Virus record (IMG/VR): IMGVR_UViG_3300033555_000001
Coordinates: 160,001-224,000 of that record
DNA length: 64,000 bases
Strand: one strand, 5' to 3'
Origin: a virus
Taxonomy: Duplodnaviria; Caudoviricetes
In this document: piece after piece, positions 1-64,000 of the stretch
Position numbering within the stretch: position 1 is the stretch's first letter
How the letters are laid out: each line of letters opens with the position of its first letter
The notes under the pieces: model-generated
Told to the model about the DNA's origin: nothing
Databases searched by the model: none
The model's input: the letters and a program-made list of their open reading frames with translations, nothing else
Translations under genes and position numbers: made by a program

Positions 1-3000
1 ATGAGCGACAACAGTTCGGTAACATAGAATGTTTCGCCAAAGTCCCAGTTCGGAATGTCAAAATACGTGTTGATGACATTTAACAGCTCCTCTTTAACGC
101 GCTCATTTGTCAGTGTGCTGCCCGGGGCGCGCACAACTTTAAACTTAGCACGGAATTGTGGCTCTGCAAGCGCACCAAACAAGAGCCGTAATTTACCGGA
201 GTGCAGTACAACTGTGTCACTCAACATTTTGTTTTTCAACAAATAAGAATAAGAGTTTCGCAGATCGAGTGGCGTTGGCGGTGTGGGTGCTGAGAGTGAT
301 ATTCCTCGCAAAAAGCTAATCACTGAATCATAGTACCCCTGCGTAATCACGTACGCATCATGAATGTTGGTTACGGATGGGTCAATGATATTTGTAAATG
401 GCGCAAAGTGCTGCCACATAAAATCAAGTCCTCGACCATCGCTGTTCTTTGCTGTCTGGCGGCGGCCAAAATTGCCAGCAAAGAACGCGTCTGGCCCAGC
501 AAGACTAAATGCCTGAATGGCCAGTGTTTTATCCGCAAGAGTAACGCCGGGATTATCAAGCCTAAAGTACTCATAGCTTTGCCCGTCTACAGCACCAGCA
601 AAACTTTCAAACTGCAGCAGGCGATCAGGAATTAAATCACCGCTTGAATCTTCCTGCAGTAAATCAGTTGGTACTACTTGTAGTTTGTGAAAGTCAACTA
701 CACCATTACTGTCTTTGACCGCACCAGCCACATCGTACACCTGAGAAGATGCCAGTACTTCACCGCGATAGTCTTTATTTGATCGCAAAATCTTAATGCT
801 GTCAAACACGCGCTTTTTAGTATCGCTGTCAAGTAACTGATCTGCCTCATTAAACCAGAATTTAGTGGTGCGAGATTGAACAGTAAGCGCCAGATCTCGG
901 TGGTGAACTTCATAACCAATTACGTTATTAGTCGGTTGCTGCCGCAGTTTTTTAACAAAGATTAACCAGCTGTGCTGCGCAGAACCGGCTGAGTCTTGAG
1001 CAAACAAGAATTCATCGCCGTCGTTAATGCCGCTCGCGTAGTAGGGTAACTGCGAGACTCCCAGAATTTCCCACCAGCCGTTTAGGTTAATTACCCGGGT
1101 CTCGTTAAACGCATCACCACCTCGCACAACGCTGGCAAGATCTACGCTCAAGTCATCTAAATTTTGGAGTACAAATGCATCGCCCGGTTCAAACGCAATA
1201 TTCCCAGCGCTTACTGTAAAAAACTCGGTGCCATCTGCGCTGAGCTCATACGGGTCACCAACTGCGCCGGTCTTAAATGTGCCGCGCAGATTTGACCGAA
1301 CATTAAGGGTAACACCGTCAGCACTGACTTCAATAGTAAACACCTCGGCGCTGAGTACTTCACTTGGCCGGTTATGCACAGTAATTGTGCCACTACCAAC
1401 ACCGGACAGGGTGCGGTGGTAGCGCAGCGCGAAATAGTCTTGCTCTGCAATTGGCTGTAAGCCTGATCCAATATCGCCCGGTGGAAATTTATTAATTCCA
1501 TCCACCGTGCGTGGCACTGCAGCAGCGTAGATCCGTGAATCGTCTTTTGGAAATAAATCTGGGTCTGGAATTCGCGCGAAGACTTGAGAGTTAGGGCCCT
1601 CAACAAATGCCAGCGGTTCACCATACCAGTGCCGGTCGATCAGCGCTTGCATGGCAGTTTTTTCTTTTAGTGAACCATCACCGGTTGAGCCAGCAATCAG
1701 CTTTACAAATGAGTTGCCGGAATAGTGCAGGCCCGCGCGGTTGTCTTCAATAAATGACCGGCGTGGCGGGCTGACAACGCCAGCTGTGGCTGGATCAGTT
1801 GCTGACAGGTGCAACATGGCGTTAATGACACCATTAGTGTTTAACAGCGGTTCAATAACCGAGTCTATCAGCGCCTGACCTGAAAGAGAAGTAGTCAAGG
1901 ACGTGAGGCTCAAGTCGTACTGCATAACAAGATCGTCACCAAATATTTTTACGTTCTCATAAGTTCCGCTTGGATCATTCCAGTCAATGTGCTTTGGCTG
2001 ACCAGCGAATGTACGATTTACCGCCTTAAGTCGCAGGATTGACGGGTCTTTTAGCGGAAAGGTATTGTAGTCCTGACCGTTAACCATGCGGTTTTGCGCG
2101 TAATACGTGGCTGGTGCGGACTGACGCACGTGCTCAATTGTCTCGGAGCCTGCGCCATTTTGCAGAGTGGTTGTGAGGCTAAAGGTGACTGTTGCGGTCT
2201 CGGTGTTACCGGTTGATGAGATGTAAGTAAAGGTGAGAGGCTCATTAACTACCTTGCTCTTTTGCACGACAAGCGCACGGTTAGCGCTCTGCCTCATCCA
2301 AAAACGGAACAGCCCCTGTGGAGCCTCTGCAAAATCTCCGTCTCCAAACACAATTGCAATTTGGTCGTTCTCAAGAGTGTCAACCTCGTACTTTGATCGA
2401 GTGCTGCGATCATCGTTAAAAATCAGGTTTTGCTCGTTAATTGTTTCAACCTGTTTCCAGCGCTGCTCAATACCGCCTTGACCATTAATCTTTTGTACCC
2501 ACACGTCCGTGTGATTAACGTTGTCTGGTAAAAATTCTAGTCTGCGGTTAGGCTGCTTATCAAGAATAGAATAATCAATGCGAGTCAGTGTACCCTGTTT
2601 TACATAGGCCAAAAAGCCTGTGTAGTCTGAGCCATCACCAATACCGTCATTTGCGTAGATAATTGACAGCGCTGAGGCCAAATCAGGCTCGCGTTCCAGC
2701 GGGCCGTTTTCGTCAATGTCGGCTGAGACAACTTCCATTGGAAAGCTGTCCAGCCCAGTTGAAGCAGAGAATGGATATACCCCATTAGTAAATGAATTTT
2801 GCGTGGAGTTCAGCGCGTACAAGTCCATTACTACGTCACCAACTTGAAACGTCTTTTGCGGCTGACCAAAGCGCGTAGTAAGCACACGGTTTGCTATCAG
2901 CAAAAACTGCTCTTTCCAGTTCGCGTTGTTTGGATCATTCCAGCCAACAACTAAACCAGCAATGTCAGTACCACGCGAATCAAACGCGCGTTCGGTTGTA

Positions 3001-3359
3001 CTGATGCTTGTGAACTTTACAAGTCCACGTACCGGAATATTTCGTGTTGCCTTATAGGAAATAAGTTTTGCCAGGCGCAGGATAGACTGTTTACGTTGCG
3101 CGGTAGTAATAAAATTCTCATGCGAGACCATGTCAACACGGTACGCAAGTTGCTCGGCCACGTATGCAAAAATCTCAAGCATAGCAATAAGTTCGCTGGA
3201 CTCAAGCAAATCGTTAAAGACTTCGCTGTAGTAAATGCGCAAGTAATCAACGAGCGACTGTTTGATCGTGTCAGCGTCGTACGATGTAAAGTTTACCTTG
3301 GTAAACCCCTCGTAAATTTTGTCCCAGCTTTCTGCACTATTACTATTTCTGAATGCCAT
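1..3359 (-). CDS. Baseplate wedge subunit (T4 gp6-like), C-terminus beyond the left edge, >1119 aa
   Basis: Missing from the ORF track because it has no stop inside the window. Manual translation from ATG 3359 gives MAFRNSNSAESWDKIYEGF...LAYRVDMVSHENFITTAQRKQSILRLAKLISY; the same frame reads QNRMVNGQDY near 2080 and FDIPNWDFGETFY near 40. Only sampled segments were translated. It lies downstream of gp25. Confidence 0.85.
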   Translation of the reverse strand, partial: MAFRNSNSAESWDKIYEGFTKVNFTSYDADTIKQSLVDYLRIYYSEVFNDLLESSELIAMLEIFAYVAEQLAYRVDMVSHENFITTAQRKQSILRLAKLISYKATRNIPVRGLVKFTSISTTERAFDSRGTDIAGLVVGWNDPNNANWKEQFLLIANRVLTTRFGQPQKTFQVGDVVMDLYALNSTQNSFTNGVYPFSASTGLDSFPMEVVSADIDENGPLEREPDLASALSIIYANDGIGDGSDYTGFLAYVKQGTLTRIDYSILDKQPNRRLEFLPDNVNHTDVWVQKINGQGGIEQRWKQVETINEQNLIFNDDRSTRSKYEVDTLENDQIAIVFGDGDFAEAPQGLFRFWMRQSANRALVVQKSKVVNEPLTFTYISSTGNTETATVTFSLTTTLQNGAGSETIEHVRQSAPATYYAQNRMVNGQDYNTFPLKDPSILRLKAVNRTFAGQPKHIDWNDPSGTYENVKIFGDDLVMQYDLSLTSLTTSLSGQALIDSVIEPLLNTNGVINAMLHLSATDPATAGVVSPPRRSFIEDNRAGLHYSGNSFVKLIAGSTGDGSLKEKTAMQALIDRHWYGEPLAFVEGPNSQVFARIPDPDLFPKDDSRIYAAAVPRTVDGINKFPPGDIGSGLQPIAEQDYFALRYHRTLSGVGSGTITVHNRPSEVLSAEVFTIEVSADGVTLNVRSNLRGTFKTGAVGDPYELSADGTEFFTVSAGNIAFEPGDAFVLQNLDDLSVDLASVVRGGDAFNETRVINLNGWWEILGVSQLPYYASGINDGDEFLFAQDSAGSAQHSWLIFVKKLRQQPTNNVIGYEVHHRDLALTVQSRTTKFWFNEADQLLDSDTKKRVFDSIKILRSNKDYRGEVLASSQVYDVAGAVKDSNGVVDFHKLQVVPTDLLQEDSSGDLIPDRLLQFESFAGAVDGQSYEYFRLDNPGVTLADKTLAIQAFSLAGPDAFFAGNFGRRQTAKNSDGRGLDFMWQHFAPFTNIIDPSVTNIHDAYVITQGYYDSVISFLRGISLSAPTPPTPLDLRNSYSYLLKNKMLSDTVVLHSGKLRLLFGALAEPQFRAKFKVVRAPGSTLTNERVKEELLNVINTYFDIPNWDFGETFYVTELLSL

Positions 3360-3386
3360 ATATGTCCTAAATCAAAGTACAGCTAT

Positions 3387-3830
3387 TTACACTGGTAGGC
3401 GGTTGGCAGGAATTGAACCCTTCTGGACTAACCACATGCGATTGCTTTGCGGATTATTTTTAAATCCAAAACGCCGATAGAACTTTTGAAGCTTATTAAC
3501 CTGTTCATCATCTGACATAGCTGAATCAGCATTCACGGCTTGACCAGGGAACGGATCTAAAAAGATAAGCTCGGCTGCCTGTGCTTCTGGCGTTTGCAGA
3601 AATTGTTTCATCAGTTTATCGCCATCACCGTTTCCCGGGTTATTAACCGAAATCATTTGAAGCTCAAGGACCTCTTTACTGTACCCATCAGGAATATACC
3701 CGGCGTGCTCTTCATCTTCAAGATCAGACTTCCAACCGTATTTGACGTATCCTTCAGCGGTTTTAATCTGCGCTTCCGACGGGTTTTCTGAAGATTTAAT
3801 AAAGCCTCTACAGATTTCAAGCAGCTTCAT
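3387..3830 (-). CDS. GNAT-family acetyltransferase-like protein with MKLLE leader
   Basis: Contains PGNGDGDKLMK (GNAT motif A-like) and LQKFYRRFGF (motif B-like). Confidence 0.65.
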   Translation of the reverse strand: MKLLEICRGFIKSSENPSEAQIKTAEGYVKYGWKSDLEDEEHAGYIPDGYSKEVLELQMISVNNPGNGDGDKLMKQFLQTPEAQAAELIFLDPFPGQAVNADSAMSDDEQVNKLQKFYRRFGFKNNPQSNRMWLVQKGSIPANRLPV

Positions 3831-3831
3831 T

Positions 3832-4212
3832 TTACGCCCCAGTACTAAATGACAGCTTTAGTGTTTCGGTAATATTGAGCTCAACGTAGCGCAAGTCAAC
3901 AAAAGCAAAGATCGCGTTGTTATCCGGTGCAGCGTTAACTGACATGTCAATTAGCTGCACGCGCGGATCGTAATCAATTACTTTTTTTAAATCTTCTTTT
4001 ACAATATCAAGGGTCAAATTATCAAGTGGCTGAAATGCCAGTAACGGGATTCGCGTGCCAAAATCAGGCAAGTGCACGCGCTCACCAGGAATTGTGTAAA
4101 TGTGATTTAGTAAATCCTGTTTTACCAGTTCTTGATTTGTGAGCGAAAAGCCACGCTTCTTGTTAGCTAAGTACGAGGCAGTACTGAATCCGCGGTAGAG
4201 TGGTAGAGCCAT
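3832..4212 (-). CDS. Baseplate wedge protein gp25-like
   Basis: VKQDLLNHIYTIPGERVHLPDFGTRIP...YDPRV is the GPW/gp25 signature; baseplate context. Confidence 0.9.
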   Translation of the reverse strand: MALPLYRGFSTASYLANKKRGFSLTNQELVKQDLLNHIYTIPGERVHLPDFGTRIPLLAFQPLDNLTLDIVKEDLKKVIDYDPRVQLIDMSVNAAPDNNAIFAFVDLRYVELNITETLKLSFSTGA

Positions 4213-4225
4213 AAATTTCCTTTAA

Positions 4226-5341
4226 TTAAGCACGCCAATTTTTATTACGAGCAGTCTTTGACGCTGCCCGGGGCCATGGCTCGTGCGATGGAACTGTGCT
4301 TGGGCCTGTCAGGCAGTCTGCTCCAGCAGCTGCTGGGCCGTTAAGATGAATGTTAGAACCAGTACAAAGTACTGCCCCCGCTGAGAGAATATTAAAGCTC
4401 TCAGTAGATTCTAAATTAATGCCACCACCGCTTACTGATAGTTTCCCGCACGATGTCAGCTTAAGCGCGCCAGTGGCGCCAATGTTTACCTCTTTACCGG
4501 CGCTCACATTAAACGATCCAGCAGCAGAAATATTAAAATCACCGCCCGTTGAAAAGCTAATGCTGCCCGCACCATACACATGCACTCGACCGTCCTGATC
4601 CATTTCAATCCATGATTTGCCGTGCGCAGTGCTCACATAAATTCGCTCGTTAGCGTCATCCAAAATAACTTGATGACCTGCCGCGGACTTAATTCGAACA
4701 CGGCCGGTTTCCGGGTTGTCTTGAAAAATTAAAGAGTGCCGGCCTGGTGTTGTGAGTGCATAAGTTTGCGGATCCAGTTGCGCGCGACCATTAAATTCTG
4801 GGTCTTTTAAATTTCGCTGATAGCCCTCTTTACCGTCTTTTTCAGTTTTGTCCTGTGCAACCGCACGTTCGTACGCGCCGCGGGTGCGGGCCTCTGGCGC
4901 ATCAAGCGCGTTATTAAACTGCTGCAGCAAATTGTTGTGTTGCGGCTGCACTGGTTCAAATGTGTCAGAGAGTGGGCTCTTTCCAAGGTCTGCTCTATTT
5001 CGACCAGTTGGCATAGACCTGTTACCATGATCTCTAAAATATGACCCCATGTAAACTCGGCGATTTACGTCACCATACAGGAAACCCACCACGCAAAGCG
5101 CACCTGTCTTTGGCACAGCAAAAAAGCCGTATGCTTGCAGCCCGCTAGTGATTGTGGCTGCAGGACCTGCCGGGTAATCTCTGGTTTGCCCTGCTAGAGG
5201 AGAAGAATAAGTTGCCCACGGCAAATCTATTACGTTGTAGAGCTCGCCATCAATTGCTGGCACGTATATTTTAACTCGACCCATTTGCTGAGGATCATTA
5301 GTGTCTACAACAACACCCTCCATTAATCCAGGAGTGTTCAT
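4226..5341 (-). CDS. Baseplate hub/spike protein gp5-like (OB fold plus beta-helix, no lysozyme domain evident)
   Basis: GVVVDTNDPQQMGRVKIYVP...LPWA is the gp5/VgrG OB-fold motif; C-terminal beta-rich repeats follow. Confidence 0.85.
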   Translation of the reverse strand: MNTPGLMEGVVVDTNDPQQMGRVKIYVPAIDGELYNVIDLPWATYSSPLAGQTRDYPAGPAATITSGLQAYGFFAVPKTGALCVVGFLYGDVNRRVYMGSYFRDHGNRSMPTGRNRADLGKSPLSDTFEPVQPQHNNLLQQFNNALDAPEARTRGAYERAVAQDKTEKDGKEGYQRNLKDPEFNGRAQLDPQTYALTTPGRHSLIFQDNPETGRVRIKSAAGHQVILDDANERIYVSTAHGKSWIEMDQDGRVHVYGAGSISFSTGGDFNISAAGSFNVSAGKEVNIGATGALKLTSCGKLSVSGGGINLESTESFNILSAGAVLCTGSNIHLNGPAAAGADCLTGPSTVPSHEPWPRAASKTARNKNWRA

Positions 5342-7449
5342 TTAATTTCCTTGACAGTGCTGGTGTTTTTACCAGTTGCGGTAAGATTATTTTGCAAAAA
5401 ATTCATTGCTGTTGCCAGCTCAAATTCCTGGGTAAATTTGGAGCCTTCAATTTTTGTTCGAATAGAGCGCACAAAAAAGTAGTTATCGTAAAACAGGCGC
5501 GTGCCAAAGTCTTGCCCGGCAATTAGCTCATTAGTAATAAAATCTACGTTAGGACCAAACACATTTACTTTTACAAAAATGGGCGTGCCTACCATACTTG
5601 GCCCCTGTAGCGGAGAGTTTACCTTAAAGCCGCCACCCGGAGACTGCTGTAACCCGGGTGTTAGCCGAAGTAGCTCCGCCTCAAATTGCGTTCTGTACTC
5701 GGCTTTTGAGTTGTCATTTGTTTTTGAGTTTCCATTATCAGCAAAAGTAGTAGCGCTTACGTGTTTTAATATTGATGTAAGTGTTACGCGCTCAAGCAGA
5801 TCTGGGTTACCCCTGATTGTCATCTTTATATCTGTTGAGCCACCCACCAAGTAGTTAGTTGAGTTTTGAGTATAGCGTTGGGCAATTGTCTGCGCAGATT
5901 CTCCTGACGCTCCAGTACCAGCACTAAGATTACTGAAATTTGTACTTTGATCCCCAGTACGAGGCGGGAAAAGCACAGGGTCTTTTGATCTAATATTTGC
6001 TGGGCTACTTTGCCCGCCCCGTACTTCTTCGCCATCTGCCTGCTGATTATCTACTTTATCTGCAACTGTCAATAACTTCCCTTGTCCTAACGAAGTTTTA
6101 GACAGCAACATCAGATTTAAATTCTTAATTTTTAAATCAAGCGACAGCACATCTATATTTTTACCTGAAAATATGTAGTCGTATTCTAGGAAGTTTTTTG
6201 GAACTTGTATATTCCCACCTTGACCGGCAATGGTTTCAAAGTATGGTGCTTGATCACCAACAGCATCAGTCTTTGCATTTAGTTCTACATTTGGAACCAC
6301 AAACTCTACAACGTCTACGTGCACAGTATATGTTGAATCGTCGCTGGTTATTGAAACGAGATGTTTAAAAAATTTAACATTGCTGGTGGTACCTGGATCT
6401 TTTTTAAAGTTCCCAAGTTCCATGACTTGTACTGTTTGACTCAAGATAATATCAAGCACTTCTGTAATTGAGATGTTTGGATCAACAGCAATAAAACTGT
6501 CTTTTGCAGGTGCGGCATTATTAATTGGCGTGGTGCGTGGGCCTACTCGCTTGTTTTCTTCTGTGCGTAACATGTCTCTAAAATTTGTTTCAATGGCGCC
6601 ACCTTGTGCTGGCCCAGAAAAGCCGTAGTCTGCCCAGCCTTTAGGCAGCGTAATCATGTACTGCACTGGACGGCCGGAAGAAAACTCCAGGCCTAATTTT
6701 GCCGTTGTGGTGGTGGCTTCGGCGTCATTGTACTGCCTGAAGCGGGCAAAAGACTCGGCGTTAAGTCTGCGTTCGAACGCTGCCACTACAGCGCCTAGTG
6801 TGTTGGCTCCATCACCAGTAAAATATGATGAGGCAGTTCCAAGATTTGTCCATTTACTATTTACTTCTCTAGAGCTGAGCACACCTACTAGCGAGATAAA
6901 TTTACAGGCGTACACGCCCTTTGTGTCATTTAGGTCCAGCTGTATCTCGTTAAAAAGTGCCGGAATACCAACTGACTGAACAACTTTTGTTTCGCCGCTT
7001 GCAGTGTGCCCAATAAACATGATTCTAATAAGCACAGACATGCCGCTTGTGCTTACTCCGAACCGCGCTTCCATTAAAAACTGTAGAAAATTAGCAAATG
7101 ATATTCCTTGACTGTCAAGTATTGTCATTGCAAGCTCTTGAGCCGCAGTATTAGGGCTGGTGCCGGGCGCCGCATAGCCCGTTGCATTAGACTTAATATC
7201 AAAGGAAGTAACTGTGAATTGCGAAAATCTGCGAGTATCCATCATTAGGAAAACTCCGCCACCGGGCTGACCGCTTACCTTTACTTCGTTTCCTAACTGC
7301 GTGCACGCATCAACGGCCTGTAGCGATTTGGCCATTGAGCCACCGCTGGTTTCAGTAAACTGGCGTAGCTCTTCTGTGCTTCGCGCGGCGAGCATTACAT
7401 AGTGAATACTGTGAGACTGAAACTCATCTAATTTATTTTTAATAAACAT
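5338..7449 (-). CDS. Putative baseplate hub protein (gp27-like), 703 aa
   Basis: Located between gp53-like and gp5-like genes; C-terminal IRGNPDL and YFFVRSIRTKIEGSKFTQEFE resemble hub proteins. Confidence 0.55.
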   Translation of the reverse strand: MFIKNKLDEFQSHSIHYVMLAARSTEELRQFTETSGGSMAKSLQAVDACTQLGNEVKVSGQPGGGVFLMMDTRRFSQFTVTSFDIKSNATGYAAPGTSPNTAAQELAMTILDSQGISFANFLQFLMEARFGVSTSGMSVLIRIMFIGHTASGETKVVQSVGIPALFNEIQLDLNDTKGVYACKFISLVGVLSSREVNSKWTNLGTASSYFTGDGANTLGAVVAAFERRLNAESFARFRQYNDAEATTTTAKLGLEFSSGRPVQYMITLPKGWADYGFSGPAQGGAIETNFRDMLRTEENKRVGPRTTPINNAAPAKDSFIAVDPNISITEVLDIILSQTVQVMELGNFKKDPGTTSNVKFFKHLVSITSDDSTYTVHVDVVEFVVPNVELNAKTDAVGDQAPYFETIAGQGGNIQVPKNFLEYDYIFSGKNIDVLSLDLKIKNLNLMLLSKTSLGQGKLLTVADKVDNQQADGEEVRGGQSSPANIRSKDPVLFPPRTGDQSTNFSNLSAGTGASGESAQTIAQRYTQNSTNYLVGGSTDIKMTIRGNPDLLERVTLTSILKHVSATTFADNGNSKTNDNSKAEYRTQFEAELLRLTPGLQQSPGGGFKVNSPLQGPSMVGTPIFVKVNVFGPNVDFITNELIAGQDFGTRLFYDNYFFVRSIRTKIEGSKFTQEFELATAMNFLQNNLTATGKNTSTVKEIK

Positions 7450-7450
7450 G

Positions 7451-7837
7451 TTATACGATTGGTGTTATGTTAGTCAGTGGAATTTCTCTAGTAGAAGCAA
7501 ACCCGCCGATTTTCCCAGCAAGAAGCGATTGCACTCGGCTGCGTGATGGAATGCGCAGTACACGGCCTAGCGCGATCTCGGCAAATGGATCTAAAATTGC
7601 GTTGTACTGCGCAATAAACCACCACAGATGAGAATCACCCAAATAAGCAGCTGCAATTAAATCCAGCCGACCTTCAGTTTTTTTGTCAACGGTGTATCTT
7701 TCATCAGTGTCATCAAGCTCAAATACAGTGCGTTCCCACCACTCAAGGTTGCGAGAGCCTACTTCGGTTTTGCCGCCAACCACATAGCGTGATTGTTGCA
7801 CCAGTGTTGAATTAGTTTCAGCCAAATTCTTCTCCAA
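7451..7837 (-). CDS. Baseplate wedge gp53-like LysM protein
   Basis: RLDLIAAAYLGDSHLWWFIAQYNAILDP...GRVLRIP. Confidence 0.8.
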   Translation of the reverse strand: MEKNLAETNSTLVQQSRYVVGGKTEVGSRNLEWWERTVFELDDTDERYTVDKKTEGRLDLIAAAYLGDSHLWWFIAQYNAILDPFAEIALGRVLRIPSRSRVQSLLAGKIGGFASTREIPLTNITPIV

Positions 7838-8983
7838 TTAATCTCTGCTAATAACATTGCCTTGTTCGTCATATCGAATCTCTGAAATAAATGATGGCTT
7901 AGGCATAATCTTTTTTAGATTATTACGGCCTTCATTACCATAATTTCGTGACGCCTCGCTGATGGATGGCGGCGGTGCCGGCTGTGGCGTGCTGTTAGTA
8001 ATTCCTTGATTGCCACCCACCGGTTCAGACGCGTATTTGGAACCTTCAGCTCGAATAAGCGGCGCGTACGCGTCAAGCATAAGGCCAAATCTAAATGCAG
8101 TAAGATCAAAGCCGTTAAACTGTTCGGCCGAAAATGACTCAACAATGTTTAAGTTAATGTTCATGACAGTTGGGAATGGAATCTCTTGTCCGTCTTTGTC
8201 AAATACGTTAGTTGGGATCCAGTCGCAATCTCGCGGCCAGTTCCACTGCGCATTAGTAAGTACGACTGGAACCGTGCCGACAAGTCCTCTCCAACCAGAA
8301 AAGTTAAGAACTGGCGGTGGGCCGCCCAAGCGAGTACTAAACTCGCCGTCTAATTGTTTTTGCCCAAAAAAGGGCATACACCAACTTCTGATTCGGTTAA
8401 TAAAATAATAGTTTTTCTGCGCCTCTTCGCGGGTCCGGCAAGTAAATGTTGCTGAGATCGTCCATGTGGTGCTCTTAGTACCGCGATATTTTTGAAATTC
8501 GCCGGGGAGTTGCGAGGTTTGTAGTGCCTCGTAGTCTGCAGTGCGGTTCTCAGTAACCTCTGGCATGTTATCAAAGACAACACCGCCGTCCTGCGAGTTT
8601 ACACCGGTTAACTGAACCTTGTGCTGTTGGTTACCCGCATCATTTGCCTTGCCCAGTGCAGCGTTGGTTGCTGCGGCAGAGGTAGAACTAGTTTGTGCCT
8701 GTACCAGCGAGGCAGCAGTACTGTAGTACGGGTTGTCAGACAGTTGGCTATCAGACACTGCTGCATTAAACACCGCTGCAGCACTAAGTGCTTGGAACGT
8801 TGGAGCACCCGTTCCAAGTTTAGTAAATGGGCCAGTACTGCCAAAGGTAGTTGTTACAGCGCTGAAGCTCTCGTTGACCAGCGAGTCAACCGGTGCAGTG
8901 GCGTAGCTTATTAAATTGTTTGTGACGCTGCCCAGGCCGGATACGCTTGGCAGTGATTTAATAGTTGAATCTAGCAAACCCAT
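7838..8983 (-). CDS. Tube-initiator/baseplate protein (gp48/gp54-like tube fold)
   Basis: FDNMPEVTENRTADY, RLGGPPPVLNFSGW and VPVVLTNAQWNW are typical of tube-initiator proteins; baseplate context. Confidence 0.6.
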   Translation of the reverse strand: MGLLDSTIKSLPSVSGLGSVTNNLISYATAPVDSLVNESFSAVTTTFGSTGPFTKLGTGAPTFQALSAAAVFNAAVSDSQLSDNPYYSTAASLVQAQTSSTSAAATNAALGKANDAGNQQHKVQLTGVNSQDGGVVFDNMPEVTENRTADYEALQTSQLPGEFQKYRGTKSTTWTISATFTCRTREEAQKNYYFINRIRSWCMPFFGQKQLDGEFSTRLGGPPPVLNFSGWRGLVGTVPVVLTNAQWNWPRDCDWIPTNVFDKDGQEIPFPTVMNINLNIVESFSAEQFNGFDLTAFRFGLMLDAYAPLIRAEGSKYASEPVGGNQGITNSTPQPAPPPSISEASRNYGNEGRNNLKKIMPKPSFISEIRYDEQGNVISRD

Positions 8984-9684
8984 TACTTCTCCGCCGCGCG
9001 CCGTTGCGCTTTAATTTTGTTGAACATGAGCTCTGCAATTTCTGGTTTATCTTTTAGACCTACCAAAATTGTAAATTTGTTTAGGTCGTTTTCTTTGACC
9101 GCATGGCGTGCCAATGAAGCGCTGACCATGTTTACTGGAATTTCATCATCAGTATATTTGAGCACCGCATCAAGTTCAGCAACAGAATCTAATTTTGCCG
9201 ATGGAGCTGAAGTTCGGTTCATTGAAATAGCATAATGCGCAATGTCACCGCCGTCAGGTGTTTTAAAATATGTGTCAAGCATGCCTAGATAGCCATCTGT
9301 TATGTCGGTGCCAGCGGCAACCGCGATAGGTTCAAAACCAGCTTTTCGCACTTCTTCAAAAGCAGCAAAGGCTGAAGTAGCAGTTAAAAACTTTACTCCA
9401 TCAGCTTTGCCGGACGCGGTCATAAAACTAATTCGCTCACCTGCAGAGAGTGGATTGCGCAGCTTGTCTTTTGAGCTTTCTACACCCTCAACTATTACGG
9501 CGATTGGCACGGCCTCTAAATTAAGTTTTGGGTTATTGCGAATGTACTTTTTGGCGGCGTCAAAGAGCGCGTAGTGCCCGATAGTTGGGGGCGAAAATCT
9601 GCCGACCACAATAGCAGCTCGCCTGGATTGCTCGCCAGCAGTGCCCTCAAACAGGAATAAAATTACATCGTCAGTATCATTCAT
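8983..9684 (-). CDS. Cytidyltransferase-like (HIGH-superfamily) nucleotidyltransferase
   Basis: GRFSPPTIGH, NPLSAGER and SASLAR motifs. Start placed at ATG 9684; the ORF track uses GTG 9705. Confidence 0.8.
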   Translation of the reverse strand: MNDTDDVILFLFEGTAGEQSRRAAIVVGRFSPPTIGHYALFDAAKKYIRNNPKLNLEAVPIAVIVEGVESSKDKLRNPLSAGERISFMTASGKADGVKFLTATSAFAAFEEVRKAGFEPIAVAAGTDITDGYLGMLDTYFKTPDGGDIAHYAISMNRTSAPSAKLDSVAELDAVLKYTDDEIPVNMVSASLARHAVKENDLNKFTILVGLKDKPEIAELMFNKIKAQRRAAEK

Positions 9685-9850
9685 CTCATATTTAGTCCTG
9701 AACACGGAACACTGCGCGGGTCACCCGCGGGTCCCGGGTTTAATACAATAAATGTGGCGGCCGGGAGTGCGTGATCCCGGGTGGTGTGGCGCCCAGGCCC
9801 AGGATAGCTTAGAATTACCTATGCCGATCAACACCCTCTTAGGATACAAT

Positions 9851-10378
9851 ATGACGGCAATTAAAACTACAGTACTGCCAGCAGAATCAACAGTAAAACC
9901 AGCAAAGCAAGTAAAAGCCGCAAAGAAAGAACGGTCAAAGTCTACCAAAGGGCACTATGTTACTAACGCCCAGTTACTTGCAGCGTTCTATGAGGCTAAA
10001 GCAGCCGGTAAATTAACAAATCAAATGGCAAAGTACCTGATGATGGTTGCCACAAAGTACTCTTACCACCCGTGGTTTGCGAACTATTCGTTCAGAGAAG
10101 ATATGGTGTGCACGGCGGTTGTTAATCTGTGCGCAAATTGGCACAAGTTTAATCCAGAGAAACAAGAAAATCCTAATCCGTTCTCGTACTACACAACCGC
10201 ATCGTACCGCAGCTTTCTTTCGTACCTGGAAGCCGAGCGTAAAGAGCGAGATATTCGTGATGAGCTCTTAATTGGAGCAGGATCTAACCCATCGTTTAAC
10301 TACGGTTCCCGTCAAGGCGCCAGCGGTAAAACATCTGATGATACCGCTTTTGCCGGCACAGGCGGCGGCGAAGATTAA
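9851..10378 (+). CDS. Late-transcription sigma factor (T4 gp55-like)
   Basis: HYVTNAQLL, NYSFREDM and NPFSYYT motifs; AGGA Shine-Dalgarno at 9841 before ATG 9851. Confidence 0.9.
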   Translation: MTAIKTTVLPAESTVKPAKQVKAAKKERSKSTKGHYVTNAQLLAAFYEAKAAGKLTNQMAKYLMMVATKYSYHPWFANYSFREDMVCTAVVNLCANWHKFNPEKQENPNPFSYYTTASYRSFLSYLEAERKERDIRDELLIGAGSNPSFNYGSRQGASGKTSDDTAFAGTGGGED

Positions 10379-10854
10379 TTAACGGTAATTCTGGCGCAGG
10401 CTTTTTCACGGATTGATTTATAAGCCGTTTGAATAAAGCCTGGCTTTGCCTCAGCAGCTTTTCTTGACAGCGCTCTTAAACTAGCAGTGCTGATCCAGCT
10501 CAGCGCAGTACTTACTAGAAATGCGGTTACTACAGCCAAAACAGCAAGTACTAATATTGGAATTATCATTGCTATTGGCGCGGAGCTGAAGTTCAACAAT
10601 ACTCCAGTGCCGGCCGATGCGGCAAGGAACGCCAAGGTATGTCCAAGTAACGCCATGAAGATACCGCCAACCATAATTAGCAGTACAACAACGCACGCGC
10701 CACGCAGCACAGCAGTGATGTACTCGCACATATCCCCAGTATACCACTCTGTTTTCTTATCGCTCTCATCGCGGCTGAGGCAATGGTTAAGAGAGCCATA
10801 TCGCGCAGCCAGCCGCCAGTGCAAAGATTTTGTACTAAAGTTAAATGCTTTCAT
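10375..10854 (-). CDS. Hypothetical membrane protein (2 TM)
   Basis: Two long hydrophobic segments. Confidence 0.6.
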   Translation of the reverse strand: MKAFNFSTKSLHWRLAARYGSLNHCLSRDESDKKTEWYTGDMCEYITAVLRGACVVVLLIMVGGIFMALLGHTLAFLAASAGTGVLLNFSSAPIAMIIPILVLAVLAVVTAFLVSTALSWISTASLRALSRKAAEAKPGFIQTAYKSIREKACARITVN

Positions 10855-10866
10855 AGCTTCTCCTGA

Positions 10867-11187
10867 TTACTGGCAACCCGCAAAACCGCAGGCTACATCA
10901 TAGATAAATTCAACCGTTTGAACTGGCTGTACTGCGTTCATGCGCTCAACAAGGACAGCCCCGTCTGTCCACCAATCAGCCCAACCTTGCGGTGAAAGCT
11001 TAATAGGATTTACAGTACTATCTTCAGCTGCCAGTTCCCACAAAAATACCCAGTACTTCAAAGCAACAATAATCTCAGGCGTCAGCACATCTTTAAATTC
11101 TTCCACACCAAGATTTGCACCGCCATCTTCATGAGTTGCCCAAAGACCACTCGCCATGTAATCCGGGAATACTCGTATTTTTTTCAT
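10867..11187 (-). CDS. Hypothetical protein
   Basis: ORF with GGAG Shine-Dalgarno, closely packed in the operon. Confidence 0.6.
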   Translation of the reverse strand: MKKIRVFPDYMASGLWATHEDGGANLGVEEFKDVLTPEIIVALKYWVFLWELAAEDSTVNPIKLSPQGWADWWTDGAVLVERMNAVQPVQTVEFIYDVACGFAGCQ

Positions 11188-11188
11188 T

Positions 11189-11533
11189 TTATTCTCCATA
11201 GAGCTGCTTATTGACTAAGTTGTTATACTCCGCTTGCACCGCCTCTAAATGCTGCTTTGCATCCTTAATTTGCAGGGTCAGCTGTAGGCGGGCTTCAGCC
11301 ATGATACCAGCCAGCTCCTCAGCTGTTTTTTGTCTATAATGTTCTAACCTAAATCCTGGCACCTTAAACACTGTGCGGTTCCAGTCGGATTCTGCAACAT
11401 CTGCGTCAAAGGTGATAGAGGTCTCTGCACCGTATTTCTCAACAAGATCCTGTACATCCTCAAGCAGCTCGGCTAGTGTGCCGTTAAAACTGTGAGGACT
11501 TATTATTCCGACTGTTTTTTTAGTGTTAGTCAT
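11189..11533 (-). CDS. Hypothetical protein, paralog of 11536-11880
   Basis: FNGTLAELLEDVQDLVEKYG and RQKTAEEL, followed by a coiled coil. Confidence 0.6.
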   Translation of the reverse strand: MTNTKKTVGIISPHSFNGTLAELLEDVQDLVEKYGAETSITFDADVAESDWNRTVFKVPGFRLEHYRQKTAEELAGIMAEARLQLTLQIKDAKQHLEAVQAEYNNLVNKQLYGE

Positions 11534-11535
11534 TT

Positions 11536-11880
11536 TTAACTCTCTTTGAACTTAGCCCTGAACTTAGCCTGCAGCCGCGCAAGTTCGGCGAGCTCGTATT
11601 CTTCTTTTCTGGCAGCATCTTCCGCCTGAGTTTTTGTTCGAAGCGTGAACTCTTCATCTGTTTCTGGACGCTGTTTAGTTAACGCAAACCTGGACGATGG
11701 GTGCGAATCATAATCATAATGAAACTCAGGCTGCCAGTCTAGCTCGCACTCACCACCATGCTCTTTTGCCAGTTCTGTCAGAGCGGCTATTATACTGTTT
11801 ATCGTGCCCTCAAACTCATACGGCTGAATAGTGCTGACTTGCTCTGTGATTTTGATTTTAGTAGCTGGTAATTTGCTCAT
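11536..11880 (-). CDS. Hypothetical protein, paralog of 11189-11533
   Basis: FEGTINSIIAALTELAKEHG and RPETDEEF, followed by a coiled coil. Confidence 0.6.
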   Translation of the reverse strand: MSKLPATKIKITEQVSTIQPYEFEGTINSIIAALTELAKEHGGECELDWQPEFHYDYDSHPSSRFALTKQRPETDEEFTLRTKTQAEDAARKEEYELAELARLQAKFRAKFKES

Positions 11881-11963
11881 GATTATCTTTTTGGGTTAGC
11901 GTAAATAATTATATCCTAATCCCGAAATAAAGGTAAACTAAATTGTAACGGTTTCGGTACCAG

Positions 11964-12179
11964 TCAAATACCCGCTCTCAGCATAATTGCCTCTAAGCGC
12001 TTACCCATCTCATCTGTGAATACAGTTGGGCCATTGAACACCTCGCACAGACCATCAATAAACGCGGCATCGTCAACCAAAAGCCGGTCCCTGTGATTCT
12101 CACAAAACTCTATCGCAACCATTACATCAACTATACTAGTCTGCCTATTCTTAATTTTTGGCATTAGCATTGGCTTCAT
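11964..12179 (-). CDS. Hypothetical protein
   Basis: ORF with AGGA Shine-Dalgarno upstream. Confidence 0.5.
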   Translation of the reverse strand: MKPMLMPKIKNRQTSIVDVMVAIEFCENHRDRLLVDDAAFIDGLCEVFNGPTVFTDEMGKRLEAIMLRAGI

Positions 12180-12203
12180 TCAATATTCCTGTATAATTTA
12201 AAG

Positions 12204-12608
12204 TTACCAGTCAATGACCAGCTGATATTCGCCGGCTGGCAAGAGCCCACGATCGTGCAAATCATTTGCCAGTACTTCGTTCGAAGGATAGAAATTCCGC
12301 TCCCAGAACAGGCACAGTCCATGATTGCGATCCCACTCATCTGCGCTGCCTAACTTTTGTTGTGGATCACGCGCGAGCCATGCAGCAAAGCTAACGCCCC
12401 TTTCATCACCATTTACTTTTTCAGGGATAGAATCATTTTGATAGTCAAATGCTTCTATATCTGGAACGGTTATGTTATATATGCCGCGTTCCCTACAGTC
12501 ATTTTGTTGCTGAAAGGAATACATGCGGCCGTATGTTTCTTTGACGAGCGCGTCCCAATCCTGTAAATCAATGCTTTGAACAGTTTTAATTTTTAACATG
12601 ATTTTCAC
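12204..12608 (-). CDS. Hypothetical protein
   Basis: 134 aa ORF in the operon; no motif recognised. Confidence 0.55.
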   Translation of the reverse strand: MKIMLKIKTVQSIDLQDWDALVKETYGRMYSFQQQNDCRERGIYNITVPDIEAFDYQNDSIPEKVNGDERGVSFAAWLARDPQQKLGSADEWDRNHGLCLFWERNFYPSNEVLANDLHDRGLLPAGEYQLVIDW

Positions 12609-12855
12609 ATGTGAACGTTAGTTCAACTGTGCCACCCTCAAAATGGTTGTAGTCCGCGTTTGAACGAACAATCTTAAATGGGCCACGACATTGCTCCATT
12701 GCAGCCTCGTAAGTCATACGTTTTGCGCCTGATCGCCCACCCAATTCCCAAGTGGCTCTTGCAGAGACAACATATTCCCCTCCGCTCATAGCGATAGGTG
12801 TAGAGACTGACGCACAGCCGGTCAGTAGGAGCGATAGAAGGATAATAAGTTTCAT
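12586..12855 (-). CDS. Putative lipoprotein
   Basis: MKLIILLSLLLTGC is a signal peptide with a lipobox. Confidence 0.65.
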   Translation of the reverse strand: MKLIILLSLLLTGCASVSTPIAMSGGEYVVSARATWELGGRSGAKRMTYEAAMEQCRGPFKIVRSNADYNHFEGGTVELTFTCENHVKN

Positions 12856-12934
12856 TTTCTGCCTCAGAATAATTTAAATTTACCGTTTTGTATAATTCAG
12901 CAATACGGTGAGTCATATGTTCTTTAGTTCTGTT

Positions 12935-13366
12935 TTATTTCGCTGTCATTTTCTCATAATAATCGCCCCACCATTTAGCCTCACGTAGGACTCTGCCATT
13001 GACAATATCTACGCATTTTTTATCATTCTCCTGCATAACTACGCTAAGGCCACCTAACATTTTATGGTACGGTATAATTTTATCTATGGCCATTTGGTAT
13101 CGGGCGGCTGTTACTTGTTCGTCTAAACCTAGTGCAATTGCTTGTTCTAAAAGAATATCACCAATCAAATGCGATTTTTTAGAAACTGCAGGATTATCAG
13201 TCGTCATTCTAAGACTTATAAACTCATAATATACTGAGCAATTTATTAGTTCATGGTGCGTATTAGCGCGCCATTTTTGAAAGCGCAAGTGGTCTTTTTC
13301 AGATATTTCGCTATGCGCGTGCATACTACACGATGCAGCTAAAATAAGTGCAATAAGTTTTTTCAT
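12935..13366 (-). CDS. Putative exported protein
   Basis: MKKLIALILAASCSMHAHS resembles a Sec signal peptide. Confidence 0.55.
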   Translation of the reverse strand: MKKLIALILAASCSMHAHSEISEKDHLRFQKWRANTHHELINCSVYYEFISLRMTTDNPAVSKKSHLIGDILLEQAIALGLDEQVTAARYQMAIDKIIPYHKMLGGLSVVMQENDKKCVDIVNGRVLREAKWWGDYYEKMTAK

Positions 13367-13471
13367 GTTATATCCCATGTTAATTCAAACAGTTAAAAGT
13401 TATTCTGGATTCTCAGCTGCATTTTCGGCCCTTTGAAAGATTATCAGACGCTGACAGCATTTTAACATATT

Positions 13472-15136
13472 TTAAAGCTCTAATTTAAATTTTAAATTAC
13501 CACTGTCTTCACAGCGTAACCAACCATCAGCTCTCATATTCTCTAATTCTGTTTTACTGGCATCAAAATTCTTTACTATTCCAGGCAGCGCGGATTTCAT
13601 AGCTTGATATCGCAACAATCTAACTGGCCCTTTAACGTAAAAATAGTTAGGCCGTGTTGTCTTAATCAGTTTAAACCCTGCTCTGAGGTACGCATCACCC
13701 ACTGAAATTCTGCGATCTGCATAGGTGATTAAAGTCCGGTACGACTTTTTTCTGAGCTCTGCTAGAATTCGCTGAAATCCTCCGGTGACCGAAACTCCTG
13801 CACTGGCAAATCTAATTAGCTCTAATTCTTCTTTACCAAACCTAGCATGTCCAAAGCTAGCCGCTTGAACAAGTTTGTCATTATCAAACAGCCCAATAGT
13901 AAAACTTGCCTGCGCACTTCCTTGCAAGTGCCACTGCTTAAAAAATTCAGGACAGCCGCCCTTAAGCACTTTTACTTTTAGTTTTCTAGCCATTAGTCTA
14001 GGCAGCAATCCTAACTTAGCAAGTATAATGTTGTGCACCACAAGAGGCTTTTCATCTATTTCAAAATCCCAGAAGTGCAGTAACTGAATACCCGCAGCTT
14101 CAGCTAATTCAGTTTTCTTAATTAACGGTTGGGATACAGATTGGTCGTGATGCCAGTACACTCCATTTACTTCTATTGCTAATTGCTTAGCCGGAATATA
14201 AATGTCTAGTTCTAACGGTGAAATAACATTTCTGTCTTCTACCAAATACGAGAGATCTGTGTTAGATACCATTGCTTCAACGACTGTCTGAACTCCGCTC
14301 TTTCTTCTACAATACGGACAGAGAATACCTCTGTGTAGTCTGCCAGCTGCTTCAAATTGTTTGCCGCACTCTAGATGCTGCCACATGTATTTGGTTTCGT
14401 AACCGGACCAATCAGCTTTTGTGAACACTGGTATAACACTGCAGTCAGTTTTAATCTTCTGCATCTGCTCGTCAAAAGACCCGTCTAGAAAGCGCAATTT
14501 TGCTCGGTTGCTTAATTGTTTTTTCACTTCAGCAGTTTTAGTATAGTGAACCTCACCGTACTTAAGTAAAGTAGTTGATTCTGTTTTTATTCTAGTTTCT
14601 TGTTTTTCTGTTACCGATCGCCGTGCATGAGTAGCTGAAATTTGTTTCTTAATAACATCCGAATTGGCTGGATTTTCAGTACCGTATCTGAGCATATTTG
14701 TCGTAGCAGCTTTTTCTCGAACTTTAGGTGCGGACCATGATGCTTCATATCCGTACACTGCTAAACTTGTTTCTCTAATTTTAGCCCTGACAAGTTCAGA
14801 ACCCGCAGCATGTTCGGTTCCATACTTACTAAGATTGGTTTCTGATCGTTTTGATTTTGTGCTCTTTGAGACTGCGGCGCACTTAGGACTGCAGAATTTT
14901 TGAAGTTTGCCGTTAGCGTTTAAATTTAACGACTGACCACAGGAACAGTTTGGCCTGATTGAAATATCATTCTTCAATGCGTACATTTTTTCGGCAAGAG
15001 TAATCCACCCACCCAGATCCGCAGACATTAAATCAGCTTTAAAGATTTTTCCATTTGCGGAATTTAGCAGGCCAGTCATGAACTTACCGTCACGGTAAGC
15101 AAGATCCTGAAAGCGAGCTAGGAATAATTCAAACAT
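13472..15136 (-). CDS. Hef-like homing endonuclease (Zn ribbon, repeats, PD-(D/E)XK core, GNAT-like C-domain)
   Basis: ELDIYIPAKQLAIEVNGVYWH core; KYG-type repeats; ELIRFAS and ITYADRR in the C-domain. Free-standing gene downstream of the major capsid gene. Confidence 0.75.
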   Translation of the reverse strand: MFELFLARFQDLAYRDGKFMTGLLNSANGKIFKADLMSADLGGWITLAEKMYALKNDISIRPNCSCGQSLNLNANGKLQKFCSPKCAAVSKSTKSKRSETNLSKYGTEHAAGSELVRAKIRETSLAVYGYEASWSAPKVREKAATTNMLRYGTENPANSDVIKKQISATHARRSVTEKQETRIKTESTTLLKYGEVHYTKTAEVKKQLSNRAKLRFLDGSFDEQMQKIKTDCSVIPVFTKADWSGYETKYMWQHLECGKQFEAAGRLHRGILCPYCRRKSGVQTVVEAMVSNTDLSYLVEDRNVISPLELDIYIPAKQLAIEVNGVYWHHDQSVSQPLIKKTELAEAAGIQLLHFWDFEIDEKPLVVHNIILAKLGLLPRLMARKLKVKVLKGGCPEFFKQWHLQGSAQASFTIGLFDNDKLVQAASFGHARFGKEELELIRFASAGVSVTGGFQRILAELRKKSYRTLITYADRRISVGDAYLRAGFKLIKTTRPNYFYVKGPVRLLRYQAMKSALPGIVKNFDASKTELENMRADGWLRCEDSGNLKFKLEL

Positions 15137-15244
15137 CCTTTTATTATAACATCAACATTTATTTCGGGTTGAGTTATATTATCAACTAAAATTTAAAGTT
15201 ATGGAAAGGGAACGTTTAATCAGTGCTATTATTTTCTGGGTGCA

Positions 15245-15270
15245 AAAAAGGAGACCTAGGTCTCCTTTTT
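15245..15270. terminator. Intrinsic terminator after the major capsid gene (bidirectional)
   Basis: Perfect 26-nt palindrome AAAAAGGAGACCTAGGTCTCCTTTTT. Confidence 0.85.
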
Positions 15271-15315
15271 AAGATTAAGTTGTTGCGGAACAACAACTTA
15301 GAAAGTTACATCTGA

Positions 15316-16587
15316 TTACGAGAACGAAACGTTTGTGATCCTGATCCGTGCGTAGTAATCCGCGCTGTTACCAAGCGATGTACCAGCGTTGGTGAACGTA
15401 GCTTTTCCGTACCGGGTCATGAGGCTCACTGCTGGCATGAACGTGTTAGCGTCCATAACAACACCGGTGCTCATCAGTGGAACGTATGGGCAGTAAAAGT
15501 AACCTGTATCCAACTCTGACGAACCGCCTTTGTAGCCGATCAAGATGTCTTCGCCAGTTGTACCAGTAGCCGAACCAGCGCCGCCAGTCAATGTCCAAGC
15601 ATCATTCAGACCCCAGTTGTACGAGTAAACGCGCATCTGGCCATTCAACATACCAACAAGCTTGTTACCGGTAGGATCTTGGAACTGGCCAGAGACCGCT
15701 GGTGCAAACACGGACTTTGAAGCAGATTGCAAGATCGAAGTAACCAAGTGCGAACCAACCAACCAGTTACCAGGTCCACGACGCGTTTTAGCGCCGATTT
15801 CGTTTGCAAGCTTGTTAACCAAAATACCAAGTTCAGCGTAACGATCACCAATGAAGTTCGGCGAGAAACCAGCTGGTGGAGTTGCGAAGTCGAATGTTCC
15901 AACAGTTGCGGCCAGGGCCAACAGGTCTGTCAAGATTTCATTGTCGATTTCGTGAGCGATCTGAGCTGACAAGGCTGCTGTCAATTCATTTTCCAGATCA
16001 AGACCGTGCTGCGAAGTCATGTCCTGAGCTGCTTCCATTGTCCAACGAGCCTGCAACTTACGGGAACCTGCAGTGATTGTTTGCTTCAAGACGCTCAAAC
16101 GCAACGCACGACCGCCGTAGCCTTCGTAATCGCTTGTATTCGCGCCAACACCAGTACTTGTGTTAGCTGTCAGTGCTGGCGGATAACCTGCCGTACCAAC
16201 GTTTGCTGTCGAATAGAAACGCTTCATCTTCGAGTTGTTTGCAAAAACTTCATCACCAGCAGCGATGTCGTTTGAAGGATCGCCGTTTGTGTCGACGGAC
16301 TCAGCAAACGCAAAGCGCAAGCTGTATACCAAGCCAACTGGACCGCTCATTGGCTGTACGCCAACTAGATCGGTTGCAATAGTACCTGGCAAAATACGAC
16401 GAATCATCGGGATAACGATTTTTTGGAAGCCGTCAACAGCGTTAGCCGTTGTTGCAGTTGCGCTTGCGGTTTCCATCATGTACTGCTTCTGATTCTCCAG
16501 AAGAGTAGACACGATTTGTTTCTTCGAACCAGTAAGGCCTTCTAGCAAGGCGGCTTTAGTTTCGATCCAGTTTTCCGTTAGTAACAT
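15316..16587 (-). CDS. Major capsid protein (T4 gp23-like)
   Basis: VGVQPMSGPVGLVYSLR, SRKLQARWTMEAAQD and GYFYCPYVPL motifs. Confidence 0.97.
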   Translation of the reverse strand: MLLTENWIETKAALLEGLTGSKKQIVSTLLENQKQYMMETASATATTANAVDGFQKIVIPMIRRILPGTIATDLVGVQPMSGPVGLVYSLRFAFAESVDTNGDPSNDIAAGDEVFANNSKMKRFYSTANVGTAGYPPALTANTSTGVGANTSDYEGYGGRALRLSVLKQTITAGSRKLQARWTMEAAQDMTSQHGLDLENELTAALSAQIAHEIDNEILTDLLALAATVGTFDFATPPAGFSPNFIGDRYAELGILVNKLANEIGAKTRRGPGNWLVGSHLVTSILQSASKSVFAPAVSGQFQDPTGNKLVGMLNGQMRVYSYNWGLNDAWTLTGGAGSATGTTGEDILIGYKGGSSELDTGYFYCPYVPLMSTGVVMDANTFMPAVSLMTRYGKATFTNAGTSLGNSADYYARIRITNVSFS

Positions 16588-16619
16588 GTGTTGTGCTCCT
16601 TATATAGTGTGGGACAGGA

Positions 16620-17507
16620 TTACTTGCTGATACCTGCGAGGCGCTGCAGATTGGCGATGCTTTCATTAAGCTTCGTTGCTACTGCCGCTGGTTCCAACGG
16701 TGCGTCACCTGTCACGACCGTGGTTTTCTTTTCAACTGTAGACTCACTAAGAGTAGTAGTTGCCGGAGCAGCTACGTCTTCTTTCATGATACGACCGATG
16801 AAGAATTTATATGACTCTTCAAGACGAGCAGTATCGATGTTTTTAAGAACCATCTCCATTTGCTCACGTTTCTTTCCTGATAGATTAGAAAGAATTTTCT
16901 CAAGCTTTACTTCACGTACCATCACGCGATTAGCTTCTTCCGAGTCAGTTAATGCTTGTGCTAGATCTGCAAGTTGTGATTCAGCCACCTGGAGCTTGGA
17001 GCTCACGGAGTCTTCATTAACATGCGCTTTAGCAAATGTGGTTGCGTACGCTTCAAAAATCTGGCGACCAAATTCGTTTTGTTTTACAAGTGCGATATCT
17101 TCCGACAGTTCATCGATTTCGGCGGAGAGGCGAACTTCAAAAAACGCGTCCATTTTGTCGATTAGCTGTTCCATTTCCGATTCAACTTCATCGGCTAATT
17201 TGTACTTTTCTTCAACTAACTTTTCAGCGTACTCAGCTTCAAGGTCGCGGAAACGTTCAATATCAGATTTAAGTTCAGTAACTTCTTTAAGCAAAGCATC
17301 TGCTACAAAGCCATCAACCTTAGTAACCAGTTCATCGCGCTCAGCAAGCCACTGTTCTGCGAGTTCCGAACGAACCGTCAGTGAAACTTCTTCGCGGACT
17401 TGCGTCTTGAAGGATTCAACTGAAGTTGTCCATTGCTCGGAGATTTCAGCTTTAGTTTCTTCGCTAAGCAGCTCAGACTGAAGCAATTTCTGCAGGATTT
17501 CGTCCAT
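16620..17507 (-). CDS. Prohead core scaffolding protein (gp22-like)
   Basis: Acidic coiled coil directly upstream of the major capsid gene; ends NLQRLAGISK. Confidence 0.9.
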   Translation of the reverse strand: MDEILQKLLQSELLSEETKAEISEQWTTSVESFKTQVREEVSLTVRSELAEQWLAERDELVTKVDGFVADALLKEVTELKSDIERFRDLEAEYAEKLVEEKYKLADEVESEMEQLIDKMDAFFEVRLSAEIDELSEDIALVKQNEFGRQIFEAYATTFAKAHVNEDSVSSKLQVAESQLADLAQALTDSEEANRVMVREVKLEKILSNLSGKKREQMEMVLKNIDTARLEESYKFFIGRIMKEDVAAPATTTLSESTVEKKTTVVTGDAPLEPAAVATKLNESIANLQRLAGISK

Positions 17508-17602
17508 GCTTTCTCCTAATTAAATTTACCAAATTTTATAACCTGGCAAGTGTTGTGTTCTGCACTGACTGAAACAACAATCGTTTCTTTATCATGTTGT
17601 GG

Positions 17603-17608
17603 TATTTA
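17603..17608 (-). promoter_or_regulatory. gp55-type late promoter (TAAATA) for scaffold/capsid genes
   Basis: GCTAAATACC on the minus strand. TAAATA recurs upstream of late genes (e.g. 19120, 23810, 23823, 36856, 44560, 48034, 49830). Confidence 0.65.
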
Positions 17609-17662
17609 GCGCGCAGTCGAAAAAACGCATCAAAAACACAGTGCTTTTGATGCGCAGGGAGT

Positions 17663-17830
17663 TTACTCGTCAGATTGTTCTACAGATGCTTCTTCTTTTG
17701 CGGCCGAGAAGCCCGCGAGTTCTTGTGTTTTTGCTACAATGTAGTTGTGGATAGTTACTTCAGCCTGCTCAGGCCGATCATTAATCAAATCCTGCAACAT
17801 TGATTTTAGTTGCTCGCGTGCTTCGCTCAT
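17663..17830 (-). CDS. Small prohead core protein (gp67/gp68-like), 55 aa
   Basis: Below the ORF-track cutoff. MSEAREQLKSMLQDLINDRPEQAEVTIHNYIVAKTQELAGF...; AAGGA Shine-Dalgarno; lies between protease and scaffold genes. Confidence 0.65.
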   Translation of the reverse strand: MSEAREQLKSMLQDLINDRPEQAEVTIHNYIVAKTQELAGFSAAKEEASVEQSDE

Positions 17831-17887
17831 TGTGAGATCCTTTATATTAGTTAGCGCATGGTATTTAGTTCTACCGGTTGTGTGGAA

Positions 17888-18430
17888 TTACCACTCACTC
17901 TCTTCGGACCTGTCGATCACCGGTTTGACGAGCCTGACTGCCTTTCTAATAGATGCTCCATCAGGGAAAACAAAGTAAAAGATCCCAAAGTTCTCATGAC
18001 GCTTGTACTCGATGCCAGCGTCTTTAAGTTCAGCCTCTGCTTTTTGAGCATTCAGCCGATCTTCGAAACCAAACTCTGGGCGCTCTGTACTGACGCCACC
18101 CATCTTCACGCCGAGGTGTTTACCTTCAGCAACTTTAGACCGTAGAAATTTTTCAAGGGATGCACCGCCTTCGGCGCGAGCCGCTGCGGTGATGGCTACT
18201 TTATCAGTATCCCACTGCTTTTGCGATTCATCGTCTGCAATCGACGCGGCAACTTTACCAGATTTATTGAACAGCACGTTTATACCGTAGTAGTCCTCTT
18301 GATCGGCTTTGGCCGAGTTATTCTTAACAAGCACCGCAAACGTGGCCCCAATTGCGCCCATGTCGCCCGTACCGCAGTATTTATTTTTCTTGATCGCCTC
18401 GGTAAGTGCGATTAATTCCCTCAATATCAT
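17888..18430 (-). CDS. Hypothetical putative head-internal protein
   Basis: Leader MILRELIALTE; inserted in the head operon. Confidence 0.55.
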   Translation of the reverse strand: MILRELIALTEAIKKNKYCGTGDMGAIGATFAVLVKNNSAKADQEDYYGINVLFNKSGKVAASIADDESQKQWDTDKVAITAAARAEGGASLEKFLRSKVAEGKHLGVKMGGVSTERPEFGFEDRLNAQKAEAELKDAGIEYKRHENFGIFYFVFPDGASIRKAVRLVKPVIDRSEESEW

Positions 18431-19041
18431 TTTCCACCTTTGCGGATGGCCTCTAACAGGGCGTTAATTTCTTTCTTAAAGTACTCTTGAGCCTTTGGAT
18501 CATGCACAACGGCTTCGGCTAAAGTGAGAACTTTCTTTGAACCAAGAGCTTCTGCAACGTAGTTTGGATAGGCGTCTGGCGCGCTTGGTGTGGAAACAAT
18601 GTCCATTGTCACAAATGCAAAGTCTGAAACATTACCACCTTCATTTACCGTACCTGTACCACGGGAGCTCACACCTAGTCTGACTCCACCCTCCATGATG
18701 GCCTTAGCAATATTACCGCATGGCGTATTCAACATCTTCATTTTGCCAACTGCGTTGTTGCCGTCCATACGGATTTCAGTAATGGCGTGCGATACATTTG
18801 CCAGGTTAATGCTTAGAACATCGGGATGGTTTAATTCTCCCAAAATAAAATTGCCCTGTTTAATTTTACTCTGGCATTCGTCAACTGCGCGAGTAATTTG
18901 ATCAACCCCATAAGTTCTTCCGTTACCGTTTTTCATCGCGGCCTGCATCATGATTCCGGACAAAAACATATCGCCACCCACGCGTTTCATTTCTGTCAAA
19001 TTAGTAACATTCGGTGCAAGATATTCTGTCAACAAGATCAT
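18427..19041 (-). CDS. Prohead core protease (gp21-like)
   Basis: GELNHP, GVSSRGTG and DIVSTPSAP motifs. Confidence 0.95.
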   Translation of the reverse strand: MILLTEYLAPNVTNLTEMKRVGGDMFLSGIMMQAAMKNGNGRTYGVDQITRAVDECQSKIKQGNFILGELNHPDVLSINLANVSHAITEIRMDGNNAVGKMKMLNTPCGNIAKAIMEGGVRLGVSSRGTGTVNEGGNVSDFAFVTMDIVSTPSAPDAYPNYVAEALGSKKVLTLAEAVVHDPKAQEYFKKEINALLEAIRKGGK

Positions 19042-19161
19042 TTTGTAACTCCCAGTTTTAACTTAGCTTCCAGACCTGCAATAATCTTTATTACGGTCAC
19101 GGCTTTAACTTTATTCTTGTATTTAGCGTACAGCTCTTTTTTAGGGCGCCGGCCAAATAAT

Positions 19162-19179
19162 ACCTGCCCGTAGGCAGGT
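19162..19179 (-). terminator. Terminator hairpin after the portal gene
   Basis: ACCTGCC-TACG-GGCAGGT followed by a T-rich tract on the minus strand. Confidence 0.6.
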
Positions 19180-19203
19180 GTTCTACGTACTATAAGAAAT
19201 AAA

Positions 19204-20853
19204 TTACTCTGCGGGTGGCTCTTCTGCAGGGGTTAATGTCTTAAATGGCGCGTCTTCAAAGTCCGTGTCTAATAACCCAGCTGCAGGATCCATATCCATT
19301 TCATCAGTTCCACCACCACCTTGTGCAACGTCAGTTCCTACAATCACTGGCGCACGCTGAGAATAAACAGCATCGTCGTACAGCTGCTGCATGATAGGCA
19401 CACCTGCTGTATCAACCATGTTCTTTTCTTCTTTGAGCTGAACTTCATTCATCTGAATTTCATCGTCAGACAGACCAAGATAGCGCTTAAGAATAAACCG
19501 GCGTGACAACCATTTAACCTCTTGAATATTGGTAAACGAGCTAATAAGATCGGCGTCAAGAGCTGCCTGGCGGTAGAGTGCAAAGTTCGCTGGGTCTGGT
19601 AGTTTAATGCTGAATACTTCATCATCAACGTGTAGCCCACATACCTTTAGGTAAATCTTAAATTCGGCGTCGTAGATCTCATTGATCCTGTCCTGCAGCC
19701 TCGAAATAAAGTTCGCAAATCTGAGCTCTTCAATGTACGCAATACCTACTTTGCCGTCATTAGACTGCGGATCGGTGCCACCACTGCCGCCCATGTACGA
19801 GGTAGGAATACGCAGGCCGCGGAAGATCTTATCCTGGAATTGCTTGAGTAAATTAGTACCAAAGTCCTCGCTGCCACCGGGCAGTGTTTCAACCCGTGAA
19901 CCTTTACCGGCCGCTGTTACTGGGAAAAAGTAATCTTCTTGGAGTGAAGACGGATCGTACTGCCCGTCAACCGTGTCCTTCATGCCATTTGTCTGTACAC
20001 CCGGTGCGCGCTTTTGACGAATTTCATTTTTGATAGATTCAAGATAACGCTTTACCGCTTGCTGGTTCATGTTACCGGTGTCAATGTAGAACACGCGTCG
20101 CTCTGGGGCTCGCACAATTCGGTAAATGATTACTGCGTCTTCCAGCATTGACAGCTGGCGGTAAACGCGGAAAATTGGTTTTAGTACCGAAGCGCCAAAG
20201 GGTGCAGAGTCCCCCATGTCGTCTGACATAGAGAAATGAATCATTGCCGATGCTGGAACAATATCAAACTGCTCACCGCGATTTACACCAAAGCCAGTTG
20301 TACTTGCAATGCCAGGGCGGCGCAAATGATAATTTATTCGCGATCCCATTTCGTCAATTTCAATTCCAGCTACTAGCGATGGATCCACATACGCCCATTT
20401 TCTGGTGTCACTTGCCTTGCGGAAGAAACAATCACCGTACTTGATCATGCATCTTGATGTACTAAACACACGCTTCTTGAGGTCCTGCAGCTGTGCCCAC
20501 TGGCGTAGAGCCGCGCGAACTGTTACCGTTGTAGTATCTGAAACGTCTTGGTTATCTTCTTTTTGCCACTGAATTAAAAATGGCAACTCAGTCTTGTCAT
20601 CTTTACCGGACATTTCTTCTGCAATAATATCCAGTGAGCGAGAAATATCAATGTCTGCGTCCATTGCATCGTACTGCTTGTACGTTGCAGTACGGCCGCC
20701 AGGGCCGCGCATGATTTGCGAATACCAGGTAACGGCGGCCAACGAGCTGGCGTCAGTGCTGCGCGGATCGTATGCATCCGTTGCCAGCGTGGTGTACATT
20801 TGTTTTCGCGTCTTTGGAGATACTATCTTCCACATCGCGGAGAGTTGTGCCAT
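19204..20853 (-). CDS. Portal protein (gp20-like)
   Basis: LSMLEDAVIIYRIVRAPERRVFYIDTGN, EDYFFP, RVETLPGG and EELRF motifs. Confidence 0.97.
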   Translation of the reverse strand: MAQLSAMWKIVSPKTRKQMYTTLATDAYDPRSTDASSLAAVTWYSQIMRGPGGRTATYKQYDAMDADIDISRSLDIIAEEMSGKDDKTELPFLIQWQKEDNQDVSDTTTVTVRAALRQWAQLQDLKKRVFSTSRCMIKYGDCFFRKASDTRKWAYVDPSLVAGIEIDEMGSRINYHLRRPGIASTTGFGVNRGEQFDIVPASAMIHFSMSDDMGDSAPFGASVLKPIFRVYRQLSMLEDAVIIYRIVRAPERRVFYIDTGNMNQQAVKRYLESIKNEIRQKRAPGVQTNGMKDTVDGQYDPSSLQEDYFFPVTAAGKGSRVETLPGGSEDFGTNLLKQFQDKIFRGLRIPTSYMGGSGGTDPQSNDGKVGIAYIEELRFANFISRLQDRINEIYDAEFKIYLKVCGLHVDDEVFSIKLPDPANFALYRQAALDADLISSFTNIQEVKWLSRRFILKRYLGLSDDEIQMNEVQLKEEKNMVDTAGVPIMQQLYDDAVYSQRAPVIVGTDVAQGGGGTDEMDMDPAAGLLDTDFEDAPFKTLTPAEEPPAE

Positions 20854-20856
20854 GTA

Positions 20857-23775
20857 TTAGCCTCGTCTGAGGAGTTGATTAGTAAACTGTTCTGAATCAG
20901 CAAATCTAACTGCAGGACGCATGGCTAGCAGCATTGCGTCCGTGGCGTCTGCGTTTCGGGTTTCAACTGCTAGGTTATCACGCATGACTTGCAACATGCT
21001 TGTTAACACTATCATCATATCAGTATTTGTAGGTGTACCAACTGCAGGAACCTCTTTTGCTGCGACTGGTGGCGGTTCAATTGTATTTACCGTAGCCGGC
21101 ACAACAGCTTTTGGTATCTGAACCTGCGGCTGGCCCATGATTGCCTGTGCATCTCCGATTAGGGTTGATGCGCTGAGTGCACCGGCTTGGGCACTTGAAA
21201 ACTTTACTTGTGCCGCTGTTGCCTTAGTTGTAGCTTCAGTTGTTGCTTTTTCTGATTCAGCGGCGGCTTGTTGAGCGCTTTTACCCATTTTCTTAAGTGT
21301 TTTAGAACTATCGTCCCACAGCATACCCATAGCATTCATGTTTTCTGTTGAAGACTTTTCAAACGCCTCACCGCCGCCCTTTAAGTCTTTTACAAGCTGC
21401 GAGTCGTTGCTTAAAAACAAACCAAGCACGCTACCAAGGCCACTAAAGAGCCCGCCAAAAAAATGCTTAACCATTGCGTTTGCGCCCGCAACAAAAACGT
21501 CAAACTTGTTCTGCAACCAGCCGCCTGCGCCGGATCCAAAGACATAACCAAAAACGTCAATTAAAAAATTAGGAATTGCCGTTAAAAAGGCCGTAACAAC
21601 TCCGCCTACTCTGTTAAAAAAGCCACCGCTTGGATTTAATGCAATCGCCATTTCACCCGTAATTGCCTCTTTTATACCATCTATAATTCCAGCTATAGGC
21701 CCAAAAGCTTTGGCCGCGACCTTTAACCCGCCTATAATAGTGCCAATGCCGCCGGTTAGAGCGCCCGCGGTGCCGGCAAACACACTTCTGATTGCCGCTA
21801 GTGCGCCGTTAGAAGAGTTAATGGCCTGCACCCCGCTAATAGACGATTGCACCGCTCGAGGAATACCCGTAAGACTCGTGTAGAGGCCACTGGCGCCAGA
21901 TTTAATAGCCGCCAGTGGATTTAATAGCGTAGAAAGAACTGAACCGGTACCTTGTGCTACTTTAGCCAGCGCTCCAGTGGCTCCAGCGGCGCCACTGGCA
22001 CCCTGTGCGCCGGTTGCTAGTGCTCCAGCGGCTCCTTTGATACCTCCGCCGGTCAATAGAGATCCCATTAACTTGACTATTGGTCCACGGAATAGGGTAA
22101 GCAGTACGCCGCCAACCGCAGCTCCAATAGCAGGCACAATACTTTTTTGTATGCCCTCAGTCCATGCGGTTAACTTACCAACAGCTCGACCAAAAGAACC
22201 TACTGACTTACCAAAATCAGCGTTAGCCGTAGCGGGGCCGCTGTCAGCTGCAAGTGCCGCGGCATCGCTGGCCTTCCCAACTTGGCCAAGCTTTGTGGCA
22301 TCAATTTTTGCCCTCAAGTCTTCAATCGCGTGCTGCATGCCTAAATTACCGTTATTTGCCGCCTCTGCATACAGCGCATTTATTTTCTTAGAAAATTCGC
22401 CCTTGCGAGCGACCAATTCCTGGCTTTCTGCTCCAGTAATTGCAGTACCTTTAAGGCCAAGTTCGGTTATTCGCTGCGCATTTCCAGTATCGCCAGTAAG
22501 TGCGCCAAGGTTTAGGATAGCAGCGCGCTGGTCTAATCTTTCTGTAACTGTTGCTCCGCGTGCGGCAATAAGCGCATTACCAAGCGCTGTTGCTGCCTCG
22601 CCGGTTAAACCTAACCTGTTTCCAAGTGTTCTGATCTGTATCAATTCCTGCATTCGCGCCTGACGCTGAGCTGGTGCCAAGCCCAACATCTCACGCTGCA
22701 CCTGTTCATTCTTGCCAAGGCCGTCTACAACTTTTGCAAACTCATCAGTAGTAAGCAGAGTAGAAGCACGCAGATCTGAGAACGTTTTAATTTGTGCGTC
22801 TACAGCGCTACCAAGATCGCTGTTAAGAATACCAAATTCAGTACCGGTAGAGGCCAGTGCAGCCTGGAATGTTCGCGCTTCAGCTCCAAAGACGCCAATT
22901 GTTGCCAGCTGGCCATCGGCGGCCGAAATTAATTTATCGTATTCATTCAGACTGCCCTGACGCGCGGCGGTGCTGGAGTTCTCACGCACCATTTCGGTGT
23001 ACTCTTTTAACGACATGCCGGCCCTGGCCGCAAAGAACGACAGATCCGCCAAGTTACCGGCCGAGCCCAAGCCAAGGCGGGCGAGCGTCAAGTAATCAGC
23101 GGTTAATTTTGTTGTTATGTCAATAAGGCCTGAAAATACGGTAACAACTCCACCCGCAACAGCGCCAAGGCCTGTAAATCGTCCCAACATTTTGTCAACA
23201 GTGGTGCCAAACGCTGTAGTAGTACTGTCTAATCGCGTAGGCACTGGCCTGATCGCGCTATCTGCACCAGCCCGGCGGCGCATGCGCGCCTGTAAAATTC
23301 GGGCGGCTTCCTCGGTCGGCGCGTTAGAAGCGGCTCGCGGCGTTGCTGCTGCAGCTGCACCGTTTAAACCGAGTCCTTTTAATCTTGTGGCTGCTCCGCG
23401 CAACACGCCCATGAGCGAGTCAATTAAACCACTGCCGGTACCGCCGGATGTTGGTGTAGCCCCACCCTTTGCCGCGGTAAGTGTACCTTTAAATTTGGCC
23501 ATTTCAGAGGCAAGGGAGCCAAATCCGGTGGTTGTGCGGCCAACTGACGTGTTTAAGCTTACTAAGCTTTTATTCAGCCCGAGCAGTGCGTCATTTGTAT
23601 TCTTAGCTGTTAAGGCAATAGCTGTAAAAACTCGGGTGCCGGCGCGAATAGCTCCAGCGTTTTTTGCCTGCTCTGCTTTGTCTGCTGAAGATGGAAGCCG
23701 CCCGCCCGAGCCCGCCATTGCATTGCTGAGCAGTGTTTTGATATTTTCTAGCGTTTTAAGGATTTGTTCATCCAT
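20857..23775 (-). CDS. Putative tape-measure protein, 972 aa
   Basis: Long Ala/Gly-rich helical protein with hydrophobic stretches; transcribed divergently from gp26/gp51-like genes. Confidence 0.6.
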   Translation of the reverse strand: MDEQILKTLENIKTLLSNAMAGSGGRLPSSADKAEQAKNAGAIRAGTRVFTAIALTAKNTNDALLGLNKSLVSLNTSVGRTTTGFGSLASEMAKFKGTLTAAKGGATPTSGGTGSGLIDSLMGVLRGAATRLKGLGLNGAAAAATPRAASNAPTEEAARILQARMRRRAGADSAIRPVPTRLDSTTTAFGTTVDKMLGRFTGLGAVAGGVVTVFSGLIDITTKLTADYLTLARLGLGSAGNLADLSFFAARAGMSLKEYTEMVRENSSTAARQGSLNEYDKLISAADGQLATIGVFGAEARTFQAALASTGTEFGILNSDLGSAVDAQIKTFSDLRASTLLTTDEFAKVVDGLGKNEQVQREMLGLAPAQRQARMQELIQIRTLGNRLGLTGEAATALGNALIAARGATVTERLDQRAAILNLGALTGDTGNAQRITELGLKGTAITGAESQELVARKGEFSKKINALYAEAANNGNLGMQHAIEDLRAKIDATKLGQVGKASDAAALAADSGPATANADFGKSVGSFGRAVGKLTAWTEGIQKSIVPAIGAAVGGVLLTLFRGPIVKLMGSLLTGGGIKGAAGALATGAQGASGAAGATGALAKVAQGTGSVLSTLLNPLAAIKSGASGLYTSLTGIPRAVQSSISGVQAINSSNGALAAIRSVFAGTAGALTGGIGTIIGGLKVAAKAFGPIAGIIDGIKEAITGEMAIALNPSGGFFNRVGGVVTAFLTAIPNFLIDVFGYVFGSGAGGWLQNKFDVFVAGANAMVKHFFGGLFSGLGSVLGLFLSNDSQLVKDLKGGGEAFEKSSTENMNAMGMLWDDSSKTLKKMGKSAQQAAAESEKATTEATTKATAAQVKFSSAQAGALSASTLIGDAQAIMGQPQVQIPKAVVPATVNTIEPPPVAAKEVPAVGTPTNTDMMIVLTSMLQVMRDNLAVETRNADATDAMLLAMRPAVRFADSEQFTNQLLRRG

Positions 23776-23847
23776 CCTGGGTGTCCGGTAAGCCCTTAAC
23801 AGGGCAGCGTAAATAGGTGATCTATTTAGATAAGAGGACTACGTCAC

Positions 23848-24636
23848 ATGTCTGACACTCAAAACCCGCTGCTGGCCAAGATTAAATTGCCAGGCCGCAC
23901 ATTCCAGCTCCCATCCCGTGGTGCAATGTACAACAATGGTGAATTAGCAGCAGATTCGCCAACCGGCGAAATTCAAGTATATCCGCTAAGCGCTCTTGCT
24001 GAAATAAATTTAAAGAACCCTGATTTGCTGTTTAACGGCCAGGCATTGGTTGCTGTGCTGAATGAGTGCGTTCCAGCAATTAAAAAGCCGCTAGACATGT
24101 TTGGGCGAGATGTTGACGCGCTGCTGTTCTTCTTGCGACTAGCAACGTACGGCCAAGAGTATCGGATTGAAGTAAAGCACGATTGCGCAGAGGCTAAACA
24201 ACACGCCTATGCGGTTAATTTAGAAGAAGTAATCCAGCGCATGGTATTTCTTGACCCAACAGTTATTGCCAGTAAACAGACGGTGGTGCTGTCAAATGGC
24301 CAGACCGTTTATACTCGCCCAATGAAGTTCAGCGATATTATTGCGCTCTTTCATAAGAGCGGCAGCAAAAAAGAACTTACCCCAGATGACATCAAAGAAC
24401 TTGCTGTTACTAATCTTATGTCAATGATCGAGCGAGTTGAGGATATTACTAACGCAGCTATGATTGAAGAGTGGGTGCGCACGCTTACGACTCCAATGTT
24501 TAATCGAATTACTGAGGCTGCAAACGAGCTCAACAGTTGGGGTCCTGAGCAAGTGGTAGAAATCAAGTGCAAAGACTGCCACGGAACAATGCGCGTAGAG
24601 CTGCCGCTGAATCCTGTATCTTTTTTCACCGAATGA
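23848..24636 (+). CDS. Baseplate/tail assembly chaperone (gp26-like)
   Basis: FQLPSRG, IQVYPLSALAEINL, CKDCHG and LNPVSFF motifs. Confidence 0.8.
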   Translation: MSDTQNPLLAKIKLPGRTFQLPSRGAMYNNGELAADSPTGEIQVYPLSALAEINLKNPDLLFNGQALVAVLNECVPAIKKPLDMFGRDVDALLFFLRLATYGQEYRIEVKHDCAEAKQHAYAVNLEEVIQRMVFLDPTVIASKQTVVLSNGQTVYTRPMKFSDIIALFHKSGSKKELTPDDIKELAVTNLMSMIERVEDITNAAMIEEWVRTLTTPMFNRITEAANELNSWGPEQVVEIKCKDCHGTMRVELPLNPVSFFTE

Positions 24637-24863
24637 TTTTGGATGGCGATCGCACCAAAATCATAAACATGATCGATAGAATGTCCCTGGATGTCAAGGC
24701 GCTTATTCAGTGCGCACTTGATATTGCAACACATACTAGAGGCGGCGTGCCGTACGAGACCGCACTTAACATGTCAGCTTTTGAGCGTGATCTGGCAATT
24801 GAGGGAATTAATAAGAGATTAGAGGCTGCGTCTAAGTCTCCATTTGGTGGCATGATGATGTAA
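24633..24863 (+). CDS. Hub assembly catalyst gp51-like / second tail chaperone ORF
   Basis: ATG overlaps the gp26 stop (ATGA); YETALNMSAFERDLAIE resembles the gp51 motif. Confidence 0.65.
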   Translation: MILDGDRTKIINMIDRMSLDVKALIQCALDIATHTRGGVPYETALNMSAFERDLAIEGINKRLEAASKSPFGGMMM

Positions 24864-24864
24864 T

Positions 24865-24892
24865 AAAAGGGGATCTTATAAGATCCCCTTTT
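24865..24892. terminator. Bidirectional intrinsic terminator
   Basis: Perfect 28-nt palindrome AAAAGGGGATCTTATAAGATCCCCTTTT between convergent genes. Confidence 0.85.
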
Positions 24893-24924
24893 CTTTTATT
24901 CGGCATTTAGGTTAATGTCAAGTA

Positions 24925-26175
24925 CTACGCCGTAAGACGAAGGTTTAATTTCTTCATGATTTCTGGCAGCCGATCCAAATACTGCTGAGGCACGCCATCT
25001 AGCCCATCATGCACCATAATTCCATGCTGATCAACAGCTTCCCAGAGCGCATATCTGGCGCGGCGTTCCCACGCAAAGTACCCACTGAATACCGATTTTA
25101 TATTTTGCCTGTTAGGCGCACGCTTGAGCAGTCCAAGACAGGCGTATTTTCTGGCAGCCGAGAACTGCGCAGCAATTCGCTGCAGGCGAGCACCAATTAA
25201 CATTAACTCAGACGTAGTAGCGTGTGGCGCAGCTTTGAGAATAATATCAGCGGTGAGTGAAAAGCCCGATCCGTTGGTTAGTAGTGTTGGGGAAATCTTT
25301 GAACCATTAGCCAGGCTCATGAGCACTTGCTTGATGGTACCGCGGTATTGATCAGTATACGGGTGCTGCAAAATCTGTAAACACAGCTCTTCCCTAAACG
25401 ATTCTTTATCTTCAAGCAGCCGCAACAAATCTGGAAACATCAGCCGCAGCGCGTTAGATCGATCGTGAAATGCTACTTCCAAGTGCTCCATTAAAAACTG
25501 CACATACGCAGAGTCAAGATCAATTCCCTGACCAAAGAGCATTTCTCTGAGCCAACCAGGCCAGGTTTCAACCGCGGCGATTGGCCACACTGAAGTATCT
25601 CGTAGCTGCAATTTACCACTGCGTGCAAAATAAAAGTTTATTTCTGGTGGCTGCCGTAATAACCAAATAAGCTGTGGGATAATTTCTGGCCGGCCGGTTG
25701 ATAACAGCCGGTTAATTATTACTGACTGATTGAGATTGGGCTGCAGATAGACTTTTGAAATAGCCGCATTTTCCGGCCTGACTCCTGGCTCGTAGTGCAG
25801 CTCAGTGGTTACGGCGTTAACCAGTTCTAAATCTGTGCGACTCAGTGTGCGAGGCACAAGAGTGCTCAGCTCCATGTTCTCTTCGCCAAGATTAAACCCA
25901 AGCTGCTTTATGGTGAAAAAGTAATCAAGGGCCGGTCGGTAATCGCGTACTTGATCCCTGAGATCCATTAGCCGCACTTGTACTTCACAGAAGCCCCGCG
26001 GCTTGCCGGATTTAATTGCTCCACGATACAAGTTCGCAAGCCATAAGATTAAGTCCTGGCGAGCCTCAATTTTTCCACGATGCAGTCGCTGCAGATCAGG
26101 CCAAAACTGCGTCCAGTGCAGGGGGTGATTGTGTGGCAAAGCGCCGGTGATGTTTAGCTTGTATGGACGTGTCAT
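24925..26175 (-). CDS. Minimal family-A/T7-RNAP-superfamily polymerase-like protein, 416 aa
   Basis: Motif A-like IDLDSAYVQF (D219), motif B-like RGTIKQVLMSLANG, motif C-like MVHDG (D390). Confidence 0.55.
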   Translation of the reverse strand: MTRPYKLNITGALPHNHPLHWTQFWPDLQRLHRGKIEARQDLILWLANLYRGAIKSGKPRGFCEVQVRLMDLRDQVRDYRPALDYFFTIKQLGFNLGEENMELSTLVPRTLSRTDLELVNAVTTELHYEPGVRPENAAISKVYLQPNLNQSVIINRLLSTGRPEIIPQLIWLLRQPPEINFYFARSGKLQLRDTSVWPIAAVETWPGWLREMLFGQGIDLDSAYVQFLMEHLEVAFHDRSNALRLMFPDLLRLLEDKESFREELCLQILQHPYTDQYRGTIKQVLMSLANGSKISPTLLTNGSGFSLTADIILKAAPHATTSELMLIGARLQRIAAQFSAARKYACLGLLKRAPNRQNIKSVFSGYFAWERRARYALWEAVDQHGIMVHDGLDGVPQQYLDRLPEIMKKLNLRLTA

Positions 26176-26203
26176 GCTGTAATTGTATCATCTTCTAGAT
26201 GCT

Positions 26204-26229
26204 AAAAAGGGCATACAGTGTATGCCCCT
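26204..26229 (-). terminator. Intrinsic terminator
   Basis: GGGCATAC-AGT-GTATGCCC stem; the A5 tract gives a U tail on the minus strand. Confidence 0.7.
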
Positions 26230-26251
26230 CTGGTTATTCAAACTGCAGAAA

Positions 26252-26479
26252 TTAGGGGAAAGCGCCTAACCAATACCCAATGCCGTGAATAACTCCAATT
26301 GGAAACAGCAAGGCTCCGGCAATTAACAGGATCCAAAAACCTGCTTTAATTGAAACCACAATGTGCGTCAGCCATGCCGCAAAAATGATAACTGGAAGAG
26401 CAACAAATAGTAGCACCGTTGCCACCGCACCTTTCTTGCTAAAGAATGAGTTAAAGCTAGAGCTAATCCTGTTAAACAT
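26252..26479 (-). CDS. Small membrane protein
   Basis: Two to three TM segments; ATG 26479 overlaps the stop of the upstream ORF. Confidence 0.6.
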   Translation of the reverse strand: MFNRISSSFNSFFSKKGAVATVLLFVALPVIIFAAWLTHIVVSIKAGFWILLIAGALLFPIGVIHGIGYWLGAFP

Positions 26480-26681
26480 TAGCTGCCGGCGGTGCAGTAC
26501 CCTGCCGCACGCTCTTTTTAAGAGCCAAATATGCGCCACGAAAAGTATTACTGTTTACGGTGACCGTGCCACGCTTGTCCCGTGTGTACGCCACGGCTTT
26601 GACGTCGACGCCCTGTGCAATTGCAGCTTTTTCTAGATTACGGGTAACTTTGCGCAGGCTTTTTGCTGTTTTAGCGTTCAT
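26472..26681 (-). CDS. Small basic hypothetical protein
   Basis: GAGGAG Shine-Dalgarno; Lys/Arg rich. Confidence 0.6.
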   Translation of the reverse strand: MNAKTAKSLRKVTRNLEKAAIAQGVDVKAVAYTRDKRGTVTVNSNTFRGAYLALKKSVRQGTAPPAANV

Positions 26682-26740
26682 TGTGTGCTCCTCTTAAAAA
26701 TACTATTTTAGCCTGTATTGAATTTTAAGAGAGAGCCTTT

Positions 26741-27139
26741 TTAGGTTGATGCTTTTGCTGCCTTGGCTTTAACTCTGGCGCGCTTTGTTTTAAGCTTTCG
26801 ACGTTCTGCTTTTTCTTCAGGGGTGAAGTGCGTAGGGTGAATCAGTGCAGTTTGATTTGCGGCGTGCGTGCTAAGATAATTACCGGCCCCGTGCAAAAAG
26901 GCGATTAGCTGTGCGGGTTTCATGCCATATCGCGGCGCGCCATTTTCCACTTTTCCGAGCAAACTATTACAACTGCGGTGCAGCACGGCTCGAACGTGTC
27001 CGCCTTTATGGCAGTGATCTAGCACCGCCTCTTCTGGAGTGCAAACTAAGTTGCAAATAGCACAAAACCCGCCTTGCTGTTCGTGCATCAGCGTGCGGGT
27101 TTTCTTTACACCGGTAGTCTTAAGTTTTGTAGGAGTCAT
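26741..27139 (-). CDS. Recombination endonuclease VII-like (gp49-like)
   Basis: CAIC...LDHCHKGGHVRAVLHRSCNSLLG motif. Confidence 0.85.
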   Translation of the reverse strand: MTPTKLKTTGVKKTRTLMHEQQGGFCAICNLVCTPEEAVLDHCHKGGHVRAVLHRSCNSLLGKVENGAPRYGMKPAQLIAFLHGAGNYLSTHAANQTALIHPTHFTPEEKAERRKLKTKRARVKAKAAKAST

Positions 27140-27142
27140 CCC

Positions 27143-27415
27143 CTATTTAACTGGGCTCTGCTCACCCCAAATTTCCATTTCTTCTGGTTCACCCGTAACG
27201 ATTAATGTTTTACCGCTTGCTTTTATAATACCATATTCACCATCGTCCCAAATTTCTTGAGGATCGGGAATGATTGTAACTTTACGTGTAATATAGCAAA
27301 ATCCATCTCGGGCTGTTGGAAATTTATTTGAAAAGTACCGCTCATTGTCTCGCTGAGTAATATAAATTTTAGCAGAGGCAGTGCGCGGTTTTTCTAAGAT
27401 TTCTGATAATTTCAC
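27143..27415 (-). CDS. Hypothetical putative head-internal protein
   Basis: Leader MKLSEILE. Confidence 0.5.
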   Translation of the reverse strand: MKLSEILEKPRTASAKIYITQRDNERYFSNKFPTARDGFCYITRKVTIIPDPQEIWDDGEYGIIKASGKTLIVTGEPEEMEIWGEQSPVK

Positions 27416-27876
27416 GGCGACTTCTTCAATGAAGACTCAAAGGTAGAGGCTTCTTCAATTTCAAAGTTAAACGAATTATCAGTTACTCGCTTGACGACGT
27501 AATCACCATCATTTAGCTGCGCGGTCATACTGTTTTCAAGTTGAACTTCAATTGTATCTCCGGAGTACTTAAACGCTGAAATTTTAAGTGGATCCATGTA
27601 GACGGTAAAACCCTCGGCATCAGCCGTTTGATTAGGGCGAATTGGAGCCAGTGTTTTAGAGAGTTCAACCGCGCTAAACGTGCCAAACGGTTTTGATGTT
27701 GTACCAACCACGCTCAAGACCTCGTACGTTACTGGCTTTGTATCCAGTGGGCGAACCATGTAAGTAAGGGTTGATACGTACTTTGAAACTTCGGATTCGT
27801 TATTTGACCACAGGTCTTCTACGGCAACTTTTTCAATTGCCGCTTCAAAGATAGGTTTTAGATCTGATAATTTCAT
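27412..27876 (-). CDS. Hypothetical putative head-internal protein
   Basis: Leader MKLSDLKPIFE; late promoter TAAATA upstream. Confidence 0.55.
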   Translation of the reverse strand: MKLSDLKPIFEAAIEKVAVEDLWSNNESEVSKYVSTLTYMVRPLDTKPVTYEVLSVVGTTSKPFGTFSAVELSKTLAPIRPNQTADAEGFTVYMDPLKISAFKYSGDTIEVQLENSMTAQLNDGDYVVKRVTDNSFNFEIEEASTFESSLKKSP

Positions 27877-27883
27877 GACTGCT

Positions 27884-27916
27884 CCTGTAAGATCAGATAT
27901 TTAGCCCTCTATGATC
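27884..27916. repeat. 33-nt direct repeat, copy 2 (copy 1 at 28281-28313, which spans the gp46 3' end and TAAATA)
   Basis: CCTGTAAGATCAG(A/G)TATTTAGCCCTCTATGATC, 32/33 identical. Confidence 0.9.
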
Positions 27917-27934
27917 TTGATAAGTCTACGGTGT

Positions 27935-28273
27935 TTAATAAAGTGGTTTTTTCTTAGTGAAAATTACATCGAACGAATTATCATTCTGTTCAAAACGAAA
28001 CATCGCCCAACCAGCAGCTTTTTCTTTTGCTATTGCTAAATTAAATGTCGCTTTATAAACATCAGGCGTGGTATTTTTTGGCATCTTAATAAGTTTTGAT
28101 TTGACGTCGCAGCCAGCGTTGTATAACTTCATCAGCTTGGTGGCGTCGGCACGCGACATCCATATATTGGCTGCAGAACCTTTGTCTTCAAGAAACTCAT
28201 AGAAGCCGTCAAGATCGGTAAATGCAAATCGCAATTTGGCTTCGGTAATTTGTAATAGCTGCTTCAATATCAT
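27935..28273 (-). CDS. Hypothetical putative head-internal protein
   Basis: Leader MILKQLLQITE; enclosed by the 33-nt repeats. Confidence 0.55.
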   Translation of the reverse strand: MILKQLLQITEAKLRFAFTDLDGFYEFLEDKGSAANIWMSRADATKLMKLYNAGCDVKSKLIKMPKNTTPDVYKATFNLAIAKEKAAGWAMFRFEQNDNSFDVIFTKKKPLY

Positions 28274-28297
28274 AATTCCCCCTGTAAGATCAGGTAT

Positions 28298-30037
28298 TTA
28301 GCCCTCTATGATCGTACTAAACCCGTGATGCTTTTGTATTGTCATTGACCGATCTAATCGACCTTGGATATTTTGATGATGACTGATAACATAGATACCA
28401 AGATCCTCGTCACGGCTCTTTTCTTTTAGAATCCTGACAATTGCGTCAATTCCCGCGCTGTCAAGTGCGCCATCCAGCTCGTCAATCAGGAGCAGATTAC
28501 ATTTGGCGTGCAAGTGGTGCAACACGTCTCTGAACGCCAGGGCCATGCCGGTATTGACGCGCTTCTTTTCGCCGGCTGACAAGTTACCAAAGTCAAGGTC
28601 TCGCCCAAACTCAGACACAGTACAGCTCAGGTCAGCGTCAAATTTCACAATGTGCGGCAGCCCAAGCTTAGCCGTGTAGTTGTTGATTCGACTGTTCAAG
28701 AACGGAATGGTTCGGCTAATAATTCGCCGGCGCAGAAATGAATCTTTAGAGGTAAGCAGCTTTAGCAGAAACGCCTGATGTTCTAATCGTTTTTTCAGAG
28801 CATCAACTTTTTCAGGTTCTGCTGCTTGTGCAGTTTCAGCGCTTAACTGCTTAAACGCTTCAGTGTGCGGATTAACTGCGGTGGCTAAATCACCAAGCTT
28901 TACGGTCATGACTGATGAATTTTCACGGGCGGCCAAGAGCTCTTTCAAGTTACTGTGCTTGATAGCGCCTTCAACTTCAGCGAGCCGCTGTGCATGGGAC
29001 TGCACCTGTAGAGCCAGGTCGCCTACCACTTCCTCAACCTCCAGCAGTCTGGCGCCTTTAGCTTCAATGGCCGCATCCAGTTCTGTGAGCTTTTTTGGAG
29101 CATCAGCAAATTGCTGCAAACAGTACGGGCAATTTGCTTTAGCCAAGTGCGTCTGCTCGCTGAGTAGCCTTTCTACTTCAGCGGTGAGTAACTGCCGATC
29201 TTTTTTGGCTGGGGCCAGCTTAGAGTTTAGTTGTGCACCCTCTTGCGCCAGAGCAGTGCGCTCGTCATGCAGTAACTGCTCAAGCTCAAAGTCAACTGTG
29301 CCAAGCACCGCCAGGGTTTTTTCAATACTGGCTATTTCTTGCTGGCGCGTAACTTCCCAGCGATCTACTCTACTTGAGGCATCTGTAATCTGCTTTTGAT
29401 GCAGTTCTGCTGCTGTTAATTGCTGCTTGAGTACCGCCTCTTGTACTTTTAAATCGCTCTCTGTTTCGCGAATCAGCTCTTTGAGCACTTTTGCTTTTTC
29501 AGACAGGAGTGTAATGTTAAACAGTTCTTCAATTTGATTGCGCTGCGCTGCGGTTGGCAGCTGCAAAAACGCCACTGAGTTACCGGAGAAAATAATAGTC
29601 TTGGTAAAGAGATCATAAGAAATTCCAATGATCTCCTCGATCATTTTATCGCACTCAATTACGCTTTTACCTGGTGTAATGTCATCGCCGTTCTTCCACA
29701 GGTTAATTGTAAAGTGCTCACCACGTGTTCGTAAAATTTCATACTCATCACCGCCCCGCTCAAATGACAGGCGTACTTCCATGAGTGTGTTCTTTGATGC
29801 GTTTGTGCTGTTAATCAACCGCTGTAGACTGATATTGTCAAACGGCTTGTTGTACAGCGCGTAACACAGCGCGTTAATGATTGTAGTTTTGCCAGCGCCA
29901 TTTGAGCCGCCAACGTCTAGATTTTGGCCATCAATAGTTACAGTGCCAGGCTCGGCCAGATTTATTACGGTATCATTTTGGCCGAACGATAGAAAGTTTC
30001 TGAGCGTCAAGTCCCTGAAATACAGTGTACTGCTCAT
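28298..30037 (-). CDS. Recombination nuclease ATPase subunit (gp46/SbcC-like)
   Basis: Walker A GSNGAGKTT, signature LSAGEKKR, Walker B LLLIDE, central CPYC zinc hook. Confidence 0.95.
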   Translation of the reverse strand: MSSTLYFRDLTLRNFLSFGQNDTVINLAEPGTVTIDGQNLDVGGSNGAGKTTIINALCYALYNKPFDNISLQRLINSTNASKNTLMEVRLSFERGGDEYEILRTRGEHFTINLWKNGDDITPGKSVIECDKMIEEIIGISYDLFTKTIIFSGNSVAFLQLPTAAQRNQIEELFNITLLSEKAKVLKELIRETESDLKVQEAVLKQQLTAAELHQKQITDASSRVDRWEVTRQQEIASIEKTLAVLGTVDFELEQLLHDERTALAQEGAQLNSKLAPAKKDRQLLTAEVERLLSEQTHLAKANCPYCLQQFADAPKKLTELDAAIEAKGARLLEVEEVVGDLALQVQSHAQRLAEVEGAIKHSNLKELLAARENSSVMTVKLGDLATAVNPHTEAFKQLSAETAQAAEPEKVDALKKRLEHQAFLLKLLTSKDSFLRRRIISRTIPFLNSRINNYTAKLGLPHIVKFDADLSCTVSEFGRDLDFGNLSAGEKKRVNTGMALAFRDVLHHLHAKCNLLLIDELDGALDSAGIDAIVRILKEKSRDEDLGIYVISHHQNIQGRLDRSMTIQKHHGFSTIIEG

Positions 30038-30369
30038 TTTGAAAGCTTTACTGGCAAGTCGTTAATGCTGATGATCTTAATCGTAAAATCACCCTCTTCT
30101 TCTGCCTTCTTTGAAAAGCTAGAAAAAATACCAGACATGATACCAGACATACGTTCGGAGTCCTTGTGGCATATGTATACGGAGCCGCTGGCTTGAGGCA
30201 TGGTGTACTGCTCACCGTCAAACACAACGCTTTCAATTCCTGAGCTCAGTTTCCATGAATCACCATTAGCAAAGCCGCCATACCAGCTAGCAAGCACTTT
30301 ATTAATTGTGCCATGTTCGGCAGAATCTAACTCTACAATTACCCATGCATCCGGATGATAGTCGCTCAT
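30034..30369 (-). CDS. Conserved hypothetical phage protein
   Basis: YHPDAWVIV...KVLASWYGGFANGDSWKLSSGI is a motif I recognise from T4-like phages. Confidence 0.65.
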   Translation of the reverse strand: MSDYHPDAWVIVELDSAEHGTINKVLASWYGGFANGDSWKLSSGIESVVFDGEQYTMPQASGSVYICHKDSERMSGIMSGIFSSFSKKAEEEGDFTIKIISINDLPVKLSK

Positions 30370-31415
30370 TCTGTTCTTAATTCCTCATAAATTTGAACCA
30401 ACATCTCTGGATCAATTGTTGCTGTTGGCGACACACCCTCGTGAATTAACTGTCGCACGGTACCGTCCAGCGATGACAGGTCTAGTTCACCCTCCAGTTC
30501 TAACCCGGAGTTGAGAGCATCTTTCTTAGATTGTAAGTCCTCTTCGACAGAAAATTCTCTTAAATTAAAGGTTGACATCATTTCTTCTCGCAGGGCCTGC
30601 ACATCGCTGTAGCCAACATCTACGTCAAGTACACATCTGACTCGCCCGCCGGATTTAAAGCTCATTTCGCCTGTGAGTACCTGAGAAAGCTTAGTCTGAT
30701 AAAACAGTGGAGCGTCCTCATAATCAAAGAACTCTACACTCTCAGTTCCAGGAATAAAGAGACAGGCACCGCGTTCAGTATCCCAAGAGTCGCCAAAGGT
30801 GGTTGGAAAAGTGTTGCCAATATAAATGATGTTCTTGTTTACTTGGCGCAGGTGAAAGTGCCCGCTGAAAATATACTTAGGCCCAGTAAATTGATCTGCG
30901 TCCGGGCCGTGTTCTAGTCTGCGGTCGGTACCAGACACAACAAAATTTCGGAACTCAAAGTGCCCAAGCACGTACTTGTAAGAGTTAATCTGTTCGGCGA
31001 GCTGCGGGTATTCTTCTTTGAAGATAAAGGGTGTTGCAAATAAATCAGGCGCCAGTTCCATTGGCTCATTAACAATAACGAAGTTCTTCAGATCTCTGAA
31101 TTGGTCAGTGCTAAACACTTCGCGATTGGAGCGGTGATACAGGTCATGGTTGCCCACCAAGAAGAAAACTGGTAAGCCCAGGGCGTCTAATCTGCGGGCA
31201 CCCTCTTGAGATGCTTTTAATGTTCGCACATTAATTGCATTTCGGGATTCGAACCAATCACCCAGGAACGCGATATGTGTGGCTTTTTGTTCGATGGCTC
31301 GGGCACAAAACCAGTCTATGTAGTTTAGACAGTCTTGCAGATGTTGGTCGCTGTTCGACCGTGCGCCCCAATGAATGTCGGTGCACATCATCATTCTCAT
31401 ATTGGAGGTTATCAT
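30366..31415 (-). CDS. Recombination nuclease subunit (gp47/SbcD-like metallophosphoesterase)
   Basis: TDIHWG, LGDWF, VGNHD, GHFE and SGHFH motifs. Confidence 0.95.
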   Translation of the reverse strand: MITSNMRMMMCTDIHWGARSNSDQHLQDCLNYIDWFCARAIEQKATHIAFLGDWFESRNAINVRTLKASQEGARRLDALGLPVFFLVGNHDLYHRSNREVFSTDQFRDLKNFVIVNEPMELAPDLFATPFIFKEEYPQLAEQINSYKYVLGHFEFRNFVVSGTDRRLEHGPDADQFTGPKYIFSGHFHLRQVNKNIIYIGNTFPTTFGDSWDTERGACLFIPGTESVEFFDYEDAPLFYQTKLSQVLTGEMSFKSGGRVRCVLDVDVGYSDVQALREEMMSTFNLREFSVEEDLQSKKDALNSGLELEGELDLSSLDGTVRQLIHEGVSPTATIDPEMLVQIYEELRTE

Positions 31416-31685
31416 GCCGCCGCTCCTTGGAGACAACCGCTAATAACTACTCTAAGTCCTGCAAAGTTTACTACCAAAAATTGCTGCGTTGGGTATAAAG
31501 TGTAAGCCGTCATTGGATCCTTATTGGGAGAATGTGACGGCGACTCAGAAATTATATCCAGCTGGTCAGACAGTGCCACCTGGAAACGGGCTCGGGTTGT
31601 GTTGATCCCGACCGGCCCAGAATACTATTTTAAGAGACTAATCTATAATGATGTACCGTGTAACATAATATAACTGGAGTCTGCC

Positions 31686-31970
31686 ATGAAATTTCTGAAA
31701 ATTGCGTTCCACGCCGATACCGAGGAATCACTGGACTCGATTCTTGAGTACATGAAAACGACGCTAGACAGAAATGAAATAGTTACAGAAGATGGCTTTA
31801 CGTACATTGAGATCCTTACCGACGCCGAGTTGGTGGATGAGCTGATTTGCCTTGGCGGTTGCCTGCTGGAGCTTGACAATGATGGTTATGAGGACGCGTT
31901 TTTTGTCGAGATCGTGGAGCTTGATGTTGCTCCAGTGGACTGCGACGCACCACCGCAGTACTTGCAGTGA
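31686..31970 (+). CDS. Acidic hypothetical protein
   Basis: GGAG Shine-Dalgarno; ends APPQYLQ*. Confidence 0.55.
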   Translation: MKFLKIAFHADTEESLDSILEYMKTTLDRNEIVTEDGFTYIEILTDAELVDELICLGGCLLELDNDGYEDAFFVEIVELDVAPVDCDAPPQYLQ

Positions 31971-31975
31971 GCGAT
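31947..31975. repeat. 29-nt direct repeat A (second copy at 32581-32609)
   Basis: GCACCACCGCAGTACTTGCA(G/A)TGAGCGAT, 28/29 identical. Confidence 0.9.
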
Positions 31976-32455
31976 CTTCTCAATCCTAAGGCTATTTGTA
32001 AGCTAACGGAAGAGCAGTGGGGAGGTTCATACCCTATTAGTTGGGACCCTATCAAAAAAGGCATTAGTGTTGACCGAGCCGTGAAAAATACATTTGGGGG
32101 AGAAGGTGGGAGGTTTGACCCCTTTGATATGAATTTTTTTGTTGGCAACATCAGCCATCATGAAATAAAAACAACAACCACGAACTGGATTAAGCTTTCA
32201 CCAAAAGAAAAAGAGCTTGCGGATAGCCTTTTACAGCAGAAATTAGATATGCTGTACTGGATTTATTTCCAACATCAAGCCCGAGACGACTTTCAATTTA
32301 AGTGCATAGTTAGATGGAGTAAATTAACGCAAAACGATTTAATTTTCACATCACAGTACGACATGTGCAATGTTGAGCGAGAAGGTGTTTGGACAGTAGA
32401 ACCAGGTTATTGTTTCTCTTTATCCCGAGCCCTGTCAACAGCTGAACCTAATTAA
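31967..32455 (+). CDS. Hypothetical protein
   Basis: 162 aa ORF whose start lies within repeat A. Confidence 0.55.
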   Translation: MSDLLNPKAICKLTEEQWGGSYPISWDPIKKGISVDRAVKNTFGGEGGRFDPFDMNFFVGNISHHEIKTTTTNWIKLSPKEKELADSLLQQKLDMLYWIYFQHQARDDFQFKCIVRWSKLTQNDLIFTSQYDMCNVEREGVWTVEPGYCFSLSRALSTAEPN

Positions 32456-32472
32456 TAATCTTAAAAAAATTG

Positions 32473-32560
32473 TCGCTTGTTACAATATCTCATCTCCTGT
32501 CACCTACGTCGGGCGACAAAATAGGAGAAAATTAAATGACTCAAGAAAATCAAACTGCAA
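32473..32560. repeat. 88-nt direct repeat B (second copy at 33251-33338): promoter, RBS hairpin and first codons of the MazG-like gene
   Basis: 81/88 identical by manual alignment. Confidence 0.9.
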
Positions 32561-32600
32561 CTGCGCTGGTGGGCGGTGGTGCACCACCGCAGTACTTGCA

Positions 32601-33224
32601 ATGAGCGATATTAATCTGATAAGAGCTTTGACAGGCAATAACCGAATTGAGCGAATTAGGCAGGCTAGGCTTGATTCAAGTTTCAATACAGTTATTGCAA
32701 TATTAAAAGAATATTGCAGTGCAATACCAGCCTTTTCAGCGGACACAATTGGTCAAGAATTATTCGATGAGGTTAACAATATTGTCATCATTGCGAATTT
32801 ACAGCCAGACCAAAAAAGATCAAAGGCTAAAAAAGAAGCTGATTTTAAGAGGGGGATGTTTTGCGAGTGCATGGTACGAGACGTGTTGCGTTTAGCACTT
32901 GCAGAAATTGGATGGAAATGCGAGTGGCCCAACGATTCTGGGCCACGTGACCTAATTCTGACTAGCCCCGCAAAAATTAGATTTTTAGTAGATGTGAAAA
33001 CAAAGGCTGTTTTACCTGGCAAATCTGGAACTGTTACGTGTTCAGAGTCTGAGGCAAGAGCGCTGGTTAACGGCATGTACAAAAATGAAAAAATAGATGA
33101 AATACTATTAGCAATATTTAACATAAGCACAGCTGGAATTTATACATTTGCGGACGTTCGCCGCGCAAAAACAGAAGCATGGAGTCTGAGTGAGGATGGC
33201 TGCAGCTGGTATTTTGAATTTTAA
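32601..33224 (+). CDS. PD-(D/E)XK nuclease-like protein
   Basis: GPRDLIL...LVDVKTK resembles a PD-(D/E)XK motif. Confidence 0.45.
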   Translation: MSDINLIRALTGNNRIERIRQARLDSSFNTVIAILKEYCSAIPAFSADTIGQELFDEVNNIVIIANLQPDQKRSKAKKEADFKRGMFCECMVRDVLRLALAEIGWKCEWPNDSGPRDLILTSPAKIRFLVDVKTKAVLPGKSGTVTCSESEARALVNGMYKNEKIDEILLAIFNISTAGIYTFADVRRAKTEAWSLSEDGCSWYFEF

Positions 33225-33313
33225 CCCAAACATCGCATAACCGGCAAATTTCGCTTGTTACAATATCTCATCTCCTGTCACCTGTGTTGGGCGACTGAAT
33301 AGGAGAAAATTAA

Positions 33314-33799
33314 ATGACTCAAGATAATCAAACTACAATTATGCCAGCAGCCAATTTAGAAGCACCTCAAATCAATACTGACTGGGTTGCTGACATTGCT
33401 GACATGCATACGAAATTCGGCGTTAACACAGTTATCAGAAAACTTAATAAAGCAGACTTGGCCAAGTTCTTAAAATTTCGCGTTGATTTCTTGCAAGAAG
33501 AACTAGACGAGATGATTGCAGCCAGCGAAGACCCTGACTACAAAAAGCCAGACGCTCGTGGCGACGACATTGTCGATGCGCTGATTGACATTTGCGTTGT
33601 TGCAATTGGCACCATGAACGCGTTTGATGTTGATGCGCATACAGCATGGGCCAGAGTCCACAGTAAAAACATGGAAAAGAACGCTGGCGTCAATCCCAAT
33701 AGGCCCAACGAATTAGGACTGCCGGATCTGATCAAACCAGCTGGTTGGACTAGCCCTACACATGCGGATAATGTTGGCTTGTTAAGCAAGCTGTTTTAA
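33314..33799 (+). CDS. MazG-like NTP pyrophosphohydrolase
   Basis: FLQEELDEM, DDIVDALIDICVVAIG and RVHSKNMEK motifs. Confidence 0.8.
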   Translation: MTQDNQTTIMPAANLEAPQINTDWVADIADMHTKFGVNTVIRKLNKADLAKFLKFRVDFLQEELDEMIAASEDPDYKKPDARGDDIVDALIDICVVAIGTMNAFDVDAHTAWARVHSKNMEKNAGVNPNRPNELGLPDLIKPAGWTSPTHADNVGLLSKLF

Positions 33800-33800
33800 T

Positions 33801-34076
33801 ATGGAGACGCCAGTGTTAGAGACGGTACTCGCTCTTCTAAAAGAAAAGCGTAAAAAGCTGGCGTCTGTGTACAAAAGAGCCGCTGTATTAGACAAAGAAA
33901 TTTTAGAACTTGTGAAACAGCAGCAATCAATGTGTCAGCACGAAAATATTACAGACCAGTCTAGTTATTCTCCAGGCACGTATTATGATACAGACTATAC
34001 ACTTTGCTGGCGAAAGTGCAGTGACTGCGGGCTGGAGTCTGAAAGACTGACTAAGAATCACGGTAACTACGGTTGA
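33801..34076 (+). CDS. Hypothetical protein with Cys/His zinc-binding motif
   Basis: CQHE...CWRKCSDC. Confidence 0.5.
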   Translation: METPVLETVLALLKEKRKKLASVYKRAAVLDKEILELVKQQQSMCQHENITDQSSYSPGTYYDTDYTLCWRKCSDCGLESERLTKNHGNYG

Positions 34077-34105
34077 TTTGTTCTGCTCAGAACTCTAAAT
34101 AAAGC

Positions 34106-34414
34106 ATGCCAAAAATAACCTCTCGCCCAACAGGTTCCCATTCTATCGCAGATTTAGAGCGGGCTATTCAGCCTACACTCAATGCTATTGAGTGGATGAC
34201 TGACATCATGTACATGCCTGACAATACGCATGAATCAGTAGGCTCTGCCTATGATATGCTAGAGGGCTTGCTGGACTGCATGATGCTCTCTAATTTCATT
34301 ATCATGACTTCTCCAGGTTCACCTGTTAACGAAGTGCATTTTGATGTGGCCGCTCAGCCCGTGGCCGGTGGTCCCCATTTAGCCTTTAGGGCTGCTTTTC
34401 GCGTACAACAGTAA
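34106..34414 (+). CDS. Stand-alone sheath C-terminal-domain/gp25-like protein
   Basis: NEVHFDVAAQP matches NELWLDVAIKP in the sheath of this window; late promoter directly upstream. Confidence 0.45.
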   Translation: MPKITSRPTGSHSIADLERAIQPTLNAIEWMTDIMYMPDNTHESVGSAYDMLEGLLDCMMLSNFIIMTSPGSPVNEVHFDVAAQPVAGGPHLAFRAAFRVQQ

Positions 34415-34450
34415 TCGTGTAAATAGGTCTCCTGACTTAAAGGTTTCAGC

Positions 34451-35320
34451 ATGCGCCGCTTCGACATTTTAAATATTACGCCAAGTACAAATCCAACTGT
34501 CCCGTCTACTATTGAGATTGGGCTAGATTTTTCTGGTGTATTTCATGGCCGTGAATGGTCCAGCGAAACTGGACTGCGCTCGCCAGCCTATACATACACC
34601 CCTGGCACAGCGCCAAGCGGCACAGTTCAAGTAGTTGCCACTACATTTGAGGTGCAGGGAAATTCAAAGTACCGCGGCAAATATACCGTTTACACACAAC
34701 CTGAAGGTGGGTTGCCCTCTAGCCAGTACGATCAAAACAGTGGTCGCACGTTTATTAGAATTAATGAAGTAATACCATCTAACGGAACTCCAGAGGAGCT
34801 TAGCACTGGATTTATTACCCGTGTAAGTACGTATTTGTTTATTGTTGCGGGCGAAGCTGATCTTATTGTACTTGAACAGAGTCATAATGATACGCGGCCA
34901 ATTGGGTTACTTGGTCAGCTGTCAAGTGGTTGGGGAGAAACTCTGTTTCAGAACCAGCTGCGACAGGCACAAAGTTTTGCAGATACTACCGCACCGCTGA
35001 ATCCATTTCAGGGACAACAGTGGTTTGACACCATGAACTCAGTGCTCATGATTAGAAACAATAACGCGTGGGGCGTTGTTAACGCAGAGTATTTTGGTGG
35101 CGCACCATACCGCCATGAGCAAACTGTTCCAAGTGCTCTGTGGGAAATTGCGCACAACTTAAATGCTGCTGCGCCGTTTGTTCTGTCAACTGACTTTTTT
35201 GTTGAGGTAGCCGGAATCATCCGGGCAATTTTGCCATCAGAAATTAATTTTATTGATGCTAATAATATCCAAGCGGTGTTCACCGAACCATTTGCCGGAG
35301 TAGCTTTACTTCGTCGATAA
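34451..35320 (+). CDS. Putative virion structural protein
   Basis: Late promoter GTAAATAGG upstream; contains APLNPFQGQQWFDT...NAW, a fibre-type motif. Confidence 0.55.
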   Translation: MRRFDILNITPSTNPTVPSTIEIGLDFSGVFHGREWSSETGLRSPAYTYTPGTAPSGTVQVVATTFEVQGNSKYRGKYTVYTQPEGGLPSSQYDQNSGRTFIRINEVIPSNGTPEELSTGFITRVSTYLFIVAGEADLIVLEQSHNDTRPIGLLGQLSSGWGETLFQNQLRQAQSFADTTAPLNPFQGQQWFDTMNSVLMIRNNNAWGVVNAEYFGGAPYRHEQTVPSALWEIAHNLNAAAPFVLSTDFFVEVAGIIRAILPSEINFIDANNIQAVFTEPFAGVALLRR

Positions 35321-35383
35321 CCTGCGCAGGCTGACTGTCTGCGTGTATTTCCCTTCTTGAAAAACCTGTGGTATAATAGGCAC

Positions 35384-35995
35384 ATGAATATTTTTGTGCT
35401 AAATGCTGACCCACATCTTGCTGCTCGCGATCACTGCGACAAGCACATAGTTAAAATGATCCTGGAATATGGCCAGCTTCTGTCCAGTGCTCACAGATTA
35501 CTTGATGGCAAACCTATTTTACTCATTAAACCAAATAATAAAGCGCAGCAATTATTGCTGTTGCCTAGTGAAGTGTTTGAGCTCAATGAGGAAAAGGGTA
35601 GATATTACATTAGCAACCCGCTCATGTATTCCATGACACATGCAAATCATCCCAGTGCCAGTTGGGCGCGGCAGTCCGTTGGGAATTATAATTGGTTGTT
35701 TGCGCTGTTTGACGGGTGTCTAGCGGAGTACACAAAACGCTACGGCAAAGTTCACTTGGCAGCACGAATTAAACCGGCAGTAGAGCAGGCACCGCGCAAT
35801 ATTCCAACTGGAGAGCTTACACCATTTGCGCTTGCAATGCCAGAACAATACAGGGTTGCTGATGCAGTTACTTCTTACCAGAATTACTACGTTCATGACA
35901 AGATTCGCTTTGCAAAGTGGACAAACACACCAGCGCCCGAATGGTTTGTCAGCAGGTCAGGCCTGGATTCATCCAATTTCGAAAGATCGCGTTGA
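35384..35995 (+). CDS. Pyrimidine-dimer DNA glycosylase family protein
   Basis: MNIFVL...DKHIVKMILEYGQLL, HANHPSASW and RYGKVH motifs. Confidence 0.8.
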   Translation: MNIFVLNADPHLAARDHCDKHIVKMILEYGQLLSSAHRLLDGKPILLIKPNNKAQQLLLLPSEVFELNEEKGRYYISNPLMYSMTHANHPSASWARQSVGNYNWLFALFDGCLAEYTKRYGKVHLAARIKPAVEQAPRNIPTGELTPFALAMPEQYRVADAVTSYQNYYVHDKIRFAKWTNTPAPEWFVSRSGLDSSNFERSR

Positions 35996-36171
35996 GTTCG
36001 CCAAAGCCCGGGTAAAAGTACTTGATGCCATGTACCGCGAGCTGTCACGCAGAAGACACTTGTTTGGCGCTCGACCAGTGCACATTCAGTCCGCAATTGA
36101 TTTGCTGCTGACCGAAAAATTATCTCTGCAGCTTGAGATTGAAATTATTTCGCAGCATTTAGAGAAAAATA

Positions 36172-36342
36172 ATGGCAACAACACAGTCACTTGATAATTT
36201 CATTCAAGAGCAGCATGATTTACTTGATAAGTTTAGATTAACTTGGCTGTGTGAAGCTGAGAAAAACCCAAAACTGTTTCCGGTTGAGATGCCTCTTGGA
36301 GATTGGGATGTGCAGTTCGCAATTTATCAGGATAGCAATTAA
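36172..36342 (+). CDS. Small hypothetical protein, 56 aa
   Basis: Below the ORF-track cutoff; MATTQSLDNF...PKLFPVEMPLGDWDVQF. Confidence 0.5.
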   Translation: MATTQSLDNFIQEQHDLLDKFRLTWLCEAEKNPKLFPVEMPLGDWDVQFAIYQDSN

Positions 36343-36397
36343 TGTTAACCGCAAATAAAAGTGTTCTAGTAATCAACGCTGTGCTAAAGGTGCTGAC

Positions 36398-36592
36398 ATG
36401 ACTCTTGAAGAAATACAATTACGTGATGACTTTGCTGGCTTGGCGCTACAGGGATTACTGTCGTCTTGCGGGCCGCACTGGGATATTGGTGCCGATAAAA
36501 GGTATCTGGCTAAGGAGTGTTATCAGTATGCAGACAGCATGATACAGGCTCGAGCAGAATTGGTCAACCAGGAGAGAAATCGGGCAGTGTGA
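36398..36592 (+). CDS. Small conserved phage protein
   Basis: LRDDFAGLALQGLL...AKECYQYADSMI motif. Confidence 0.6.
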   Translation: MTLEEIQLRDDFAGLALQGLLSSCGPHWDIGADKRYLAKECYQYADSMIQARAELVNQERNRAV

Positions 36593-36647
36593 AATTTGCA
36601 CCGCTGTTTCCCTCACCCACCTGCTTTTAAAAATTTCGCAACCAGGT

Positions 36648-36830
36648 TCACTCTTCTAAGAGTGGTATTTTAAACTCTATTCCTGGCTTTGGGACTCTGT
36701 TGTTATTCAGCGTGTTAAATTCTACGTGTAGTAATTTAAGTTCTTCCCGGGTATAATTATGCCTGCCAAGTAATCTGAACACGGCGTCAATAGTTTCTGT
36801 TGGTCTGAAAGTGTGAAGAACGAATCGCAT
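36648..36830 (-). CDS. LysM/tail-X-like mini protein
   Basis: HTFRPTETIDAV...LNNNRVPKPGIEFKIP resembles a LysM pattern. Confidence 0.45.
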   Translation of the reverse strand: MRFVLHTFRPTETIDAVFRLLGRHNYTREELKLLHVEFNTLNNNRVPKPGIEFKIPLLEE

Positions 36831-36862
36831 CTGATATTAAAGGATCGCGGCCGTGTAAATAG

Positions 36863-38800
36863 GTGATTACACCTACAGATCCCGCCATGCTAGATACCTT
36901 TACAGAATTAACTACTCATGACTTGTGGGTAGAGGCTCGTCAATTTGAACTTGAGATGACCCGGCCATCAGCCGATACAGTTAAATTAACGGTGCGACGC
37001 CCAAGTGCGCTGCGTGCGGTTGATGGAGCCGTGATTCTTTTAAGCACACGACCATTTGATCCTAATAATTTTCCAGTTGACGGCCGGCAGTACGCTAATC
37101 CGTCGCAGGTTTTTAATCAAGCTGGAGCTGACGCGATTAATAACGCGCAAGTTGTTGCATTTTATTCTGGCAGTACTGGGAATGCGCTACCAACCGGAAC
37201 TTTAAACGGTGATGTAGTTGCTTTTCCAGAGGGTGAACAGCGGCTAGATCCGTTTGTTGCTGAATTTGCAATTACTGTTACTAACACTGATCCAAACACA
37301 GTGTACTATGCCAGCGTGCACGCGGCCAGTAATGTGCTGCAGTATTTTCCACTTGGTATTCAGTCTTATCCGCTTGACGCCACGGGCGGCGGTCGTGAAA
37401 CAAGTTCCTATACCGGGTCTATTCCATCACTGCCGGGTGCGCCGACCTCTCCAACGCCAGGCATGGTTTATTTTGACCAGCAATTAAATCTAGTGCAGTA
37501 CTGGGATTCAACTCGCGGTGTGTGGATTCCTACTCGTACTGACAGTATTATCTCTGGTGATTTTAATCCCGGGTTACCTGGCCAAGCGTACTTGCTAACA
37601 GGAAACTCTGTTCGGATCTTTGACGGCAAGCGCTGGGTTTCAGCATCACAGGCGAACTTGCAGCTACGGCAAGGCGTGCAGTGGATACCACTTAACTCAG
37701 TCTCAGCGCTCATTGAGCTGCCCGCAGCCCCACAACCCGGCGACCTTGTGTACTCTTACACGAGTCAGCGCGTGCAGTACTGGGACGGCTTGGCATGGCA
37801 GATCCCAACTCCTAGCACTACGCTGTTCAGCACAGGTACCACATTTATTCCAGCGTTTACAACGCCCTTTTCAATTGAGCCAGTTGACTTGATTACCCCG
37901 TACATTGGGCTTTTGTTCTATAACTTAAAAGATCACGCGCTATTAGTCTGGGGTGGAGCAGGTTGGGAGCAAGTAAACACGGCTCAGGCCGGCGTTTCAA
38001 CAACAAATAAAATTGGTATTGGCGACGATGGTACCTATGAGTCCAGACTGCGAACAATCAATAATCTTAAATCTCAGTTAGGCTGGCCAGCGCTCTGTAT
38101 TGAGCTGTCAGAAGAACAGTTTAACGTGGCAATAGACAACGCGCTGGACACTTACCGCCAGTTGTGTATTGGCGCGTACGAGCAGAAATTTATGATCTTT
38201 ACGCTTATGAAAGATCAGGCTGTTTATTACCTGAACTCGCAAGTAGACCGTACTGACGCAGTAGTAACCGTAATGAAAGTACACCGGTTAAATTTAGCCG
38301 GAGCCACTGGTGGCGGTCCAGAGAACGTTTGGGGCCAGGCATTTGCGCAGAATTTTTACAACATGTCAGGTGGGGGCGGTGACTTGCTGAGCTCGCACTT
38401 AGTGCACGCGTGGTCGGAGGAGTTCAACAGAATTTTTGCAGGTGATATTCCGTTTATCTGGAATGAGGCCAGGCGTGAATTGACGCTAAAGAGAGCAATC
38501 AGAGCCGGTGAAAAAGTAGTGCTTGAAGTTGAGCTTGAACGATCTGAACAAGAGTTACTGCAAGACCGGTGGTGTAAGCAGTTTCTTCAGAATTGGGCGC
38601 TTGCTGAGTGCAAAGAGTACTTGGGGTTAATTAGAACAAAGTACTCCAGCGGAACTCCTGGGCCGGCTGGTTCAATTACGCTGAACGGTGACACACTGCT
38701 CGCTGAAGCACGTCAGGACTTTGCTGAGCTTAAGCAGGGTATTCTTGATTATGAGTACCAGAACGCAGAGCATGGTAACGTATCTTTTGGAATGTTTTAG
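36863..38800 (+). CDS. Neck protein gp13-like with long N-terminal repeat extension
   Basis: The C-terminal third (LKSQLGWPALCIELSEEQF...WALAECKEYLGLIRTKY...LNGD) is gp13-like. True start may be ATG 36887. Confidence 0.85.
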   Translation: MITPTDPAMLDTFTELTTHDLWVEARQFELEMTRPSADTVKLTVRRPSALRAVDGAVILLSTRPFDPNNFPVDGRQYANPSQVFNQAGADAINNAQVVAFYSGSTGNALPTGTLNGDVVAFPEGEQRLDPFVAEFAITVTNTDPNTVYYASVHAASNVLQYFPLGIQSYPLDATGGGRETSSYTGSIPSLPGAPTSPTPGMVYFDQQLNLVQYWDSTRGVWIPTRTDSIISGDFNPGLPGQAYLLTGNSVRIFDGKRWVSASQANLQLRQGVQWIPLNSVSALIELPAAPQPGDLVYSYTSQRVQYWDGLAWQIPTPSTTLFSTGTTFIPAFTTPFSIEPVDLITPYIGLLFYNLKDHALLVWGGAGWEQVNTAQAGVSTTNKIGIGDDGTYESRLRTINNLKSQLGWPALCIELSEEQFNVAIDNALDTYRQLCIGAYEQKFMIFTLMKDQAVYYLNSQVDRTDAVVTVMKVHRLNLAGATGGGPENVWGQAFAQNFYNMSGGGGDLLSSHLVHAWSEEFNRIFAGDIPFIWNEARRELTLKRAIRAGEKVVLEVELERSEQELLQDRWCKQFLQNWALAECKEYLGLIRTKYSSGTPGPAGSITLNGDTLLAEARQDFAELKQGILDYEYQNAEHGNVSFGMF

Positions 38801-38910
38801 GAATGATTTAAAACCGGCGGCGCGGTCTGTGTATCTTGTAATGCCTAAATACAAAACACTATTTGTCACCTAATGCCTCTATAATCGCGCATTTGCAACA
38901 TGGAAACTAA

Positions 38911-40791
38911 ATGACTCTGCCTATTACCAAATGTCCTGAAGGAGTTGGATCTATCTACGCCGATGGAACACGCACTGTGGGCGGTGTAGTTCCAGGCGGA
39001 TCAGTCGTTGGTGCCAGCACCGGTAACAGGTACACGCACACAAATCCATACGTGACGCCTGACATCTGCCTTGGCACTTTTAATCTGCTGGACTGTCAAG
39101 ATCTCTACCAGGAGCAATTGGCCGCTGAAAATTTAAATATCAGCGGTGCTCCATTAAACGTCTTTAAACTGCTTGGCGTACACGAGCAGGGAAAATTAAT
39201 CGATTTAGTCGGTGGTGGTCAGGCGCTAAACAGTACGGCACCTGCGTTTGACACCTTAGAATCAAACTGGGTGAGCGACCAGACGGGCATGGGGGTACTG
39301 ACTGCGCCATCATGGATTGGTTATGACTTTGGCACTATTAAGACTTCATTTGGACAAGACACCACTGCACCTGGATCACCAGCCGCCCAGCACATTACCT
39401 CTCTTAGAATAAGTCAGCCATCTAATGGTCGCCGCGCCCTACAAATAAGAGTAGATCGCAGTACTGGTGGCTTTGCGGTGGATCCACTTAAGGTGCAGTA
39501 CACTGGAACCGGTACTGGCTATTTTGCCGATTTTGCGTCAGGTGCCGGTGCCACCCCGGGATCTTTTATGCTCCTGGCTAATACTCCCACAAGCTTTACC
39601 GTTTACTACACCACGGCCACAACGGAGGTGGTAGGCGTGCTTACCGTTGGCGTTAGATTCAATTCACCATACGGTTCTTTTGTTGTACAAGCTGGCGCTG
39701 TGCCCTTTGGTGTTGGCGACATGTTCAGAGTGCCAGTTGAGCTTGAGTGGTACCGAGTTGATGTTGTTAACTTGCCAGACGTTCCAACCCCTGCGTTAAT
39801 TCGTATTAAGCAGTCATCGCCCTCGCGGTACTGGCGTGTTGTGCCAACATCGTTCAGCGGCGTCACGAGCGGTGAGGCGTGGGAAGTTGAGCAATTAGAA
39901 CTCTTTGACTTTCAAGCCACTCGTCTTGACGATGTTCAGGATCAGTTGTTTCTTGAAAACAGGGATCGGGACTATGCTAAACAGTCAGTGCAGTTTAAGG
40001 TAACTTACCAGCCATTTGACTCGCAGTCTGATCTCTCCAAATTCGGCTTTCAAGTATCAGACATTTATTCGTTTACTACTGTATTCAGCACAATGGTGCG
40101 TGCTCTTGGCCGGCCAATTGTAATTGGCGACGTGCTTGAAGTACCAAGTGAAATGCAGTACGATCACAACCTACGGCCAGTCCGAAAATTTCTAACGGTT
40201 ACTGATACTGGCTGGGCCAGTGACGGTTATACCACAAGCTGGCGGCCTATTACCTTTAAATTTCAGGCTGAACAGCTAATCCCAAGCCAAGAAACCAGAG
40301 ATATATTGGGAACGGTAGACACGCAAAAGTACGCCATTGATGACAGCGACTTTTTTGCCGGTATTCAGCAAATTCAAACTGGCCCGCTTACCTCCACCGA
40401 GGCAACAAACGCTGAGGCCGCCCTTGCAACGCCGGAAAAAGGCGAGCAATCACGTGAACTGGCCTCTGGAACAAATAGATTCCAGCGCCCTGGCAGCACA
40501 GATCAAGTAGGCCTCTACGTTGAAGATGGCCTGCCGCCCGGCGGCTTACCGTACACCGAAGCCTTTAAGCTGCCAGATGTAGGTGGTGCAGTTGACGGCC
40601 AGTATTTCAGGCTGAACTACGATCCAAAATTAAATATTGCTTCTCGACTGTACAAATTTAATGGTATTAAAAATACCTGGATGTACGAGGAAACTGACCG
40701 CCGCAGTGAACGCAACAGCATGAAACCATCGCAGCGTGAAGTGTTTAACCAACCTATTGTTGCATCGCTTACCACAAAGAGGATTACATGA
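38911..40791 (+). CDS. Neck protein gp14-like with inserted domains
   Basis: ENLNISG, LFLENRDRDY, DLSKFG and RPIVIGDVLE motifs. Confidence 0.8.
   Translation: MTLPITKCPEGVGSIYADGTRTVGGVVPGGSVVGASTGNRYTHTNPYVTPDICLGTFNLLDCQDLYQEQLAAENLNISGAPLNVFKLLGVHEQGKLIDLVGGGQALNSTAPAFDTLESNWVSDQTGMGVLTAPSWIGYDFGTIKTSFGQDTTAPGSPAAQHITSLRISQPSNGRRALQIRVDRSTGGFAVDPLKVQYTGTGTGYFADFASGAGATPGSFMLLANTPTSFTVYYTTATTEVVGVLTVGVRFNSPYGSFVVQAGAVPFGVGDMFRVPVELEWYRVDVVNLPDVPTPALIRIKQSSPSRYWRVVPTSFSGVTSGEAWEVEQLELFDFQATRLDDVQDQLFLENRDRDYAKQSVQFKVTYQPFDSQSDLSKFGFQVSDIYSFTTVFSTMVRALGRPIVIGDVLEVPSEMQYDHNLRPVRKFLTVTDTGWASDGYTTSWRPITFKFQAEQLIPSQETRDILGTVDTQKYAIDDSDFFAGIQQIQTGPLTSTEATNAEAALATPEKGEQSRELASGTNRFQRPGSTDQVGLYVEDGLPPGGLPYTEAFKLPDVGGAVDGQYFRLNYDPKLNIASRLYKFNGIKNTWMYEETDRRSERNSMKPSQREVFNQPIVASLTTKRIT
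40768..40791. repeat. 24-nt direct repeat (gp14 3' end; second copy at 41232-41255)
   Basis: CTTACCACAAAGAGGATTACATGA vs CTTGCAACCAAGAGGATTACATGA, 21/24 identical. Confidence 0.7.
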
Positions 40792-41222
40792 TCACGTTTA
40801 AGCAGTATATTAATGAGCAGGTAGCTGTTAATGTACCGCGCGTATTGTTTCATGCTGCACCTAGCAAATATAAACAAGATATTTTAAAACAAGGTCTTAA
40901 GCCTAGTAAAGGCGGCACGACGTTTTTAAATAGAACGTATTCAGCACGCGTTCATTTATGTACTAGGATTGAAGCGGCATGGGACTTCACAATGAGCATC
41001 AACGCACGCCGTGAGCAGGGTGAAGATGAAATTGAGTATGACATTTTCCACATAAACGTTGAAGAGCTTCCAGAAAATACTGAATTTTATACAGATCCAG
41101 CGTTTGACCACTTTGGGGTTTGGACTGAAGGTGTAATTCCGGCAACATCAATTGTTAAAGTTACTAAAGTTGATCATGACTGGGAACCGGATGATGATTA
41201 CTACGCTGGAAAAAATGAATAA
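40788..41222 (+). CDS. ADP-ribosyltransferase-fold (Tpt1/DUF952-like) protein with capsid-targeting-like leader
   Basis: MITFKQYINE; VLFHAAP..YKQDILKQGLKP; RVHLCT; GVIPATSI. Confidence 0.6.
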   Translation: MITFKQYINEQVAVNVPRVLFHAAPSKYKQDILKQGLKPSKGGTTFLNRTYSARVHLCTRIEAAWDFTMSINARREQGEDEIEYDIFHINVEELPENTEFYTDPAFDHFGVWTEGVIPATSIVKVTKVDHDWEPDDDYYAGKNE

Positions 41223-41251
41223 GCAATATAACTTGCAACCAAGAGGATTAC

Positions 41252-41695
41252 ATGAGATTAGATGAAATTAAAAAGCAGCTCACCCGCGCAGAAAAAGACG
41301 CCAAGCGAGATGCTGGTAAGAATGAACTGGCCAAGATTGATGCCGCAAACAAAGAAAAAGCGCTTGCAGCCAGGGATGCTAAGTACAACAACGGTGAGGC
41401 TCTTACAATTAAGCTCCCGGTAATTGGATCTAATGGTAAAATTACTACTCAGGAATTTATAATTGATAACTACCTGAAGCAGCGGCACGCCATGCAGGAT
41501 GTGCGGTTAAAGGATTTGAGCAAAGTGCCAGCTCTGCCCGGCGATCGTAAAGAAAAATCTTCATTTATTATTGACATGAATACCAAACACACAGAAGGTT
41601 CAATTGCCGCGTATTTGCACGGGCTGCCAAGTGGCACAAAACGCAAGGCTGGTGCAGAGCCAAACGATTTTAGACGAGAAGCGTACACGGCGTAA
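41252..41695 (+). CDS. Basic hypothetical protein
   Basis: Leader MRLDEIKK. Confidence 0.55.
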   Translation: MRLDEIKKQLTRAEKDAKRDAGKNELAKIDAANKEKALAARDAKYNNGEALTIKLPVIGSNGKITTQEFIIDNYLKQRHAMQDVRLKDLSKVPALPGDRKEKSSFIIDMNTKHTEGSIAAYLHGLPSGTKRKAGAEPNDFRREAYTA

Positions 41696-41707
41696 CTGGG
41701 ATACATT

Positions 41708-42610
41708 ATGATTAAGCACTATTATTTTGACAACCAGCTTCGCGCGTATTTGCTGCAGTTTATTGCAATTTTCCAGGGGCTGCAAGTCCGTACTGGCCGC
41801 GGTGAGTGCAATGAAGAGCAGTACATCACTGTGCCGTGCGTAGTTGGAAGTAAAGACCGCGTGGTGGCTGCGTTGTTTGCTGGCAATACCCAGAATCGGG
41901 TCTTTAGCTTGCCAACAATGGCAGTACACATGACTGGGCTGTCAGTTGCAAATGATCGGCGAAAAGTTCAGGCACACGTAGATCAACGCGTAATAATGAA
42001 AGCGGGCGGCCAATTTCCAAATGATCTCACGGTTGCAAAGCGCGCCATGCCTATACCGTATGATATGACGGTTGAGCTAGCGCTCTACGCCTCTAATACG
42101 CAGCAACTGCACCAATTACTGGAACAAATTTTAGTCCTGTTTAATCCTGACATTCAGATTCAGAAAAGCGATGGTATGCTGGACTGGACAAAAATTACCA
42201 GTGTAGAGCTGACAGATATTTCAAATGAAGAGAATTATCCAAGCGCCACACAGAACAGAGCTATTGTCTGGACGCTGTCATTTAAGCTGCCAATTTTTCT
42301 AAGCGTGCCAATGGGCATAAAAGACGATGTGGTTCGCCGAGTGATTATTCAAATTGGTTCAATGGACACAATGGTTGTTAACGAAGTAGACGCAAACGGA
42401 GAATTAACGCCGTTTGGTGCGCCACTGGCCAAGATTGATTTTGACACTAGGGAAGTACCTGCGCCAGAAGAGTGCACCTACAATCAAGGAGCAACTCCAG
42501 AAGGTGAGTTAAATGATACTTGGTACAGCGCAGTAACCGCTACAACGCGTCGTTGGGACGGCAGCGCTTGGGTTGTTCTTGAACAGTACTTGCCACCACC
42601 ACGAGCATAA
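41708..42610 (+). CDS. Tail terminator / sheath stabiliser (gp15-like)
   Basis: YYFDNQLRAYLLQF, ITVP, PIPYDMTVELALY and EQILVLFNP motifs. Confidence 0.9.
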   Translation: MIKHYYFDNQLRAYLLQFIAIFQGLQVRTGRGECNEEQYITVPCVVGSKDRVVAALFAGNTQNRVFSLPTMAVHMTGLSVANDRRKVQAHVDQRVIMKAGGQFPNDLTVAKRAMPIPYDMTVELALYASNTQQLHQLLEQILVLFNPDIQIQKSDGMLDWTKITSVELTDISNEENYPSATQNRAIVWTLSFKLPIFLSVPMGIKDDVVRRVIIQIGSMDTMVVNEVDANGELTPFGAPLAKIDFDTREVPAPEECTYNQGATPEGELNDTWYSAVTATTRRWDGSAWVVLEQYLPPPRA

Positions 42611-42611
42611 T

Positions 42612-42953
42612 ATGATTAGATTACCGCGATTAGAACTTTTAGCAGAACGGTTAAATCCAACTGATGGGCTGTTTAACGGTACAGGCCCGCAGTACAGGGC
42701 GGTGCTTCAAGCGTTTAAAAATGCCAATGGAATACAGCAAACTACTGATAAGTGGGCTGTCGCAGAAGATCCGTGGGCCGACAGCGTTTACCTTATAGTC
42801 CGGTGTTCCGACAAGAATGAGGTTACTGGTTTTGTATTTTTTAGAAAAGACAAGAGCACTAAAGTAGTACCTAACTTGCCGCCAAAAATGAGACGAGTTG
42901 GCATGGATGATTTGCTTCAGCACCTGACTGAAATTGGTGCTGAATTTAAATGA
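42612..42953 (+). CDS. Hypothetical protein
   Basis: Starts MIRLPRLELLAE; its stop overlaps the next start. Confidence 0.5.
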   Translation: MIRLPRLELLAERLNPTDGLFNGTGPQYRAVLQAFKNANGIQQTTDKWAVAEDPWADSVYLIVRCSDKNEVTGFVFFRKDKSTKVVPNLPPKMRRVGMDDLLQHLTEIGAEFK

Positions 42954-44527
42954 TTACTTTCAAAGAATACTTGCTGGAGAAAGCCTTGAATAGGGGCGTG
43001 TACCTTGACGTGATTAAGAAGCTCGCTGGTAAGGCGCTAGTCGGCCTTGAGATTGAAGCACGTGTGCCACCAGAATCACCGTCGTTTAGGCTGACAAAAC
43101 CGGCAGATCGGCGAACTGAAGATGTGCGCGAGTACAGCACTCTTGCAGATTTTTCAGAGAGCTTTTTAATCTCACCGACAGTTTTACGACAAATTACAGG
43201 CGACTTTGCTGGTTGGAGTGCCGCTCAAGAAGACGACTGGGTTGAGGACAATTGGGAAAGCTATATTGACGCTGATGAAGTTGAAGCAAGCGGAGACGCA
43301 AGAGCAGAGAAAACTGCCAGACGTGCCGCACTGGGCGATCATAAATCTGCAGATCACGGCTGGTCAGAATGGTTTACAACATTTAAAAATGTGACTGATT
43401 TTTTAGACATATACGAGTTAGAGCCAAAACATGGCTGGGTAGAAGACAACAAGTTCTTGGTGTACATGGCACTAGATGCTGCAGATACCGCTGATTCAAG
43501 TTGGGAGTCTACAGCTAATCACTTTGGTGCCTTGATGTCAGCTGCCATTGGCGACAAAGTAACTGTTAAAGATGCACCAGGTGCTGATTACTCCTCTTGG
43601 AAAATTGTACCAGATACAAGCATTACTAATGGCGGGCTTGGCACCAACACTGATGGTGATCTTACTGGCGTTGGAATTGAACTTGTGTCTCCGCCACTTC
43701 CCGTTGATACAGCAATTGATCAGCTCACCACAATCTTTAAGCTCATGACTGATCAGGGGCTGGACACAAACACGAGCACTGGTATCCACATTAATATTTC
43801 TGTTCCTGAGCTGGCTAAAAACCTAGATCCGCTGAAACTGGTCTTGTTTATGGGCGACGAGCACGTGCTGAAAGTGTTTGATAGATCAGCTAATCTCTTT
43901 ACGCGCTCTCAGATCTCGAGCATTATCGATGGCATTCAAATCACAGGCACTGTTCCATCTACAGGTGCTGAGTTAATGGATGCAGCACGCCAGTCACTCA
44001 GCCAGGCAAAGTACCGATCAGTTAACCTAGGGCATGTTGAAAAAGGATATTTGGAATTCAGAGCGTCGGGCGGCGTGAACTACCACAAAAAATTAGACTT
44101 AATAGTCGATACAATCGGCCGTTGGTTAACTGTAGTTGATATTGCTACAGATCCTGCTCTACTTAGAAATGAGTACCTTAAAAAAGTTGCAAAGTTATTA
44201 GGCCGTACTAGCGCTGAAAAAGATAAAGCACAGCACTCTGATGTAAGTTTAAAAGAACTTGTGATTAGTACTGCACGCAATAAAGAGGATGGAGAATCCC
44301 TATGGATTGACTTGCAGCAGCGTTCTGTGGTTGGTTTTGACGCATTAGCTAAATTCGCTATTAACGTTGCAAGAAGCTCGATATCAAAGCCAAGTGTTAA
44401 ACAAATTATGGATGTTAAAAATTTATTTAAGACTCTGTCTGTTACTGTTGCGGATATGGTTGAACAAGATCCAGATGTTGAAGTTCTGTTTAACAGATTC
44501 GCAGAGATGTTTAAACTACAAAAGTAG
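42950..44527 (+). CDS. Putative amidoligase (COOH-NH2 ligase type 2) with capsid-targeting-like leader
   Basis: VGLEIE, WKIVPDTSI, GIELVSPPL, STGIHINIS, KYRSVN and YLEFR motifs; leader MITFKEYLLE. Confidence 0.8.
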   Translation: MITFKEYLLEKALNRGVYLDVIKKLAGKALVGLEIEARVPPESPSFRLTKPADRRTEDVREYSTLADFSESFLISPTVLRQITGDFAGWSAAQEDDWVEDNWESYIDADEVEASGDARAEKTARRAALGDHKSADHGWSEWFTTFKNVTDFLDIYELEPKHGWVEDNKFLVYMALDAADTADSSWESTANHFGALMSAAIGDKVTVKDAPGADYSSWKIVPDTSITNGGLGTNTDGDLTGVGIELVSPPLPVDTAIDQLTTIFKLMTDQGLDTNTSTGIHINISVPELAKNLDPLKLVLFMGDEHVLKVFDRSANLFTRSQISSIIDGIQITGTVPSTGAELMDAARQSLSQAKYRSVNLGHVEKGYLEFRASGGVNYHKKLDLIVDTIGRWLTVVDIATDPALLRNEYLKKVAKLLGRTSAEKDKAQHSDVSLKELVISTARNKEDGESLWIDLQQRSVVGFDALAKFAINVARSSISKPSVKQIMDVKNLFKTLSVTVADMVEQDPDVEVLFNRFAEMFKLQK

Positions 44528-44626
44528 GATGAATTTTGGTGGAACATCCTGCCCGGCCCTAAATACACAGACAAACAACAAGCGATCAATTTTGATCCTT
44601 TTAAATCCAGTAGGAGATTAACAAAA

Positions 44627-46471
44627 ATGGCAACACTCGTTTCCCCAGGTGTTTCAGTCTCAGTCACCAACGAGAGCTTCTTTCTTCCAGTAACTGCACC
44701 TACCGTGCCGGTTATCTTTATCGCCACAAAGAGCGGTAAACTGCAACCAAACGGTATTACCCCCGCAGCTGGTACTCTAGAATTTGGCGTCGTTCGTACG
44801 GTTACTTCGGTCCCACAGTCTGTTGAGCTCTTTGGCGTGCCCCATTTCCGCAACGATGTTTCGGGTAATGAGTTCCACGGTGATGCTCGCAATGAATATG
44901 GTCTCTTGGCGCTAAACCAATTTTTAGCAGCTGGTAATCGCGCGTACGTTGTTCGCGCAAATATTGACCTAACCGACGAACCAGAAACATTCATGTCGCT
45001 GGGAACACCAGGCTTGGTTGGCTCATCTGTTTCGTACAACGGCATTGGCGATGGTTCAATTGAATCAATCACAGCGGTAAGTAATGCCGTGAAGCCTCAG
45101 CTGTTTGCAGTACTGTTTACTTCACCAACGTCCTTTTCGGTTACAGGCGCACTGTCTGGCTACATTGGCGCTGGTAACGTAGATGCTGCCTTTACCTCGT
45201 CTAAAATTAACTTTACTGTTATGTCTGGCGCAGTGCCATTTAGCGCTGGCGACACATTCACGTTTAACATGGCCCATATGGCTGTTGCTGCAGGCAGCAA
45301 TACTGGTAATGGTTCTGTTGTTTCACTAACAGTTGATACACTTGCGCTGCCTGAAACTATTACTGTTCTGATGACATCAGCGTCTGCGTTTCAGGTTAAC
45401 AGCACAGTTTCAATGATTGAAAACGGCGTTGTCGGTTCGGCATTTGATAACAACCGCGTTAACTTTACTGTTCAGGCTGGCACCGTTCCATTTGTTGCTG
45501 GTGATGAGTTCACAATCACTGTAAGTTCAGTAACTGTAAGTGCTCCGCTGGGCGCTAACGATGCAGCAAAACGTGTTGCTATTGTTACCGCACTGCAAGC
45601 CGCAATTAACAGCAATGGTGATGTCCGGTCGGAACTCTATGAGTTTAACTTGATTGCTTGCCCAGGTTATCCAGAAGTTGCAGATGAATTACATTCGCTG
45701 AGCGCGTCAACAAAGCAAGAGTCTTTGGTTATTGCTGACACCCCGTGTGATAAATCACCGGATCAAGTTGCACAGTGGGCACTAACATCTGCTCGTGCTG
45801 CAGGCGAAGACATTGCGTATTACTATCCATGGTGCCTGACATCTAACCTTGACGGCCGCGACGTACTTGGCGCACCATCGGGTACTGCTCTTCGCACCAT
45901 AGCGTTCAGTGATCAACAAGGTTATGTATGGTCTGCTCCAGCCGGAGTATCAAATGGTGTGGTGTCTGGCGTATCTCGTCTGGCCTATATAACTGGCACC
46001 AAGGGTACTGCAACCACGCTGATTGAGACTAATCTAAATCAGGGTCAACGCGATAACCTGTACGAATACGATAAAAACATTAACCCAATCTCGTTCTTCC
46101 CGGGCCGTGGATTTATGTTGTTTGGACAGAAAACTTCAGCACCAGCAGCAAGTGCTCTTGACCGCATTAACGTTGCACGACTGGTTATGTACTTGCGTCG
46201 TACACTGCGCAAAGGTGCGTTGCCATTTGTTTTCCAACCAAACGATCAAATCACACGTGATAACTTGAAAGCCGCAGCCGATGGTATCTTGAATGATGTA
46301 TTGACTAAGCGTGGATTATATGATTTTGCCACTCAGTGCGATACTAGCAACAACACTGCGGTAAGAATAGATCGAAACGAGCTGTGGTTAGACGTTGCAA
46401 TCAAGCCAACGAAAACAGCCGAATTTATTTATATCCCGATCCGTGTTGTTAGTACTGGTGCAAATATCTAA
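44627..46471 (+). CDS. Tail sheath protein (gp18-like)
   Basis: MATLVSPGVSV, KNINPI, ALDRINVARL and PTKTAEFI motifs. Confidence 0.97.
   Translation: MATLVSPGVSVSVTNESFFLPVTAPTVPVIFIATKSGKLQPNGITPAAGTLEFGVVRTVTSVPQSVELFGVPHFRNDVSGNEFHGDARNEYGLLALNQFLAAGNRAYVVRANIDLTDEPETFMSLGTPGLVGSSVSYNGIGDGSIESITAVSNAVKPQLFAVLFTSPTSFSVTGALSGYIGAGNVDAAFTSSKINFTVMSGAVPFSAGDTFTFNMAHMAVAAGSNTGNGSVVSLTVDTLALPETITVLMTSASAFQVNSTVSMIENGVVGSAFDNNRVNFTVQAGTVPFVAGDEFTITVSSVTVSAPLGANDAAKRVAIVTALQAAINSNGDVRSELYEFNLIACPGYPEVADELHSLSASTKQESLVIADTPCDKSPDQVAQWALTSARAAGEDIAYYYPWCLTSNLDGRDVLGAPSGTALRTIAFSDQQGYVWSAPAGVSNGVVSGVSRLAYITGTKGTATTLIETNLNQGQRDNLYEYDKNINPISFFPGRGFMLFGQKTSAPAASALDRINVARLVMYLRRTLRKGALPFVFQPNDQITRDNLKAAADGILNDVLTKRGLYDFATQCDTSNNTAVRIDRNELWLDVAIKPTKTAEFIYIPIRVVSTGANI
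46409..46471. repeat. 63-nt direct repeat: last codons of the sheath gene (second copy at 48465-48527)
   Basis: 58/63 identical by manual alignment. Confidence 0.95.
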
Positions 46472-46493
46472 GTGATATAATAACGTTATAAAC

Positions 46494-46517
46494 AAAGGCA
46501 GATAGTATCTGCCTTTT
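46494..46517 (+). terminator. Terminator after the sheath gene
   Basis: AAAGGCAGATA-G-TATCTGCCTTTT. Confidence 0.7.
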
Positions 46518-46561
46518 CTTTGTCATTATTTTTGAATATTACGCTACCTTAAAAAGTCATT

Positions 46562-47989
46562 ATGCCAACATGTAAAATATGCGGATACGCTCATGAGATA
46601 ATGATTCACTTTACTCATATCAGAAAACATGGTATGACGGTTCAGGAATATAAGCTAAAATTTCCCGGAGCCGCGCTGCGTGTGCAGAGCGAAGAATCTA
46701 AATTAAAAATGTCGGCCTCTAAAACAGGAAAGCCTTCTGGACTAAAGGGGAAAATCAGGTCTGAAGAACACTCTAAAAATATATCGGCCGCGCTAAAAGA
46801 AGCTTACTCTTCAGGAAAAATACAACATTGGAACTCAGGTAACACTACTCCACTGTGCGTTAAGGAAAAAATTGCGCAGGGAAATAGAGGCACAATAAAT
46901 GCTGGAAACATAAAGCAAAAGTTAAAAAAGCAGGAGAGAATTAAAGCCGGTGCCATAGCGTTTGGCTGTGAAGTGTTAAGCTGTGATGTAGAAGAACGCA
47001 CCACAGTAAAGTGCCTTGAATGTAAACACGTGTTTAGTTTTACAAACCAAATATTTTATGAAACTCGTTTAGAAAAGACTGGAAAGCTATGCCCGTCTTG
47101 TCAACCGCGAATTACATATTCTTCTGCGGGTGAGCAAGAGCTATTAAATTTCATCAAGTCAGTTTATGCTGGAATAATAATACCCAATGACCGAGGCGCT
47201 CTTGGAGGAAAAGAATTAGACGTTTATTTACCTGAACTCAAGATTGCATTTGAGTACACGGGGTTGTATTGGCACGCTGAAAAACAGAACCCAATAAACA
47301 AGCACTTGTTGTGGAAGAGAGACTTTGCGTTCAATCAAGGAGTCGAACTAATTACTGTGTTTGAAGATGAGTGGCACGATAAACAAGACATTGTTAAGTC
47401 TAGAATTATGAACATGCTAGGTCTTCAGGGTTTTAAATCTGCGGCCAGAAAATTAAAAATAGGTGTTCCATCCGTTAAAGAGAAGAATTTATTTCTGACT
47501 GAGAATCACTTGCAGGGTAGAGATACAAGTTCTGACTGGGCTGCGCTTATGGATGGTGGCGAGATCGTGTGCATTGCCACTTTTAAGAAAACTAGTATAT
47601 CAAAAGGCGGTTCTGGTGATCAGTGGGAATTAAGCAGGTTTGCATCAAAATTAAACACCCAGGTGCAGGGCGGAGCCAGCAGGCTTGTAAGCTGGTTTGT
47701 GCGCAAATACAAAGCAGACCTGGTGTCTTACGCTGATTCTAGATGGAGCACTGGAAAACTTTATAGAACTATGGGATTTGATTTTATCCATCGCTCTTCT
47801 CCAAGCTATTGGTACTTGTTAGATGGTTACAAACGACGCGTGCACCGCTCTGCGTTCATGAAACATCGACTTGTAAAATGTGAAGAGGATAAAGCTTTTA
47901 CGGAATGGGAACTTGCTCAGCAAGCAGGCATGGATCGCATTTGGGATTGCGGCACAACAAAGTGGCTGTTAAAGTACAATCCAAATTAA
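46562..47989 (+). CDS. Hef-like homing endonuclease with GNAT-like C-domain
   Basis: ELDVYLPELKIAFEYTGLYWH; CLEC/CPSC zinc ribbon; ELSRFAS; SYADSRWSTGKLY; IWDCG. Confidence 0.75.
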   Translation: MPTCKICGYAHEIMIHFTHIRKHGMTVQEYKLKFPGAALRVQSEESKLKMSASKTGKPSGLKGKIRSEEHSKNISAALKEAYSSGKIQHWNSGNTTPLCVKEKIAQGNRGTINAGNIKQKLKKQERIKAGAIAFGCEVLSCDVEERTTVKCLECKHVFSFTNQIFYETRLEKTGKLCPSCQPRITYSSAGEQELLNFIKSVYAGIIIPNDRGALGGKELDVYLPELKIAFEYTGLYWHAEKQNPINKHLLWKRDFAFNQGVELITVFEDEWHDKQDIVKSRIMNMLGLQGFKSAARKLKIGVPSVKEKNLFLTENHLQGRDTSSDWAALMDGGEIVCIATFKKTSISKGGSGDQWELSRFASKLNTQVQGGASRLVSWFVRKYKADLVSYADSRWSTGKLYRTMGFDFIHRSSPSYWYLLDGYKRRVHRSAFMKHRLVKCEEDKAFTEWELAQQAGMDRIWDCGTTKWLLKYNPN

Positions 47990-48033
47990 GTGTACACTTT
48001 TTACTGAATAAAGTATTATATCCATCCCAGCGC

Positions 48034-48041
48034 TATAAATA
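48034..48041 (+). promoter_or_regulatory. Perfect T4-type late promoter TATAAATA
   Basis: Exact match to the T4 late consensus, upstream of 48077. Confidence 0.75.
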
Positions 48042-48076
48042 AGTATGTTCAACGTTTACACACCAAAAGGAACACA

Positions 48077-48430
48077 ATGACATACATCGCTGAATTAAAT
48101 CGTACACGGCATCTTGCTGGCTTACAGCCGCTGTCAGAGGCTCAAACGTCAAAAATCTCTTCAGAGCTTAATGAAGCGTTTATCGAGCTAGATTGGGCTC
48201 TTGGTAATACGCCTAAAGAAGTTGAAAAGCTCGTTAAAGCAGCTGCAGAAAAAGAAGACTTAAAAGCAGAAATCATCACAATGGACGGCCCGGGCGGTGG
48301 CAACCCGCTTGTAAGATTCTCAGGTAAAAAAGCTAACATTAAGAAGTTTCTAGTAACATATTGCCATGGCGACGAAACTGAAGCAGATTTCATGATGAAT
48401 GACATTGGTCATAAGCAAGGGACTAGATAG
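48077..48430 (+). CDS. Putative head-internal protein with LNRxRxLAG leader
   Basis: MTYIAELNRTRHLAGLQPLSE; late promoter and AAGG Shine-Dalgarno upstream. Confidence 0.6.
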   Translation: MTYIAELNRTRHLAGLQPLSEAQTSKISSELNEAFIELDWALGNTPKEVEKLVKAAAEKEDLKAEIITMDGPGGGNPLVRFSGKKANIKKFLVTYCHGDETEADFMMNDIGHKQGTR

Positions 48431-48548
48431 GTATCTTTTTGCGGACCAACGTACTTATTCACGTACGAAAACATCCAAATTTATTTATATCCCAATCCGC
48501 GTTGTTAGTACTGGCGCAAATATCTAAAGCAGCAATTAAGCAATAATG

Positions 48549-48575
48549 AAAGGGACCCGAAGGTCCCTTTTTATT
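48549..48575 (+). terminator. Intrinsic terminator after the orphan sheath-end copy
   Basis: AAAGGGACC-CGAA-GGTCCCTTT followed by a T tract. Confidence 0.8.
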
Positions 48576-48581
48576 TGAGCT

Positions 48582-48878
48582 TTATTCTCTAGTTTCAACA
48601 ACCGTGCGTTTAACTCTGCTAATCATAACGGTTGCTTTAGTGCCACTTTTGATAGCTGCTCGTGTGAAATGAGATCTAATATCAGAAGCCCAGCCACCCC
48701 ATACTGGGCCGTATTCTACGTCCATTGAGATTGTGTTCTGGTTATTTGGTCCTGGTATAATCGTTTTCTTACGGACAGTGATTGTCCCAGGTAAAAAGCT
48801 TTCAATTTGCTTGAGAAGCTCGAGTTTGCCGCCCTGAATTTGTACTTCGGCTGTGAGGAGACCCTTGGTCTTTTGCAT
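48582..48878 (-). CDS. Hypothetical protein
   Basis: AGGAG Shine-Dalgarno upstream. Confidence 0.55.
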   Translation of the reverse strand: MQKTKGLLTAEVQIQGGKLELLKQIESFLPGTITVRKKTIIPGPNNQNTISMDVEYGPVWGGWASDIRSHFTRAAIKSGTKATVMISRVKRTVVETRE

Positions 48879-48981
48879 GTTAATGCTCCTGATTAGAATG
48901 CTGCAGCAGGTCGCCGCAGTAAAGGAATTCTAAGCTAGTATGATTTTTCAGTAATATTAGGAATCAGGTTAGGCGACAAAG

Positions 48982-49776
48982 TTAGGAAAGTATTGTCTTT
49001 AATCTGACTAACTCCTGCTTTTGTTTGTGCTTCCACAAGAGCTCCCAAAACTCATGAATTACAATTCCCTGCTCTGCAGCGTATGCAAGTTTATCAGCTT
49101 CGCGTGACCCATCGCCTGGGTGCCAGTATTCACCGTGGTATTCAAAACCAATTTTTAAATCTGGAAGATAGATGTCAATTTCTTTTGGCTTTATCGCTTG
49201 GCGATCATTCACAATAATCCGACCAGTATATAGTGCTTTCACGGCCTCATACAGTTCACCTTGCCCCCGAGATACATGGCAGGACGGACACCAAATACCA
49301 GTCACGCGAGTAAACGGCCGGCTAAAAACTTCACCGCATATATGGTGCCACTTGTATTCGTTTTGCATGCCAGGAATAATCTCATCAACTGGTGTAATGC
49401 CCTTTACTGCAAGTTTATCAAGCTTAGCCTGCGCACGATTGTTGAAGTGCGCGCTTTTCATGTCATAAGAAGTCTGCGCTTTCCATTCAGGATCTGCCCA
49501 GAGCTTTTCGTGACGTATAGATTTTTCTGGAGCTAATAATGCTTGAGCACACTTCATTGAACACACTTTTCTGTAACCCACTGTGTAATTTATCCAGTTT
49601 GTTAGCTTTCCGCAGTAACATGTTGGCCGTATGTTTAAGACGTTCCAGGCCTTCTCGGAAATGCTATTACCATGATATTCATTCAACCATATTAGGCGCT
49701 CAGCGTTGCGCCATTTACCAGCACAATATTTGCCATCTTGGAACAAGGCAACGATGAGTTCAGTTTGTTTTGTCAT
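48982..49776 (-). CDS. Short Hef-like endonuclease (no GNAT-like C-domain)
   Basis: CYCG...GYRKVCS; EIDIYLPDLKIGFEYHGEYWH. Confidence 0.7.
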   Translation of the reverse strand: MTKQTELIVALFQDGKYCAGKWRNAERLIWLNEYHGNSISEKAWNVLNIRPTCYCGKLTNWINYTVGYRKVCSMKCAQALLAPEKSIRHEKLWADPEWKAQTSYDMKSAHFNNRAQAKLDKLAVKGITPVDEIIPGMQNEYKWHHICGEVFSRPFTRVTGIWCPSCHVSRGQGELYEAVKALYTGRIIVNDRQAIKPKEIDIYLPDLKIGFEYHGEYWHPGDGSREADKLAYAAEQGIVIHEFWELLWKHKQKQELVRLKTILS

Positions 49777-49881
49777 TCGCTATTTAGAGTAATTTTTGAT
49801 TGAAACCTTGTAATCTGTAGATAAACCCATAAATACACTGAAGCTGCTCAAGCTGTACAAACCTTAATAGGAGTTATCAAA

Positions 49882-50475
49882 TTGGCAACATTATCGAATT
49901 TCGGAATTCCCGGCGCAGGTTCGGGAATCCTTCACCCAAAAATGCGTAATAAATGGAGGGTGACATTTCAGGATATTAGTCGCCTAGTATCTGGCGCAAA
50001 CAGCCGTAACCTTACAATGCAGGCAGTTACTGTTAGCCGCCCACAAATTGAATTTGAAGAAGTTGCAATTCACCGCTACAATTCAACTGCTTATATTGCC
50101 GGCAAGCACACATGGTCACCAATGAGTTTGACGGTAGACGATGATATTACTGGTCTAGCATCAAAAGTTGTTAAGGGCCAACTTGAAACACAGCAGCGCC
50201 TTGTTGGTGTTGACTTGGACGGCCGCTGGTTGAATACTGCAGCTACTGGTTCAGACTATAAATTTGGTGTTAAGCTTGAGCAATTAGACGGCGATGAGGG
50301 TGTTGTTGAATCGTGGATCCTTGAAGGCGTAATGATTCAGGCTGCCGATTTTGGTGAAGGCGATTATTCTTCTTCAGAGGCTATGACAATTCAGCTAACG
50401 CTGCGTTTTGATCACGCGCGCTGTATTGACGCTGGTGAGGGTTATGGAAGCGCGTTAGGCGGAAACGTTTCTTAG
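49882..50475 (+). CDS. Tail tube protein (gp19-like)
   Basis: TTG start; VSRPQIEFEEV, AGKHTWSPM and IQLTLRFD motifs. Confidence 0.9.
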   Translation: MATLSNFGIPGAGSGILHPKMRNKWRVTFQDISRLVSGANSRNLTMQAVTVSRPQIEFEEVAIHRYNSTAYIAGKHTWSPMSLTVDDDITGLASKVVKGQLETQQRLVGVDLDGRWLNTAATGSDYKFGVKLEQLDGDEGVVESWILEGVMIQAADFGEGDYSSSEAMTIQLTLRFDHARCIDAGEGYGSALGGNVS

Positions 50476-50487
50476 TAATTTTTTAAA

Positions 50488-50512
50488 TTTAAAGGGCCTG
50501 CTTTTTGCAGGC
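50488..50512. repeat. 25-nt direct repeat of the tube-gene terminator (second copy at 50830-50854)
   Basis: 23/25 identical; only the downstream copy keeps the full AAAGGGCCTG/CAGGCCCTTT stem. Confidence 0.75.
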
Positions 50513-50524
50513 TTTTATTGGATC

Positions 50525-50812
50525 TTGGAGAATAAATTGAATCTTGTTGAAACATTAAACAGAGCACGCGAGCTTGCCGGAATGGAGCCGCTGTCAGAAG
50601 CTGCAGCCAAAAAAATATCTAGCCCGTCATATAAAATTACATGGGAGGGTTATCCAAATAATCCTAAGCCAGAAACTCATGGCATTGAGTATTTTACAGA
50701 TGACCTGGCATTTGACAATGATGATCGTAATAAAATTAAAGATCTCGGAGTTGGCGACAAACATGTTATGGCTGGTCCTATGGACTCCGTCACGGTTGTT
50801 CGGATAAAGTAA
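50525..50812 (+). CDS. Putative head-internal protein with LNRxRxLAG leader
   Basis: ...VETLNRARELAGMEPLSE. Confidence 0.55.
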   Translation: MENKLNLVETLNRARELAGMEPLSEAAAKKISSPSYKITWEGYPNNPKPETHGIEYFTDDLAFDNDDRNKIKDLGVGDKHVMAGPMDSVTVVRIK

Positions 50813-50933
50813 TCTAGTTAAAAGTAGTTTTTAAAGGGCCTGTTTCTTGCAGGCCCTTTTAGTATGCGCAGTAGATTAATACACACGCTTGAGTATAGCT
50901 AAATATCTTATTACTTTATAGCCTGGAAATATA

Positions 50934-51245
50934 ATGAAACTTAGCGAAATTATTGGCGAGTCAGCGGTTAGTTACACGGTTCAGCCGACAAAACGATTTT
51001 GGCTGGTATTTGCCGAGCCCACATCCTTTAAGCAGTTAACACAGGATAAAAAATTCCTGGCGCACGCCGGCCCGCACACTACTTTTTTAGACGTTTCAGA
51101 TGTTGAAGATGTTAAACTGTCTCCTGGCGAAAATAAGTGGAATGCTATGAAGCGGCTTTATAGTAATGACGAAGATGAAATCACTTGCTCCAACTCTGGT
51201 GTTCCAACAGAATGGGTGTGTCTTGCAATCAACGTGTCCATCTAA
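50934..51245 (+). CDS. Putative head-internal protein
   Basis: Leader MKLSEIIGE; late promoter upstream. Confidence 0.55.
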   Translation: MKLSEIIGESAVSYTVQPTKRFWLVFAEPTSFKQLTQDKKFLAHAGPHTTFLDVSDVEDVKLSPGENKWNAMKRLYSNDEDEITCSNSGVPTEWVCLAINVSI

Positions 51246-51247
51246 AA

Positions 51248-52537
51248 ATGCCCGACATCTCAAAATTAGTTAAAGTTGCCGGTATTGATGCCGAGAGAAC
51301 GGCCACCGAGCTGTTCGGCATTGCCGTGGAGGACTTTGCGGCCAAGCCACTGAATGCACTATTAAAGGGTGCATTAGGTGGGCCTGAGAATCCGCCGGTG
51401 AACCGCAACGATGGATCGTGGTATGCAACCTCGTACGCCGCAAGCCAGGCTAACTCACTGTTTCGCCCAAAGCTAAAGTTCTTATTTCGCGTTGAATTCT
51501 TGTTTAAGCCTGAAATTTTAGAGCAATACCAGGCACAAACAGCCGCGTGGAAAAATAACTTTACGTTCCTAATTAAGTCAGTCGATCGCCCTAAGGTTGA
51601 CTTTGAATACGAAGAAATCAATCAGTACAATTTTAGAACAAAAGTTCTAAAGATGATCAAGCACCGAGAGCTCACCATGACCTTCTCGGACGACGTTGGA
51701 AATACAGTGTATGAATTTTTTAGATTCATGCTCATGGTGCACTCTCCAATTACCCGACGCTCAGCTGGTTCCTCGCACAACATTGCGGACTATACTTCCT
51801 CTTCCAGCACCGGAAATGGTATGTTATTCTCTGGAAATCTGGGCAACTTAGAAGACAGCGCCAGCCGTGGCGTGCTTAACACTGACGTTGGTAATGCGAT
51901 TCAGGCAATTAAAATTACTCAGATGTTTGTACAGCCGGGCTCGGCTCAGCATGATCTTGATACTGGCGCAAAAGAAGTCTCGTTTATCTTTATTAACCCG
52001 CGTATGGTTTCTTTTGATCTTGATGATTTGAACCATGAGACCAGTGAAGCAAACTTGTTTACTATGCAGTTTGATTACGACTCAATGGTGCTCACTGACG
52101 CCAGATTGCTGCAGGCCCTGCCACCTGAAAAATCAATGCCACCAGTAGGCACTGCTCCTGGAGAAGCCGCACCGACTGGTCGAGCTCCTGGAGATCAAAA
52201 TCCAGAGGGTAATAATAATCCTTATACCAAGCTGCTGTCGGGAGTTGCTGCCAGAGCAGCACAACGCATCACTAGCGAAACAATTGGCCGCCAACTGCGC
52301 CGCGTGCCGGGGTTAGGATCAGTATCAGATGTACTTGGCGGGCTTGTGCAGGGGATTACGCGTGACCGTGTAGCCGGGCTTGGGTCAGCGCTTAATCAGT
52401 CTTTTGCCAGACCAAGTCGCGATGTTGTTTCTGATAACTCAACCGCCGGCCGTGACAGCAGCACCTTTGTTACCTCACGTGGCGGATTTGGCACTGATCA
52501 ACCAAGCGTAGACTCAATAGAAGAATCGGGAACATAA
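51248..52537 (+). CDS. Tube-like baseplate protein (gp19/gp54 paralog)
   Basis: RPKLKFLFRVEF, IKSVDRPKVDFE, LTMTFSDD and FTMQFDYD motifs. Confidence 0.75.
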   Translation: MPDISKLVKVAGIDAERTATELFGIAVEDFAAKPLNALLKGALGGPENPPVNRNDGSWYATSYAASQANSLFRPKLKFLFRVEFLFKPEILEQYQAQTAAWKNNFTFLIKSVDRPKVDFEYEEINQYNFRTKVLKMIKHRELTMTFSDDVGNTVYEFFRFMLMVHSPITRRSAGSSHNIADYTSSSSTGNGMLFSGNLGNLEDSASRGVLNTDVGNAIQAIKITQMFVQPGSAQHDLDTGAKEVSFIFINPRMVSFDLDDLNHETSEANLFTMQFDYDSMVLTDARLLQALPPEKSMPPVGTAPGEAAPTGRAPGDQNPEGNNNPYTKLLSGVAARAAQRITSETIGRQLRRVPGLGSVSDVLGGLVQGITRDRVAGLGSALNQSFARPSRDVVSDNSTAGRDSSTFVTSRGGFGTDQPSVDSIEESGT

Positions 52538-52983
52538 TGGCCGGAACACGCAAAACATTTCAGGGAAGATTTATGCCTAAGAACCCAGGTAAATACTTGG
52601 GCAACGTTGGGAAAATAATTTTTCGATCAGGTTGGGAACTGCGAATGTTTCAGTGGTTTGATGCTACCCCATCTGTTTTACAGTGGGCAAGCGAAGAGTT
52701 TTCAGTTCCATATCTGTCACCACTTGATAACAAAGTGCACCAGTACTATCCGGATGCGTTTGTCATCTATAAAGATAAGTTTGGAAATTTGCAAAAAGAA
52801 ATTATTGAAATTAAACCGTACAAAGAAACAGTGCTTGGCCCAAAATCAACAGAGCGTGACAAGTTAGCGTGGGTAGTTAATCAGGCTAAATGGAAAGCTG
52901 CCGCACTGTTTGCTGAGCAACAGGGCTCTAAGTTCCGAGTAGTAACAGAAAAGTCTATGTTCGCCAATGGAAAAACAAAATGA
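52537..52983 (+). CDS. Head completion nuclease (gp4-like, TnsA-type)
   Basis: FMPKNPGKYLG, FRSGWE, WASEE, YYPD and EIKP motifs. Confidence 0.9.
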   Translation: MAGTRKTFQGRFMPKNPGKYLGNVGKIIFRSGWELRMFQWFDATPSVLQWASEEFSVPYLSPLDNKVHQYYPDAFVIYKDKFGNLQKEIIEIKPYKETVLGPKSTERDKLAWVVNQAKWKAAALFAEQQGSKFRVVTEKSMFANGKTK

Positions 52984-52984
52984 T
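52970..52984. repeat. 15-nt exact direct repeat at the stop/start junction (second copy at 53449-53463)
   Basis: GAAAAACAAAATGAT flanks ORF 52980-53462. Confidence 0.6.
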
Positions 52985-53462
52985 TCTTTTGCGAGAACTG
53001 TTGGGCAGCCCTCTCGAATATACTTGGGTACAGCAACACGATGCTTACTGGAGAGCAGAATTTTTTGTTAATGGAGTTAGTTACTCAGTTATTGCAAGTG
53101 AAGAAAATAATTTTAAAGATGAAGGCGGAAATGATGCCGTGTATTGGGAAATATCGTTTGCGCAAACTGAAAAATCATTGACTGGAACTAAAACTAATTC
53201 TGGTGGAGAGTTACAAGTTTTTTCAACCGTTCAAGCAGCGGTGTTTGATTTCTTAGATCAGAAAAAACCCGATTGGATTGGCATAAGCTCAACTAAAAAA
53301 GAAGAGAACAGATTTAATTTATACTTACGAATGATCAACCGGTTAACGAGTAAACTTAACGGTATGGGTTATTCTTTGCATTCGTGCCCAACTTATGGAG
53401 ACACGTCTATCCAGCAATATCTGGATCAATATGAAACTTATTGCATGAGAAAAACAAAATGA
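52980..53462 (+). CDS. Putative head-internal protein, paralog of 55890
   Basis: Leader MILLRELLG; WEISF...NSGGELQVFSTV. Confidence 0.6.
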   Translation: MILLRELLGSPLEYTWVQQHDAYWRAEFFVNGVSYSVIASEENNFKDEGGNDAVYWEISFAQTEKSLTGTKTNSGGELQVFSTVQAAVFDFLDQKKPDWIGISSTKKEENRFNLYLRMINRLTSKLNGMGYSLHSCPTYGDTSIQQYLDQYETYCMRKTK

Positions 53463-53905
53463 TACCTTCAAAATTTAGTAATCCTCTTGATAGTCTTTTT
53501 GACATTGAAGCGGGTGATCGTGACGAGATGCAGGAATACGTCTCCACAACTGAAAATGAGATAACGGCACAGGCCCCTGCTGTAGTGGAAAAAGATCAAG
53601 AGGACATTGATACTGATCGTAAAATAGACGAGGTGTATGATACTGCGCTTAACTCATTTCAAGAACTAGTAGCGTACACGCAGATTATTGAGCCGCGCTA
53701 CGCAGCCCGCAATGCGGAAGTTGCTGCCACGTACTTAAGCCTGGCACTGCAGGCTGCTACTTCAAAGGCTAAGTTAAAAACCGACCGCAAGCGCGTTGCA
53801 ACGTTTATTCCAGGCGGTAACAAGGTTACTAACAATACTGTTGTGTGTTCAAGAGAAGAAATTATGCGAATGATTTCTGTAGATGCTGAAGTCAAGAAGA
53901 TCTAA
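53459..53905 (+). CDS. Terminase small subunit-like (gp16-like)
   Basis: Helical EPRYAARNAEVAATYLSLAL...NNTVVCSREEIMRMI; upstream of the large terminase. Confidence 0.6.
   Translation: MIPSKFSNPLDSLFDIEAGDRDEMQEYVSTTENEITAQAPAVVEKDQEDIDTDRKIDEVYDTALNSFQELVAYTQIIEPRYAARNAEVAATYLSLALQAATSKAKLKTDRKRVATFIPGGNKVTNNTVVCSREEIMRMISVDAEVKKI
53864..53905. repeat. 42-nt direct repeat: 3' end of the small terminase-like gene (second copy at 54349-54390)
   Basis: 38/42 identical; 3 of 4 differences are synonymous. Confidence 0.9.
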
Positions 53906-53928
53906 TTATTAGACAAGGGAGATACACA

Positions 53929-54342
53929 ATGCAATTACTTCAAGAATTATTAGGTTTGCTCAAGGGGCAAAAGCAAAAAGGCAGGTTGACTGAAGCAGAA
54001 AAGACGGGCTATCAGATCAAAGTTGATTCAGCCGTTAGAGGAAATTGGAAGGATTCGCATTTGAATGCTGCTTCACTTGACGATATAGCCAGTGCGGTTT
54101 CCGCTTCACCAGTAGATGATCAGGCTCATGACAAATTTAACCTGAGCAAACTTACCACATTAGTTACAGATTTTATTGGTGTTGGGCCTGGTGGTCAAGG
54201 AACATCCTGGGAAGAAATAGACTATGACGTGGTATCCTTACAAGATGATGTGCTGAAAATTAGCTGGAGATTTTCAGGTGTAAAGCAGAGCGACACAGAA
54301 GTGGTAAAAACAGGCATGATTACAATAATGCCAGCTGAATAA
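53929..54342 (+). CDS. Putative head-internal protein
   Basis: Leader MQLLQELLG; enclosed by the 42-nt repeats. Confidence 0.55.
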   Translation: MQLLQELLGLLKGQKQKGRLTEAEKTGYQIKVDSAVRGNWKDSHLNAASLDDIASAVSASPVDDQAHDKFNLSKLTTLVTDFIGVGPGGQGTSWEEIDYDVVSLQDDVLKISWRFSGVKQSDTEVVKTGMITIMPAE

Positions 54343-54500
54343 AATAACATGCGAAAGATCTCTGTAGACGCTGAAGTCAAGAAGATTTAATTTACTAAAC
54401 AGATGTACATTAATTTAACAGATGTACATTAATGTTGCCATTAAATAACTGAGTCCTGTCTAGCCAGACTCTCTAAATACTCGACAACCTGGAGATAGCC

Positions 54501-54929
54501 GTGCAATTACTGCAAGAACTGATGAGCCTTAAGCTTAAGATTGCTGAGCCAAAACCGCGCGATCCTAATCACAAGATTCTTGCTGATAAAAAGAACGCGG
54601 CTGGTGAGCACCGTGATAAGAAGCGCGAAGAACGCAGTGGTATCTTTAAACATAGAAAAACGCAAGAAGACTTGAGCTTAGCCGAAAAGAAACCTGAAGG
54701 CGCGCCTGATTGGCACGACTCTGATGCTCCAGATGCTAATGGCAGGTTTAGAGAGTTAAGCGTAAATGCGCTTGCTGACTGGTTGATCAAAACTAGAAAC
54801 GGTGATATGCGCCGCATTAACGGTTCGTTGCAGCAACAAATAGTTTTCAATCGTAATAAAGACCCGGCGTACGCCTCAAAAATGGAACGCACTCGTGCGG
54901 CCGTAAAGAGCAAGCTCAAAAAGGATTAA
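54501..54929 (+). CDS. Basic putative head-internal protein
   Basis: GTG start; leader MQLLQELMS; late promoter upstream. Confidence 0.55.
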   Translation: MQLLQELMSLKLKIAEPKPRDPNHKILADKKNAAGEHRDKKREERSGIFKHRKTQEDLSLAEKKPEGAPDWHDSDAPDANGRFRELSVNALADWLIKTRNGDMRRINGSLQQQIVFNRNKDPAYASKMERTRAAVKSKLKKD

Positions 54930-55219
54930 TGATGACAGCCCTAGTTCCGTCAGTTCCACTGTACACACTTCATATGTCGGAAGCCGGCCAGATCCGTGCT
55001 ATTCTGACTACTGTAAAATCAATGCTTGACAATCCTAACTTCAGGCAGAATTTGATTAACTTGAACGTGGTGCAGGCAAATATTATAGAGCTGCCATATC
55101 CAATGGATTTAATTGGCCGGTTAGAAAAGCTAAGTGAATCAATTCAAGCATTTGAGACAACCGTTTCAACAATTGAAGATGGTATTCGCGGCTCACTTAA
55201 TTACCCGGTTGTCTCGTAA
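54929..55219 (+). CDS. Hypothetical protein
   Basis: Translationally coupled ORF. Confidence 0.55.
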   Translation: MMTALVPSVPLYTLHMSEAGQIRAILTTVKSMLDNPNFRQNLINLNVVQANIIELPYPMDLIGRLEKLSESIQAFETTVSTIEDGIRGSLNYPVVS

Positions 55220-55893
55220 TGCGGTTTAAAGAATTTCTTGCTGAGATGGCTGCTCCAGCGGAGCAACATCTTTCGTCCGTATATTATCACGGCACTGATG
55301 AAGCCGGTGCACAGGGAATTATGCAGCGTGGAATTGAAGCGGGCGATATTATTTTGCCAACATCAAAAAAGTCGCGCTGCCCAAGTTTAGAACCTGTTCC
55401 CGGTAAAGTGTACATCACGCCAAAAATTGGCTATGCTCAAGTTTACGCAATCGGCGGTGACATGGCTGGTTCAAATTATCGATCAACAGCCGGTCAATCT
55501 ACGCACGGTTATGTTTTTGTAATTAAAGGCAGCCAGTTAAAAGACATACAGCCAGACGAAGATAGTATTGGTGAGATGATTTGGCGGCAATTATATGAGC
55601 CTAAGGACAACAGGTTCTTAAAAACTTATGCCTATATGGCGCAGCAAATTTTAACGCCAAAACAGTTTTTAAAATTAAAAGACGGCGAATACGTAATGTA
55701 CGCGCACGTTGGAAAGAAGCTTTTAGCTAAAATGTCTGATGCGGATAAACTAGAATTCATCAACTTAGGCGCACATATTGCGCATACTGGAAATTTGCAG
55801 CCCGATGAAACCTGGAAAATAGATTTGTCTAAAATGCGAGAAATGAAACGTGACGGCTCTAACTTTTTTGAGTTGGCAGAAAAAGTAAAATGA
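55219..55893 (+). CDS. ADP-ribosyltransferase-fold protein with capsid-targeting-like leader
   Basis: MRFKEFLAE; YYHGT; KVYIT...YAQVYA; GYVFVI. Confidence 0.65.
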   Translation: MRFKEFLAEMAAPAEQHLSSVYYHGTDEAGAQGIMQRGIEAGDIILPTSKKSRCPSLEPVPGKVYITPKIGYAQVYAIGGDMAGSNYRSTAGQSTHGYVFVIKGSQLKDIQPDEDSIGEMIWRQLYEPKDNRFLKTYAYMAQQILTPKQFLKLKDGEYVMYAHVGKKLLAKMSDADKLEFINLGAHIAHTGNLQPDETWKIDLSKMREMKRDGSNFFELAEKVK

Positions 55894-56327
55894 TTACATT
55901 TAAAGAATTTCTGGGCGAGCTCTTGAATCGCAAAGTTGAGTACACGGTAGACCGTGAATCAAACACTAGCTTTCAAACATCTGCCAATATTGGAGATCGC
56001 ACAATTAAGTTCAGTGCGTGGGTAACAGACGAGCCTGATGCGTGGGAGATCTTATTTTCAGAGCGCAACGATAAAATAAGCGGTACTTATTCGGCCACTG
56101 GCAGTGGGAATGAGCTCGAAGTATTCAGCATGGTCAAGGATTCAATTCTTGAACTAATTTCAAAGTACAGCCCTGCAAAAATTACTTTTACCGCTGACAA
56201 AGAGGGCAATAAGCGCGCCAGCGTTTATGATAAGCTTTTAAAAAGATTTAAAGTTCCTGGTTACACTCACAGCAGAGTAGATGGTTCAGGATTTGAGGAA
56301 TTTGTTATTGTGAGAAATGATGATTAA
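55890..56327 (+). CDS. Putative head-internal protein, paralog of 52980
   Basis: MITFKEFLGE; WEILF...ATGSGNELEVFSMV. Confidence 0.6.
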   Translation: MITFKEFLGELLNRKVEYTVDRESNTSFQTSANIGDRTIKFSAWVTDEPDAWEILFSERNDKISGTYSATGSGNELEVFSMVKDSILELISKYSPAKITFTADKEGNKRASVYDKLLKRFKVPGYTHSRVDGSGFEEFVIVRNDD

Positions 56328-56583
56328 AACTGTACCTTCATTCAAGGAATTTTTAATCCTTGAAGACACCGCCGTAGATACTGCGCTGCAAAATAAGTCC
56401 GAGAAGAGCGGAATTAAAAAGAGCATTTTGCGAGCAGTCTACAACCGTGGCCTGGCAGCTTTTAAATCTAGCCACAGACCTGGAACAAACTCAAGTCAGT
56501 GGGCGCACGCTCGAGTCAATAGCTTTATTGATGGCGGCCCAGCCCGTAAATCAGATCAAGATCTTTGGGATAAGCGATCATGA
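56317..56583 (+). CDS. Small basic protein with SFKEFL leader
   Basis: SGIKKSILRAVYNRGLAAF...QWAHARVNSF is a motif I recognise from phage proteins. Confidence 0.6.
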   Translation: MMIKTVPSFKEFLILEDTAVDTALQNKSEKSGIKKSILRAVYNRGLAAFKSSHRPGTNSSQWAHARVNSFIDGGPARKSDQDLWDKRS

Positions 56584-56954
56584 GCATTGCAATGGATAAC
56601 TTACTTGGACAATTACTGCTGGCACGCACCGTTGCACACGTGCTGCATTGGAAAGTAAAATCGCTGTCTCTTCACCTGGCTCTTGGCGAGCTCTATGAAC
56701 AGCTTACCGAGCTTACTGACGAACTTGCCGAAATATACATGGGCACATACGGCACAGAGGGTGGAGTACCAGTAAACGATCCTGCCGCAAATATTTTAAG
56801 CCAAGACGATCCACTGGTTTTTATAAAAGAACTTCATGATGGTTTAGCTCAAGTCAAAGACAGTTTGCCACAAGATGGTTTTATTATCAATAAGTACGAA
56901 GAAATCCAGGCTCTTGTTTCTCGCGCTAAGTTCAAAATGGAAAATTTAAAGTGA
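56580..56954 (+). CDS. Ferritin/Dps-like four-helix protein
   Basis: AHVLHW...HLALGELYE...DELAE pattern. Confidence 0.65.
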   Translation: MSIAMDNLLGQLLLARTVAHVLHWKVKSLSLHLALGELYEQLTELTDELAEIYMGTYGTEGGVPVNDPAANILSQDDPLVFIKELHDGLAQVKDSLPQDGFIINKYEEIQALVSRAKFKMENLK

Positions 56955-57565
56955 CTCCCTCAGACTTTCAGCCGCCGGTTATTCAGTTTAAAAAATTAGA
57001 CGACTTGCCGCCAGGCCGGCCAAATACTTCGGATGAAGTAATGCGCGCCATGACCGTGTTACATAAAATGTTGCACGCCCAATCAGAGGCTTATGGTGGC
57101 AAAGATTCTAAATTGCTGGCCGCTGGCATTGCCGAGGCTGCTCCAACGTTTAAAACGTTTTTGCGGTTGTGTGAAGCGCAAGAACTCTCTGATACTGAAA
57201 AAGCGCGCAGGTCGGATCTCTATGATCGCTGGAAAAAACTGATTAACATGTCACCGGGCGCCGTTGAAAAATTTAAAAAGCAGCAACTAGAAGTCGCGCG
57301 CAAAAACCCAAAATTGTATCCTGGGTTAAAACCAGCAGCAGCAAAATCAATTGGCATTTCTTCAGGCGTGCAGAGTGCAGACTGGATTATTAAAATGAAG
57401 CGCTCCCCTGTGGCGCTGTGGACGCCGGAAATGTGGAAGTGGGCTGGCAAACAAGTAAGCTTTGTTTCTAGAATGAGCGGCAACGCTGGTCCTCTTTTTG
57501 ATAAGGACGGCAATCCAACTCGCAAATTGCTATCGCTAAAAATTTGGGGCAACGACCCAACGTAA
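56951..57565 (+). CDS. DUF3140-like domain protein
   Basis: WKKLINMS and SFVSRM...LSLKIWGNDP resemble the DUF3140 C-terminal WGHDP motif. Confidence 0.45.
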   Translation: MTPSDFQPPVIQFKKLDDLPPGRPNTSDEVMRAMTVLHKMLHAQSEAYGGKDSKLLAAGIAEAAPTFKTFLRLCEAQELSDTEKARRSDLYDRWKKLINMSPGAVEKFKKQQLEVARKNPKLYPGLKPAAAKSIGISSGVQSADWIIKMKRSPVALWTPEMWKWAGKQVSFVSRMSGNAGPLFDKDGNPTRKLLSLKIWGNDPT

Positions 57566-57595
57566 GCACTGCCGGCCGGCAAAACTAAATACAGG

Positions 57596-58177
57596 ATGCA
57601 CACACATCCTGTAATAGTATATCTGCACGGGCTTAACTCTACCCGTCATTCCTTTGCATACCTGGGCCACAAGCTTGGGCACTGCGACATTAAACTAATC
57701 GATTATGATTCTCACCAACCACTGCACATGTCTATTGCGCAAGTTGCAAGACAGTTGCCGCCTGGTCGTGAACTTATTTTAATCGGGCACTCGCTGGGTG
57801 GGGTGATTGCGATGAATCTTGCGCTTGACATGCCCGAAATTGTTAGAGTTATTACTATTTCTGCACCGTTAGGTGGCTCAAGAGCGGCAACATTCTTACG
57901 CTGGTTTAGTTCAATGATGGTGGTTGGAGATATTACTCCTACTTCGCGCGCAATTACCAGAATTCAGTCTTCACTGCCCTGCCCAGTGCTTTCAATTATT
58001 TCTACTGGTGGGCACTTGCCAACATCACAAGAACAAAACGACAGCGTAGTTACTCTTAACTCGCAGCGCGCCCTTAAAGACGCGGCAAAAATTGAAATAC
58101 GCGCTAACCACTTTGAAATTCTAATGCACGACGCCACCGCTGATGCTATTTTAGCGTTTGTGCAGGAGTGCTGCTAG
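57596..58177 (+). CDS. Alpha/beta hydrolase
   Basis: YLHGLNS; nucleophile elbow GHSLGG; NDSVV; NHF. Confidence 0.85.
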   Translation: MHTHPVIVYLHGLNSTRHSFAYLGHKLGHCDIKLIDYDSHQPLHMSIAQVARQLPPGRELILIGHSLGGVIAMNLALDMPEIVRVITISAPLGGSRAATFLRWFSSMMVVGDITPTSRAITRIQSSLPCPVLSIISTGGHLPTSQEQNDSVVTLNSQRALKDAAKIEIRANHFEILMHDATADAILAFVQECC

Positions 58178-59712
58178 TGGCTAAAAACCCCAATTTAAAG
58201 CGCGCGCACGAAACAAGTGAGTTTACGCCTGAGATGGTTGTTGAATTACAGAAATGTAAAGCTGATCCAATTTACTTTATGGAGACGTATGTAAAAGTTT
58301 CTCACCCTACAAAGGGTGCAGTGCCTTTTATTTTGTACAGTTACCAAAAAGAAATGGTAATGGCAATTCACGACAATAAAGATACGGTGTTGTTGTGTTC
58401 GCGACAAATGGGAAAGACCACAGTTGCAGCTATGTACATCCTGTGGTTTGCAACGTTCTACGCTACAAAGCGCTGTGTGATTGCATCAAAAGCCATGAAC
58501 CACGCCGTGGAAATTCAATCACGTATTAAGTTCGCGTACGAAGAACTGCCGCAGTGGTTAAAGGCTGGCTGCACATTCTACAATCGCACATCAATTGAAT
58601 TTGATAACAAGTCCGTAATTATCTGCGAAGCCACGTCTGAAAAAACCGGCCGTGGTGGCTCACCATCTATCTTGTTTATTGACGAGATCGCCTTTATTTC
58701 AAAGCGCATTCAAGATGAGATGTGGGCGTCTATTGCGCCCTCGCTGTCTACTGGCGGTAAGTTAATTATGACGAGCACGCCAAACGGTGACTCAGACTTG
58801 TTTGCACAGCTGTGGCGAGACGCGTTAAGTGGCGTAAACAGCTTTAAGGCCGTGCAGTACCTGTGGTGGATGCACCCTGACCGTGATCAGGCGTACTATG
58901 ATGAGATGAAGGGTAAGTTAGGCGCGGTAAAAACGCTCCAAGAATTAGACTGTCAATTTTTGTCCAGCGATGCGTTATTGATTAATTCTATTAAACTGAA
59001 CTCAATGCGTTGGAAGGCTCCACTCTGGGAATCTTTAGGCTTTAAGTTCTGGGTACCAGAAGAATCATTGGGCGGTCGCGATAAAATTTACTTGGTTAGC
59101 ATGGATCCCGCTACCGGCGGAGGTGCGGACTTTACGACAATTGAAGTATTTGAATTTCCAAGCATGAACCAAGTTGCGGAGTATCGAACAAATGACGTTA
59201 ACATCCCGCTTACGTACGGTAAACTTTGTTGGCTGCTTAAAAAGCTAACCGAGCAAACTAACGGCGGACGTGCTGAGGTACTGTGGACTTTTGAGCGTAA
59301 TGGTATTGGTGAAGCCGTATCAGCGCTGTACTACAACGATGAACATCAAATTGAAGAAGCTGAGCTGATAAGCGATCATCCAACTAAATTTGGAGTGTTT
59401 ACGAGCGGCCGCCAAAAAGTGCTCTCAGCACTACAGCTTAAAACAATGGTTGAAAAAGTAAGCGAGGGTGGACTGCAAATTAATAGCGAAGTGCTGATTC
59501 ATGAGCTGAAGCACTATATTTCTAAGGGTGGTGGGTACGCCGCAAAGACTGGTTATACTGATGACTGCGTCGCCGCAACTCTTGGAATCATGAGACTCTT
59601 GAAGCGGCTGTCTGAGTACAACGAAGATGCTTTTGACCGCGTAAACGAATACGTGGATCCCGAAGCTTCTATGGATGATTCCGACGACCCCATGCCCATG
59701 GCGTTTTTGTAG
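58177..59712 (+). CDS. Terminase large subunit (gp17-like)
   Basis: SRQMGKTT, FIDEIAF, TSTPNG, DPATG and DDCV motifs; GTG start 8 nt after AGGAG. Confidence 0.97.
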   Translation: MAKNPNLKRAHETSEFTPEMVVELQKCKADPIYFMETYVKVSHPTKGAVPFILYSYQKEMVMAIHDNKDTVLLCSRQMGKTTVAAMYILWFATFYATKRCVIASKAMNHAVEIQSRIKFAYEELPQWLKAGCTFYNRTSIEFDNKSVIICEATSEKTGRGGSPSILFIDEIAFISKRIQDEMWASIAPSLSTGGKLIMTSTPNGDSDLFAQLWRDALSGVNSFKAVQYLWWMHPDRDQAYYDEMKGKLGAVKTLQELDCQFLSSDALLINSIKLNSMRWKAPLWESLGFKFWVPEESLGGRDKIYLVSMDPATGGGADFTTIEVFEFPSMNQVAEYRTNDVNIPLTYGKLCWLLKKLTEQTNGGRAEVLWTFERNGIGEAVSALYYNDEHQIEEAELISDHPTKFGVFTSGRQKVLSALQLKTMVEKVSEGGLQINSEVLIHELKHYISKGGGYAAKTGYTDDCVAATLGIMRLLKRLSEYNEDAFDRVNEYVDPEASMDDSDDPMPMAFL

Positions 59713-59762
59713 ATCCCAAAGCCTTTTATTAGCTGTCGGGTGTGTTGGTTTACTATAACAAC

Positions 59763-60035
59763 ATGAACACACCTGATCTAATCAATGCGGGCTTTGAAGC
59801 TTTTGCTTCTCTCTTTATCATGAACCACGCCCGAGTCATATGGATAACTCGGCAAGCACGTGGAGTATCTTTACTATCAGCGGCCTTTTTTGTACTGTGG
59901 GGATTTTGGAACATCTGGTATTATCCTCACCTGGGTCAAATCTTTAGCTTCTACGCCGGCCTTGCCATCATGGCTGCAAACTTCTTCTGGATCTTTACTA
60001 TTTGCTATGTAAGAAGTAAAGAGGATTCTCGTTGA
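59763..60035 (+). CDS. Small 3-TM membrane protein (PQ-loop-like)
   Basis: Three hydrophobic helices. Confidence 0.55.
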   Translation: MNTPDLINAGFEAFASLFIMNHARVIWITRQARGVSLLSAAFFVLWGFWNIWYYPHLGQIFSFYAGLAIMAANFFWIFTICYVRSKEDSR

Positions 60036-60274
60036 GCACAGTCGTTTTCTATCTTGACCAGTGCGGTAATGCCCAAGCGGAACATTTTACGGATCTTGGA
60101 CTTGCTCTTGCACGCACCGAAGAACTTCGTAACACCGCACAAATAACGCACACTACTATCTCTTCAGAGCTCCCTGAGAGCGTGGGCCGACGCGGAGTAA
60201 GCGCGGTTGAAGGTGGTAAAACTCCTGATGGCTCAGACTATACCTGGTCAAAAGCACACCGTGGTCGCCGCTGA
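60032..60274 (+). CDS. Hypothetical protein
   Basis: TTG start overlapping the upstream stop. Confidence 0.5.
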   Translation: MSTVVFYLDQCGNAQAEHFTDLGLALARTEELRNTAQITHTTISSELPESVGRRGVSAVEGGKTPDGSDYTWSKAHRGRR

Positions 60275-60367
60275 CGTTACAAATTCAAAAAACACCGTTA
60301 CACTCTTTTTGCACACGTTCGGGATCGTTATGATATTATGACTCTATCGACAAAACGTGAGGTTAAT

Positions 60368-60799
60368 ATGATTTACGTCTTCTTTAAAAACAGCCTTCCA
60401 GTACATTTTGCCGAAACTGAAAAAATAACAGATCACAGCATTGAGTTCGACCAAGTAGAGAGTCGTTGGGACTGGAACAGCTTTGAGCGAGTTACTGAAC
60501 TGGCACTTCGCCTGACAGTGCTCTCTGGTAAAACTTTTCTACCAATAGACAGCTCCCCTAATGTTTCCCCACGGTTTGATATTATCCTTGCTCCGGTTGT
60601 TGGAGATGAAATCTCATACGGTTTTAACGGTGATTACTATCCATGCGGAAAGATTGCTCGTATTACTAAAAACTTTATGGTTGTTTCCAGCACCGGCGAA
60701 AAGTTTAATCGCAATAAAAAATCCGGTTCATGGGGTATGGTTGGTGGTACTTGGAGCATGGTACGCGGCCACATCAGCAAACGCAATCAAGAATTTTAA
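60368..60799 (+). CDS. Hypothetical protein
   Basis: GAGG Shine-Dalgarno before ATG 60368. Confidence 0.6.
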   Translation: MIYVFFKNSLPVHFAETEKITDHSIEFDQVESRWDWNSFERVTELALRLTVLSGKTFLPIDSSPNVSPRFDIILAPVVGDEISYGFNGDYYPCGKIARITKNFMVVSSTGEKFNRNKKSGSWGMVGGTWSMVRGHISKRNQEF

Positions 60800-60931
60800 C
60801 ATTGGGAAATAAAAATGCTGCTCCTCGCAAAACTTGTTATAATATGGATGATAGCTTTCGCACCAATTTTAGTCTTTATGTACTGTGCTCAAAAAGTAAG
60901 CACCTAATTTTAAAAACTCTAGGGAACCCAA

Positions 60932-61213
60932 ATGAAATTTCAATTTGCTCAAAGCCAACGCGAAATCACAGCCACAAAGGTTTCCCGCTTTAAAGTTATC
61001 CAAGACAACCGCAGCAAAGAAGTAGTTACCATAGAATACGAAACTAAAAACGGCGACCGCGAAATGTCGTTTTTGAATGGTATTGAGGCTACACTCAACA
61101 ATGCCGGCCGGTACGTTCAAGCGCAATCTAAACGCGACATGTGCGCTCGCATTTTGCCAGAGCCAGAGCCAGAAGTTACTGACGTGACTCAAGTTAATAC
61201 AGAAACTAACTAG
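60932..61213 (+). CDS. Hypothetical protein
   Basis: ORF with GGGA Shine-Dalgarno. Confidence 0.55.
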   Translation: MKFQFAQSQREITATKVSRFKVIQDNRSKEVVTIEYETKNGDREMSFLNGIEATLNNAGRYVQAQSKRDMCARILPEPEPEVTDVTQVNTETN

Positions 61214-61221
61214 AGGTTAAG

Positions 61222-62295
61222 ATGACAACGGTATTTTTAAAGAACGGTTTGTCGTACATGCCAACGGCGGCAGCGGCACTTGATCTGCACGACACCTTGC
61301 CAGCCGGAAACTATATTGTCAAGCAGCACCCACAAACCGGTGCGCTGTTCTTTGAAAGCATTGAATCATTTCCGCCGTCAGGCAAGACTTATGGTCTTAC
61401 CACCCGTCATGCCGAGCGAATCATGAGCACTTTTCACAGTAGACCTGCAAGCACTGGTGTGCTGCTAAACGGTGAAAAGGGTTCTGGAAAAACTTTGCTG
61501 GCAAAAGTACTGGCACACAACGCCGCCGCGCTTGGGTACCCGACAATTGTTATTAATTCGCCACTGCACGGTGATGCGTTCAACAATCTTATTCAGGGGT
61601 TACAACAGCCTGCAATTGTGTTGTTTGATGAGTTTGAAAAGGTGTACAAGCGCGAGGAGCAGGAATCAATTCTTACGCTGTTAGATGGGGTGTTCCCGTC
61701 TAAAAAACTTTTTATCCTGACATGCAATGACAAGTACCGCGTTGACGAGCACATGCGCAATCGTCCAGGCAGAATTTTTTACCTGATTGATTTTGCTGGA
61801 CTTGATGTTCAGTTTATTACCGAGTACTGTGAAGACAATTTAAAAAACACAACGCACATCCCAGCTATTTGTAAACTGTCTCAGCTCTTTGACGCCTTTA
61901 ATTTTGACATACTAAAGGCTCTGGTAGAGGAAATGAACAGGTATAACGAATCGCCGCGCGATGCTCTTGAGATTTTAAACGCTACCCCTGTATCAGATAA
62001 TTCCACGTACGATCTGGCCTTGACTGTGGATGGTAAAGCAATTTTAATAGCTGACACATACCCAGAAACAATCAGTGGTTCACCACTTAATTCTGGTGAT
62101 AACCAAGGTGTACTGACGGTAAACGTTATTAGGGAAAGGGGTAACCTTGACGCTGATGATGAATATCTTTTTGAACAAAGCGATTTAAAGTCAATTGACG
62201 TACAAACCGGGTCTTTTGTTTACGAAAATAAAAAAGCTCAAGTAACTTATACTCGTAAAAAAATCAGTATGGTTGATTATAGAAAGTTTATTTAA
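61222..62295 (+). CDS. AAA+ ATPase
   Basis: GVLLNGEKGSGKT, VLFDEFEK, LLTLLDG-like ILTLLDG and RNRPGR motifs. Confidence 0.9.
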   Translation: MTTVFLKNGLSYMPTAAAALDLHDTLPAGNYIVKQHPQTGALFFESIESFPPSGKTYGLTTRHAERIMSTFHSRPASTGVLLNGEKGSGKTLLAKVLAHNAAALGYPTIVINSPLHGDAFNNLIQGLQQPAIVLFDEFEKVYKREEQESILTLLDGVFPSKKLFILTCNDKYRVDEHMRNRPGRIFYLIDFAGLDVQFITEYCEDNLKNTTHIPAICKLSQLFDAFNFDILKALVEEMNRYNESPRDALEILNATPVSDNSTYDLALTVDGKAILIADTYPETISGSPLNSGDNQGVLTVNVIRERGNLDADDEYLFEQSDLKSIDVQTGSFVYENKKAQVTYTRKKISMVDYRKFI

Positions 62296-62296
62296 A

Positions 62297-62437
62297 ATGA
62301 CGACAGTTCTTTTAATCGTGATAGTCTTACAGCTGTGCGTTACAAATTACCTGTTGCTGAACATTGCCAGAAATCAGGTACAATGTGCACGCTATGATCG
62401 TGAGCAGGCAAAATTAAAATCAGCAAGTCCTTTTTGA
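62297..62437 (+). CDS. Small hydrophobic ORF, 46 aa
   Basis: Below the ORF-track cutoff; MTTVLLIVIVLQLCVTNYLLL...; fills the intergenic gap. Confidence 0.35.
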   Translation: MTTVLLIVIVLQLCVTNYLLLNIARNQVQCARYDREQAKLKSASPF

Positions 62438-62448
62438 AAGATGCTGTC

Positions 62449-62667
62449 ATGACTGTTCAATGGCTCAGCGATTTACCGGTGAAGTGCGATACGTGTGGTG
62501 ATAAGCTCAGCACGGTATTCTACGATGGTCGTACTGCAATGGGACCCGCAGCGTGCATGTGTCTTACTTGTTTTAACTTTGGTCCAGGCCTGGGTAAATT
62601 GGGTCAAGGACACGCTCAAGAATATAAGAAACAACCAAATGGTAACTGGAATAAAACGCGAGGTTAA
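62449..62667 (+). CDS. Small zinc-finger protein
   Basis: CDTC...CMCLTCF. Confidence 0.55.
   Translation: MTVQWLSDLPVKCDTCGDKLSTVFYDGRTAMGPAACMCLTCFNFGPGLGKLGQGHAQEYKKQPNGNWNKTRG

Positions 62668-64000: not shown

Follow-up and report, generated by a model that had tools for sequence, protein, structure and literature searches.

The late structural region of an uncultivated, T4-related jumbo phage known as a metagenomic contig (310,728 bp, ~311 kb) raises the question of why otherwise dissimilar genes should begin with similar short peptides. An initial annotation of the window analyzed here, a 64,000-nucleotide stretch of that genome, had proposed that about 19 non-core genes share leaders like the capsid-targeting sequence (CTS) of the T4 internal proteins. 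Every N-terminus that it gave is present at its coordinates, and the T4 sequences that it gave for comparison (MKTYQEFIAE for IPII/IPIII, MKTFKEF for IPI) are correct. The revised inventory holds ~24 leader-bearing genes genome-wide, 16-17 of them within the window; added are a Type 1-like gene at 62668 and 7-8 genes that lie beyond the window (at genome positions 5031, 8688, 9278, 15557, 36499, 72216 and 84993 among them). The bodies of the encoded proteins are mutually unrelated, bar the paralogues 52980 and 55890 and the pair 48077 and 50525, which share their first ~30 residues only. We consider it likely that the window is the late structural region of a jumbo myophage of the T4 superfamily, belonging to the RsoM2USA/XacN1 clade, in which ~24 genes encode capsid-targeting propeptides. 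As these short N-terminal tags head otherwise unrelated genes, the head probably carries a varied set of enzymes, delivered together with the DNA.

Head genes and the cleavage motif

The window encodes these head proteins:

15316..16587 (-): major capsid protein, Gp23 family, with a delta-domain of ~38 aa
16620..17507 (-): scaffold, 295 aa, starting MDEILQKLLQSELLSE and ending ...NLQRLAGISK (the Type 3 motif)
18427..19041 (-): prohead protease, T4 gp21 type (Peptidase_S77, E 6e-23)
19204..20853 (-): portal protein, T4 gp20 type

The protease N-terminus, MILLTE...NLTE, is conserved among relatives. The MLLTE of the capsid protein, previously listed as a leader-like site, belongs instead to the conserved delta-domain, within which all three [LI]xE sites of this protein fall; maturation probably does not take place there, the likely site being the M-M-E/T near residue 38. 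The bare [IL]-X-E motif, which each leader had been noted to contain, discriminates weakly, occurring at residues 4-14 in 84 of 488 genes (17%) as against ~11% at internal offsets.

Type 1 leaders

Well in excess of chance are the leaders with the consensus M-I-T-F-K-E/Q-F/Y-L/I-x-E:

40788..41222 (+): MITFKQYINE, 144 aa, ART-fold candidate, flanked by direct repeat D14
42950..44527 (+): MITFKEYLLE, 525 aa, Pfam Amidoligase_2 (E 1.6e-9)
55219..55893 (+): MRFKEFLAE, 224 aa, ART fold (YYHGT)
55890..56327 (+): MITFKEFLGE, 145 aa, DUF6934-like domain, paralogue of 52980
56317..56583 (+): variant MMIKTVP-SFKEFLILE, 88 aa, DUF5824
62668..63795 (+): possible additional Type 1-like MSTFQDFLVE, 375 aa, HD + AAA_33 / polynucleotide-kinase-like

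The pattern F[KQR][EQ][FYW][ILMV].E has six matches in the six-frame translation of the whole genome, and all six lie 2-3 residues past the first start codon in ORFs no shorter than 141 aa. A broader aromatic pattern yields 7 N-terminal matches against 0.08 expected (P = 3e-12), and among non-paralogous genes 13 pairs of N-terminal 10-mers reach a BLOSUM score of at least 25, compared with 0-4 at internal offsets. Further, the leaders match the MKTYQEFIAE of T4 IPII/IPIII and are invariant at positions 4, 7, 8 and 10 of the IPIII CTS, of which experimental mapping assigned 4 and 7 to targeting, and 8 and 10 to processing (PMC9026906).

This placement extends to other phages: in four other related jumbo genomes all 13 Type 1 matches are N-terminal, with none for a reversed-pattern control. 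The exact Type 1 DNA pattern occurs in at least 120 IMG/VR stretches, where it heads at least 31 unrelated body families, and the five largest contigs carrying it all encode Peptidase_S77, the gp21-type protease. Different leader-bearing genes occupy the same slots in syntenic relatives, while the ortholog of 42950 in one relative (L017) retains MITFKEYLTE with a body identity of 39%. The 7-residue extension that precedes the core in the 56317 leader has comparable counterparts among homologues of the 55219 product (the w55219 family).

In that family, for which 120 homologues were collected, the leader is present in 95 of 101; in 93 of the 95 the last residue is an E that abuts a conserved M-A-x-P, and P3 is hydrophobic in 90. 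On the same body, Type 1-like leaders interchange with MKLxELFE leaders. The AF2 model of the 55219 product has a pLDDT of 92, with leader residues 1-10 at 57.

Evidence from virions comes from the cultured relative RsoM2USA, in which virion bands correspond to ORF89 (starting MKTFKQFLSE), ORF132 (MKTFKQFLNTLME) and ORF438 (from its second Met, MLTFKQYAQPILTE). Thus 3 of 10 virion proteins identified by mass spectrometry carry Type 1, compared with ~10 leader genes in 486 (hypergeometric P = 7e-4), the data being ten gel bands with N-termini not mapped. In XacN1, the leader was looked for on the virion-associated chitinase and lipase and is absent from both. The proposal of T4-type leaders on diverse genes with gp21-like processing is well supported for Type 1, on account of the T4-mapped positions, the protease, clade-wide conservation and the relative's virion mass spectrometry; as capsid-targeting leaders, the Type 2 subfamilies and Type 3 have moderate support.

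Type 2 leaders

Type 2, formerly treated as one leader, is only weakly enriched as a single class and proves to be a heterogeneous bin that resolves into four tight N-terminal subfamilies, with two weak candidates left over:

27143..27415 (-): Type 2a, MKLSEILE, 90 aa, GTG start coupled to the upstream stop
27412..27876 (-): Type 2a variant, MKLSDLKPIFE, 154 aa, CTAAATA 22 nt upstream, repeat D6
50934..51245 (+): Type 2a, MKLSEIIGE, 103 aa
52980..53462 (+): Type 2b, MILLRE-LLG, 160 aa, DUF6934-like
53929..54342 (+): Type 2b, MQLLQELLG...RLTE, 137 aa, in a cassette bounded by repeat D8
54501..54929 (+): Type 2b, MQLLQELMS...KIAE, 142 aa, CTAAATA 22 nt upstream
17888..18430 (-): Type 2c, MILRELIALTE, 180 aa, in a hypervariable slot directly after the protease gene
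27935..28273 (-): Type 2c, MILKQLLQITE, 112 aa, CTAAATA 22 nt upstream
42612..42953 (+): Type 2d, MIRLPRLELLAE, 113 aa
3387..3830 (-): weak candidate, MKLLE, 147 aa, GNAT-fold lead
41252..41695 (+): weak candidate, MRLDE, 147 aa, unknown

Six of the eight six-frame hits of KLS[ED][IL] (2a) lie directly past a start codon, and a position-specific null expects 0.016 genes against the 5-6 observed; as seen in the w55219 family, this subfamily is interchangeable with Type 1 on one ART-fold body. All six-frame matches are N-terminal for [IQ]LL[RQ]EL (2b, 3/3), IL[RK][EQ]L[LI]..TE (2c, 3/3) and LPRL[EQ][IL]LAE (2d, 2/2), and the leader of 42612 also heads an unrelated 197-aa gene at genome position 8688. 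E6 of 52980 aligns with E10 of its Type 1 paralogue 55890. However, in the DUF6934-like family a short MKLxE or LxE-IL segment is also found ahead of internal domain repeats, so the short MKLxE/MILLRE form may be part of the protein domain rather than a tag. MKLLE at 3830 and MRLDE at 41252 do not exceed chance. The gene downstream of 50934 truly begins at 51248 and hence does not overlap it. The gene at 17888..18430 is not the scaffold, which lies at 16620..17507.

Type 3 leaders and the scaffold C-terminus

The Type 3 leader is borne out in both genes for which it had been described:

48077..48430 (+): ..ELNRTRHLAGLQPLSE, 117 aa, TATAAATA upstream
50525..50812 (+): ..TLNRARELAGMEPLSE, about 91-95 aa, repeats D4 and D11; start uncertain (TTG at 50525 or 50537), with no SD and directly after a terminator hairpin

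Rather than resembling the T4 internal proteins, it is a separate device that copies a scaffold motif, namely the extreme C-terminus conserved in the scaffolds of all relatives; the motif is found at 17 C-termini, 11 N-termini and no internal position. Complex prediction for the capsid protein with the 48077 product scored 0.53 against 0.00 for the best control, a value that 51 of 78 solved complexes attain, as do 2 of 108 mismatches, in a range (up to 0.60) that is wrong more often than right. On the leader side the predicted interface is confined to residues 2-31, and on the capsid side to residues 2-16, 57-64 and 199-204; binding of the Type 3 leader to the capsid protein is weakly supported by this model.

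Candidate cargo and a proposed route into the host

As candidate cargo we count ART-fold enzymes, one amidoligase, one GNAT-like protein, DUF6934-like domains and unknowns. From the earlier list, the amidoligase stands on its Pfam match and the two ART folds on structure: every top PDB hit of the leaderless AF2 body of 55219 in Foldseek belongs to the ART superfamily, with further evidence from the Atlas, and for 40788 the Arr, Tpt1, DUF952 and PARP clusters are those indicated by Atlas features and structure. GNAT is an Atlas lead (TM 0.6-0.7 to GNAT clusters for the 3387..3830 product).

By the proposed route, tagged proteins would be produced late, alongside the structural proteins. The leader would form an amphipathic helix with hydrophobic residues at 4 and 7 and bind the scaffolding core, or, for Type 3, the capsid protein's N-terminal delta-domain, whereby the tagged protein would be incorporated into the prohead. 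The gp21-type protease would then cleave after the Glu of hydrophobic-x-Glu, freeing the mature protein inside the head during scaffold degradation; the mature proteins would remain with the DNA and enter the next host. For the phage of the window we infer packaging, cleavage, copy number, injection and function, and the cargo may act, as first suggested, as soon as infection starts.

Comparison with known systems

The likeness to T4 IPI, IPII and IPIII covers the 10-residue tag with an aromatic at 4 and 7, Ile/Leu at 8 and Glu at 10, the gp21-type protease, the unrelated mature bodies and the location of the genes in variable loci (Mullaney & Black 1996; PMC3012670, PMC9026906). Unlike T4, this distant jumbo clade (capsid protein 32% identical to gp23) has ~24 tagged genes rather than 3-4, several coexisting leader subfamilies and bodies with mostly enzyme-sized folds as opposed to small, basic ones. 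This appears to be a known mechanism, the T4 CTS, in a new clade, with a bigger and more diverse repertoire and a new leader class.

T4 Alt, a packaged and injected RNA polymerase ADP-ribosyltransferase with a propeptide removed by gp21, starts MELITELFDE, and the Type 2a gene at 9278 of the genome has a match to the Alt-type PHROG. The ART-fold proteins 40788 and 55219, in contrast, fall on the H-Y-E-like Tpt1/DarT/Arr/PARP side, Alt being of the R-S-E family, and BLAST of these two against Alt found no similarity.

The phiKZ-like giants also have many head-internal ejection proteins cut after Glu (by the SPN3US gp245 and phiKZ gp175 proteases), but with longer propeptides, another cleavage motif, no T4-like 10-residue CTS, and a capsid and scaffold system unrelated in sequence (PMC5694885, PMC10052503).

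For Type 3, a parallel lies in portable shell addresses. The scaffold C-terminal coat-binding peptides of P22 and the cargo-loading peptides of encapsulins are of this kind, and Type 3 similarly reuses a terminal, shell-contact-type motif of the scaffold; it differs in standing at the N-terminus of the cargo and at the C-terminus of the scaffold, with a protease site after it.

Other roles for the leaders

T4 gp22, gp67 and gp68 are core proteins that bear such leaders and yet are degraded and not injected, so that a tag is no proof of delivery. The leaders could accordingly mark core or assembly proteins that are built in, degraded and expelled, and that would serve as assembly factors or spacers instead of injected effectors, an account that we regard as unlikely although it is the best of the alternatives. 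The scaffold itself begins in Type 2-like fashion and has a 4-fold enrichment of [LI]xE (4.07 per 100 aa vs 0.99 genome-wide); the slot beside the protease gene is the T4 site of gp67 and gp68; the gene at genome position 8688 is coiled-coil-like with 5 internal [LI]xE sites; and several small leader proteins have no recognizable enzyme fold. However, many of the tagged bodies are enzymes with a globular fold (the amidoligase, the ART folds, the GNAT lead) and few internal [LI]xE; across cargo bodies the depletion of these sites is not significant (21 observed vs 28.9 expected, P = 0.08). Further, mature RsoM2USA virions contain Type 1 proteins of 29-77 kDa in abundance, and the T4 CTS proteins (IPs, Alt) remain in the head (PMC3012670, PMC9026906).

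Less probable still is a role as inhibitory or regulatory propeptides that a protease can remove, keeping toxic enzymes such as ARTs under zymogen control, or as degrons, in either case without capsid targeting. In favor of this stand the conserved hydrophobic-x-Glu boundary, the potential toxicity of several cargos with an ART fold, and six w55219 homologues whose annotated start is the Met that follows the leader. Against it, conservation reaches beyond the cleavage positions to the T4 targeting determinants 4 and 7, and the leader is modeled as a detached, low-confidence helix that leaves the fold uncovered. The same tag on 31 unrelated families makes a shared inhibitory mechanism unlikely, and the RsoM2USA virions contain tagged proteins; capsid targeting is the reading preferred here.

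Repeats and upstream motifs

Leader-gene cassettes are delimited by duplications of core-gene 3' ends and of promoter/RBS segments (repeats D3, D6, D8 and D14). Despite these cassettes, and the modular shuffling of T4-type genomes that PMC2839356 documents, it is scarcely credible that the shared 5' ends are DNA-level recombination or translation-initiation modules akin to T4-type mobile regulatory cassettes, with no peptide function, since codons vary synonymously (Leu TTA/CTG/TTG/CTT; Thr ACA/ACG/ACT) under fixed amino acids, the boundary Glu is almost invariant and the peptide is kept across phages whose proteases are only 45-84% identical. With 51 leader codon pairs synonymous but different and 42 identical, the leaders are, by codon comparison, conserved at the amino-acid level.

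Additionally, CTAAATA lies 22-28 nt upstream of structural and leader genes (Fisher P = 0.003), including leader genes outside the structural module; it resembles the T4 late promoter TATAAATA and by analogy may serve as a late promoter.

Leader families at the N-termini of otherwise unrelated proteins

The leader observation is real: every N-terminus named in the initial annotation is present, and a six-frame translation of the whole genome places the Type 1 leader (MITFK-like; genes starting at 40788, 42950, 55219, 55890 and 56317 of the window, with 62668 doubtful) close behind start codons. The pattern F[KQR][EQ][FYW][ILMV].E matches six times genome-wide, and all six matches sit 2-3 residues past the first start codon of open reading frames of at least 141 aa; a broader aromatic pattern gives seven N-terminal matches against 0.08 expected (P = 3e-12). 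With paralogues removed, 13 pairs of N-terminal 10-mers reach a BLOSUM score of at least 25, as compared with 0-4 at internal offsets, and 12 of the 13 are leader pairs. Leader matches overall begin 1-5 residues from the start codon, and the leaders are 8-25 residues long. The bodies behind them display no detectable kinship, except for the paralogues 52980 and 55890 and for the pair 48077/50525, in which it is limited to the first ~30 residues. Further, synonymous but different codon pairs in the leaders outnumber identical ones (51 versus 42), with Leu encoded by TTA, CTG, TTG or CTT and Thr by ACA, ACG or ACT, which indicates that conservation acts on the protein. About 24 leader genes are found genome-wide: eight of Type 1 (a count that takes in the variant 56317 and the doubtful 62668), 6 + 3 + 3 + 2 of Type 2 and two of Type 3. 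As 16-17 of these lie inside the window, the original figure of about 19 was a fair one.

Two generalisations of the initial annotation fare less well. An [IL]-x-E near the N-terminus is a weak unifying criterion, being found at residues 4-14 in 17% of genes versus about 11% at internal offsets. Likewise, Type 2 does not hold as one motif, its generalised aliphatic patterns showing weak enrichment at best (P = 0.009 to 0.1). The single class was hence dropped in favour of four tight families, each of which is essentially N-terminal: 2a, MKLSE[IL][IL]xE, with six of eight six-frame matches directly behind a start codon (0.016 genes expected under a position-specific null); 2b, M[IQ]LL[RQ]EL (3/3 matches N-terminal); 2c, MIL[RK][EQ]L[LI]x[LI]TE (3/3); and 2d, MI[NR]LPRL[QE][IL]LAE (2/2). 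The proposed leaders MKLLE (3830) and MRLDE (41252) are singletons that could be obtained by chance.

The shortest forms can be considered in light of the DUF6934-like domain shared by 52980 and 55890, whose 1,824 homologues range from single-domain proteins to tandem-domain ones and chains of 1,000-1,900 aa. Single-domain members open either with MITFKQFITE followed by IASAKVDYEI or with MKLNE followed by ILNKKVDYEV, and the short-form Glu shares its alignment column with Type 1 Glu10; every repeat has an [LI]xE ahead of it, which tandem members retain just before the second one. In view of these features, the 5-6-residue form, seen as MILLRE in 52980 and by inclusion also as MKLLE and MRLDE, could be either a cleavable stub of minimal length or the plain start of the domain. 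Word-based homologue searches with 52980 and 48077 returned the query alone.

The head module and its phylogenetic setting

The full viral contig spans 310,728 bp in IMG/VR, with a completeness of 87% according to CheckV, and the window corresponds to its bases 160,001-224,000. A T4-type head module lies on the minus strand of the window, and neck and tail genes occupy its plus-strand half:

19204-20853, minus strand, portal (Portal_T4)
18427-19041, minus strand, prohead protease (Peptidase_S77, E 6e-23)
16620-17507, minus strand, scaffold (set by comparison with relatives)
15316-16587, minus strand, major capsid protein (Gp23, E 3e-90)
41708-42610, plus strand, gp15-like stabiliser
44627-46471, plus strand, sheath
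58168-59712, plus strand, large terminase

Two other candidates were rejected in delineating the scaffold. A 297-aa open frame at 16588-17481 on the plus strand, antisense to the scaffold gene, is an artefact, although callers that prefer the longest frame favour it, and a 180-aa gene after the protease sits in a hypervariable slot. Between this variable slot and the scaffold, a 55-aa protein (MSEAREQLKSMLQDLINDR...; 17663-17830, minus strand) is kept in most relatives; it is possibly a small core protein akin to gp67. Within the tail gene block, a protein with a TnsA-like endonuclease N-terminal domain (52537-52983, plus strand; E 2.5e-20) is kept at the same position in L017, a syntenic relative.

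By capsid protein identity, the closest cultured phages are the jumbo phages Ralstonia RsoM2USA (54%) and Xanthomonas XacN1 (50%), followed by the Rak2/121Q group (41%); none of the GenBank phages searched carries DNA near-identical to the head genes. Proteases 45-84% identical to that of the phage occur on 36 IMG/VR contigs, some of them 234-350 kb in length, which places it in a sizeable uncultivated clade.

Type 1 leaders as probable capsid targeting sequences

The T4 leaders given in the initial annotation proved correct on inspection of NC_000866: the internal proteins IPII and IPIII start with MKTYQEFIAE and IPI with MKTFKEFTST...ITE. A capsid targeting sequence (CTS) of this kind lies at the extreme N-terminus and is 10-19 residues long. 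Suppressor mapping of the IPIII CTS has assigned targeting to residues 4 and 7, namely Tyr4 and Phe7, and processing to residues 8 and 10 (PMC9026906). Type 1 leaders are invariant at exactly these places, i.e., F4, F/Y7, L/I8 and E10, and vary elsewhere; the last two correspond to P3 (Ile/Leu) and P1 (Glu) of the processing site. Type 2 leaders carry aliphatic residues where the T4 CTS has positions 4 and 7.

The phage also encodes both a scaffold and a gp21-type (Peptidase_S77) prohead protease, the latter being, by sequence, a clear homologue of the T4 enzyme that reads the leader site. The 295-residue scaffold contains 12 [LI]xE sites, a density fourfold that of the genome, as expected of a protein that gets digested. 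All three [LI]xE sites of the capsid protein fall within its first 31 residues, with none in the other 392. Alignment with relatives suggests that capsid maturation likely occurs around residue 38, at Y-M-M-E/T-A-S-A, the equivalent sites being M-I-A-E/T in RsoM2USA and M-L-A-E/T in XacN1. The mature capsid protein (residues 39-423) contains no [LI]xE versus 3.6 expected (P = 0.03), a depletion confounded by its low Glu content; selection against [LI]xE within the cargo bodies is not significant (P = 0.08).

On each feature that can be judged from sequence, Type 1 therefore reads as a member of the T4 CTS family. The best explanation, and one we regard as probable, is that a T4-type capsid-targeting and processing system has been widened in this jumbo-phage clade to many leaders and cargos. 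The tagged proteins of the phage would accordingly be predicted to be packaged, cleaved and injected.

The same tags on other bodies in relatives

In four related jumbo genomes, the Type 1 core pattern matches 13 times, always at 3-5 residues past the start codon, and the reversed pattern, used as a control, has no match in the same genomes. A DNA pattern for MITFK[EQ][FY]-h-x-E recovers at least 120 stretches in IMG/VR, against a rough estimate of ~0.2 by chance. Among the matches listed, 89 sites were read, 76 of which open complete frames with a median of 166 aa; the 67 frames of 80 aa or more represent at least 31 unrelated body families, and each of the five largest tag-bearing contigs (162-257 kb) encodes a Peptidase_S77.

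Comparison with L017 illustrates both retention and turnover. Its ortholog of the amidoligase gene retains the leader MITFKEYLTE on a body of 39% identity, and the slots corresponding to 40788/41252 and to 52980 are taken by unrelated genes headed MKLAELLTE and MITFKEFLFE. Such slot-wise replacement resembles that of the internal protein loci of T-even phages.

The product of 55219 has more than 190 metagenomic homologues. A leader is found on 95 of the 101 with an identifiable anchor; 93 of these 95 leaders end in a Glu directly ahead of a conserved Met-Ala-x-Pro, and P3 is hydrophobic in 90. Several kinds of leader occur: Type 1-like (33), MKLxELFE (11), MR[LF]KQYIxE (9), a 14-residue form (15) and others (27). 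The interchangeability of Type 1 and 2a-like tags on one body is the best evidence for the functional equivalence of 2a and Type 1, and the Type 2 subfamilies probably work like Type 1. The residue behind the leader Glu in this family is an almost invariant Met (M-A-x-P), at which six homologues are annotated to start; an internal start here could conceivably yield a leaderless, non-packaged isoform.

Tagged proteins in the virion of a cultured relative

Ten bands of the RsoM2USA virion were assigned by LC-MS/MS to ORFs 38, 86, 89, 132, 257, 356, 359, 361, 383 and 438 (PMC8504454). Three of these proteins carry a Type 1 tag, namely ORF89 (MKTFKQFLSE), ORF132 (MKTFKQFLNTLME) and ORF438 (MLTFKQYAQPILTE, from the second Met). 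With about 10 tag carriers among 486 genes (94% of the genome read), three tagged bands out of ten are unlikely by chance (P = 7e-4, with tags read from gene sequence and band N-termini unmapped). An ORF of the same phage starting MTFKTYLVGGAVRD matches a loose pattern but lacks a leader-type Glu boundary; it was therefore read as a chance match and excluded. As no clear leader was seen on the XacN1 virion-associated chitinase, lipase and adjoining genes, the proteome of that phage is unhelpful here.

Proteins injected with phage DNA act ahead of phage gene expression, and are hence leading candidates for roles in counter-defence and host take-over, though difficult to detect without proteomics. 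From metagenomic contigs, an N-terminal tag readable from sequence would allow likely injected proteins to be listed. Both T4 and distant jumbo phages share the tag, which occurs on dozens of unrelated families, such as the candidate ADP-ribosyltransferase (ART)-fold family of the more than 190 homologues of 55219. The tag could also be a source of natural targeting peptides for putting foreign proteins into large capsids.

Type 3 leaders and the scaffold C-terminus

Type 3 leaders depart from the T4 scheme at the two targeting positions, 4 and 7. The products of 48077 and 50525 have in common ...LNRxRxLAG[LM]xPLSE, which may be compared to the C-terminus of the scaffold, ...NLQRLAGISK. Scaffolds of relatives keep a C-terminal L-x-x-[LM]-[KQR]-R-L-A-G-[IL], of which XacN1 has a related version (MMKLAGIKG) and RsoM2USA a looser one (LARLKELGGVN). 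Across the loci of relatives, this motif is C-terminal 17 times, N-terminal 11 times and never internal. In the slot adjoining the protease gene, N-terminal copies open no fewer than six different small proteins, and one relative has there four tandem genes starting MLTLNEALKIAGLP; RsoM2USA ORF380 (MDITRLKHLAGVPLLE) supplies a further N-terminal copy.

Complex prediction for the capsid protein and the 48077 product gave a score of 0.53 versus 0.00 for the best control, a weak pass: 51 of 78 solved complexes attain this mark, as do 2 of 108 mismatches, and scores of 0.60 or less are more often wrong than right. The weakly predicted interface would involve only leader residues 2-31 of 48077 and, on the capsid side, residues 2-16 (the delta-domain helix), 57-64 and 199-204.

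These patterns lead to the hypothesis that Type 3 is a new leader class and a distinct device derived from the scaffold C-terminus, comprising a copy of the shell-contact peptide of the scaffold followed by an L-S-E cleavage site. A further reading, which we offer tentatively, the odds being somewhat against it, is a two-address system drawn from both ends of the scaffold. Type 1 and Type 2 leaders would imitate its N-terminal amphipathic helix and assemble together with the core, and Type 3 leaders, as copies of its conserved C-terminal L-x-R-L-A-G-I, would dock on the removable delta-domain of the capsid protein, resembling the cargo-loading peptide of encapsulins. If true, the tags would be a sequence-readable label of the injected effectors of uncultivated T4-superfamily phages, and the repertoire so labelled would include many anti-defence candidates. 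The Type 3 motif furnishes a concrete hypothesis for the contacts that scaffold and cargo make with the capsid protein.

Predicted folds of the candidate cargo

The amidoligase proposed among the cargo was borne out: residues 211-300 of 42950 give a partial match to Amidoligase_2 above the Pfam gathering cut-off (38.4 bits versus 22; E 1.6e-9). The product of 56317 matches DUF5824.

For 55219, an ART-like fold, which is a split β-sheet with an NAD-binding His/Tyr/acidic triad, is a candidate assignment. Its AF2 model, built on 61 homologues, has a pLDDT of 92, with residues 1-10 forming a short separate helix (pLDDT 57). All top Foldseek matches in the PDB belong to the ART superfamily, with weak scores (best E 8.5e-3, TM 0.2-0.37), and are led by Tpt1/KptA, DarT1, PARP10/14 and bacterial ART toxins. 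Family members all have H24 and G25, and almost all have Y23 and T26 (Y-H-G-T). In the Atlas, 55219 and 40788 lie near the DarT, PARP, Arr, Tpt1 and DUF952 clusters (TM 0.59-0.72). The product of 3387 lies near GNAT clusters in the Atlas (structure TM 0.6-0.7), and has no Pfam match.

Beyond the window, subfamily 2a includes a gene (genome position 9278) with a match to the PHROG of Alt-type ARTs (E 3e-7), named for the packaged ADP-ribosyltransferase of T4, the N-terminus of which is MELITELFDE. BLAST finds no pairwise similarity between the 9278 product and T4 Alt, the PHROG profile being the sole link. The gene at genome position 239414 matches phage protein kinases weakly.

Gene arrangement and a shared upstream motif

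The heptamer CTAAATA occurs 48 times in the genome; for 32 of these copies a start on the same strand follows within 60 nt, usually 22-28 nt downstream. It precedes structural operons and leader genes, among the latter also some remote from the structural module, and is enriched at structural and leader genes (Fisher P = 0.003). Examples in the window are:

27898-27904, minus strand, CTAAATA
28295-28301, minus strand, CTAAATA
54473-54479, plus strand, CTAAATA
48034-48041, plus strand, CTAAATA

Upstream of 48077 the T4 consensus TATAAATA itself is found, and by analogy CTAAATA is likely a late promoter related to it.

Leader genes lie in cassettes whose borders are duplicates, either of core-gene 3' ends or of promoter/RBS segments (direct repeats D3, D6, D8 and D14). 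At 46409-48527, the terminal 63 nt of the sheath gene recur at 92% identity behind a cassette that holds the Type 3 gene 48077 and a 475-aa, homing-endonuclease-like NUMOD3-motif gene (46562-47989); in L017 the tube gene directly follows the sheath. Elsewhere, at 31928-33338 and in a setting without leaders, two direct-repeat pairs over gene starts (D7, 51 nt at 80% identity; D1, 93 nt at 90% identity) point to tandem gene duplication with the 5' regions conserved.

A second cluster of leader genes preceded by CTAAATA is found outside the window, in the locus at genome positions 1-17,000:

genome 5031, leader gene of subfamily 2c
genome 8688, leader gene of subfamily 2d
genome 9278, leader gene of subfamily 2a
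genome 15557, leader gene of subfamily 2a

Follow-up and report, generated by a model that had tools for sequence, protein, structure and literature searches.

Whether a gene yields one protein or two is the question raised by a locus in a 64,000-nucleotide stretch of phage DNA (the window), where the 3´ end of a gene resembling T4 gene 26 overlaps a small open reading frame in the -1 frame. We asked whether this pair represents two separately translated genes or a single gene whose short product is extended through a programmed -1 ribosomal frameshift.

Anatomy of the gp26-like locus

The window belongs to a 310,728-bp IMG/VR virus record, estimated by CheckV to be 87% complete. Among the public sequencing runs checked, the locus was present in an ice-metagenome DNA run only and absent from RNA sequencing runs, and a nucleotide search of a phage collection gave no match. 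The features of the locus are listed in Table 1. The gp26-like protein matches PF12322 with 38.6 bits (E = 1.2e-9), above the curated cut-off of 24.5 bits, and matches phrog_150, 'baseplate hub', with E = 1.2e-10. Its gene is the single PF12322 gene in the record, with a second paralogue still possible given the incompleteness.

Table 1. Features in and around the gp26-like gene, in window coordinates.
Feature	Position	Strand	Description
Tape-measure-like gene	20857-23775	-	972 aa; divergent from the gp26-like gene; from the ORF list
TAAATA box	23810-23815	+	Resembles a T4 late promoter; read from the sequence, putative promoter role
Shine-Dalgarno AGAGGA	23833-23838	+	9 nt 5´ of the gp26-like ATG; read from the sequence
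gp26-like gene, short form	23848-24636	+	262 aa; Pfam PF12322 T4_baseplate, phrog_150
Slippery heptamer T_TTT_TTC	24621-24627	+	In the X_XXY_YYZ phase of the gp26-like frame, at the invariant Phe-Phe
-1-frame extension	24627-24863	+	78 codons plus stop (24861-24863)
Stem-loop	24633-24664	+	Candidate frameshift stimulator; starts 5 nt 3´ of the heptamer; covers the ATG at 24633
Intrinsic terminator	24865-24900	+	12-bp stem and T tract; starts 2 nt past the stop of the -1 ORF

A preliminary description of the sequence had reported a T TTT TTC heptamer in the correct phase at the end of the gp26-like gene, a -1 frame open through this site and a potential fusion product of approximately 340 aa. 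All three observations held. The gene ends AAT CCT GTA TCT TTT TTC ACC GAA TGA (N P V S F F T E, stop), the -1 frame runs open over the 24 codons 5´ of the heptamer and on to the stop listed in Table 1, and tandem -1 slippage would join the frames as ...SFF/HRMILDGDR..., giving 260 + 78 = 338 aa. The predicted diagnostic tryptic junction peptide of this transframe product is VELPLNPVSFFHR. The ATG at 24633 overlaps the TGA stop of the gp26-like gene (ATGA). Since the intrinsic terminator lies just past the stop codon of the -1 frame, the extension belongs to the transcription unit.

The divergent orientation of the gp26-like and tape-measure-like genes, also part of the preliminary description, was confirmed and is shared by most jumbo phage relatives. 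The 972-aa protein had no match in Pfam or PHROG. Its nearest neighbors by Atlas features were mostly tape-measure clusters (TMP_3, PhageMin_Tail and TMP, score 0.94), a lead only, given the few features shared. The orthologue in RaK2 carries an annotation of similarity to a tape measure protein, and mass spectrometry has identified those of CBB and PA5oct as virion proteins. Pfam gp19 (T4-type tail tube) was not detected in the genome record to which the window belongs.

Conservation of the heptamer and of the -1 frame

A heptamer in one genome proves nothing, and the significance of the site thus rests on comparison across loci. Within the window, TTTTTTY was observed 31 times versus 71 ± 11 expected, indicating that such runs are avoided overall. 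The nearest relative of the gp26-like protein is encoded by Ralstonia phage RsoM2USA (46% identity), and the relatives are jumbo myoviruses, among them Xoo-sp13, Stenotrophomonas CM1, Serratia BF, Pectobacterium CBB, RaK2, 121Q, Salmonella Munch, PA5oct, Atu_ph07, Sinorhizobium Phosso, Salicola SCTP-2 and a Vibrio phage. We compared loci from 17 GenBank records (16 counted) and 37 from IMG/VR, plus those of cyanophage S-RIM50 and Aeromonas phage phiAS5, for a reported total of 54; the CMSTMSU locus, in which the gene is split and the record is marked UNVERIFIED, was excluded from the counts. The resulting set spans RaK2-, PA5oct-, RsoM2USA- and Atu_ph07-type jumbo phages, IMG/VR contigs, the cyanophage and phiAS5.

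All 54 loci carry NNT TTT TTY in phase at the C-terminal Phe-Phe, as TTTTTTC in 49 and as TTTTTTT in five. The residue preceding Phe-Phe varies (S, V, A, H, N, R, Y, D or T, with Ser encoded by TCT or AGT), yet its codon ends in T in 54/54 loci, a third base that is not demanded by Phe-Phe coding. Conditioned on the encoded amino acids and on local codon usage, the joint probability of the heptamer across 24 lineages (<60% identity) is 10^-11.3; conservation of TTTTTT[CT] therefore exceeds what coding for Phe-Phe requires. Conversely, a small ORF accompanied by non-slippery Phe-Phe codons or by an early stop in the -1 frame was found at none of the 54 loci, and T4-type phages that have a gene 51 use TTC TTT or lack the Phe-Phe. 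In an alignment with nine relatives and T4 gp26, which displays two Cys pairs and the C-terminal Phe-Phe, residues C241, C244, F259 and F260 are invariant. Conservation of the heptamer and of the -1 extension reaches down to 16-25% protein identity. The conserved C that ends the heptamer opens a conserved Arg codon in the -1 frame; at the five TTTTTTT loci the extension begins with F, Y or W instead of Arg.

The -1 frame encodes a conserved peptide of 58-82 aa at all 54 loci, with interrupting stops at none, and opens three or fewer codons before the heptamer at 41 of them. Conservation starts with the first residue (FF/R-x-R-L-L...P-E-E-I...MRGG.SYE...ER) and includes the stretch 5´ of the annotated starts. 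Start codons are distributed unevenly. In RsoM2USA and PA5oct, ATG, GTG and TTG are all absent from the initial 45 codons of the -1 ORF, and in RaK2 and the L041 locus the earliest start codon is at codon 29-30; an ATG within one or two codons of the gp26 stop is found in the window, in its close relatives and in Phosso, Atu_ph07 and 121Q. A Shine-Dalgarno sequence before the -1 ORF is missing at almost all loci. The second ORF thus lacks an initiation signal conserved across the family, although the window itself has the ATGA overlap, and the family-wide pattern, as far as sequence can indicate, is that of a frame translated from the slip site and not from a start of its own. A frameshift is annotated in none of the 17 GenBank records of relatives inspected: all 17 show either a separate mini-gene, labeled 'hypothetical' or 'gp51' and in some records a truncated ORF, or a blank region where a start is late or missing, an annotation that the present comparison corrects.

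The stem-loop downstream of the heptamer has a predicted folding energy of -12.3 kcal/mol (z = -3.0), with 1/200 shuffled sequences folding as well. It is kept in close IMG/VR relatives, in which three base pairs are changed on both sides, consistent with covariation, and probably pauses the ribosome in the clade to which the window belongs. Across the 24 lineages, the 60 nt following the heptamer fold somewhat better than shuffled sequences (mean z = -1.5, several below -2.5), and no single RNA structure conserved family-wide was found 3´ of the heptamer. For the enterobacterial group, RNAalifold paired the U run only with GAAGAA Glu codons, without covariation.

Correspondence with T4 gp26 and gp51

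In T4, gene 25 comes after gene 26, and gene 51 is a full-length paralogue of gene 26 that is divergent from it. Both T4 proteins match PF12322, the family of the protein in the window, end to end. T4 gp26 terminates ...EFFELL and stops where the 0-frame product stops, just after an FF that is encoded by the non-slippery codons TTC TTT; T4 gp51 consists of the PF12322 domain (residues 1-201) and a C-terminal extension of ~48 residues. A profile built from 39 full transframe products aligned by hhalign with a gp51-family profile across the junction, over gp51 residues 4-249 (Prob 94.7, E = 5.8e-8). The transframe products thus are co-linear with gp51. At the junction, FF-R-x-R-L-L...E-I aligned with gp51 F-K-L-L-x-N-P-D-E-I, giving a shared motif F-(K/R)-L-L...P-(D/E)-E-I, and a C-terminal motif, Y...M.P.ER, is also common to both. 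The extension alone gave a weak hhalign match (P = 0.0055) at gp51 residues 221-248. The designation of the small ORF as 'gp51-like' in the preliminary description accordingly needs narrowing: its counterpart in T4 is the gp51 C-terminal extension (Gp51_C) and not gp51 as a whole. T4 also differs in arrangement, having two divergent paralogues and no slippery site, whereas a single gene in the window would supply both forms.

A second line of evidence comes from phrog_634 ('baseplate hub assembly catalyst'), which matches T4 gp51 residues 147-246 (E = 1.2e-23). The same family matches the -1 peptides of S-RIM50 (E = 1.6e-28) and phiAS5 (E = 1e-14) from residue 2 of the peptide and from profile position 58 onward, and also matches the extension of Cygsa01; E values for the three range from 1.6e-28 to 9e-12. 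The cyanophage-type 'gp51' ORFs (S-RIM50; phrog_634; PF28602 Gp51_C) share with the window the gp26-like gene, the in-phase T_TTT_TTC and the -1 ORF. They differ in that they match phrog_634 directly, whereas the extension in the window had no direct PHROG or Pfam match, and in that the cyanophage and phiAS5 extensions are 58-64 aa long, compared to 78 aa in the window. The extension in the window is tied to the 'gp51' ORFs only via profile alignment, synteny, Atlas features and natural fusions. In the Atlas, it lies near 'putative Gp51' clusters with PF28602 Gp51_C (score 0.91, 175 shared features). The Atlas also gave a lead from the extension to P2 GpE (PF06528), at a score of 0.89 that is below the 0.9 line; hmmscan did not confirm it, and this candidate was set aside.

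The natural fusions were found in an exhaustive HMM search with the extension profile, which returned 613 proteins. About 20 of the best 150 matches are proteins of 319-351 aa in which a PF12322 domain and the C-terminal extension are joined in frame, at a junction (S-F-R-x-K-I-L) that is not slippery. On one such contig, a 294-aa short gene is directly followed in tandem by a 346-aa long gene. The short gene on this tandem-paralogue contig, L071, keeps T_TTT_TTC, with a -1 frame that stops after one codon. Konradin, GoldenSnicker and Aes508, T4-type phages in which gene 51 is separate, have no heptamer, and some lack the Phe-Phe; the codons at this position in phages with gene 51 are TTC TTT, TTT GTT or TTC CTT. 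Nature thus offers a series of three ways to meet the same requirement: frameshifting, a short gene with an in-frame long paralogue in tandem, and the divergent pair of genes 26 and 51.

Proposed expression of two forms and their putative role

We consider it very likely that a single gp26/gp51-family gene at this locus gives rise to two proteins through a programmed -1 frameshift of the lambda G/GT type, the two forms being, by analogy with lambda and P2, putative assembly chaperones. The conserved heptamer, the -1 peptide, the missing starts, the hairpin and the co-linearity with gp51 and with natural in-frame fusions all support the frameshift put forward in the preliminary description. We infer both the occurrence of the shift and its efficiency from the sequence: most ribosomes would read the gp26-like gene to its own stop and make the 262-aa short form, the counterpart of T4 gp26, while a minority would slip back one base on U_UUU_UUC, with the two tRNA-Phe in the P and A sites re-pairing with UUU UUU, likely helped by a pause at the hairpin 5 nt downstream. 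The slipped ribosomes would then read the -1 frame to its stop and make the 338-aa long form, whose 78 additional residues would be the counterpart of the T4 gp51 extension. Given a single gene here versus two genes in T4, one recoding site has to supply both forms. The forms would chaperone the neighboring tape-measure-like protein and the tail or baseplate hub and would not themselves be parts of the virion.

The ATGA overlap raises the alternative that termination followed by reinitiation at the ATG at 24633 yields a free 76-aa Gp51_C-like protein, the heptamer being merely the codons for Phe-Phe. Such a peptide could be made in this phage, given the overlap; a nearby ATG in some relatives, the separate annotation of the small gene in many GenBank records and the Cygsa01 locus, where a non-slippery ATT TTC is combined with a TAATG overlap, all fit this explanation. 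We nevertheless regard it as unlikely, given that the start codon is not conserved, that the peptide 5´ of the late starts is still conserved and matches gp51, that natural relatives are fused in frame, that coding does not require the invariant T before Phe-Phe and that the hairpin covers the ATG in this phage. Reinitiation may contribute a free peptide of this kind here but leaves the family-wide pattern unexplained. The presence of a homopolymeric T run suggests a different route to the same fusion, in which RNA polymerase drops one U (or adds two) so that part of the mRNAs encode it. The phase of the heptamer is neutral between ribosomal and transcriptional slippage because Phe-Phe fixes the phase, and the run reaches nine T in RsoM2USA and seven T at four loci. 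Bacterial RNA polymerases, however, are known to slip appreciably only on runs of about eight to nine or more, and 49/54 loci have just six T ended by the conserved C; the covarying hairpin at a 5-nt spacing also suits ribosomal pausing. Slippage by the polymerase therefore appears very unlikely to us. The title of Vladimirov et al. could be read in its favor; according to PMC10885494, the wording there denotes separate short and long genes.

A heptamer and an open -1 frame without function, arising by chance or persisting as a relic, would be compatible with this one genome taken by itself, and the L071 contig, where the heptamer is followed by a -1 frame closed after one codon, indicates that a relic heptamer can persist. 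Conservation at 54 loci, down to protein identities of 16-25% and with no stop in any -1 extension, excludes chance, and for this phage we consider a functionless site extremely improbable.

Among known systems, the closest parallel to the proposed frameshift is found in the classical tail assembly chaperones. In lambda G/G-T and P2 E/E+E´, a short and a long isoform share their N-terminus, the long one arising by a -1 slip near the stop, and the P2 site is also a T run. The locus in the window resembles these systems in its predicted short and long isoforms with a shared N-terminus, in a heptamer a few codons before the stop, in adjoining a tape-measure-like gene and, tentatively, in the class of its best PDB matches (see below). 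It differs in the size of the N-domain, 260 aa with two Cys pairs compared to roughly 100-140 aa in classical chaperones, and in orientation, since the lambda-type gene lies between the tube and tape-measure genes on the same strand, whereas the gp26-like gene is divergent from the tape-measure-like gene. No sequence similarity to classical chaperone families was found at the HMM level.

An AF2 model of the transframe product, for which the alignment consisted of natural in-frame fusions with an X at the break, had a pLDDT of 84 and a pTM of 0.79, with the extension predicted as a helical hairpin (pLDDT about 80-90). The model matched BFVD entries described as 'baseplate hub assembly protein, T4-like' (E = 4e-16, TM 0.64-0.75), and a Foldseek search against the PDB gave no match. 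In a structural search of 48,161 PDB chains, the best match was Bacillus subtilis YqbN (3klu; Z = 6.9, rmsd 3.3, 85 aligned residues), which we take to be an XkdN-family tail assembly chaperone, followed by the HK97 tail assembly chaperone (2ob9; Z = 5.8, rmsd 3.5, 95 aligned); both Z-scores are middling and within the grey zone of the search (Z < 8). The top two matches thus are of the same rare class, the tail assembly chaperone type, with the class of YqbN being our assumption and the scores in the grey zone.

A possible non-virion role is addressed indirectly by data from relatives. The published CBB virion mass-spectrometry table includes the tape-measure-like CBB_251 and does not include the gp26-like CBB_250, and in the PA5oct record the ESI-MS/MS mark is on the neighboring gene and not on the gp26-like gene; both observations pertain to relatives of this phage. 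When the short form was modeled in complex with the tape-measure-like protein (residues 1-700), the prediction scored 0.00, which speaks neither for nor against binding. Chaperone action on the tape-measure-like protein is suggested by analogy.

Much of the framework for this proposal is established. T4 gp26 and gp51 have been called hub assembly chaperones (PMC3004832), and the chaperones of lambda (G/GT) and P2 (E/E+E´) have been studied in work (Levin 1993; Christie 2002; Xu, Hendrix and Duda 2004) cited in PMC12859696. The preliminary description had suggested that gp26 and gp51 might be a G/GT-type chaperone system; insofar as the citing papers convey it (PMC10885494, PMC12846349), this has already been published (Vladimirov, Gautam and Davidson 2022, Virology 566:9). 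According to PMC10885494, the 2022 study identified the genes for T4-like tail assembly chaperones as a pair, one short and the other longer and fused, and PMC12846349 cites it in connection with poly-T slippery sequences, located in 'TAC-N genes of T4-like phages'; these two second-hand summaries differ in part on the poly-T sites. Both the G/GT-type -1 frameshift mechanism and the chaperone identity of gp26/gp51 are thus already known, and since T4 gp26 and gp51 were identified as tail assembly chaperones in 2022, the finding probably is not conceptually new. We found no description of a gp26/gp51 frameshift in these phages in the open-access literature, in which the 2022 paper is represented by papers citing it, and the extent of the phenomenon, along with the way it bears on the two genes of T4, may well not have been spelled out so far.

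The comparison links T4-type phages and jumbo myoviruses to the lambda G/GT rule, under which a chaperone is made as a short and a C-terminally extended form. A broader possibility, which we raise tentatively and hold to be somewhat less than an even bet, is that the gp26/gp51 family made its two forms by -1 frameshifting ancestrally and predominantly still does so, with T4 genes 26 and 51 and the tandem paralogues of L071 derived by duplication and fusion, and that this may be undescribed for these groups. If so, many database mini-ORFs listed as 'hypothetical', and many stubs labeled 'gp51', would be wrongly annotated, each being half of a single recoded gene. PA5oct, RaK2, RsoM2USA, CBB and the cyanophages offer cultured systems for studying frameshift efficiency, the role of the extension and the assembly of the hub and tape measure. 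The candidate -1 frameshift is spread over RaK2-, PA5oct- and Atu_ph07-type jumbo phages, cyanomyoviruses, phiAS5 (genus Chrysonvirus) and many uncultured phages.

Variant arrangements of the short and long forms

Two related loci depart from the window's arrangement. The tandem PF12322 pair of L071, a Logan contig, consists of a short gene of 294 aa and a long in-frame gene of 346 aa. The short gene ends ...TSFFND* and retains the codons TCT TTT TTC, and its -1 frame reaches a stop after one codon; the heptamer here looks like a relic slippery site, the remnant of a duplication and fusion. In Pseudomonas phage Cygsa01, the gp26-like gene ends ...SIFT* with the codons ATT TTC, such that no canonical heptamer is present, and is followed by a Gp51_C-like ORF of 57 aa (phrog_634, E 9e-12) that starts at a TAATG overlap. 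In this lineage, the extension may be expressed separately or slippage may occur at a non-canonical site.

Coordinates of the features compared
Feature	Source	Positions	Strand	Remark
Tandem PF12322 gene pair	L071, Logan contig SRR5080639_831221	820-2744
gp26-like gene and Gp51_C-like ORF	L066, Pseudomonas phage Cygsa01 (phiW-14-like)	1572-2482
416-aa ORF	window	24925-26175	-	convergent on terminator

The heptamer and possible RNA pairing

TTTTTTY heptamers are under-represented across window positions 1-64000 (31 observed versus 71 +/- 11 expected from dinucleotide shuffles), a deficit that fits a general tendency to avoid slippery runs away from the one conserved site. For the enterobacterial jumbo group, alignment A7 (L004, L006, L009, L010, L017, L019, L020, L024, L028, L031 and L035) revealed a GAAGAA sequence within Pro-Glu-Glu codons, located 27 nt downstream, that is able to pair with the U run of the heptamer. 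RNAalifold predicted 7 pairs with no covariation, and this pairing probably is a by-product of protein conservation.

The extension and neighboring genes

In an Atlas feature search, clusters named 'GpE family phage tail protein' and carrying PF06528 came out as neighbors of the extension (window 24627-24860) with a score of 0.89; these clusters represent the small ORF beside the P2-type tail assembly chaperone gene. The link was not confirmed by hmmscan; if true, it would suggest common ancestry of frameshift extensions among myovirus chaperones. The 416-aa ORF gave no match in Pfam or PHROG. The gp26-like CBB_250 of Pectobacterium phage CBB (L055, KU574722.1) is labeled 'structural protein' in GenBank. 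The virion mass-spectrometry table of the CBB paper includes CBB_247 and CBB_251 and lacks CBB_250, and 'CBB_250' in the text of that paper seems to stand for the gp5-like CBB_240.

Follow-up and report, generated by a model that had tools for sequence, protein, structure and literature searches.

A candidate minimal polymerase of the PolA superfamily beside the recombination genes of a T4-like jumbo phage

Why would a T4-like phage that already encodes a family-B replicase carry the gene for a second, minimal polymerase, and is the product of this gene likely to be a polymerase at all? The gene in question, here called POL, lies in a window of 64,000 nucleotides (positions 160,001 to 224,000 of IMG/VR record IMGVR_UViG_3300033555_000001), for which a preliminary description had proposed a T4-like phage with a right-hand polymerase of PolA or T7 RNA polymerase type. 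The T4-like context was borne out by genes for a T4-type portal, major head protein, gp26-like hub, endonuclease VII and gp46/gp47 in the window, and by gp41, gp43, gp44, UvsX, gp55 and beta-gt elsewhere in the genome, yet the phage is a jumbo phage with a genome of at least 310 kb, originating from an ice metagenome. With gp43, the expected family-B replicase indeed coexists with POL. The nearest relatives by major capsid protein are RsoM2USA and XacN1, and the sole public run with the sequence is a DNA run from an ice metagenome, which is probably the source sample.

The motif strings on which the preliminary description was built, GIDLDSAYVQF, RGTIKQVLMSLANGS and MVHDGLDG, preceded by ARSGKLQLRD, were found in the order given there, and the span of 171 aa between motifs A and C was correct. 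The codon of D219 occupies nt 25521-25519, that of K282, within RGTIKQVLMSLANGS, nt 25332-25330 and that of D390 nt 25008-25006 (Table 1). The family profile detected a single copy of POL in the genome of its own phage (E 3.7e-189), which served as positive control. The family comprises 261 homologues, each of about 415 aa, and conservation was counted over 213 distinct homologues with 23-69% identity to the window protein. D219, K282, G291, R192, R210 and R261 are present in 100% of these sequences, and H389-D390 as well as W369, E370 and R374 in all 212 that cover the respective motifs. N290 (99%), M286 (98.6%), Q226 (98%) and an acidic residue at positions 221 (97%) and 393 (about 100%) are nearly as constant. 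In the hairpin motif, G187, R192 and P198 reach 100%, D193 96% and Lys or Arg at position 188 89%. As judged from the alignment, conservation of the motifs is far beyond chance, and D219 is assigned as the putative metal-binding Asp of motif A. R278, which had been named as a motif B residue, is in contrast not conserved: the position is occupied by Ile in 110, Arg in 50 (just 23%) and Lys in 19 of the 213 homologues.

Table 1. Features of the POL locus, with positions in the window.
Feature	Position	Strand	Basis or remark
gp47 (Mre11/SbcD-like)	30366..31436	(-)	phrog_100 E 1.8e-55; T4 gp47 E 1.5e-18
gp46 (Rad50/SbcC-like)	28298..30037	(-)	phrog_77 E 1.6e-96; T4 gp46 E 9.5e-35
154-aa conserved module ORF	27412..27876	(-)	between gp46 and nuclease, ~35 loci
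Endonuclease VII (T4 gp49-like), in the slot of PDDEXK_15 of most relatives	26741..27139	(-)	phrog_423 E 5e-36
69-aa basic protein (MNAKxAKxLRK...RGxYxxLKK)	26472..26681	(-)	conserved upstream neighbour of POL (alignment)
Small membrane protein gene (phrog_7319), between small basic gene and POL	26252..26539	(-)	ORF list
Terminator-like hairpin with UUUUU after it, immediately before POL	26205..26231	(-)	RNA fold -16 kcal/mol, z -3.5
TGATACAAT, extended -10-like element	26182..26190	(-)	6 nt before ATG; read from sequence
POL, minimal family-A-type polymerase CDS (predicted)	24925..26175	(-)	416 aa, ATG start (ORF list)
N-terminal domain aa 1-130, winged-helix-like topology	25786..26175	(-)	domain model pLDDT 87
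Beta-hairpin motif G187-[KR]-L-x-x-R192-D193-T-S-V-W-P198	25582..25617	(-)	strands 178-186, 192-197 (model)
Motif A G-I-D219-L-D221-S-A-Y224-V-Q226-F-L	25492..25527	(-)	strand 218-220, then helix 223-235 (model)
Motif B/O-helix (R278)-x-x-x-K282-x-x-x-M286-S-L-A-N290-G291-S292	25300..25344	(-)	helix 275-289 (model)
W369-E370-R371-x-A373-R374 motif, before motif C	25054..25071	(-)	conservation; hhalign, not significant
Motif C I-M-V-H389-D390-G-L-D393-G394, beta-turn-beta	24994..25020	(-)	strands 386-388, 391-393 (model)
Bidirectional terminator hairpin, POL vs convergent gp26-like/98-aa genes	24865..24892	(.)	-17.9 kcal/mol, z -5.4

In the AlphaFold2 model of POL (pLDDT 94.4), residues ~131-416 align to the palm and fingers of family-A DNA polymerases. 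D219 is located in strand 218-220 and H389-D390 at the turn of hairpin 386-393, a segment that superposes on PolA palms, and the thumb is very small, with two short helices (150-159 and 163-173) standing before the beta-hairpin motif. The top 11 matches of an exhaustive VIA structure search among 48,161 PDB representatives were all PolA DNA polymerases or single-subunit RNA polymerases, headed by Pol theta (Z 10.3 over 246 aa, rmsd 4.7), with a Taq variant at 10.2 and Klenow at 9.5. Pol theta was also highest in a second structural look (Z 11.2), in which 104 chains had Z >= 8 and all 50 of these that were among the matches listed were family-A DNA polymerases. Taq, Bst, T7 DNA polymerase and Klenow reached Z 9-10, whereas RNA polymerases scored lower (T7 7.8, mitochondrial 8.7, N4 RNAPII, 6dt7_B, 5.6), and N4 mini-vRNAP aligned to POL residues 8-416 at only Z 5.7. 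Top Foldseek matches in PDB, BFVD and AFDB were PolA or TV-Pol-like proteins; searches of the ESM Atlas by shape or features yielded no usable match, and the model of POL contained in the Atlas is poor. Model and structure matches thus support the proposed minimal right-hand polymerase of the PolA/T7 RNA polymerase superfamily, but the model lies nearer to family-A DNA polymerases (Z 9-11) than to the T7, mitochondrial and N4 RNA polymerases (Z 5.6-8.7). POL is very probably an active polymerase of the PolA superfamily.

None of the sequence-based searches recognised this relationship. POL and 87 homologues had no Pfam match at E <= 10, the POL protein had no match in PHROGs, phmmer and profile searches of the PDB with POL were empty, and PF00476 (DNA_pol_A) had no match anywhere in the phage genome. 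An alignment-based second protein search returned no further distant or annotated relatives, and the family, which Pfam, PHROGs and HMM searches all miss, carries the label 'hypothetical' throughout. In hhalign comparisons with a 32-sequence Pol I profile, the motifs were collinear but the match was not significant (P = 0.37); in this alignment, equally without significance, the hairpin motif of POL was set on the PolA motif GRLSS.DPN and the WERxAR motif on 'aeR.AinAP', so that five PolA-type motifs are collinear in POL. The match to a T7-like RNA polymerase alignment was not significant either (P = 0.019), and single T7 RNA polymerase and N4 gp16 sequences were collinear at the motifs without reaching significance. 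Because sequence-profile methods give no link to PolA, the assignment rests on the predicted structure and the motifs. In the available part of the 2023 PolA reclassification (PMC10201439), no named cluster or smaller PolA group corresponds to POL by its description.

POL shares with family-A DNA polymerases such as Pol I, T7 DNA polymerase, Pol theta and Pol nu the fold of palm and fingers (Z 9-11 over ~245 residues), the motif A Asp at the end of a strand, the motif C His-Asp at a beta-turn, the O-helix Lys with a Gly at +9, and the hairpin motif G-[KR]-L-x-x-x-D and the E-R-x-A motif, whose PolA counterparts are TGRLSSxDPNLQNIP and ERxAxN. Pol I-type enzymes have an A-to-C spacing of ~175-180 aa, which is near that of POL. 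However, the core of POL comprises only ~280 aa, compared to ~400 aa or more in family-A DNA polymerases, a 3'-5' exonuclease domain is absent even as a vestige, and the thumb consists of two short helices. The active site deviates as well: in terms of the canonical RxxxKxxxFxxxYG, F762 is replaced by Met and Y766 by Asn, the equivalent of R754 is not conserved, and the Glu that forms the steric gate at D+5 is Tyr or Phe in POL. The missing canonical Tyr and Arg of motif B, together with the failure of any sequence profile to recognise POL, could be taken to mean that POL is a catalytically dead polymerase fold acting as DNA-binding or scaffolding factor. We consider this very improbable, since both metal-binding Asp residues, the O-helix Lys, the hairpin Arg and the ERxA motif are unvarying over 213 sequences, which points to a maintained active site. 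If active, POL (~415 aa, core ~280 aa) would rank with the smallest known polymerases of family-A type, with an unusual active site that combines Asn for the universal O-helix Tyr, Met for Phe and an aromatic steric gate. As such, it would be useful for delimiting the smallest functional core of the Pol I/T7 RNA polymerase superfamily and as a compact scaffold in polymerase enzymology.

The question which nucleotides POL would use leads to the residue at D+5 of motif A, the predicted steric-gate position, which was assigned by sequence register rather than by 3D superposition. It is Tyr in 199 and Phe in 11 of the 213 homologues (Tyr or Phe 98.6%; Y224 in POL). The corresponding residues are E710 in Klenow and G542 in T7 RNA polymerase, and an aromatic steric gate is a mark of dNTP-selective polymerases of families B and Y and of reverse transcriptases. 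Given Tyr or Phe at this position, and with PolA DNA polymerases ahead of RNA polymerases in the structure searches, use of dNTPs is the more likely option. However, the universal O-helix Tyr is replaced by an invariant Asn in POL, and therefore sugar selectivity is not confidently readable.

The O-helix also bears a likeness to that of single-subunit RNA polymerases. The preliminary description had called motif B T7-like, and this resemblance was recovered: hhalign pairs motif B of POL, without statistical significance, with K631...Y639-G640 of T7 RNA polymerase, K..LMSLANGS in POL standing against K..VMTLAYGS in T7 and K..IMTALYGS in N4 gp16. Common to POL and these enzymes are K-x-x-[VIL]-M-[ST]-L-A-x-G-S in the O-helix, with M286 equivalent to T7 M635, the His-Asp of motif C and, in relation to D537...Q544 of T7 RNA polymerase, a Gln at D+7 of motif A. 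Hence POL might instead be a primase or an RNA polymerase for short transcripts that initiates chains de novo from rNTPs or dNTPs, perhaps in need of the small basic protein encoded upstream of it, and that primes resected single strands or D-loops or forms R-loops for origin firing. The invariant N290 could hydrogen-bond a 2'-OH, the T7, mitochondrial and N4 RNA polymerases are among the structure matches, and a primase-polymerase function was predicted for minimal TV-Pols (PMC2579912) and demonstrated for CCPol-MP (PMC7581432). In contrast to single-subunit RNA polymerases, however, POL has Asn at the position of Y639 and Tyr or Phe in place of the Gly at the steric gate, its hairpin motif is of the PolA-like form G[KR]LxxxD instead of T/DxxGR, and it has no recognisable promoter-binding N-terminal domain or specificity loop and no signal of Pfam RNA_pol (PF00940). 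Additionally, PolA DNA polymerases outscore RNA polymerases structurally, and a canonical DnaG-type primase gene adjoins that of the gp41 helicase. On balance, a primase or short-transcript RNA polymerase, the main rival reading, appears possible but doubtful. A function as the sole primase was rejected on account of the DnaG-type primase.

In size, POL is comparable to N4 RNAPII gp16 (404 aa), which is one of its structure matches, and together with the RNA polymerase-like O-helix this could suggest a dedicated transcriptase in the manner of N4 RNAP II that would serve a subset of genes from promoters of its own. The phage possesses the T4-type late sigma factor gp55 and otherwise a T4-like scheme of host RNA polymerase use, the gene is missing from close cultured relatives that share the gene programme, and neither a specificity loop nor an AT-rich loop is identifiable in POL. 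The aromatic residue at the steric-gate position and a synteny with recombination instead of transcription genes likewise argue against a transcriptase, which we therefore regard as quite improbable.

This synteny also bears on the physiological role of POL. The gene order is fixed and runs from gp47-gp46 (Mre11/Rad50) via a junction nuclease and a basic protein of 61-85 aa to POL. Among 50 loci with 5 kb of flanking sequence, gp47 is located upstream of POL in 45 and gp46 in 49, and in the 41 non-redundant loci from which neighbours were counted, the nuclease is PDDEXK_15 in 30 cases and endonuclease VII in 8 (38/41), while both together were found in none. PDDEXK_15 corresponds to phrog_244, annotated as 'RusA-like Holliday junction resolvase', and the clean exchange of this nuclease for endonuclease VII in one and the same slot suggests junction resolution as predicted function of PF24608, which was not found in the genome of the phage itself. 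In the lowest-identity homologue, the PDDEXK stop codon overlaps the start of POL. The 154-aa ORF of the module has no match in Pfam or PHROGs.

In most relatives POL directly follows the small basic gene, often with an overlap. This gene is present upstream of POL in 34/41 loci, with its stop codon at most 30 nt from the POL start in 14 of the 34, and the frequent translational coupling would suit a primase or RNA polymerase that requires a partner. Prediction of a complex between POL and the small protein yielded 0.39 compared to 0.01 for the best control. Of 80 solved complexes, 58 attained the mark, as did 2 of 110 mismatched pairs, but just 7 of the 80 did so with values of 0.60 or below, where both of the passing mismatches also fell. 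The predicted pairing thus receives weak backing, and the small basic protein is a possible accessory subunit of POL. It occurs, however, also in RsoM2USA, a phage without POL. The arrangement may resemble CCPol-MP (PMC7581432), although MP is a beta-barrel unrelated to the small basic protein, which is probably helical and, according to the weak complex model, makes contact with the fingers. A more speculative version, which we rate as unlikely though worth stating, is that the small basic protein and POL form a new two-component PolA-based primase-polymerase that, independently of DnaG-gp41, either starts or restarts DNA synthesis on Mre11/Rad50-resected ends as a dedicated initiator of recombination-dependent replication or acts as an end-joiner of the Pol theta type. 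If true, POL would represent a second, unrelated family-A primase after CCPol-MP, and no smaller member of the superfamily would be known.

The reading that we favour, at a probability of about one half, is that POL is an active, accessory, dNTP-using polymerase of the family-A superfamily that belongs to the recombination module of gp47/gp46 and resolvase. The position of POL beside genes for DNA-break processing suggests that it probably serves as an auxiliary polymerase where DNA synthesis is driven by recombination; we infer this role from the gene neighbourhood, which is circumstantial evidence. After resection of DNA ends by gp46/gp47 and pairing by UvsX, POL would extend 3' ends or fill gaps on D-loops and annealed ends with dNTPs in a distributive manner, possibly aided by the small basic protein in engaging the DNA, and would then hand over to the gp43 replisome or stand in for it. 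POL would thereby add a component to T4-type recombination-dependent replication. Of the roles offered by the preliminary description, an accessory primase, RNA polymerase or repair polymerase, the accessory character is retained, and the fixed synteny narrows the role to the recombination module. What had been observed in the sequence was confirmed apart from R278, and the interpretation was partly supported. It counts against a recombination polymerase that cultured relatives do without the gene.

An accessory minimal polymerase next to a family-B enzyme has a precedent in T4-like jumbo phages, in which Iyer et al. (2021, PMC7824862) described a split minimal Pol III alpha and suggested for it a function in repair or in synthesis of the second strand. 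The concept of a stripped-down accessory polymerase in these group 2.2 jumbo phages is shared with POL, whereas the fold is an unrelated, Pol beta-like nucleotidyltransferase. A mini Pol III alpha piece is likewise encoded by the phage analyzed here, and since it encodes both, mini Pol III alpha and POL are not alternatives; a complementary distribution of the two was rejected for this reason.

The family was found at 72 IMG/VR loci of uncultivated T4-like jumbo phages and appears, from its sequences, to be an unannotated family confined to phages. A tblastn search with the window protein and two of the lowest-identity members detected none in 50,697 records of cultured phages, and the family profile had no match in RsoM2USA, XacN1, Xoo-sp13, RAS14 or Ma-LMM01, the last searched at E <= 1. 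In RsoM2USA, PDDEXK_15 and the small protein are kept and 1.4 kb of non-coding DNA occupies the slot of POL; a decayed POL pseudogene in this gap was rejected, as no trace was found with filters off.

Another close parallel is TV-Pol (Iyer, Abhiman & Aravind, 2008), a family that includes the SCCmec CCPol and which like POL is a minimal stand-alone core of the PolA superfamily without nucleases and accompanies rather than replaces the resident replicase. R192 is invariant in hairpin 178-197 of POL, and so are D219 and D390, as described for TV-Pol (PMC2579912); the hairpin Arg, the two catalytic Asp residues and the fingers Lys are thus shared. The description of TV-Pol also includes a bihelical coiled-coil thumb; in the model of POL, the two short helices stand before the hairpin. 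POL might accordingly be a replicase of TV-Pol type that belongs to a selfish mobile element settled in the phage genome. In favour of this are the defining core and the virophage TV-Pol-helicase fusions among the BFVD and AFDB structure matches. In the fingers motif RxxxK of TV-Pol, however, only the Lys is invariant in POL (K282), with Ile (110) more frequent than Arg (50 of 213) at the Arg position, the N-terminal domain differs, and Ma-LMM01, a reported TV-Pol carrier, showed no sequence-profile link to the family. TV-Pol is linked to D5/SF3 helicase, integrase, resolvase or transposase genes in mobile elements or small viruses, whereas POL resides beside Mre11/Rad50 and a resolvase, and no D5/SF3 helicase, integrase, resolvase or repeats of a mobile element are found near it. 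On ~70 phage contigs, POL occupies the same place of the core genome, with gp46 on one side and the baseplate-hub/portal block on the other, and this fixed position, combined with divergence down to 23% identity, indicates vertical inheritance. In a set of 185,579 species genomes, the family was found on just 3 contigs, all of them short and from MAGs. A mobile-element replicase is very improbable.

With respect to expression, the preliminary description had postulated an early promoter for POL itself, and this proposal was not supported. A consensus scan upstream of POL found no sigma-70-type promoter and no -35 element and did not call TGATACAAT, a putative element located behind a terminator hairpin. 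There is no Shine-Dalgarno sequence before the ATG of POL. The phrog_7319 membrane gene that separates POL from the small basic gene in this phage was not recovered as conserved neighbour and stands outside the conserved module. Residues 1-130 of POL had no convincing match (best Z 4.1), in agreement with the proposed absence of an exonuclease domain. Folded alone, this N-terminal domain showed no clear fold relationship in the PDB, with scattered winged-helix proteins among the weak matches; its model consists of a long helix followed by a strand-helix-helix-strand-strand arrangement, and its conserved residues are P18, L19, Q40, F86, F87 and G93.

We read POL, the 416-aa minimal family-A-type polymerase of this T4-like jumbo phage, as an accessory, distributive and probably dNTP-using enzyme that would serve the gp46/gp47-resolvase recombination module. 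That POL is a polymerase is supported by its predicted fold and by residue conservation. Sequence and profile searches of Pfam, PHROGs and the PDB with POL were all empty. An AlphaFold2 model built from an 87-sequence alignment had a pLDDT of 94.4 and a pTM of 0.87, and exhaustive structural comparison with 48,161 PDB representatives yielded exclusively family-A DNA polymerases and single-subunit RNAPs as top matches: Pol theta (Z 10.3; 246 aa aligned, rmsd 4.7, model residues 138-416), a Taq variant (10.2), Klenow (9.5), Pol nu (8.9), yeast mtRNAP (8.7), T7 DNAP (8.2), Pol gamma (8.0) and T7 RNAP (7.8). The comparison proposed in the preliminary description gave matches to Klenow, T7 RNAP and N4 RNAPII, although the last reached only Z 5.6. 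Re-comparison of Foldseek candidates with the model gave 104 chains with Z of at least 8, and the best 50 of these 104 were all family-A DNA polymerases, with Pol theta on top (11.2). Foldseek against the PDB returned E-values of only ~7e-3, yet every match was a PolA enzyme. The best BFVD/AFDB matches (E 4.8e-10 and 4.6e-6, TM ~0.5) were to uncharacterised proteins of phages or bacteria; TV-Pol-like polymerases from virophages or fused to an SF3 helicase came next.

In the model, D219 lies in strand 218-220, which is followed by helix 223-235, K282 within helix 275-289, H389-D390 at the turn of hairpin 386-393 and R192 within hairpin 178-197; motifs A, B and C and the template-contacting Arg hairpin are predicted to be in canonical arrangement. 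The thumb consists of two short helices at most (150-173), which suggests a distributive enzyme. As proposed earlier, POL contains no exonuclease domain, nor a remnant of one. Residues 1-130 folded confidently alone (pLDDT 87) and had no clear structural match: Z did not exceed 4.1, and the weak hits included several winged-helix proteins.

All motif strings quoted in the preliminary description were found by ORF and sequence inspection in the order given. Among 213 distinct POL sequences with 23-69% identity to the window protein, D219, K282, G291, R192, R210, R261, G187 and P198 are 100% conserved, N290 and M286 occur in 99% and 98.6%, and Y224 is Tyr or Phe in 98.6%; H389-D390, W369, E370 and R374 are present in every sequence covering them. 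R278, previously assigned to motif B, is no motif residue, as its position is variable (Ile in 110, Arg in 50 of the 213). Five PolA-type elements are collinear in POL: the hairpin motif G187-[KR]-L-x-x-R192-D193...P198 (compare PolA TGRLSSxDPNLQNIP), motif A, motif B, W-E370-R371-x-A-R374 (compare ERxAxN) and motif C, H-D-G-x-D393.

The main rival reading makes POL a primase or RNA polymerase, perhaps acting together with a small basic neighbour protein. The earlier emphasis on T7 RNAP holds for the O-helix, where M286 corresponds to T7 M635 and L-A-x-G-S is shared with single-subunit RNAPs, but their O-helix Tyr is replaced by an invariant (99%) Asn, and the fold and hairpin motif are nearer to PolA DNA polymerases. 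Profile-profile comparison reached no significance with either Pol I (P = 0.37) or T7-like RNAPs (P = 0.019). Position D+5 of motif A, the steric-gate position (Klenow E710, T7 RNAP G542), is Tyr or Phe in the POL family. Among dNTP-selective polymerases, those of family B, family Y and the RTs typically have an aromatic gate, so the alignment register provides moderate evidence that POL uses dNTPs.

Portal, major head protein, gp26-like hub, endonuclease VII, gp46, gp47 and a 972-aa gp29-like protein are T4-type products of the window; a putative 554-aa homing or HNH endonuclease gene adjoins that of the major head protein. Outside the window are gp41, gp44, UvsX, gp55, beta-gt, gp42 and, as expected for a T4-like phage, the family-B polymerase gp43, which argues against POL as replicase. 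A DnaG-type primase gene directly upstream of gp41 (Toprim_2 E 3.8e-4; phrog_47 E 9.5e-28) argues against POL as the only primase. In a 196-aa ORF, PF07733 picks up the N-terminal portion of Pol III alpha, as it does in RsoM2USA, XacN1, Xoo-sp13 and RAS14; this ORF is the split mini Pol III alpha known from group 2.2 jumbo phages (PMC7824862). The phage thus has three kinds of polymerase-like enzyme, with POL as an accessory one.

Coordinates of features at and around the POL locus and in related genomes
Feature	Position	Strand	Remarks
POL CDS	24925-26175	-	416 aa, ATG start
D219 codon	25521-25519	-	confirmed
K282 codon	25332-25330	-	confirmed
D390 codon	25008-25006	-	confirmed
Hairpin + U-tract downstream of POL	24865-24892		-17.9 kcal/mol, z -5.4
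Hairpin + U-tract upstream of POL	26205-26231		-16 kcal/mol, z -3.5
TGATACAAT, extended -10-like element	26182-26190	-	read from sequence; ends 6 nt before POL ATG
Small two-helix membrane protein	26252-26539	-	phrog_7319; followed by terminator
Small basic protein	26472-26681		MNxKxAKxLRK...RGxYxxLKK; upstream of POL
Endonuclease VII	26741-27139	-	fills PDDEXK_15 slot between gp46 and POL
98-aa ORF	24567-24863	+	
Homing or HNH endonuclease	13472-15136	-	phrog_3339, E 1.3e-98
196-aa ORF (phage's own genome, outside window)	G000:C1:239175-239417		PF07733, E 1.9e-7
POL slot of RsoM2USA	L211:5125-6525		MG752970.1 251624-253024
gp46 homologue of XacN1 (L212)	AP018399.1 182467-185766		1,100-aa ORF

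The gene contexts of seven individual homologues, and 71 IMG/VR loci compared by script, revealed a single gene order, gp47 - gp46 - (154-aa ORF) - nuclease - small basic protein - POL, with the baseplate hub, gp29 and portal following on the opposite strand. In loci with 5 kb flank, gp46 lies upstream of POL in 49 of 50 and gp47 in 45 of 50; the neighbourhood is a recombination and branch-processing module. The nuclease slot of 41 non-redundant loci holds PDDEXK_15 in 30, endonuclease VII in eight, neither in three and never both; the window's own genome belongs with the endonuclease VII loci, having no PF24608 (PDDEXK_15) match. This looks like non-orthologous displacement in situ, from which a junction-resolving role is predicted for the PDDEXK_15 nuclease; PF24608 also matches phrog_244, 'RusA-like Holliday junction resolvase' (E 9e-14). 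In the lowest-identity homologue (22%), the PDDEXK stop and the POL start overlap. Such a fixed position, kept while identity falls to 23%, points to vertical descent and away from a mobile element.

POL is a real, conserved gene, single-copy in its genome. A search of 5.8 billion proteins found 261 homologues, nearly all 405-420 aa long. None of them has a name beyond 'hypothetical', and many lie on contigs as long as 200-375 kb. When 1.84 billion cluster representatives were scanned exhaustively with HMMER, just 41 clusters came back, which marks a small, closed family. IMG/VR contains 72 loci, and the only carriers among 185,579 species genomes are three short MAG contigs. No homologue was found in 50,697 cultured phage records, which were queried with the window protein and with two of the lowest-identity members. 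TV-Pols, described as the 'minimal core' of the superfamily (PMC2579912), share the minimal architecture and hairpin Arg, but the POL family lacks the RxxxK Arg, and any helicase, integrase or resolvase linkage, shows no profile link to a TV-Pol-bearing phage, and has its own N-terminal domain. By text comparison, POL also has no counterpart among the named clusters and smaller groups considered from the 2023 PolA reclassification (PMC10201439); we therefore assign it to a new family of the known superfamily.

The POL gene is flanked on both sides by strong hairpins with U-tracts, and beyond it a 98-aa ORF and the end of the gp26-like hub gene overlap in different frames. Upstream of the ATG, neither a Shine-Dalgarno sequence nor, by consensus scan, a sigma-70-type promoter was found. 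With the -10-like TGATACAAT as sole candidate, the 'own early promoter' suggested for POL is not demonstrated; if TGATACAAT were a promoter, the POL mRNA would be leaderless.

The small basic protein (61-69 aa in five aligned copies, 85 aa in RsoM2USA) is encoded upstream of POL in 34 of 41 non-redundant loci, in 14 of these 34 with its stop at most 30 nt from the POL start and often with a 4-nt overlap. In the window, the membrane-protein gene and terminator are inserted between them; the phrog_7319 gene, whose ATG overlaps the stop of the small basic gene (...AATGTTTAA...), is translationally coupled to that gene and parts POL from its usual upstream partner. A complex with POL, predicted at the fingers (231-246 and 329-354), scored 0.39 against 0.01 for the best control. 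For reference, 58 of 80 solved complexes and 2 of 110 mismatched pairs passed the mark, but just 7 of those 80 and both passing mismatches did so with scores up to 0.60. Binding is therefore a tentative prediction. RsoM2USA, which keeps PDDEXK_15 (RsoM2USA_372), the small basic protein (RsoM2USA_374), gp47 and gp46 and has no POL, speaks against a dedicated partnership. Its 1.4-kb POL slot contains no ORF above 77 aa, tRNA, Rfam match, similarity to other phage records or trace of POL. At its gp46 locus, XacN1 has no PDDEXK_15, small basic protein, POL or hub gene. Its gp46 homologue matches the window gp46 in three separate pieces, suggesting an insertion, possibly an intein or extra domain.
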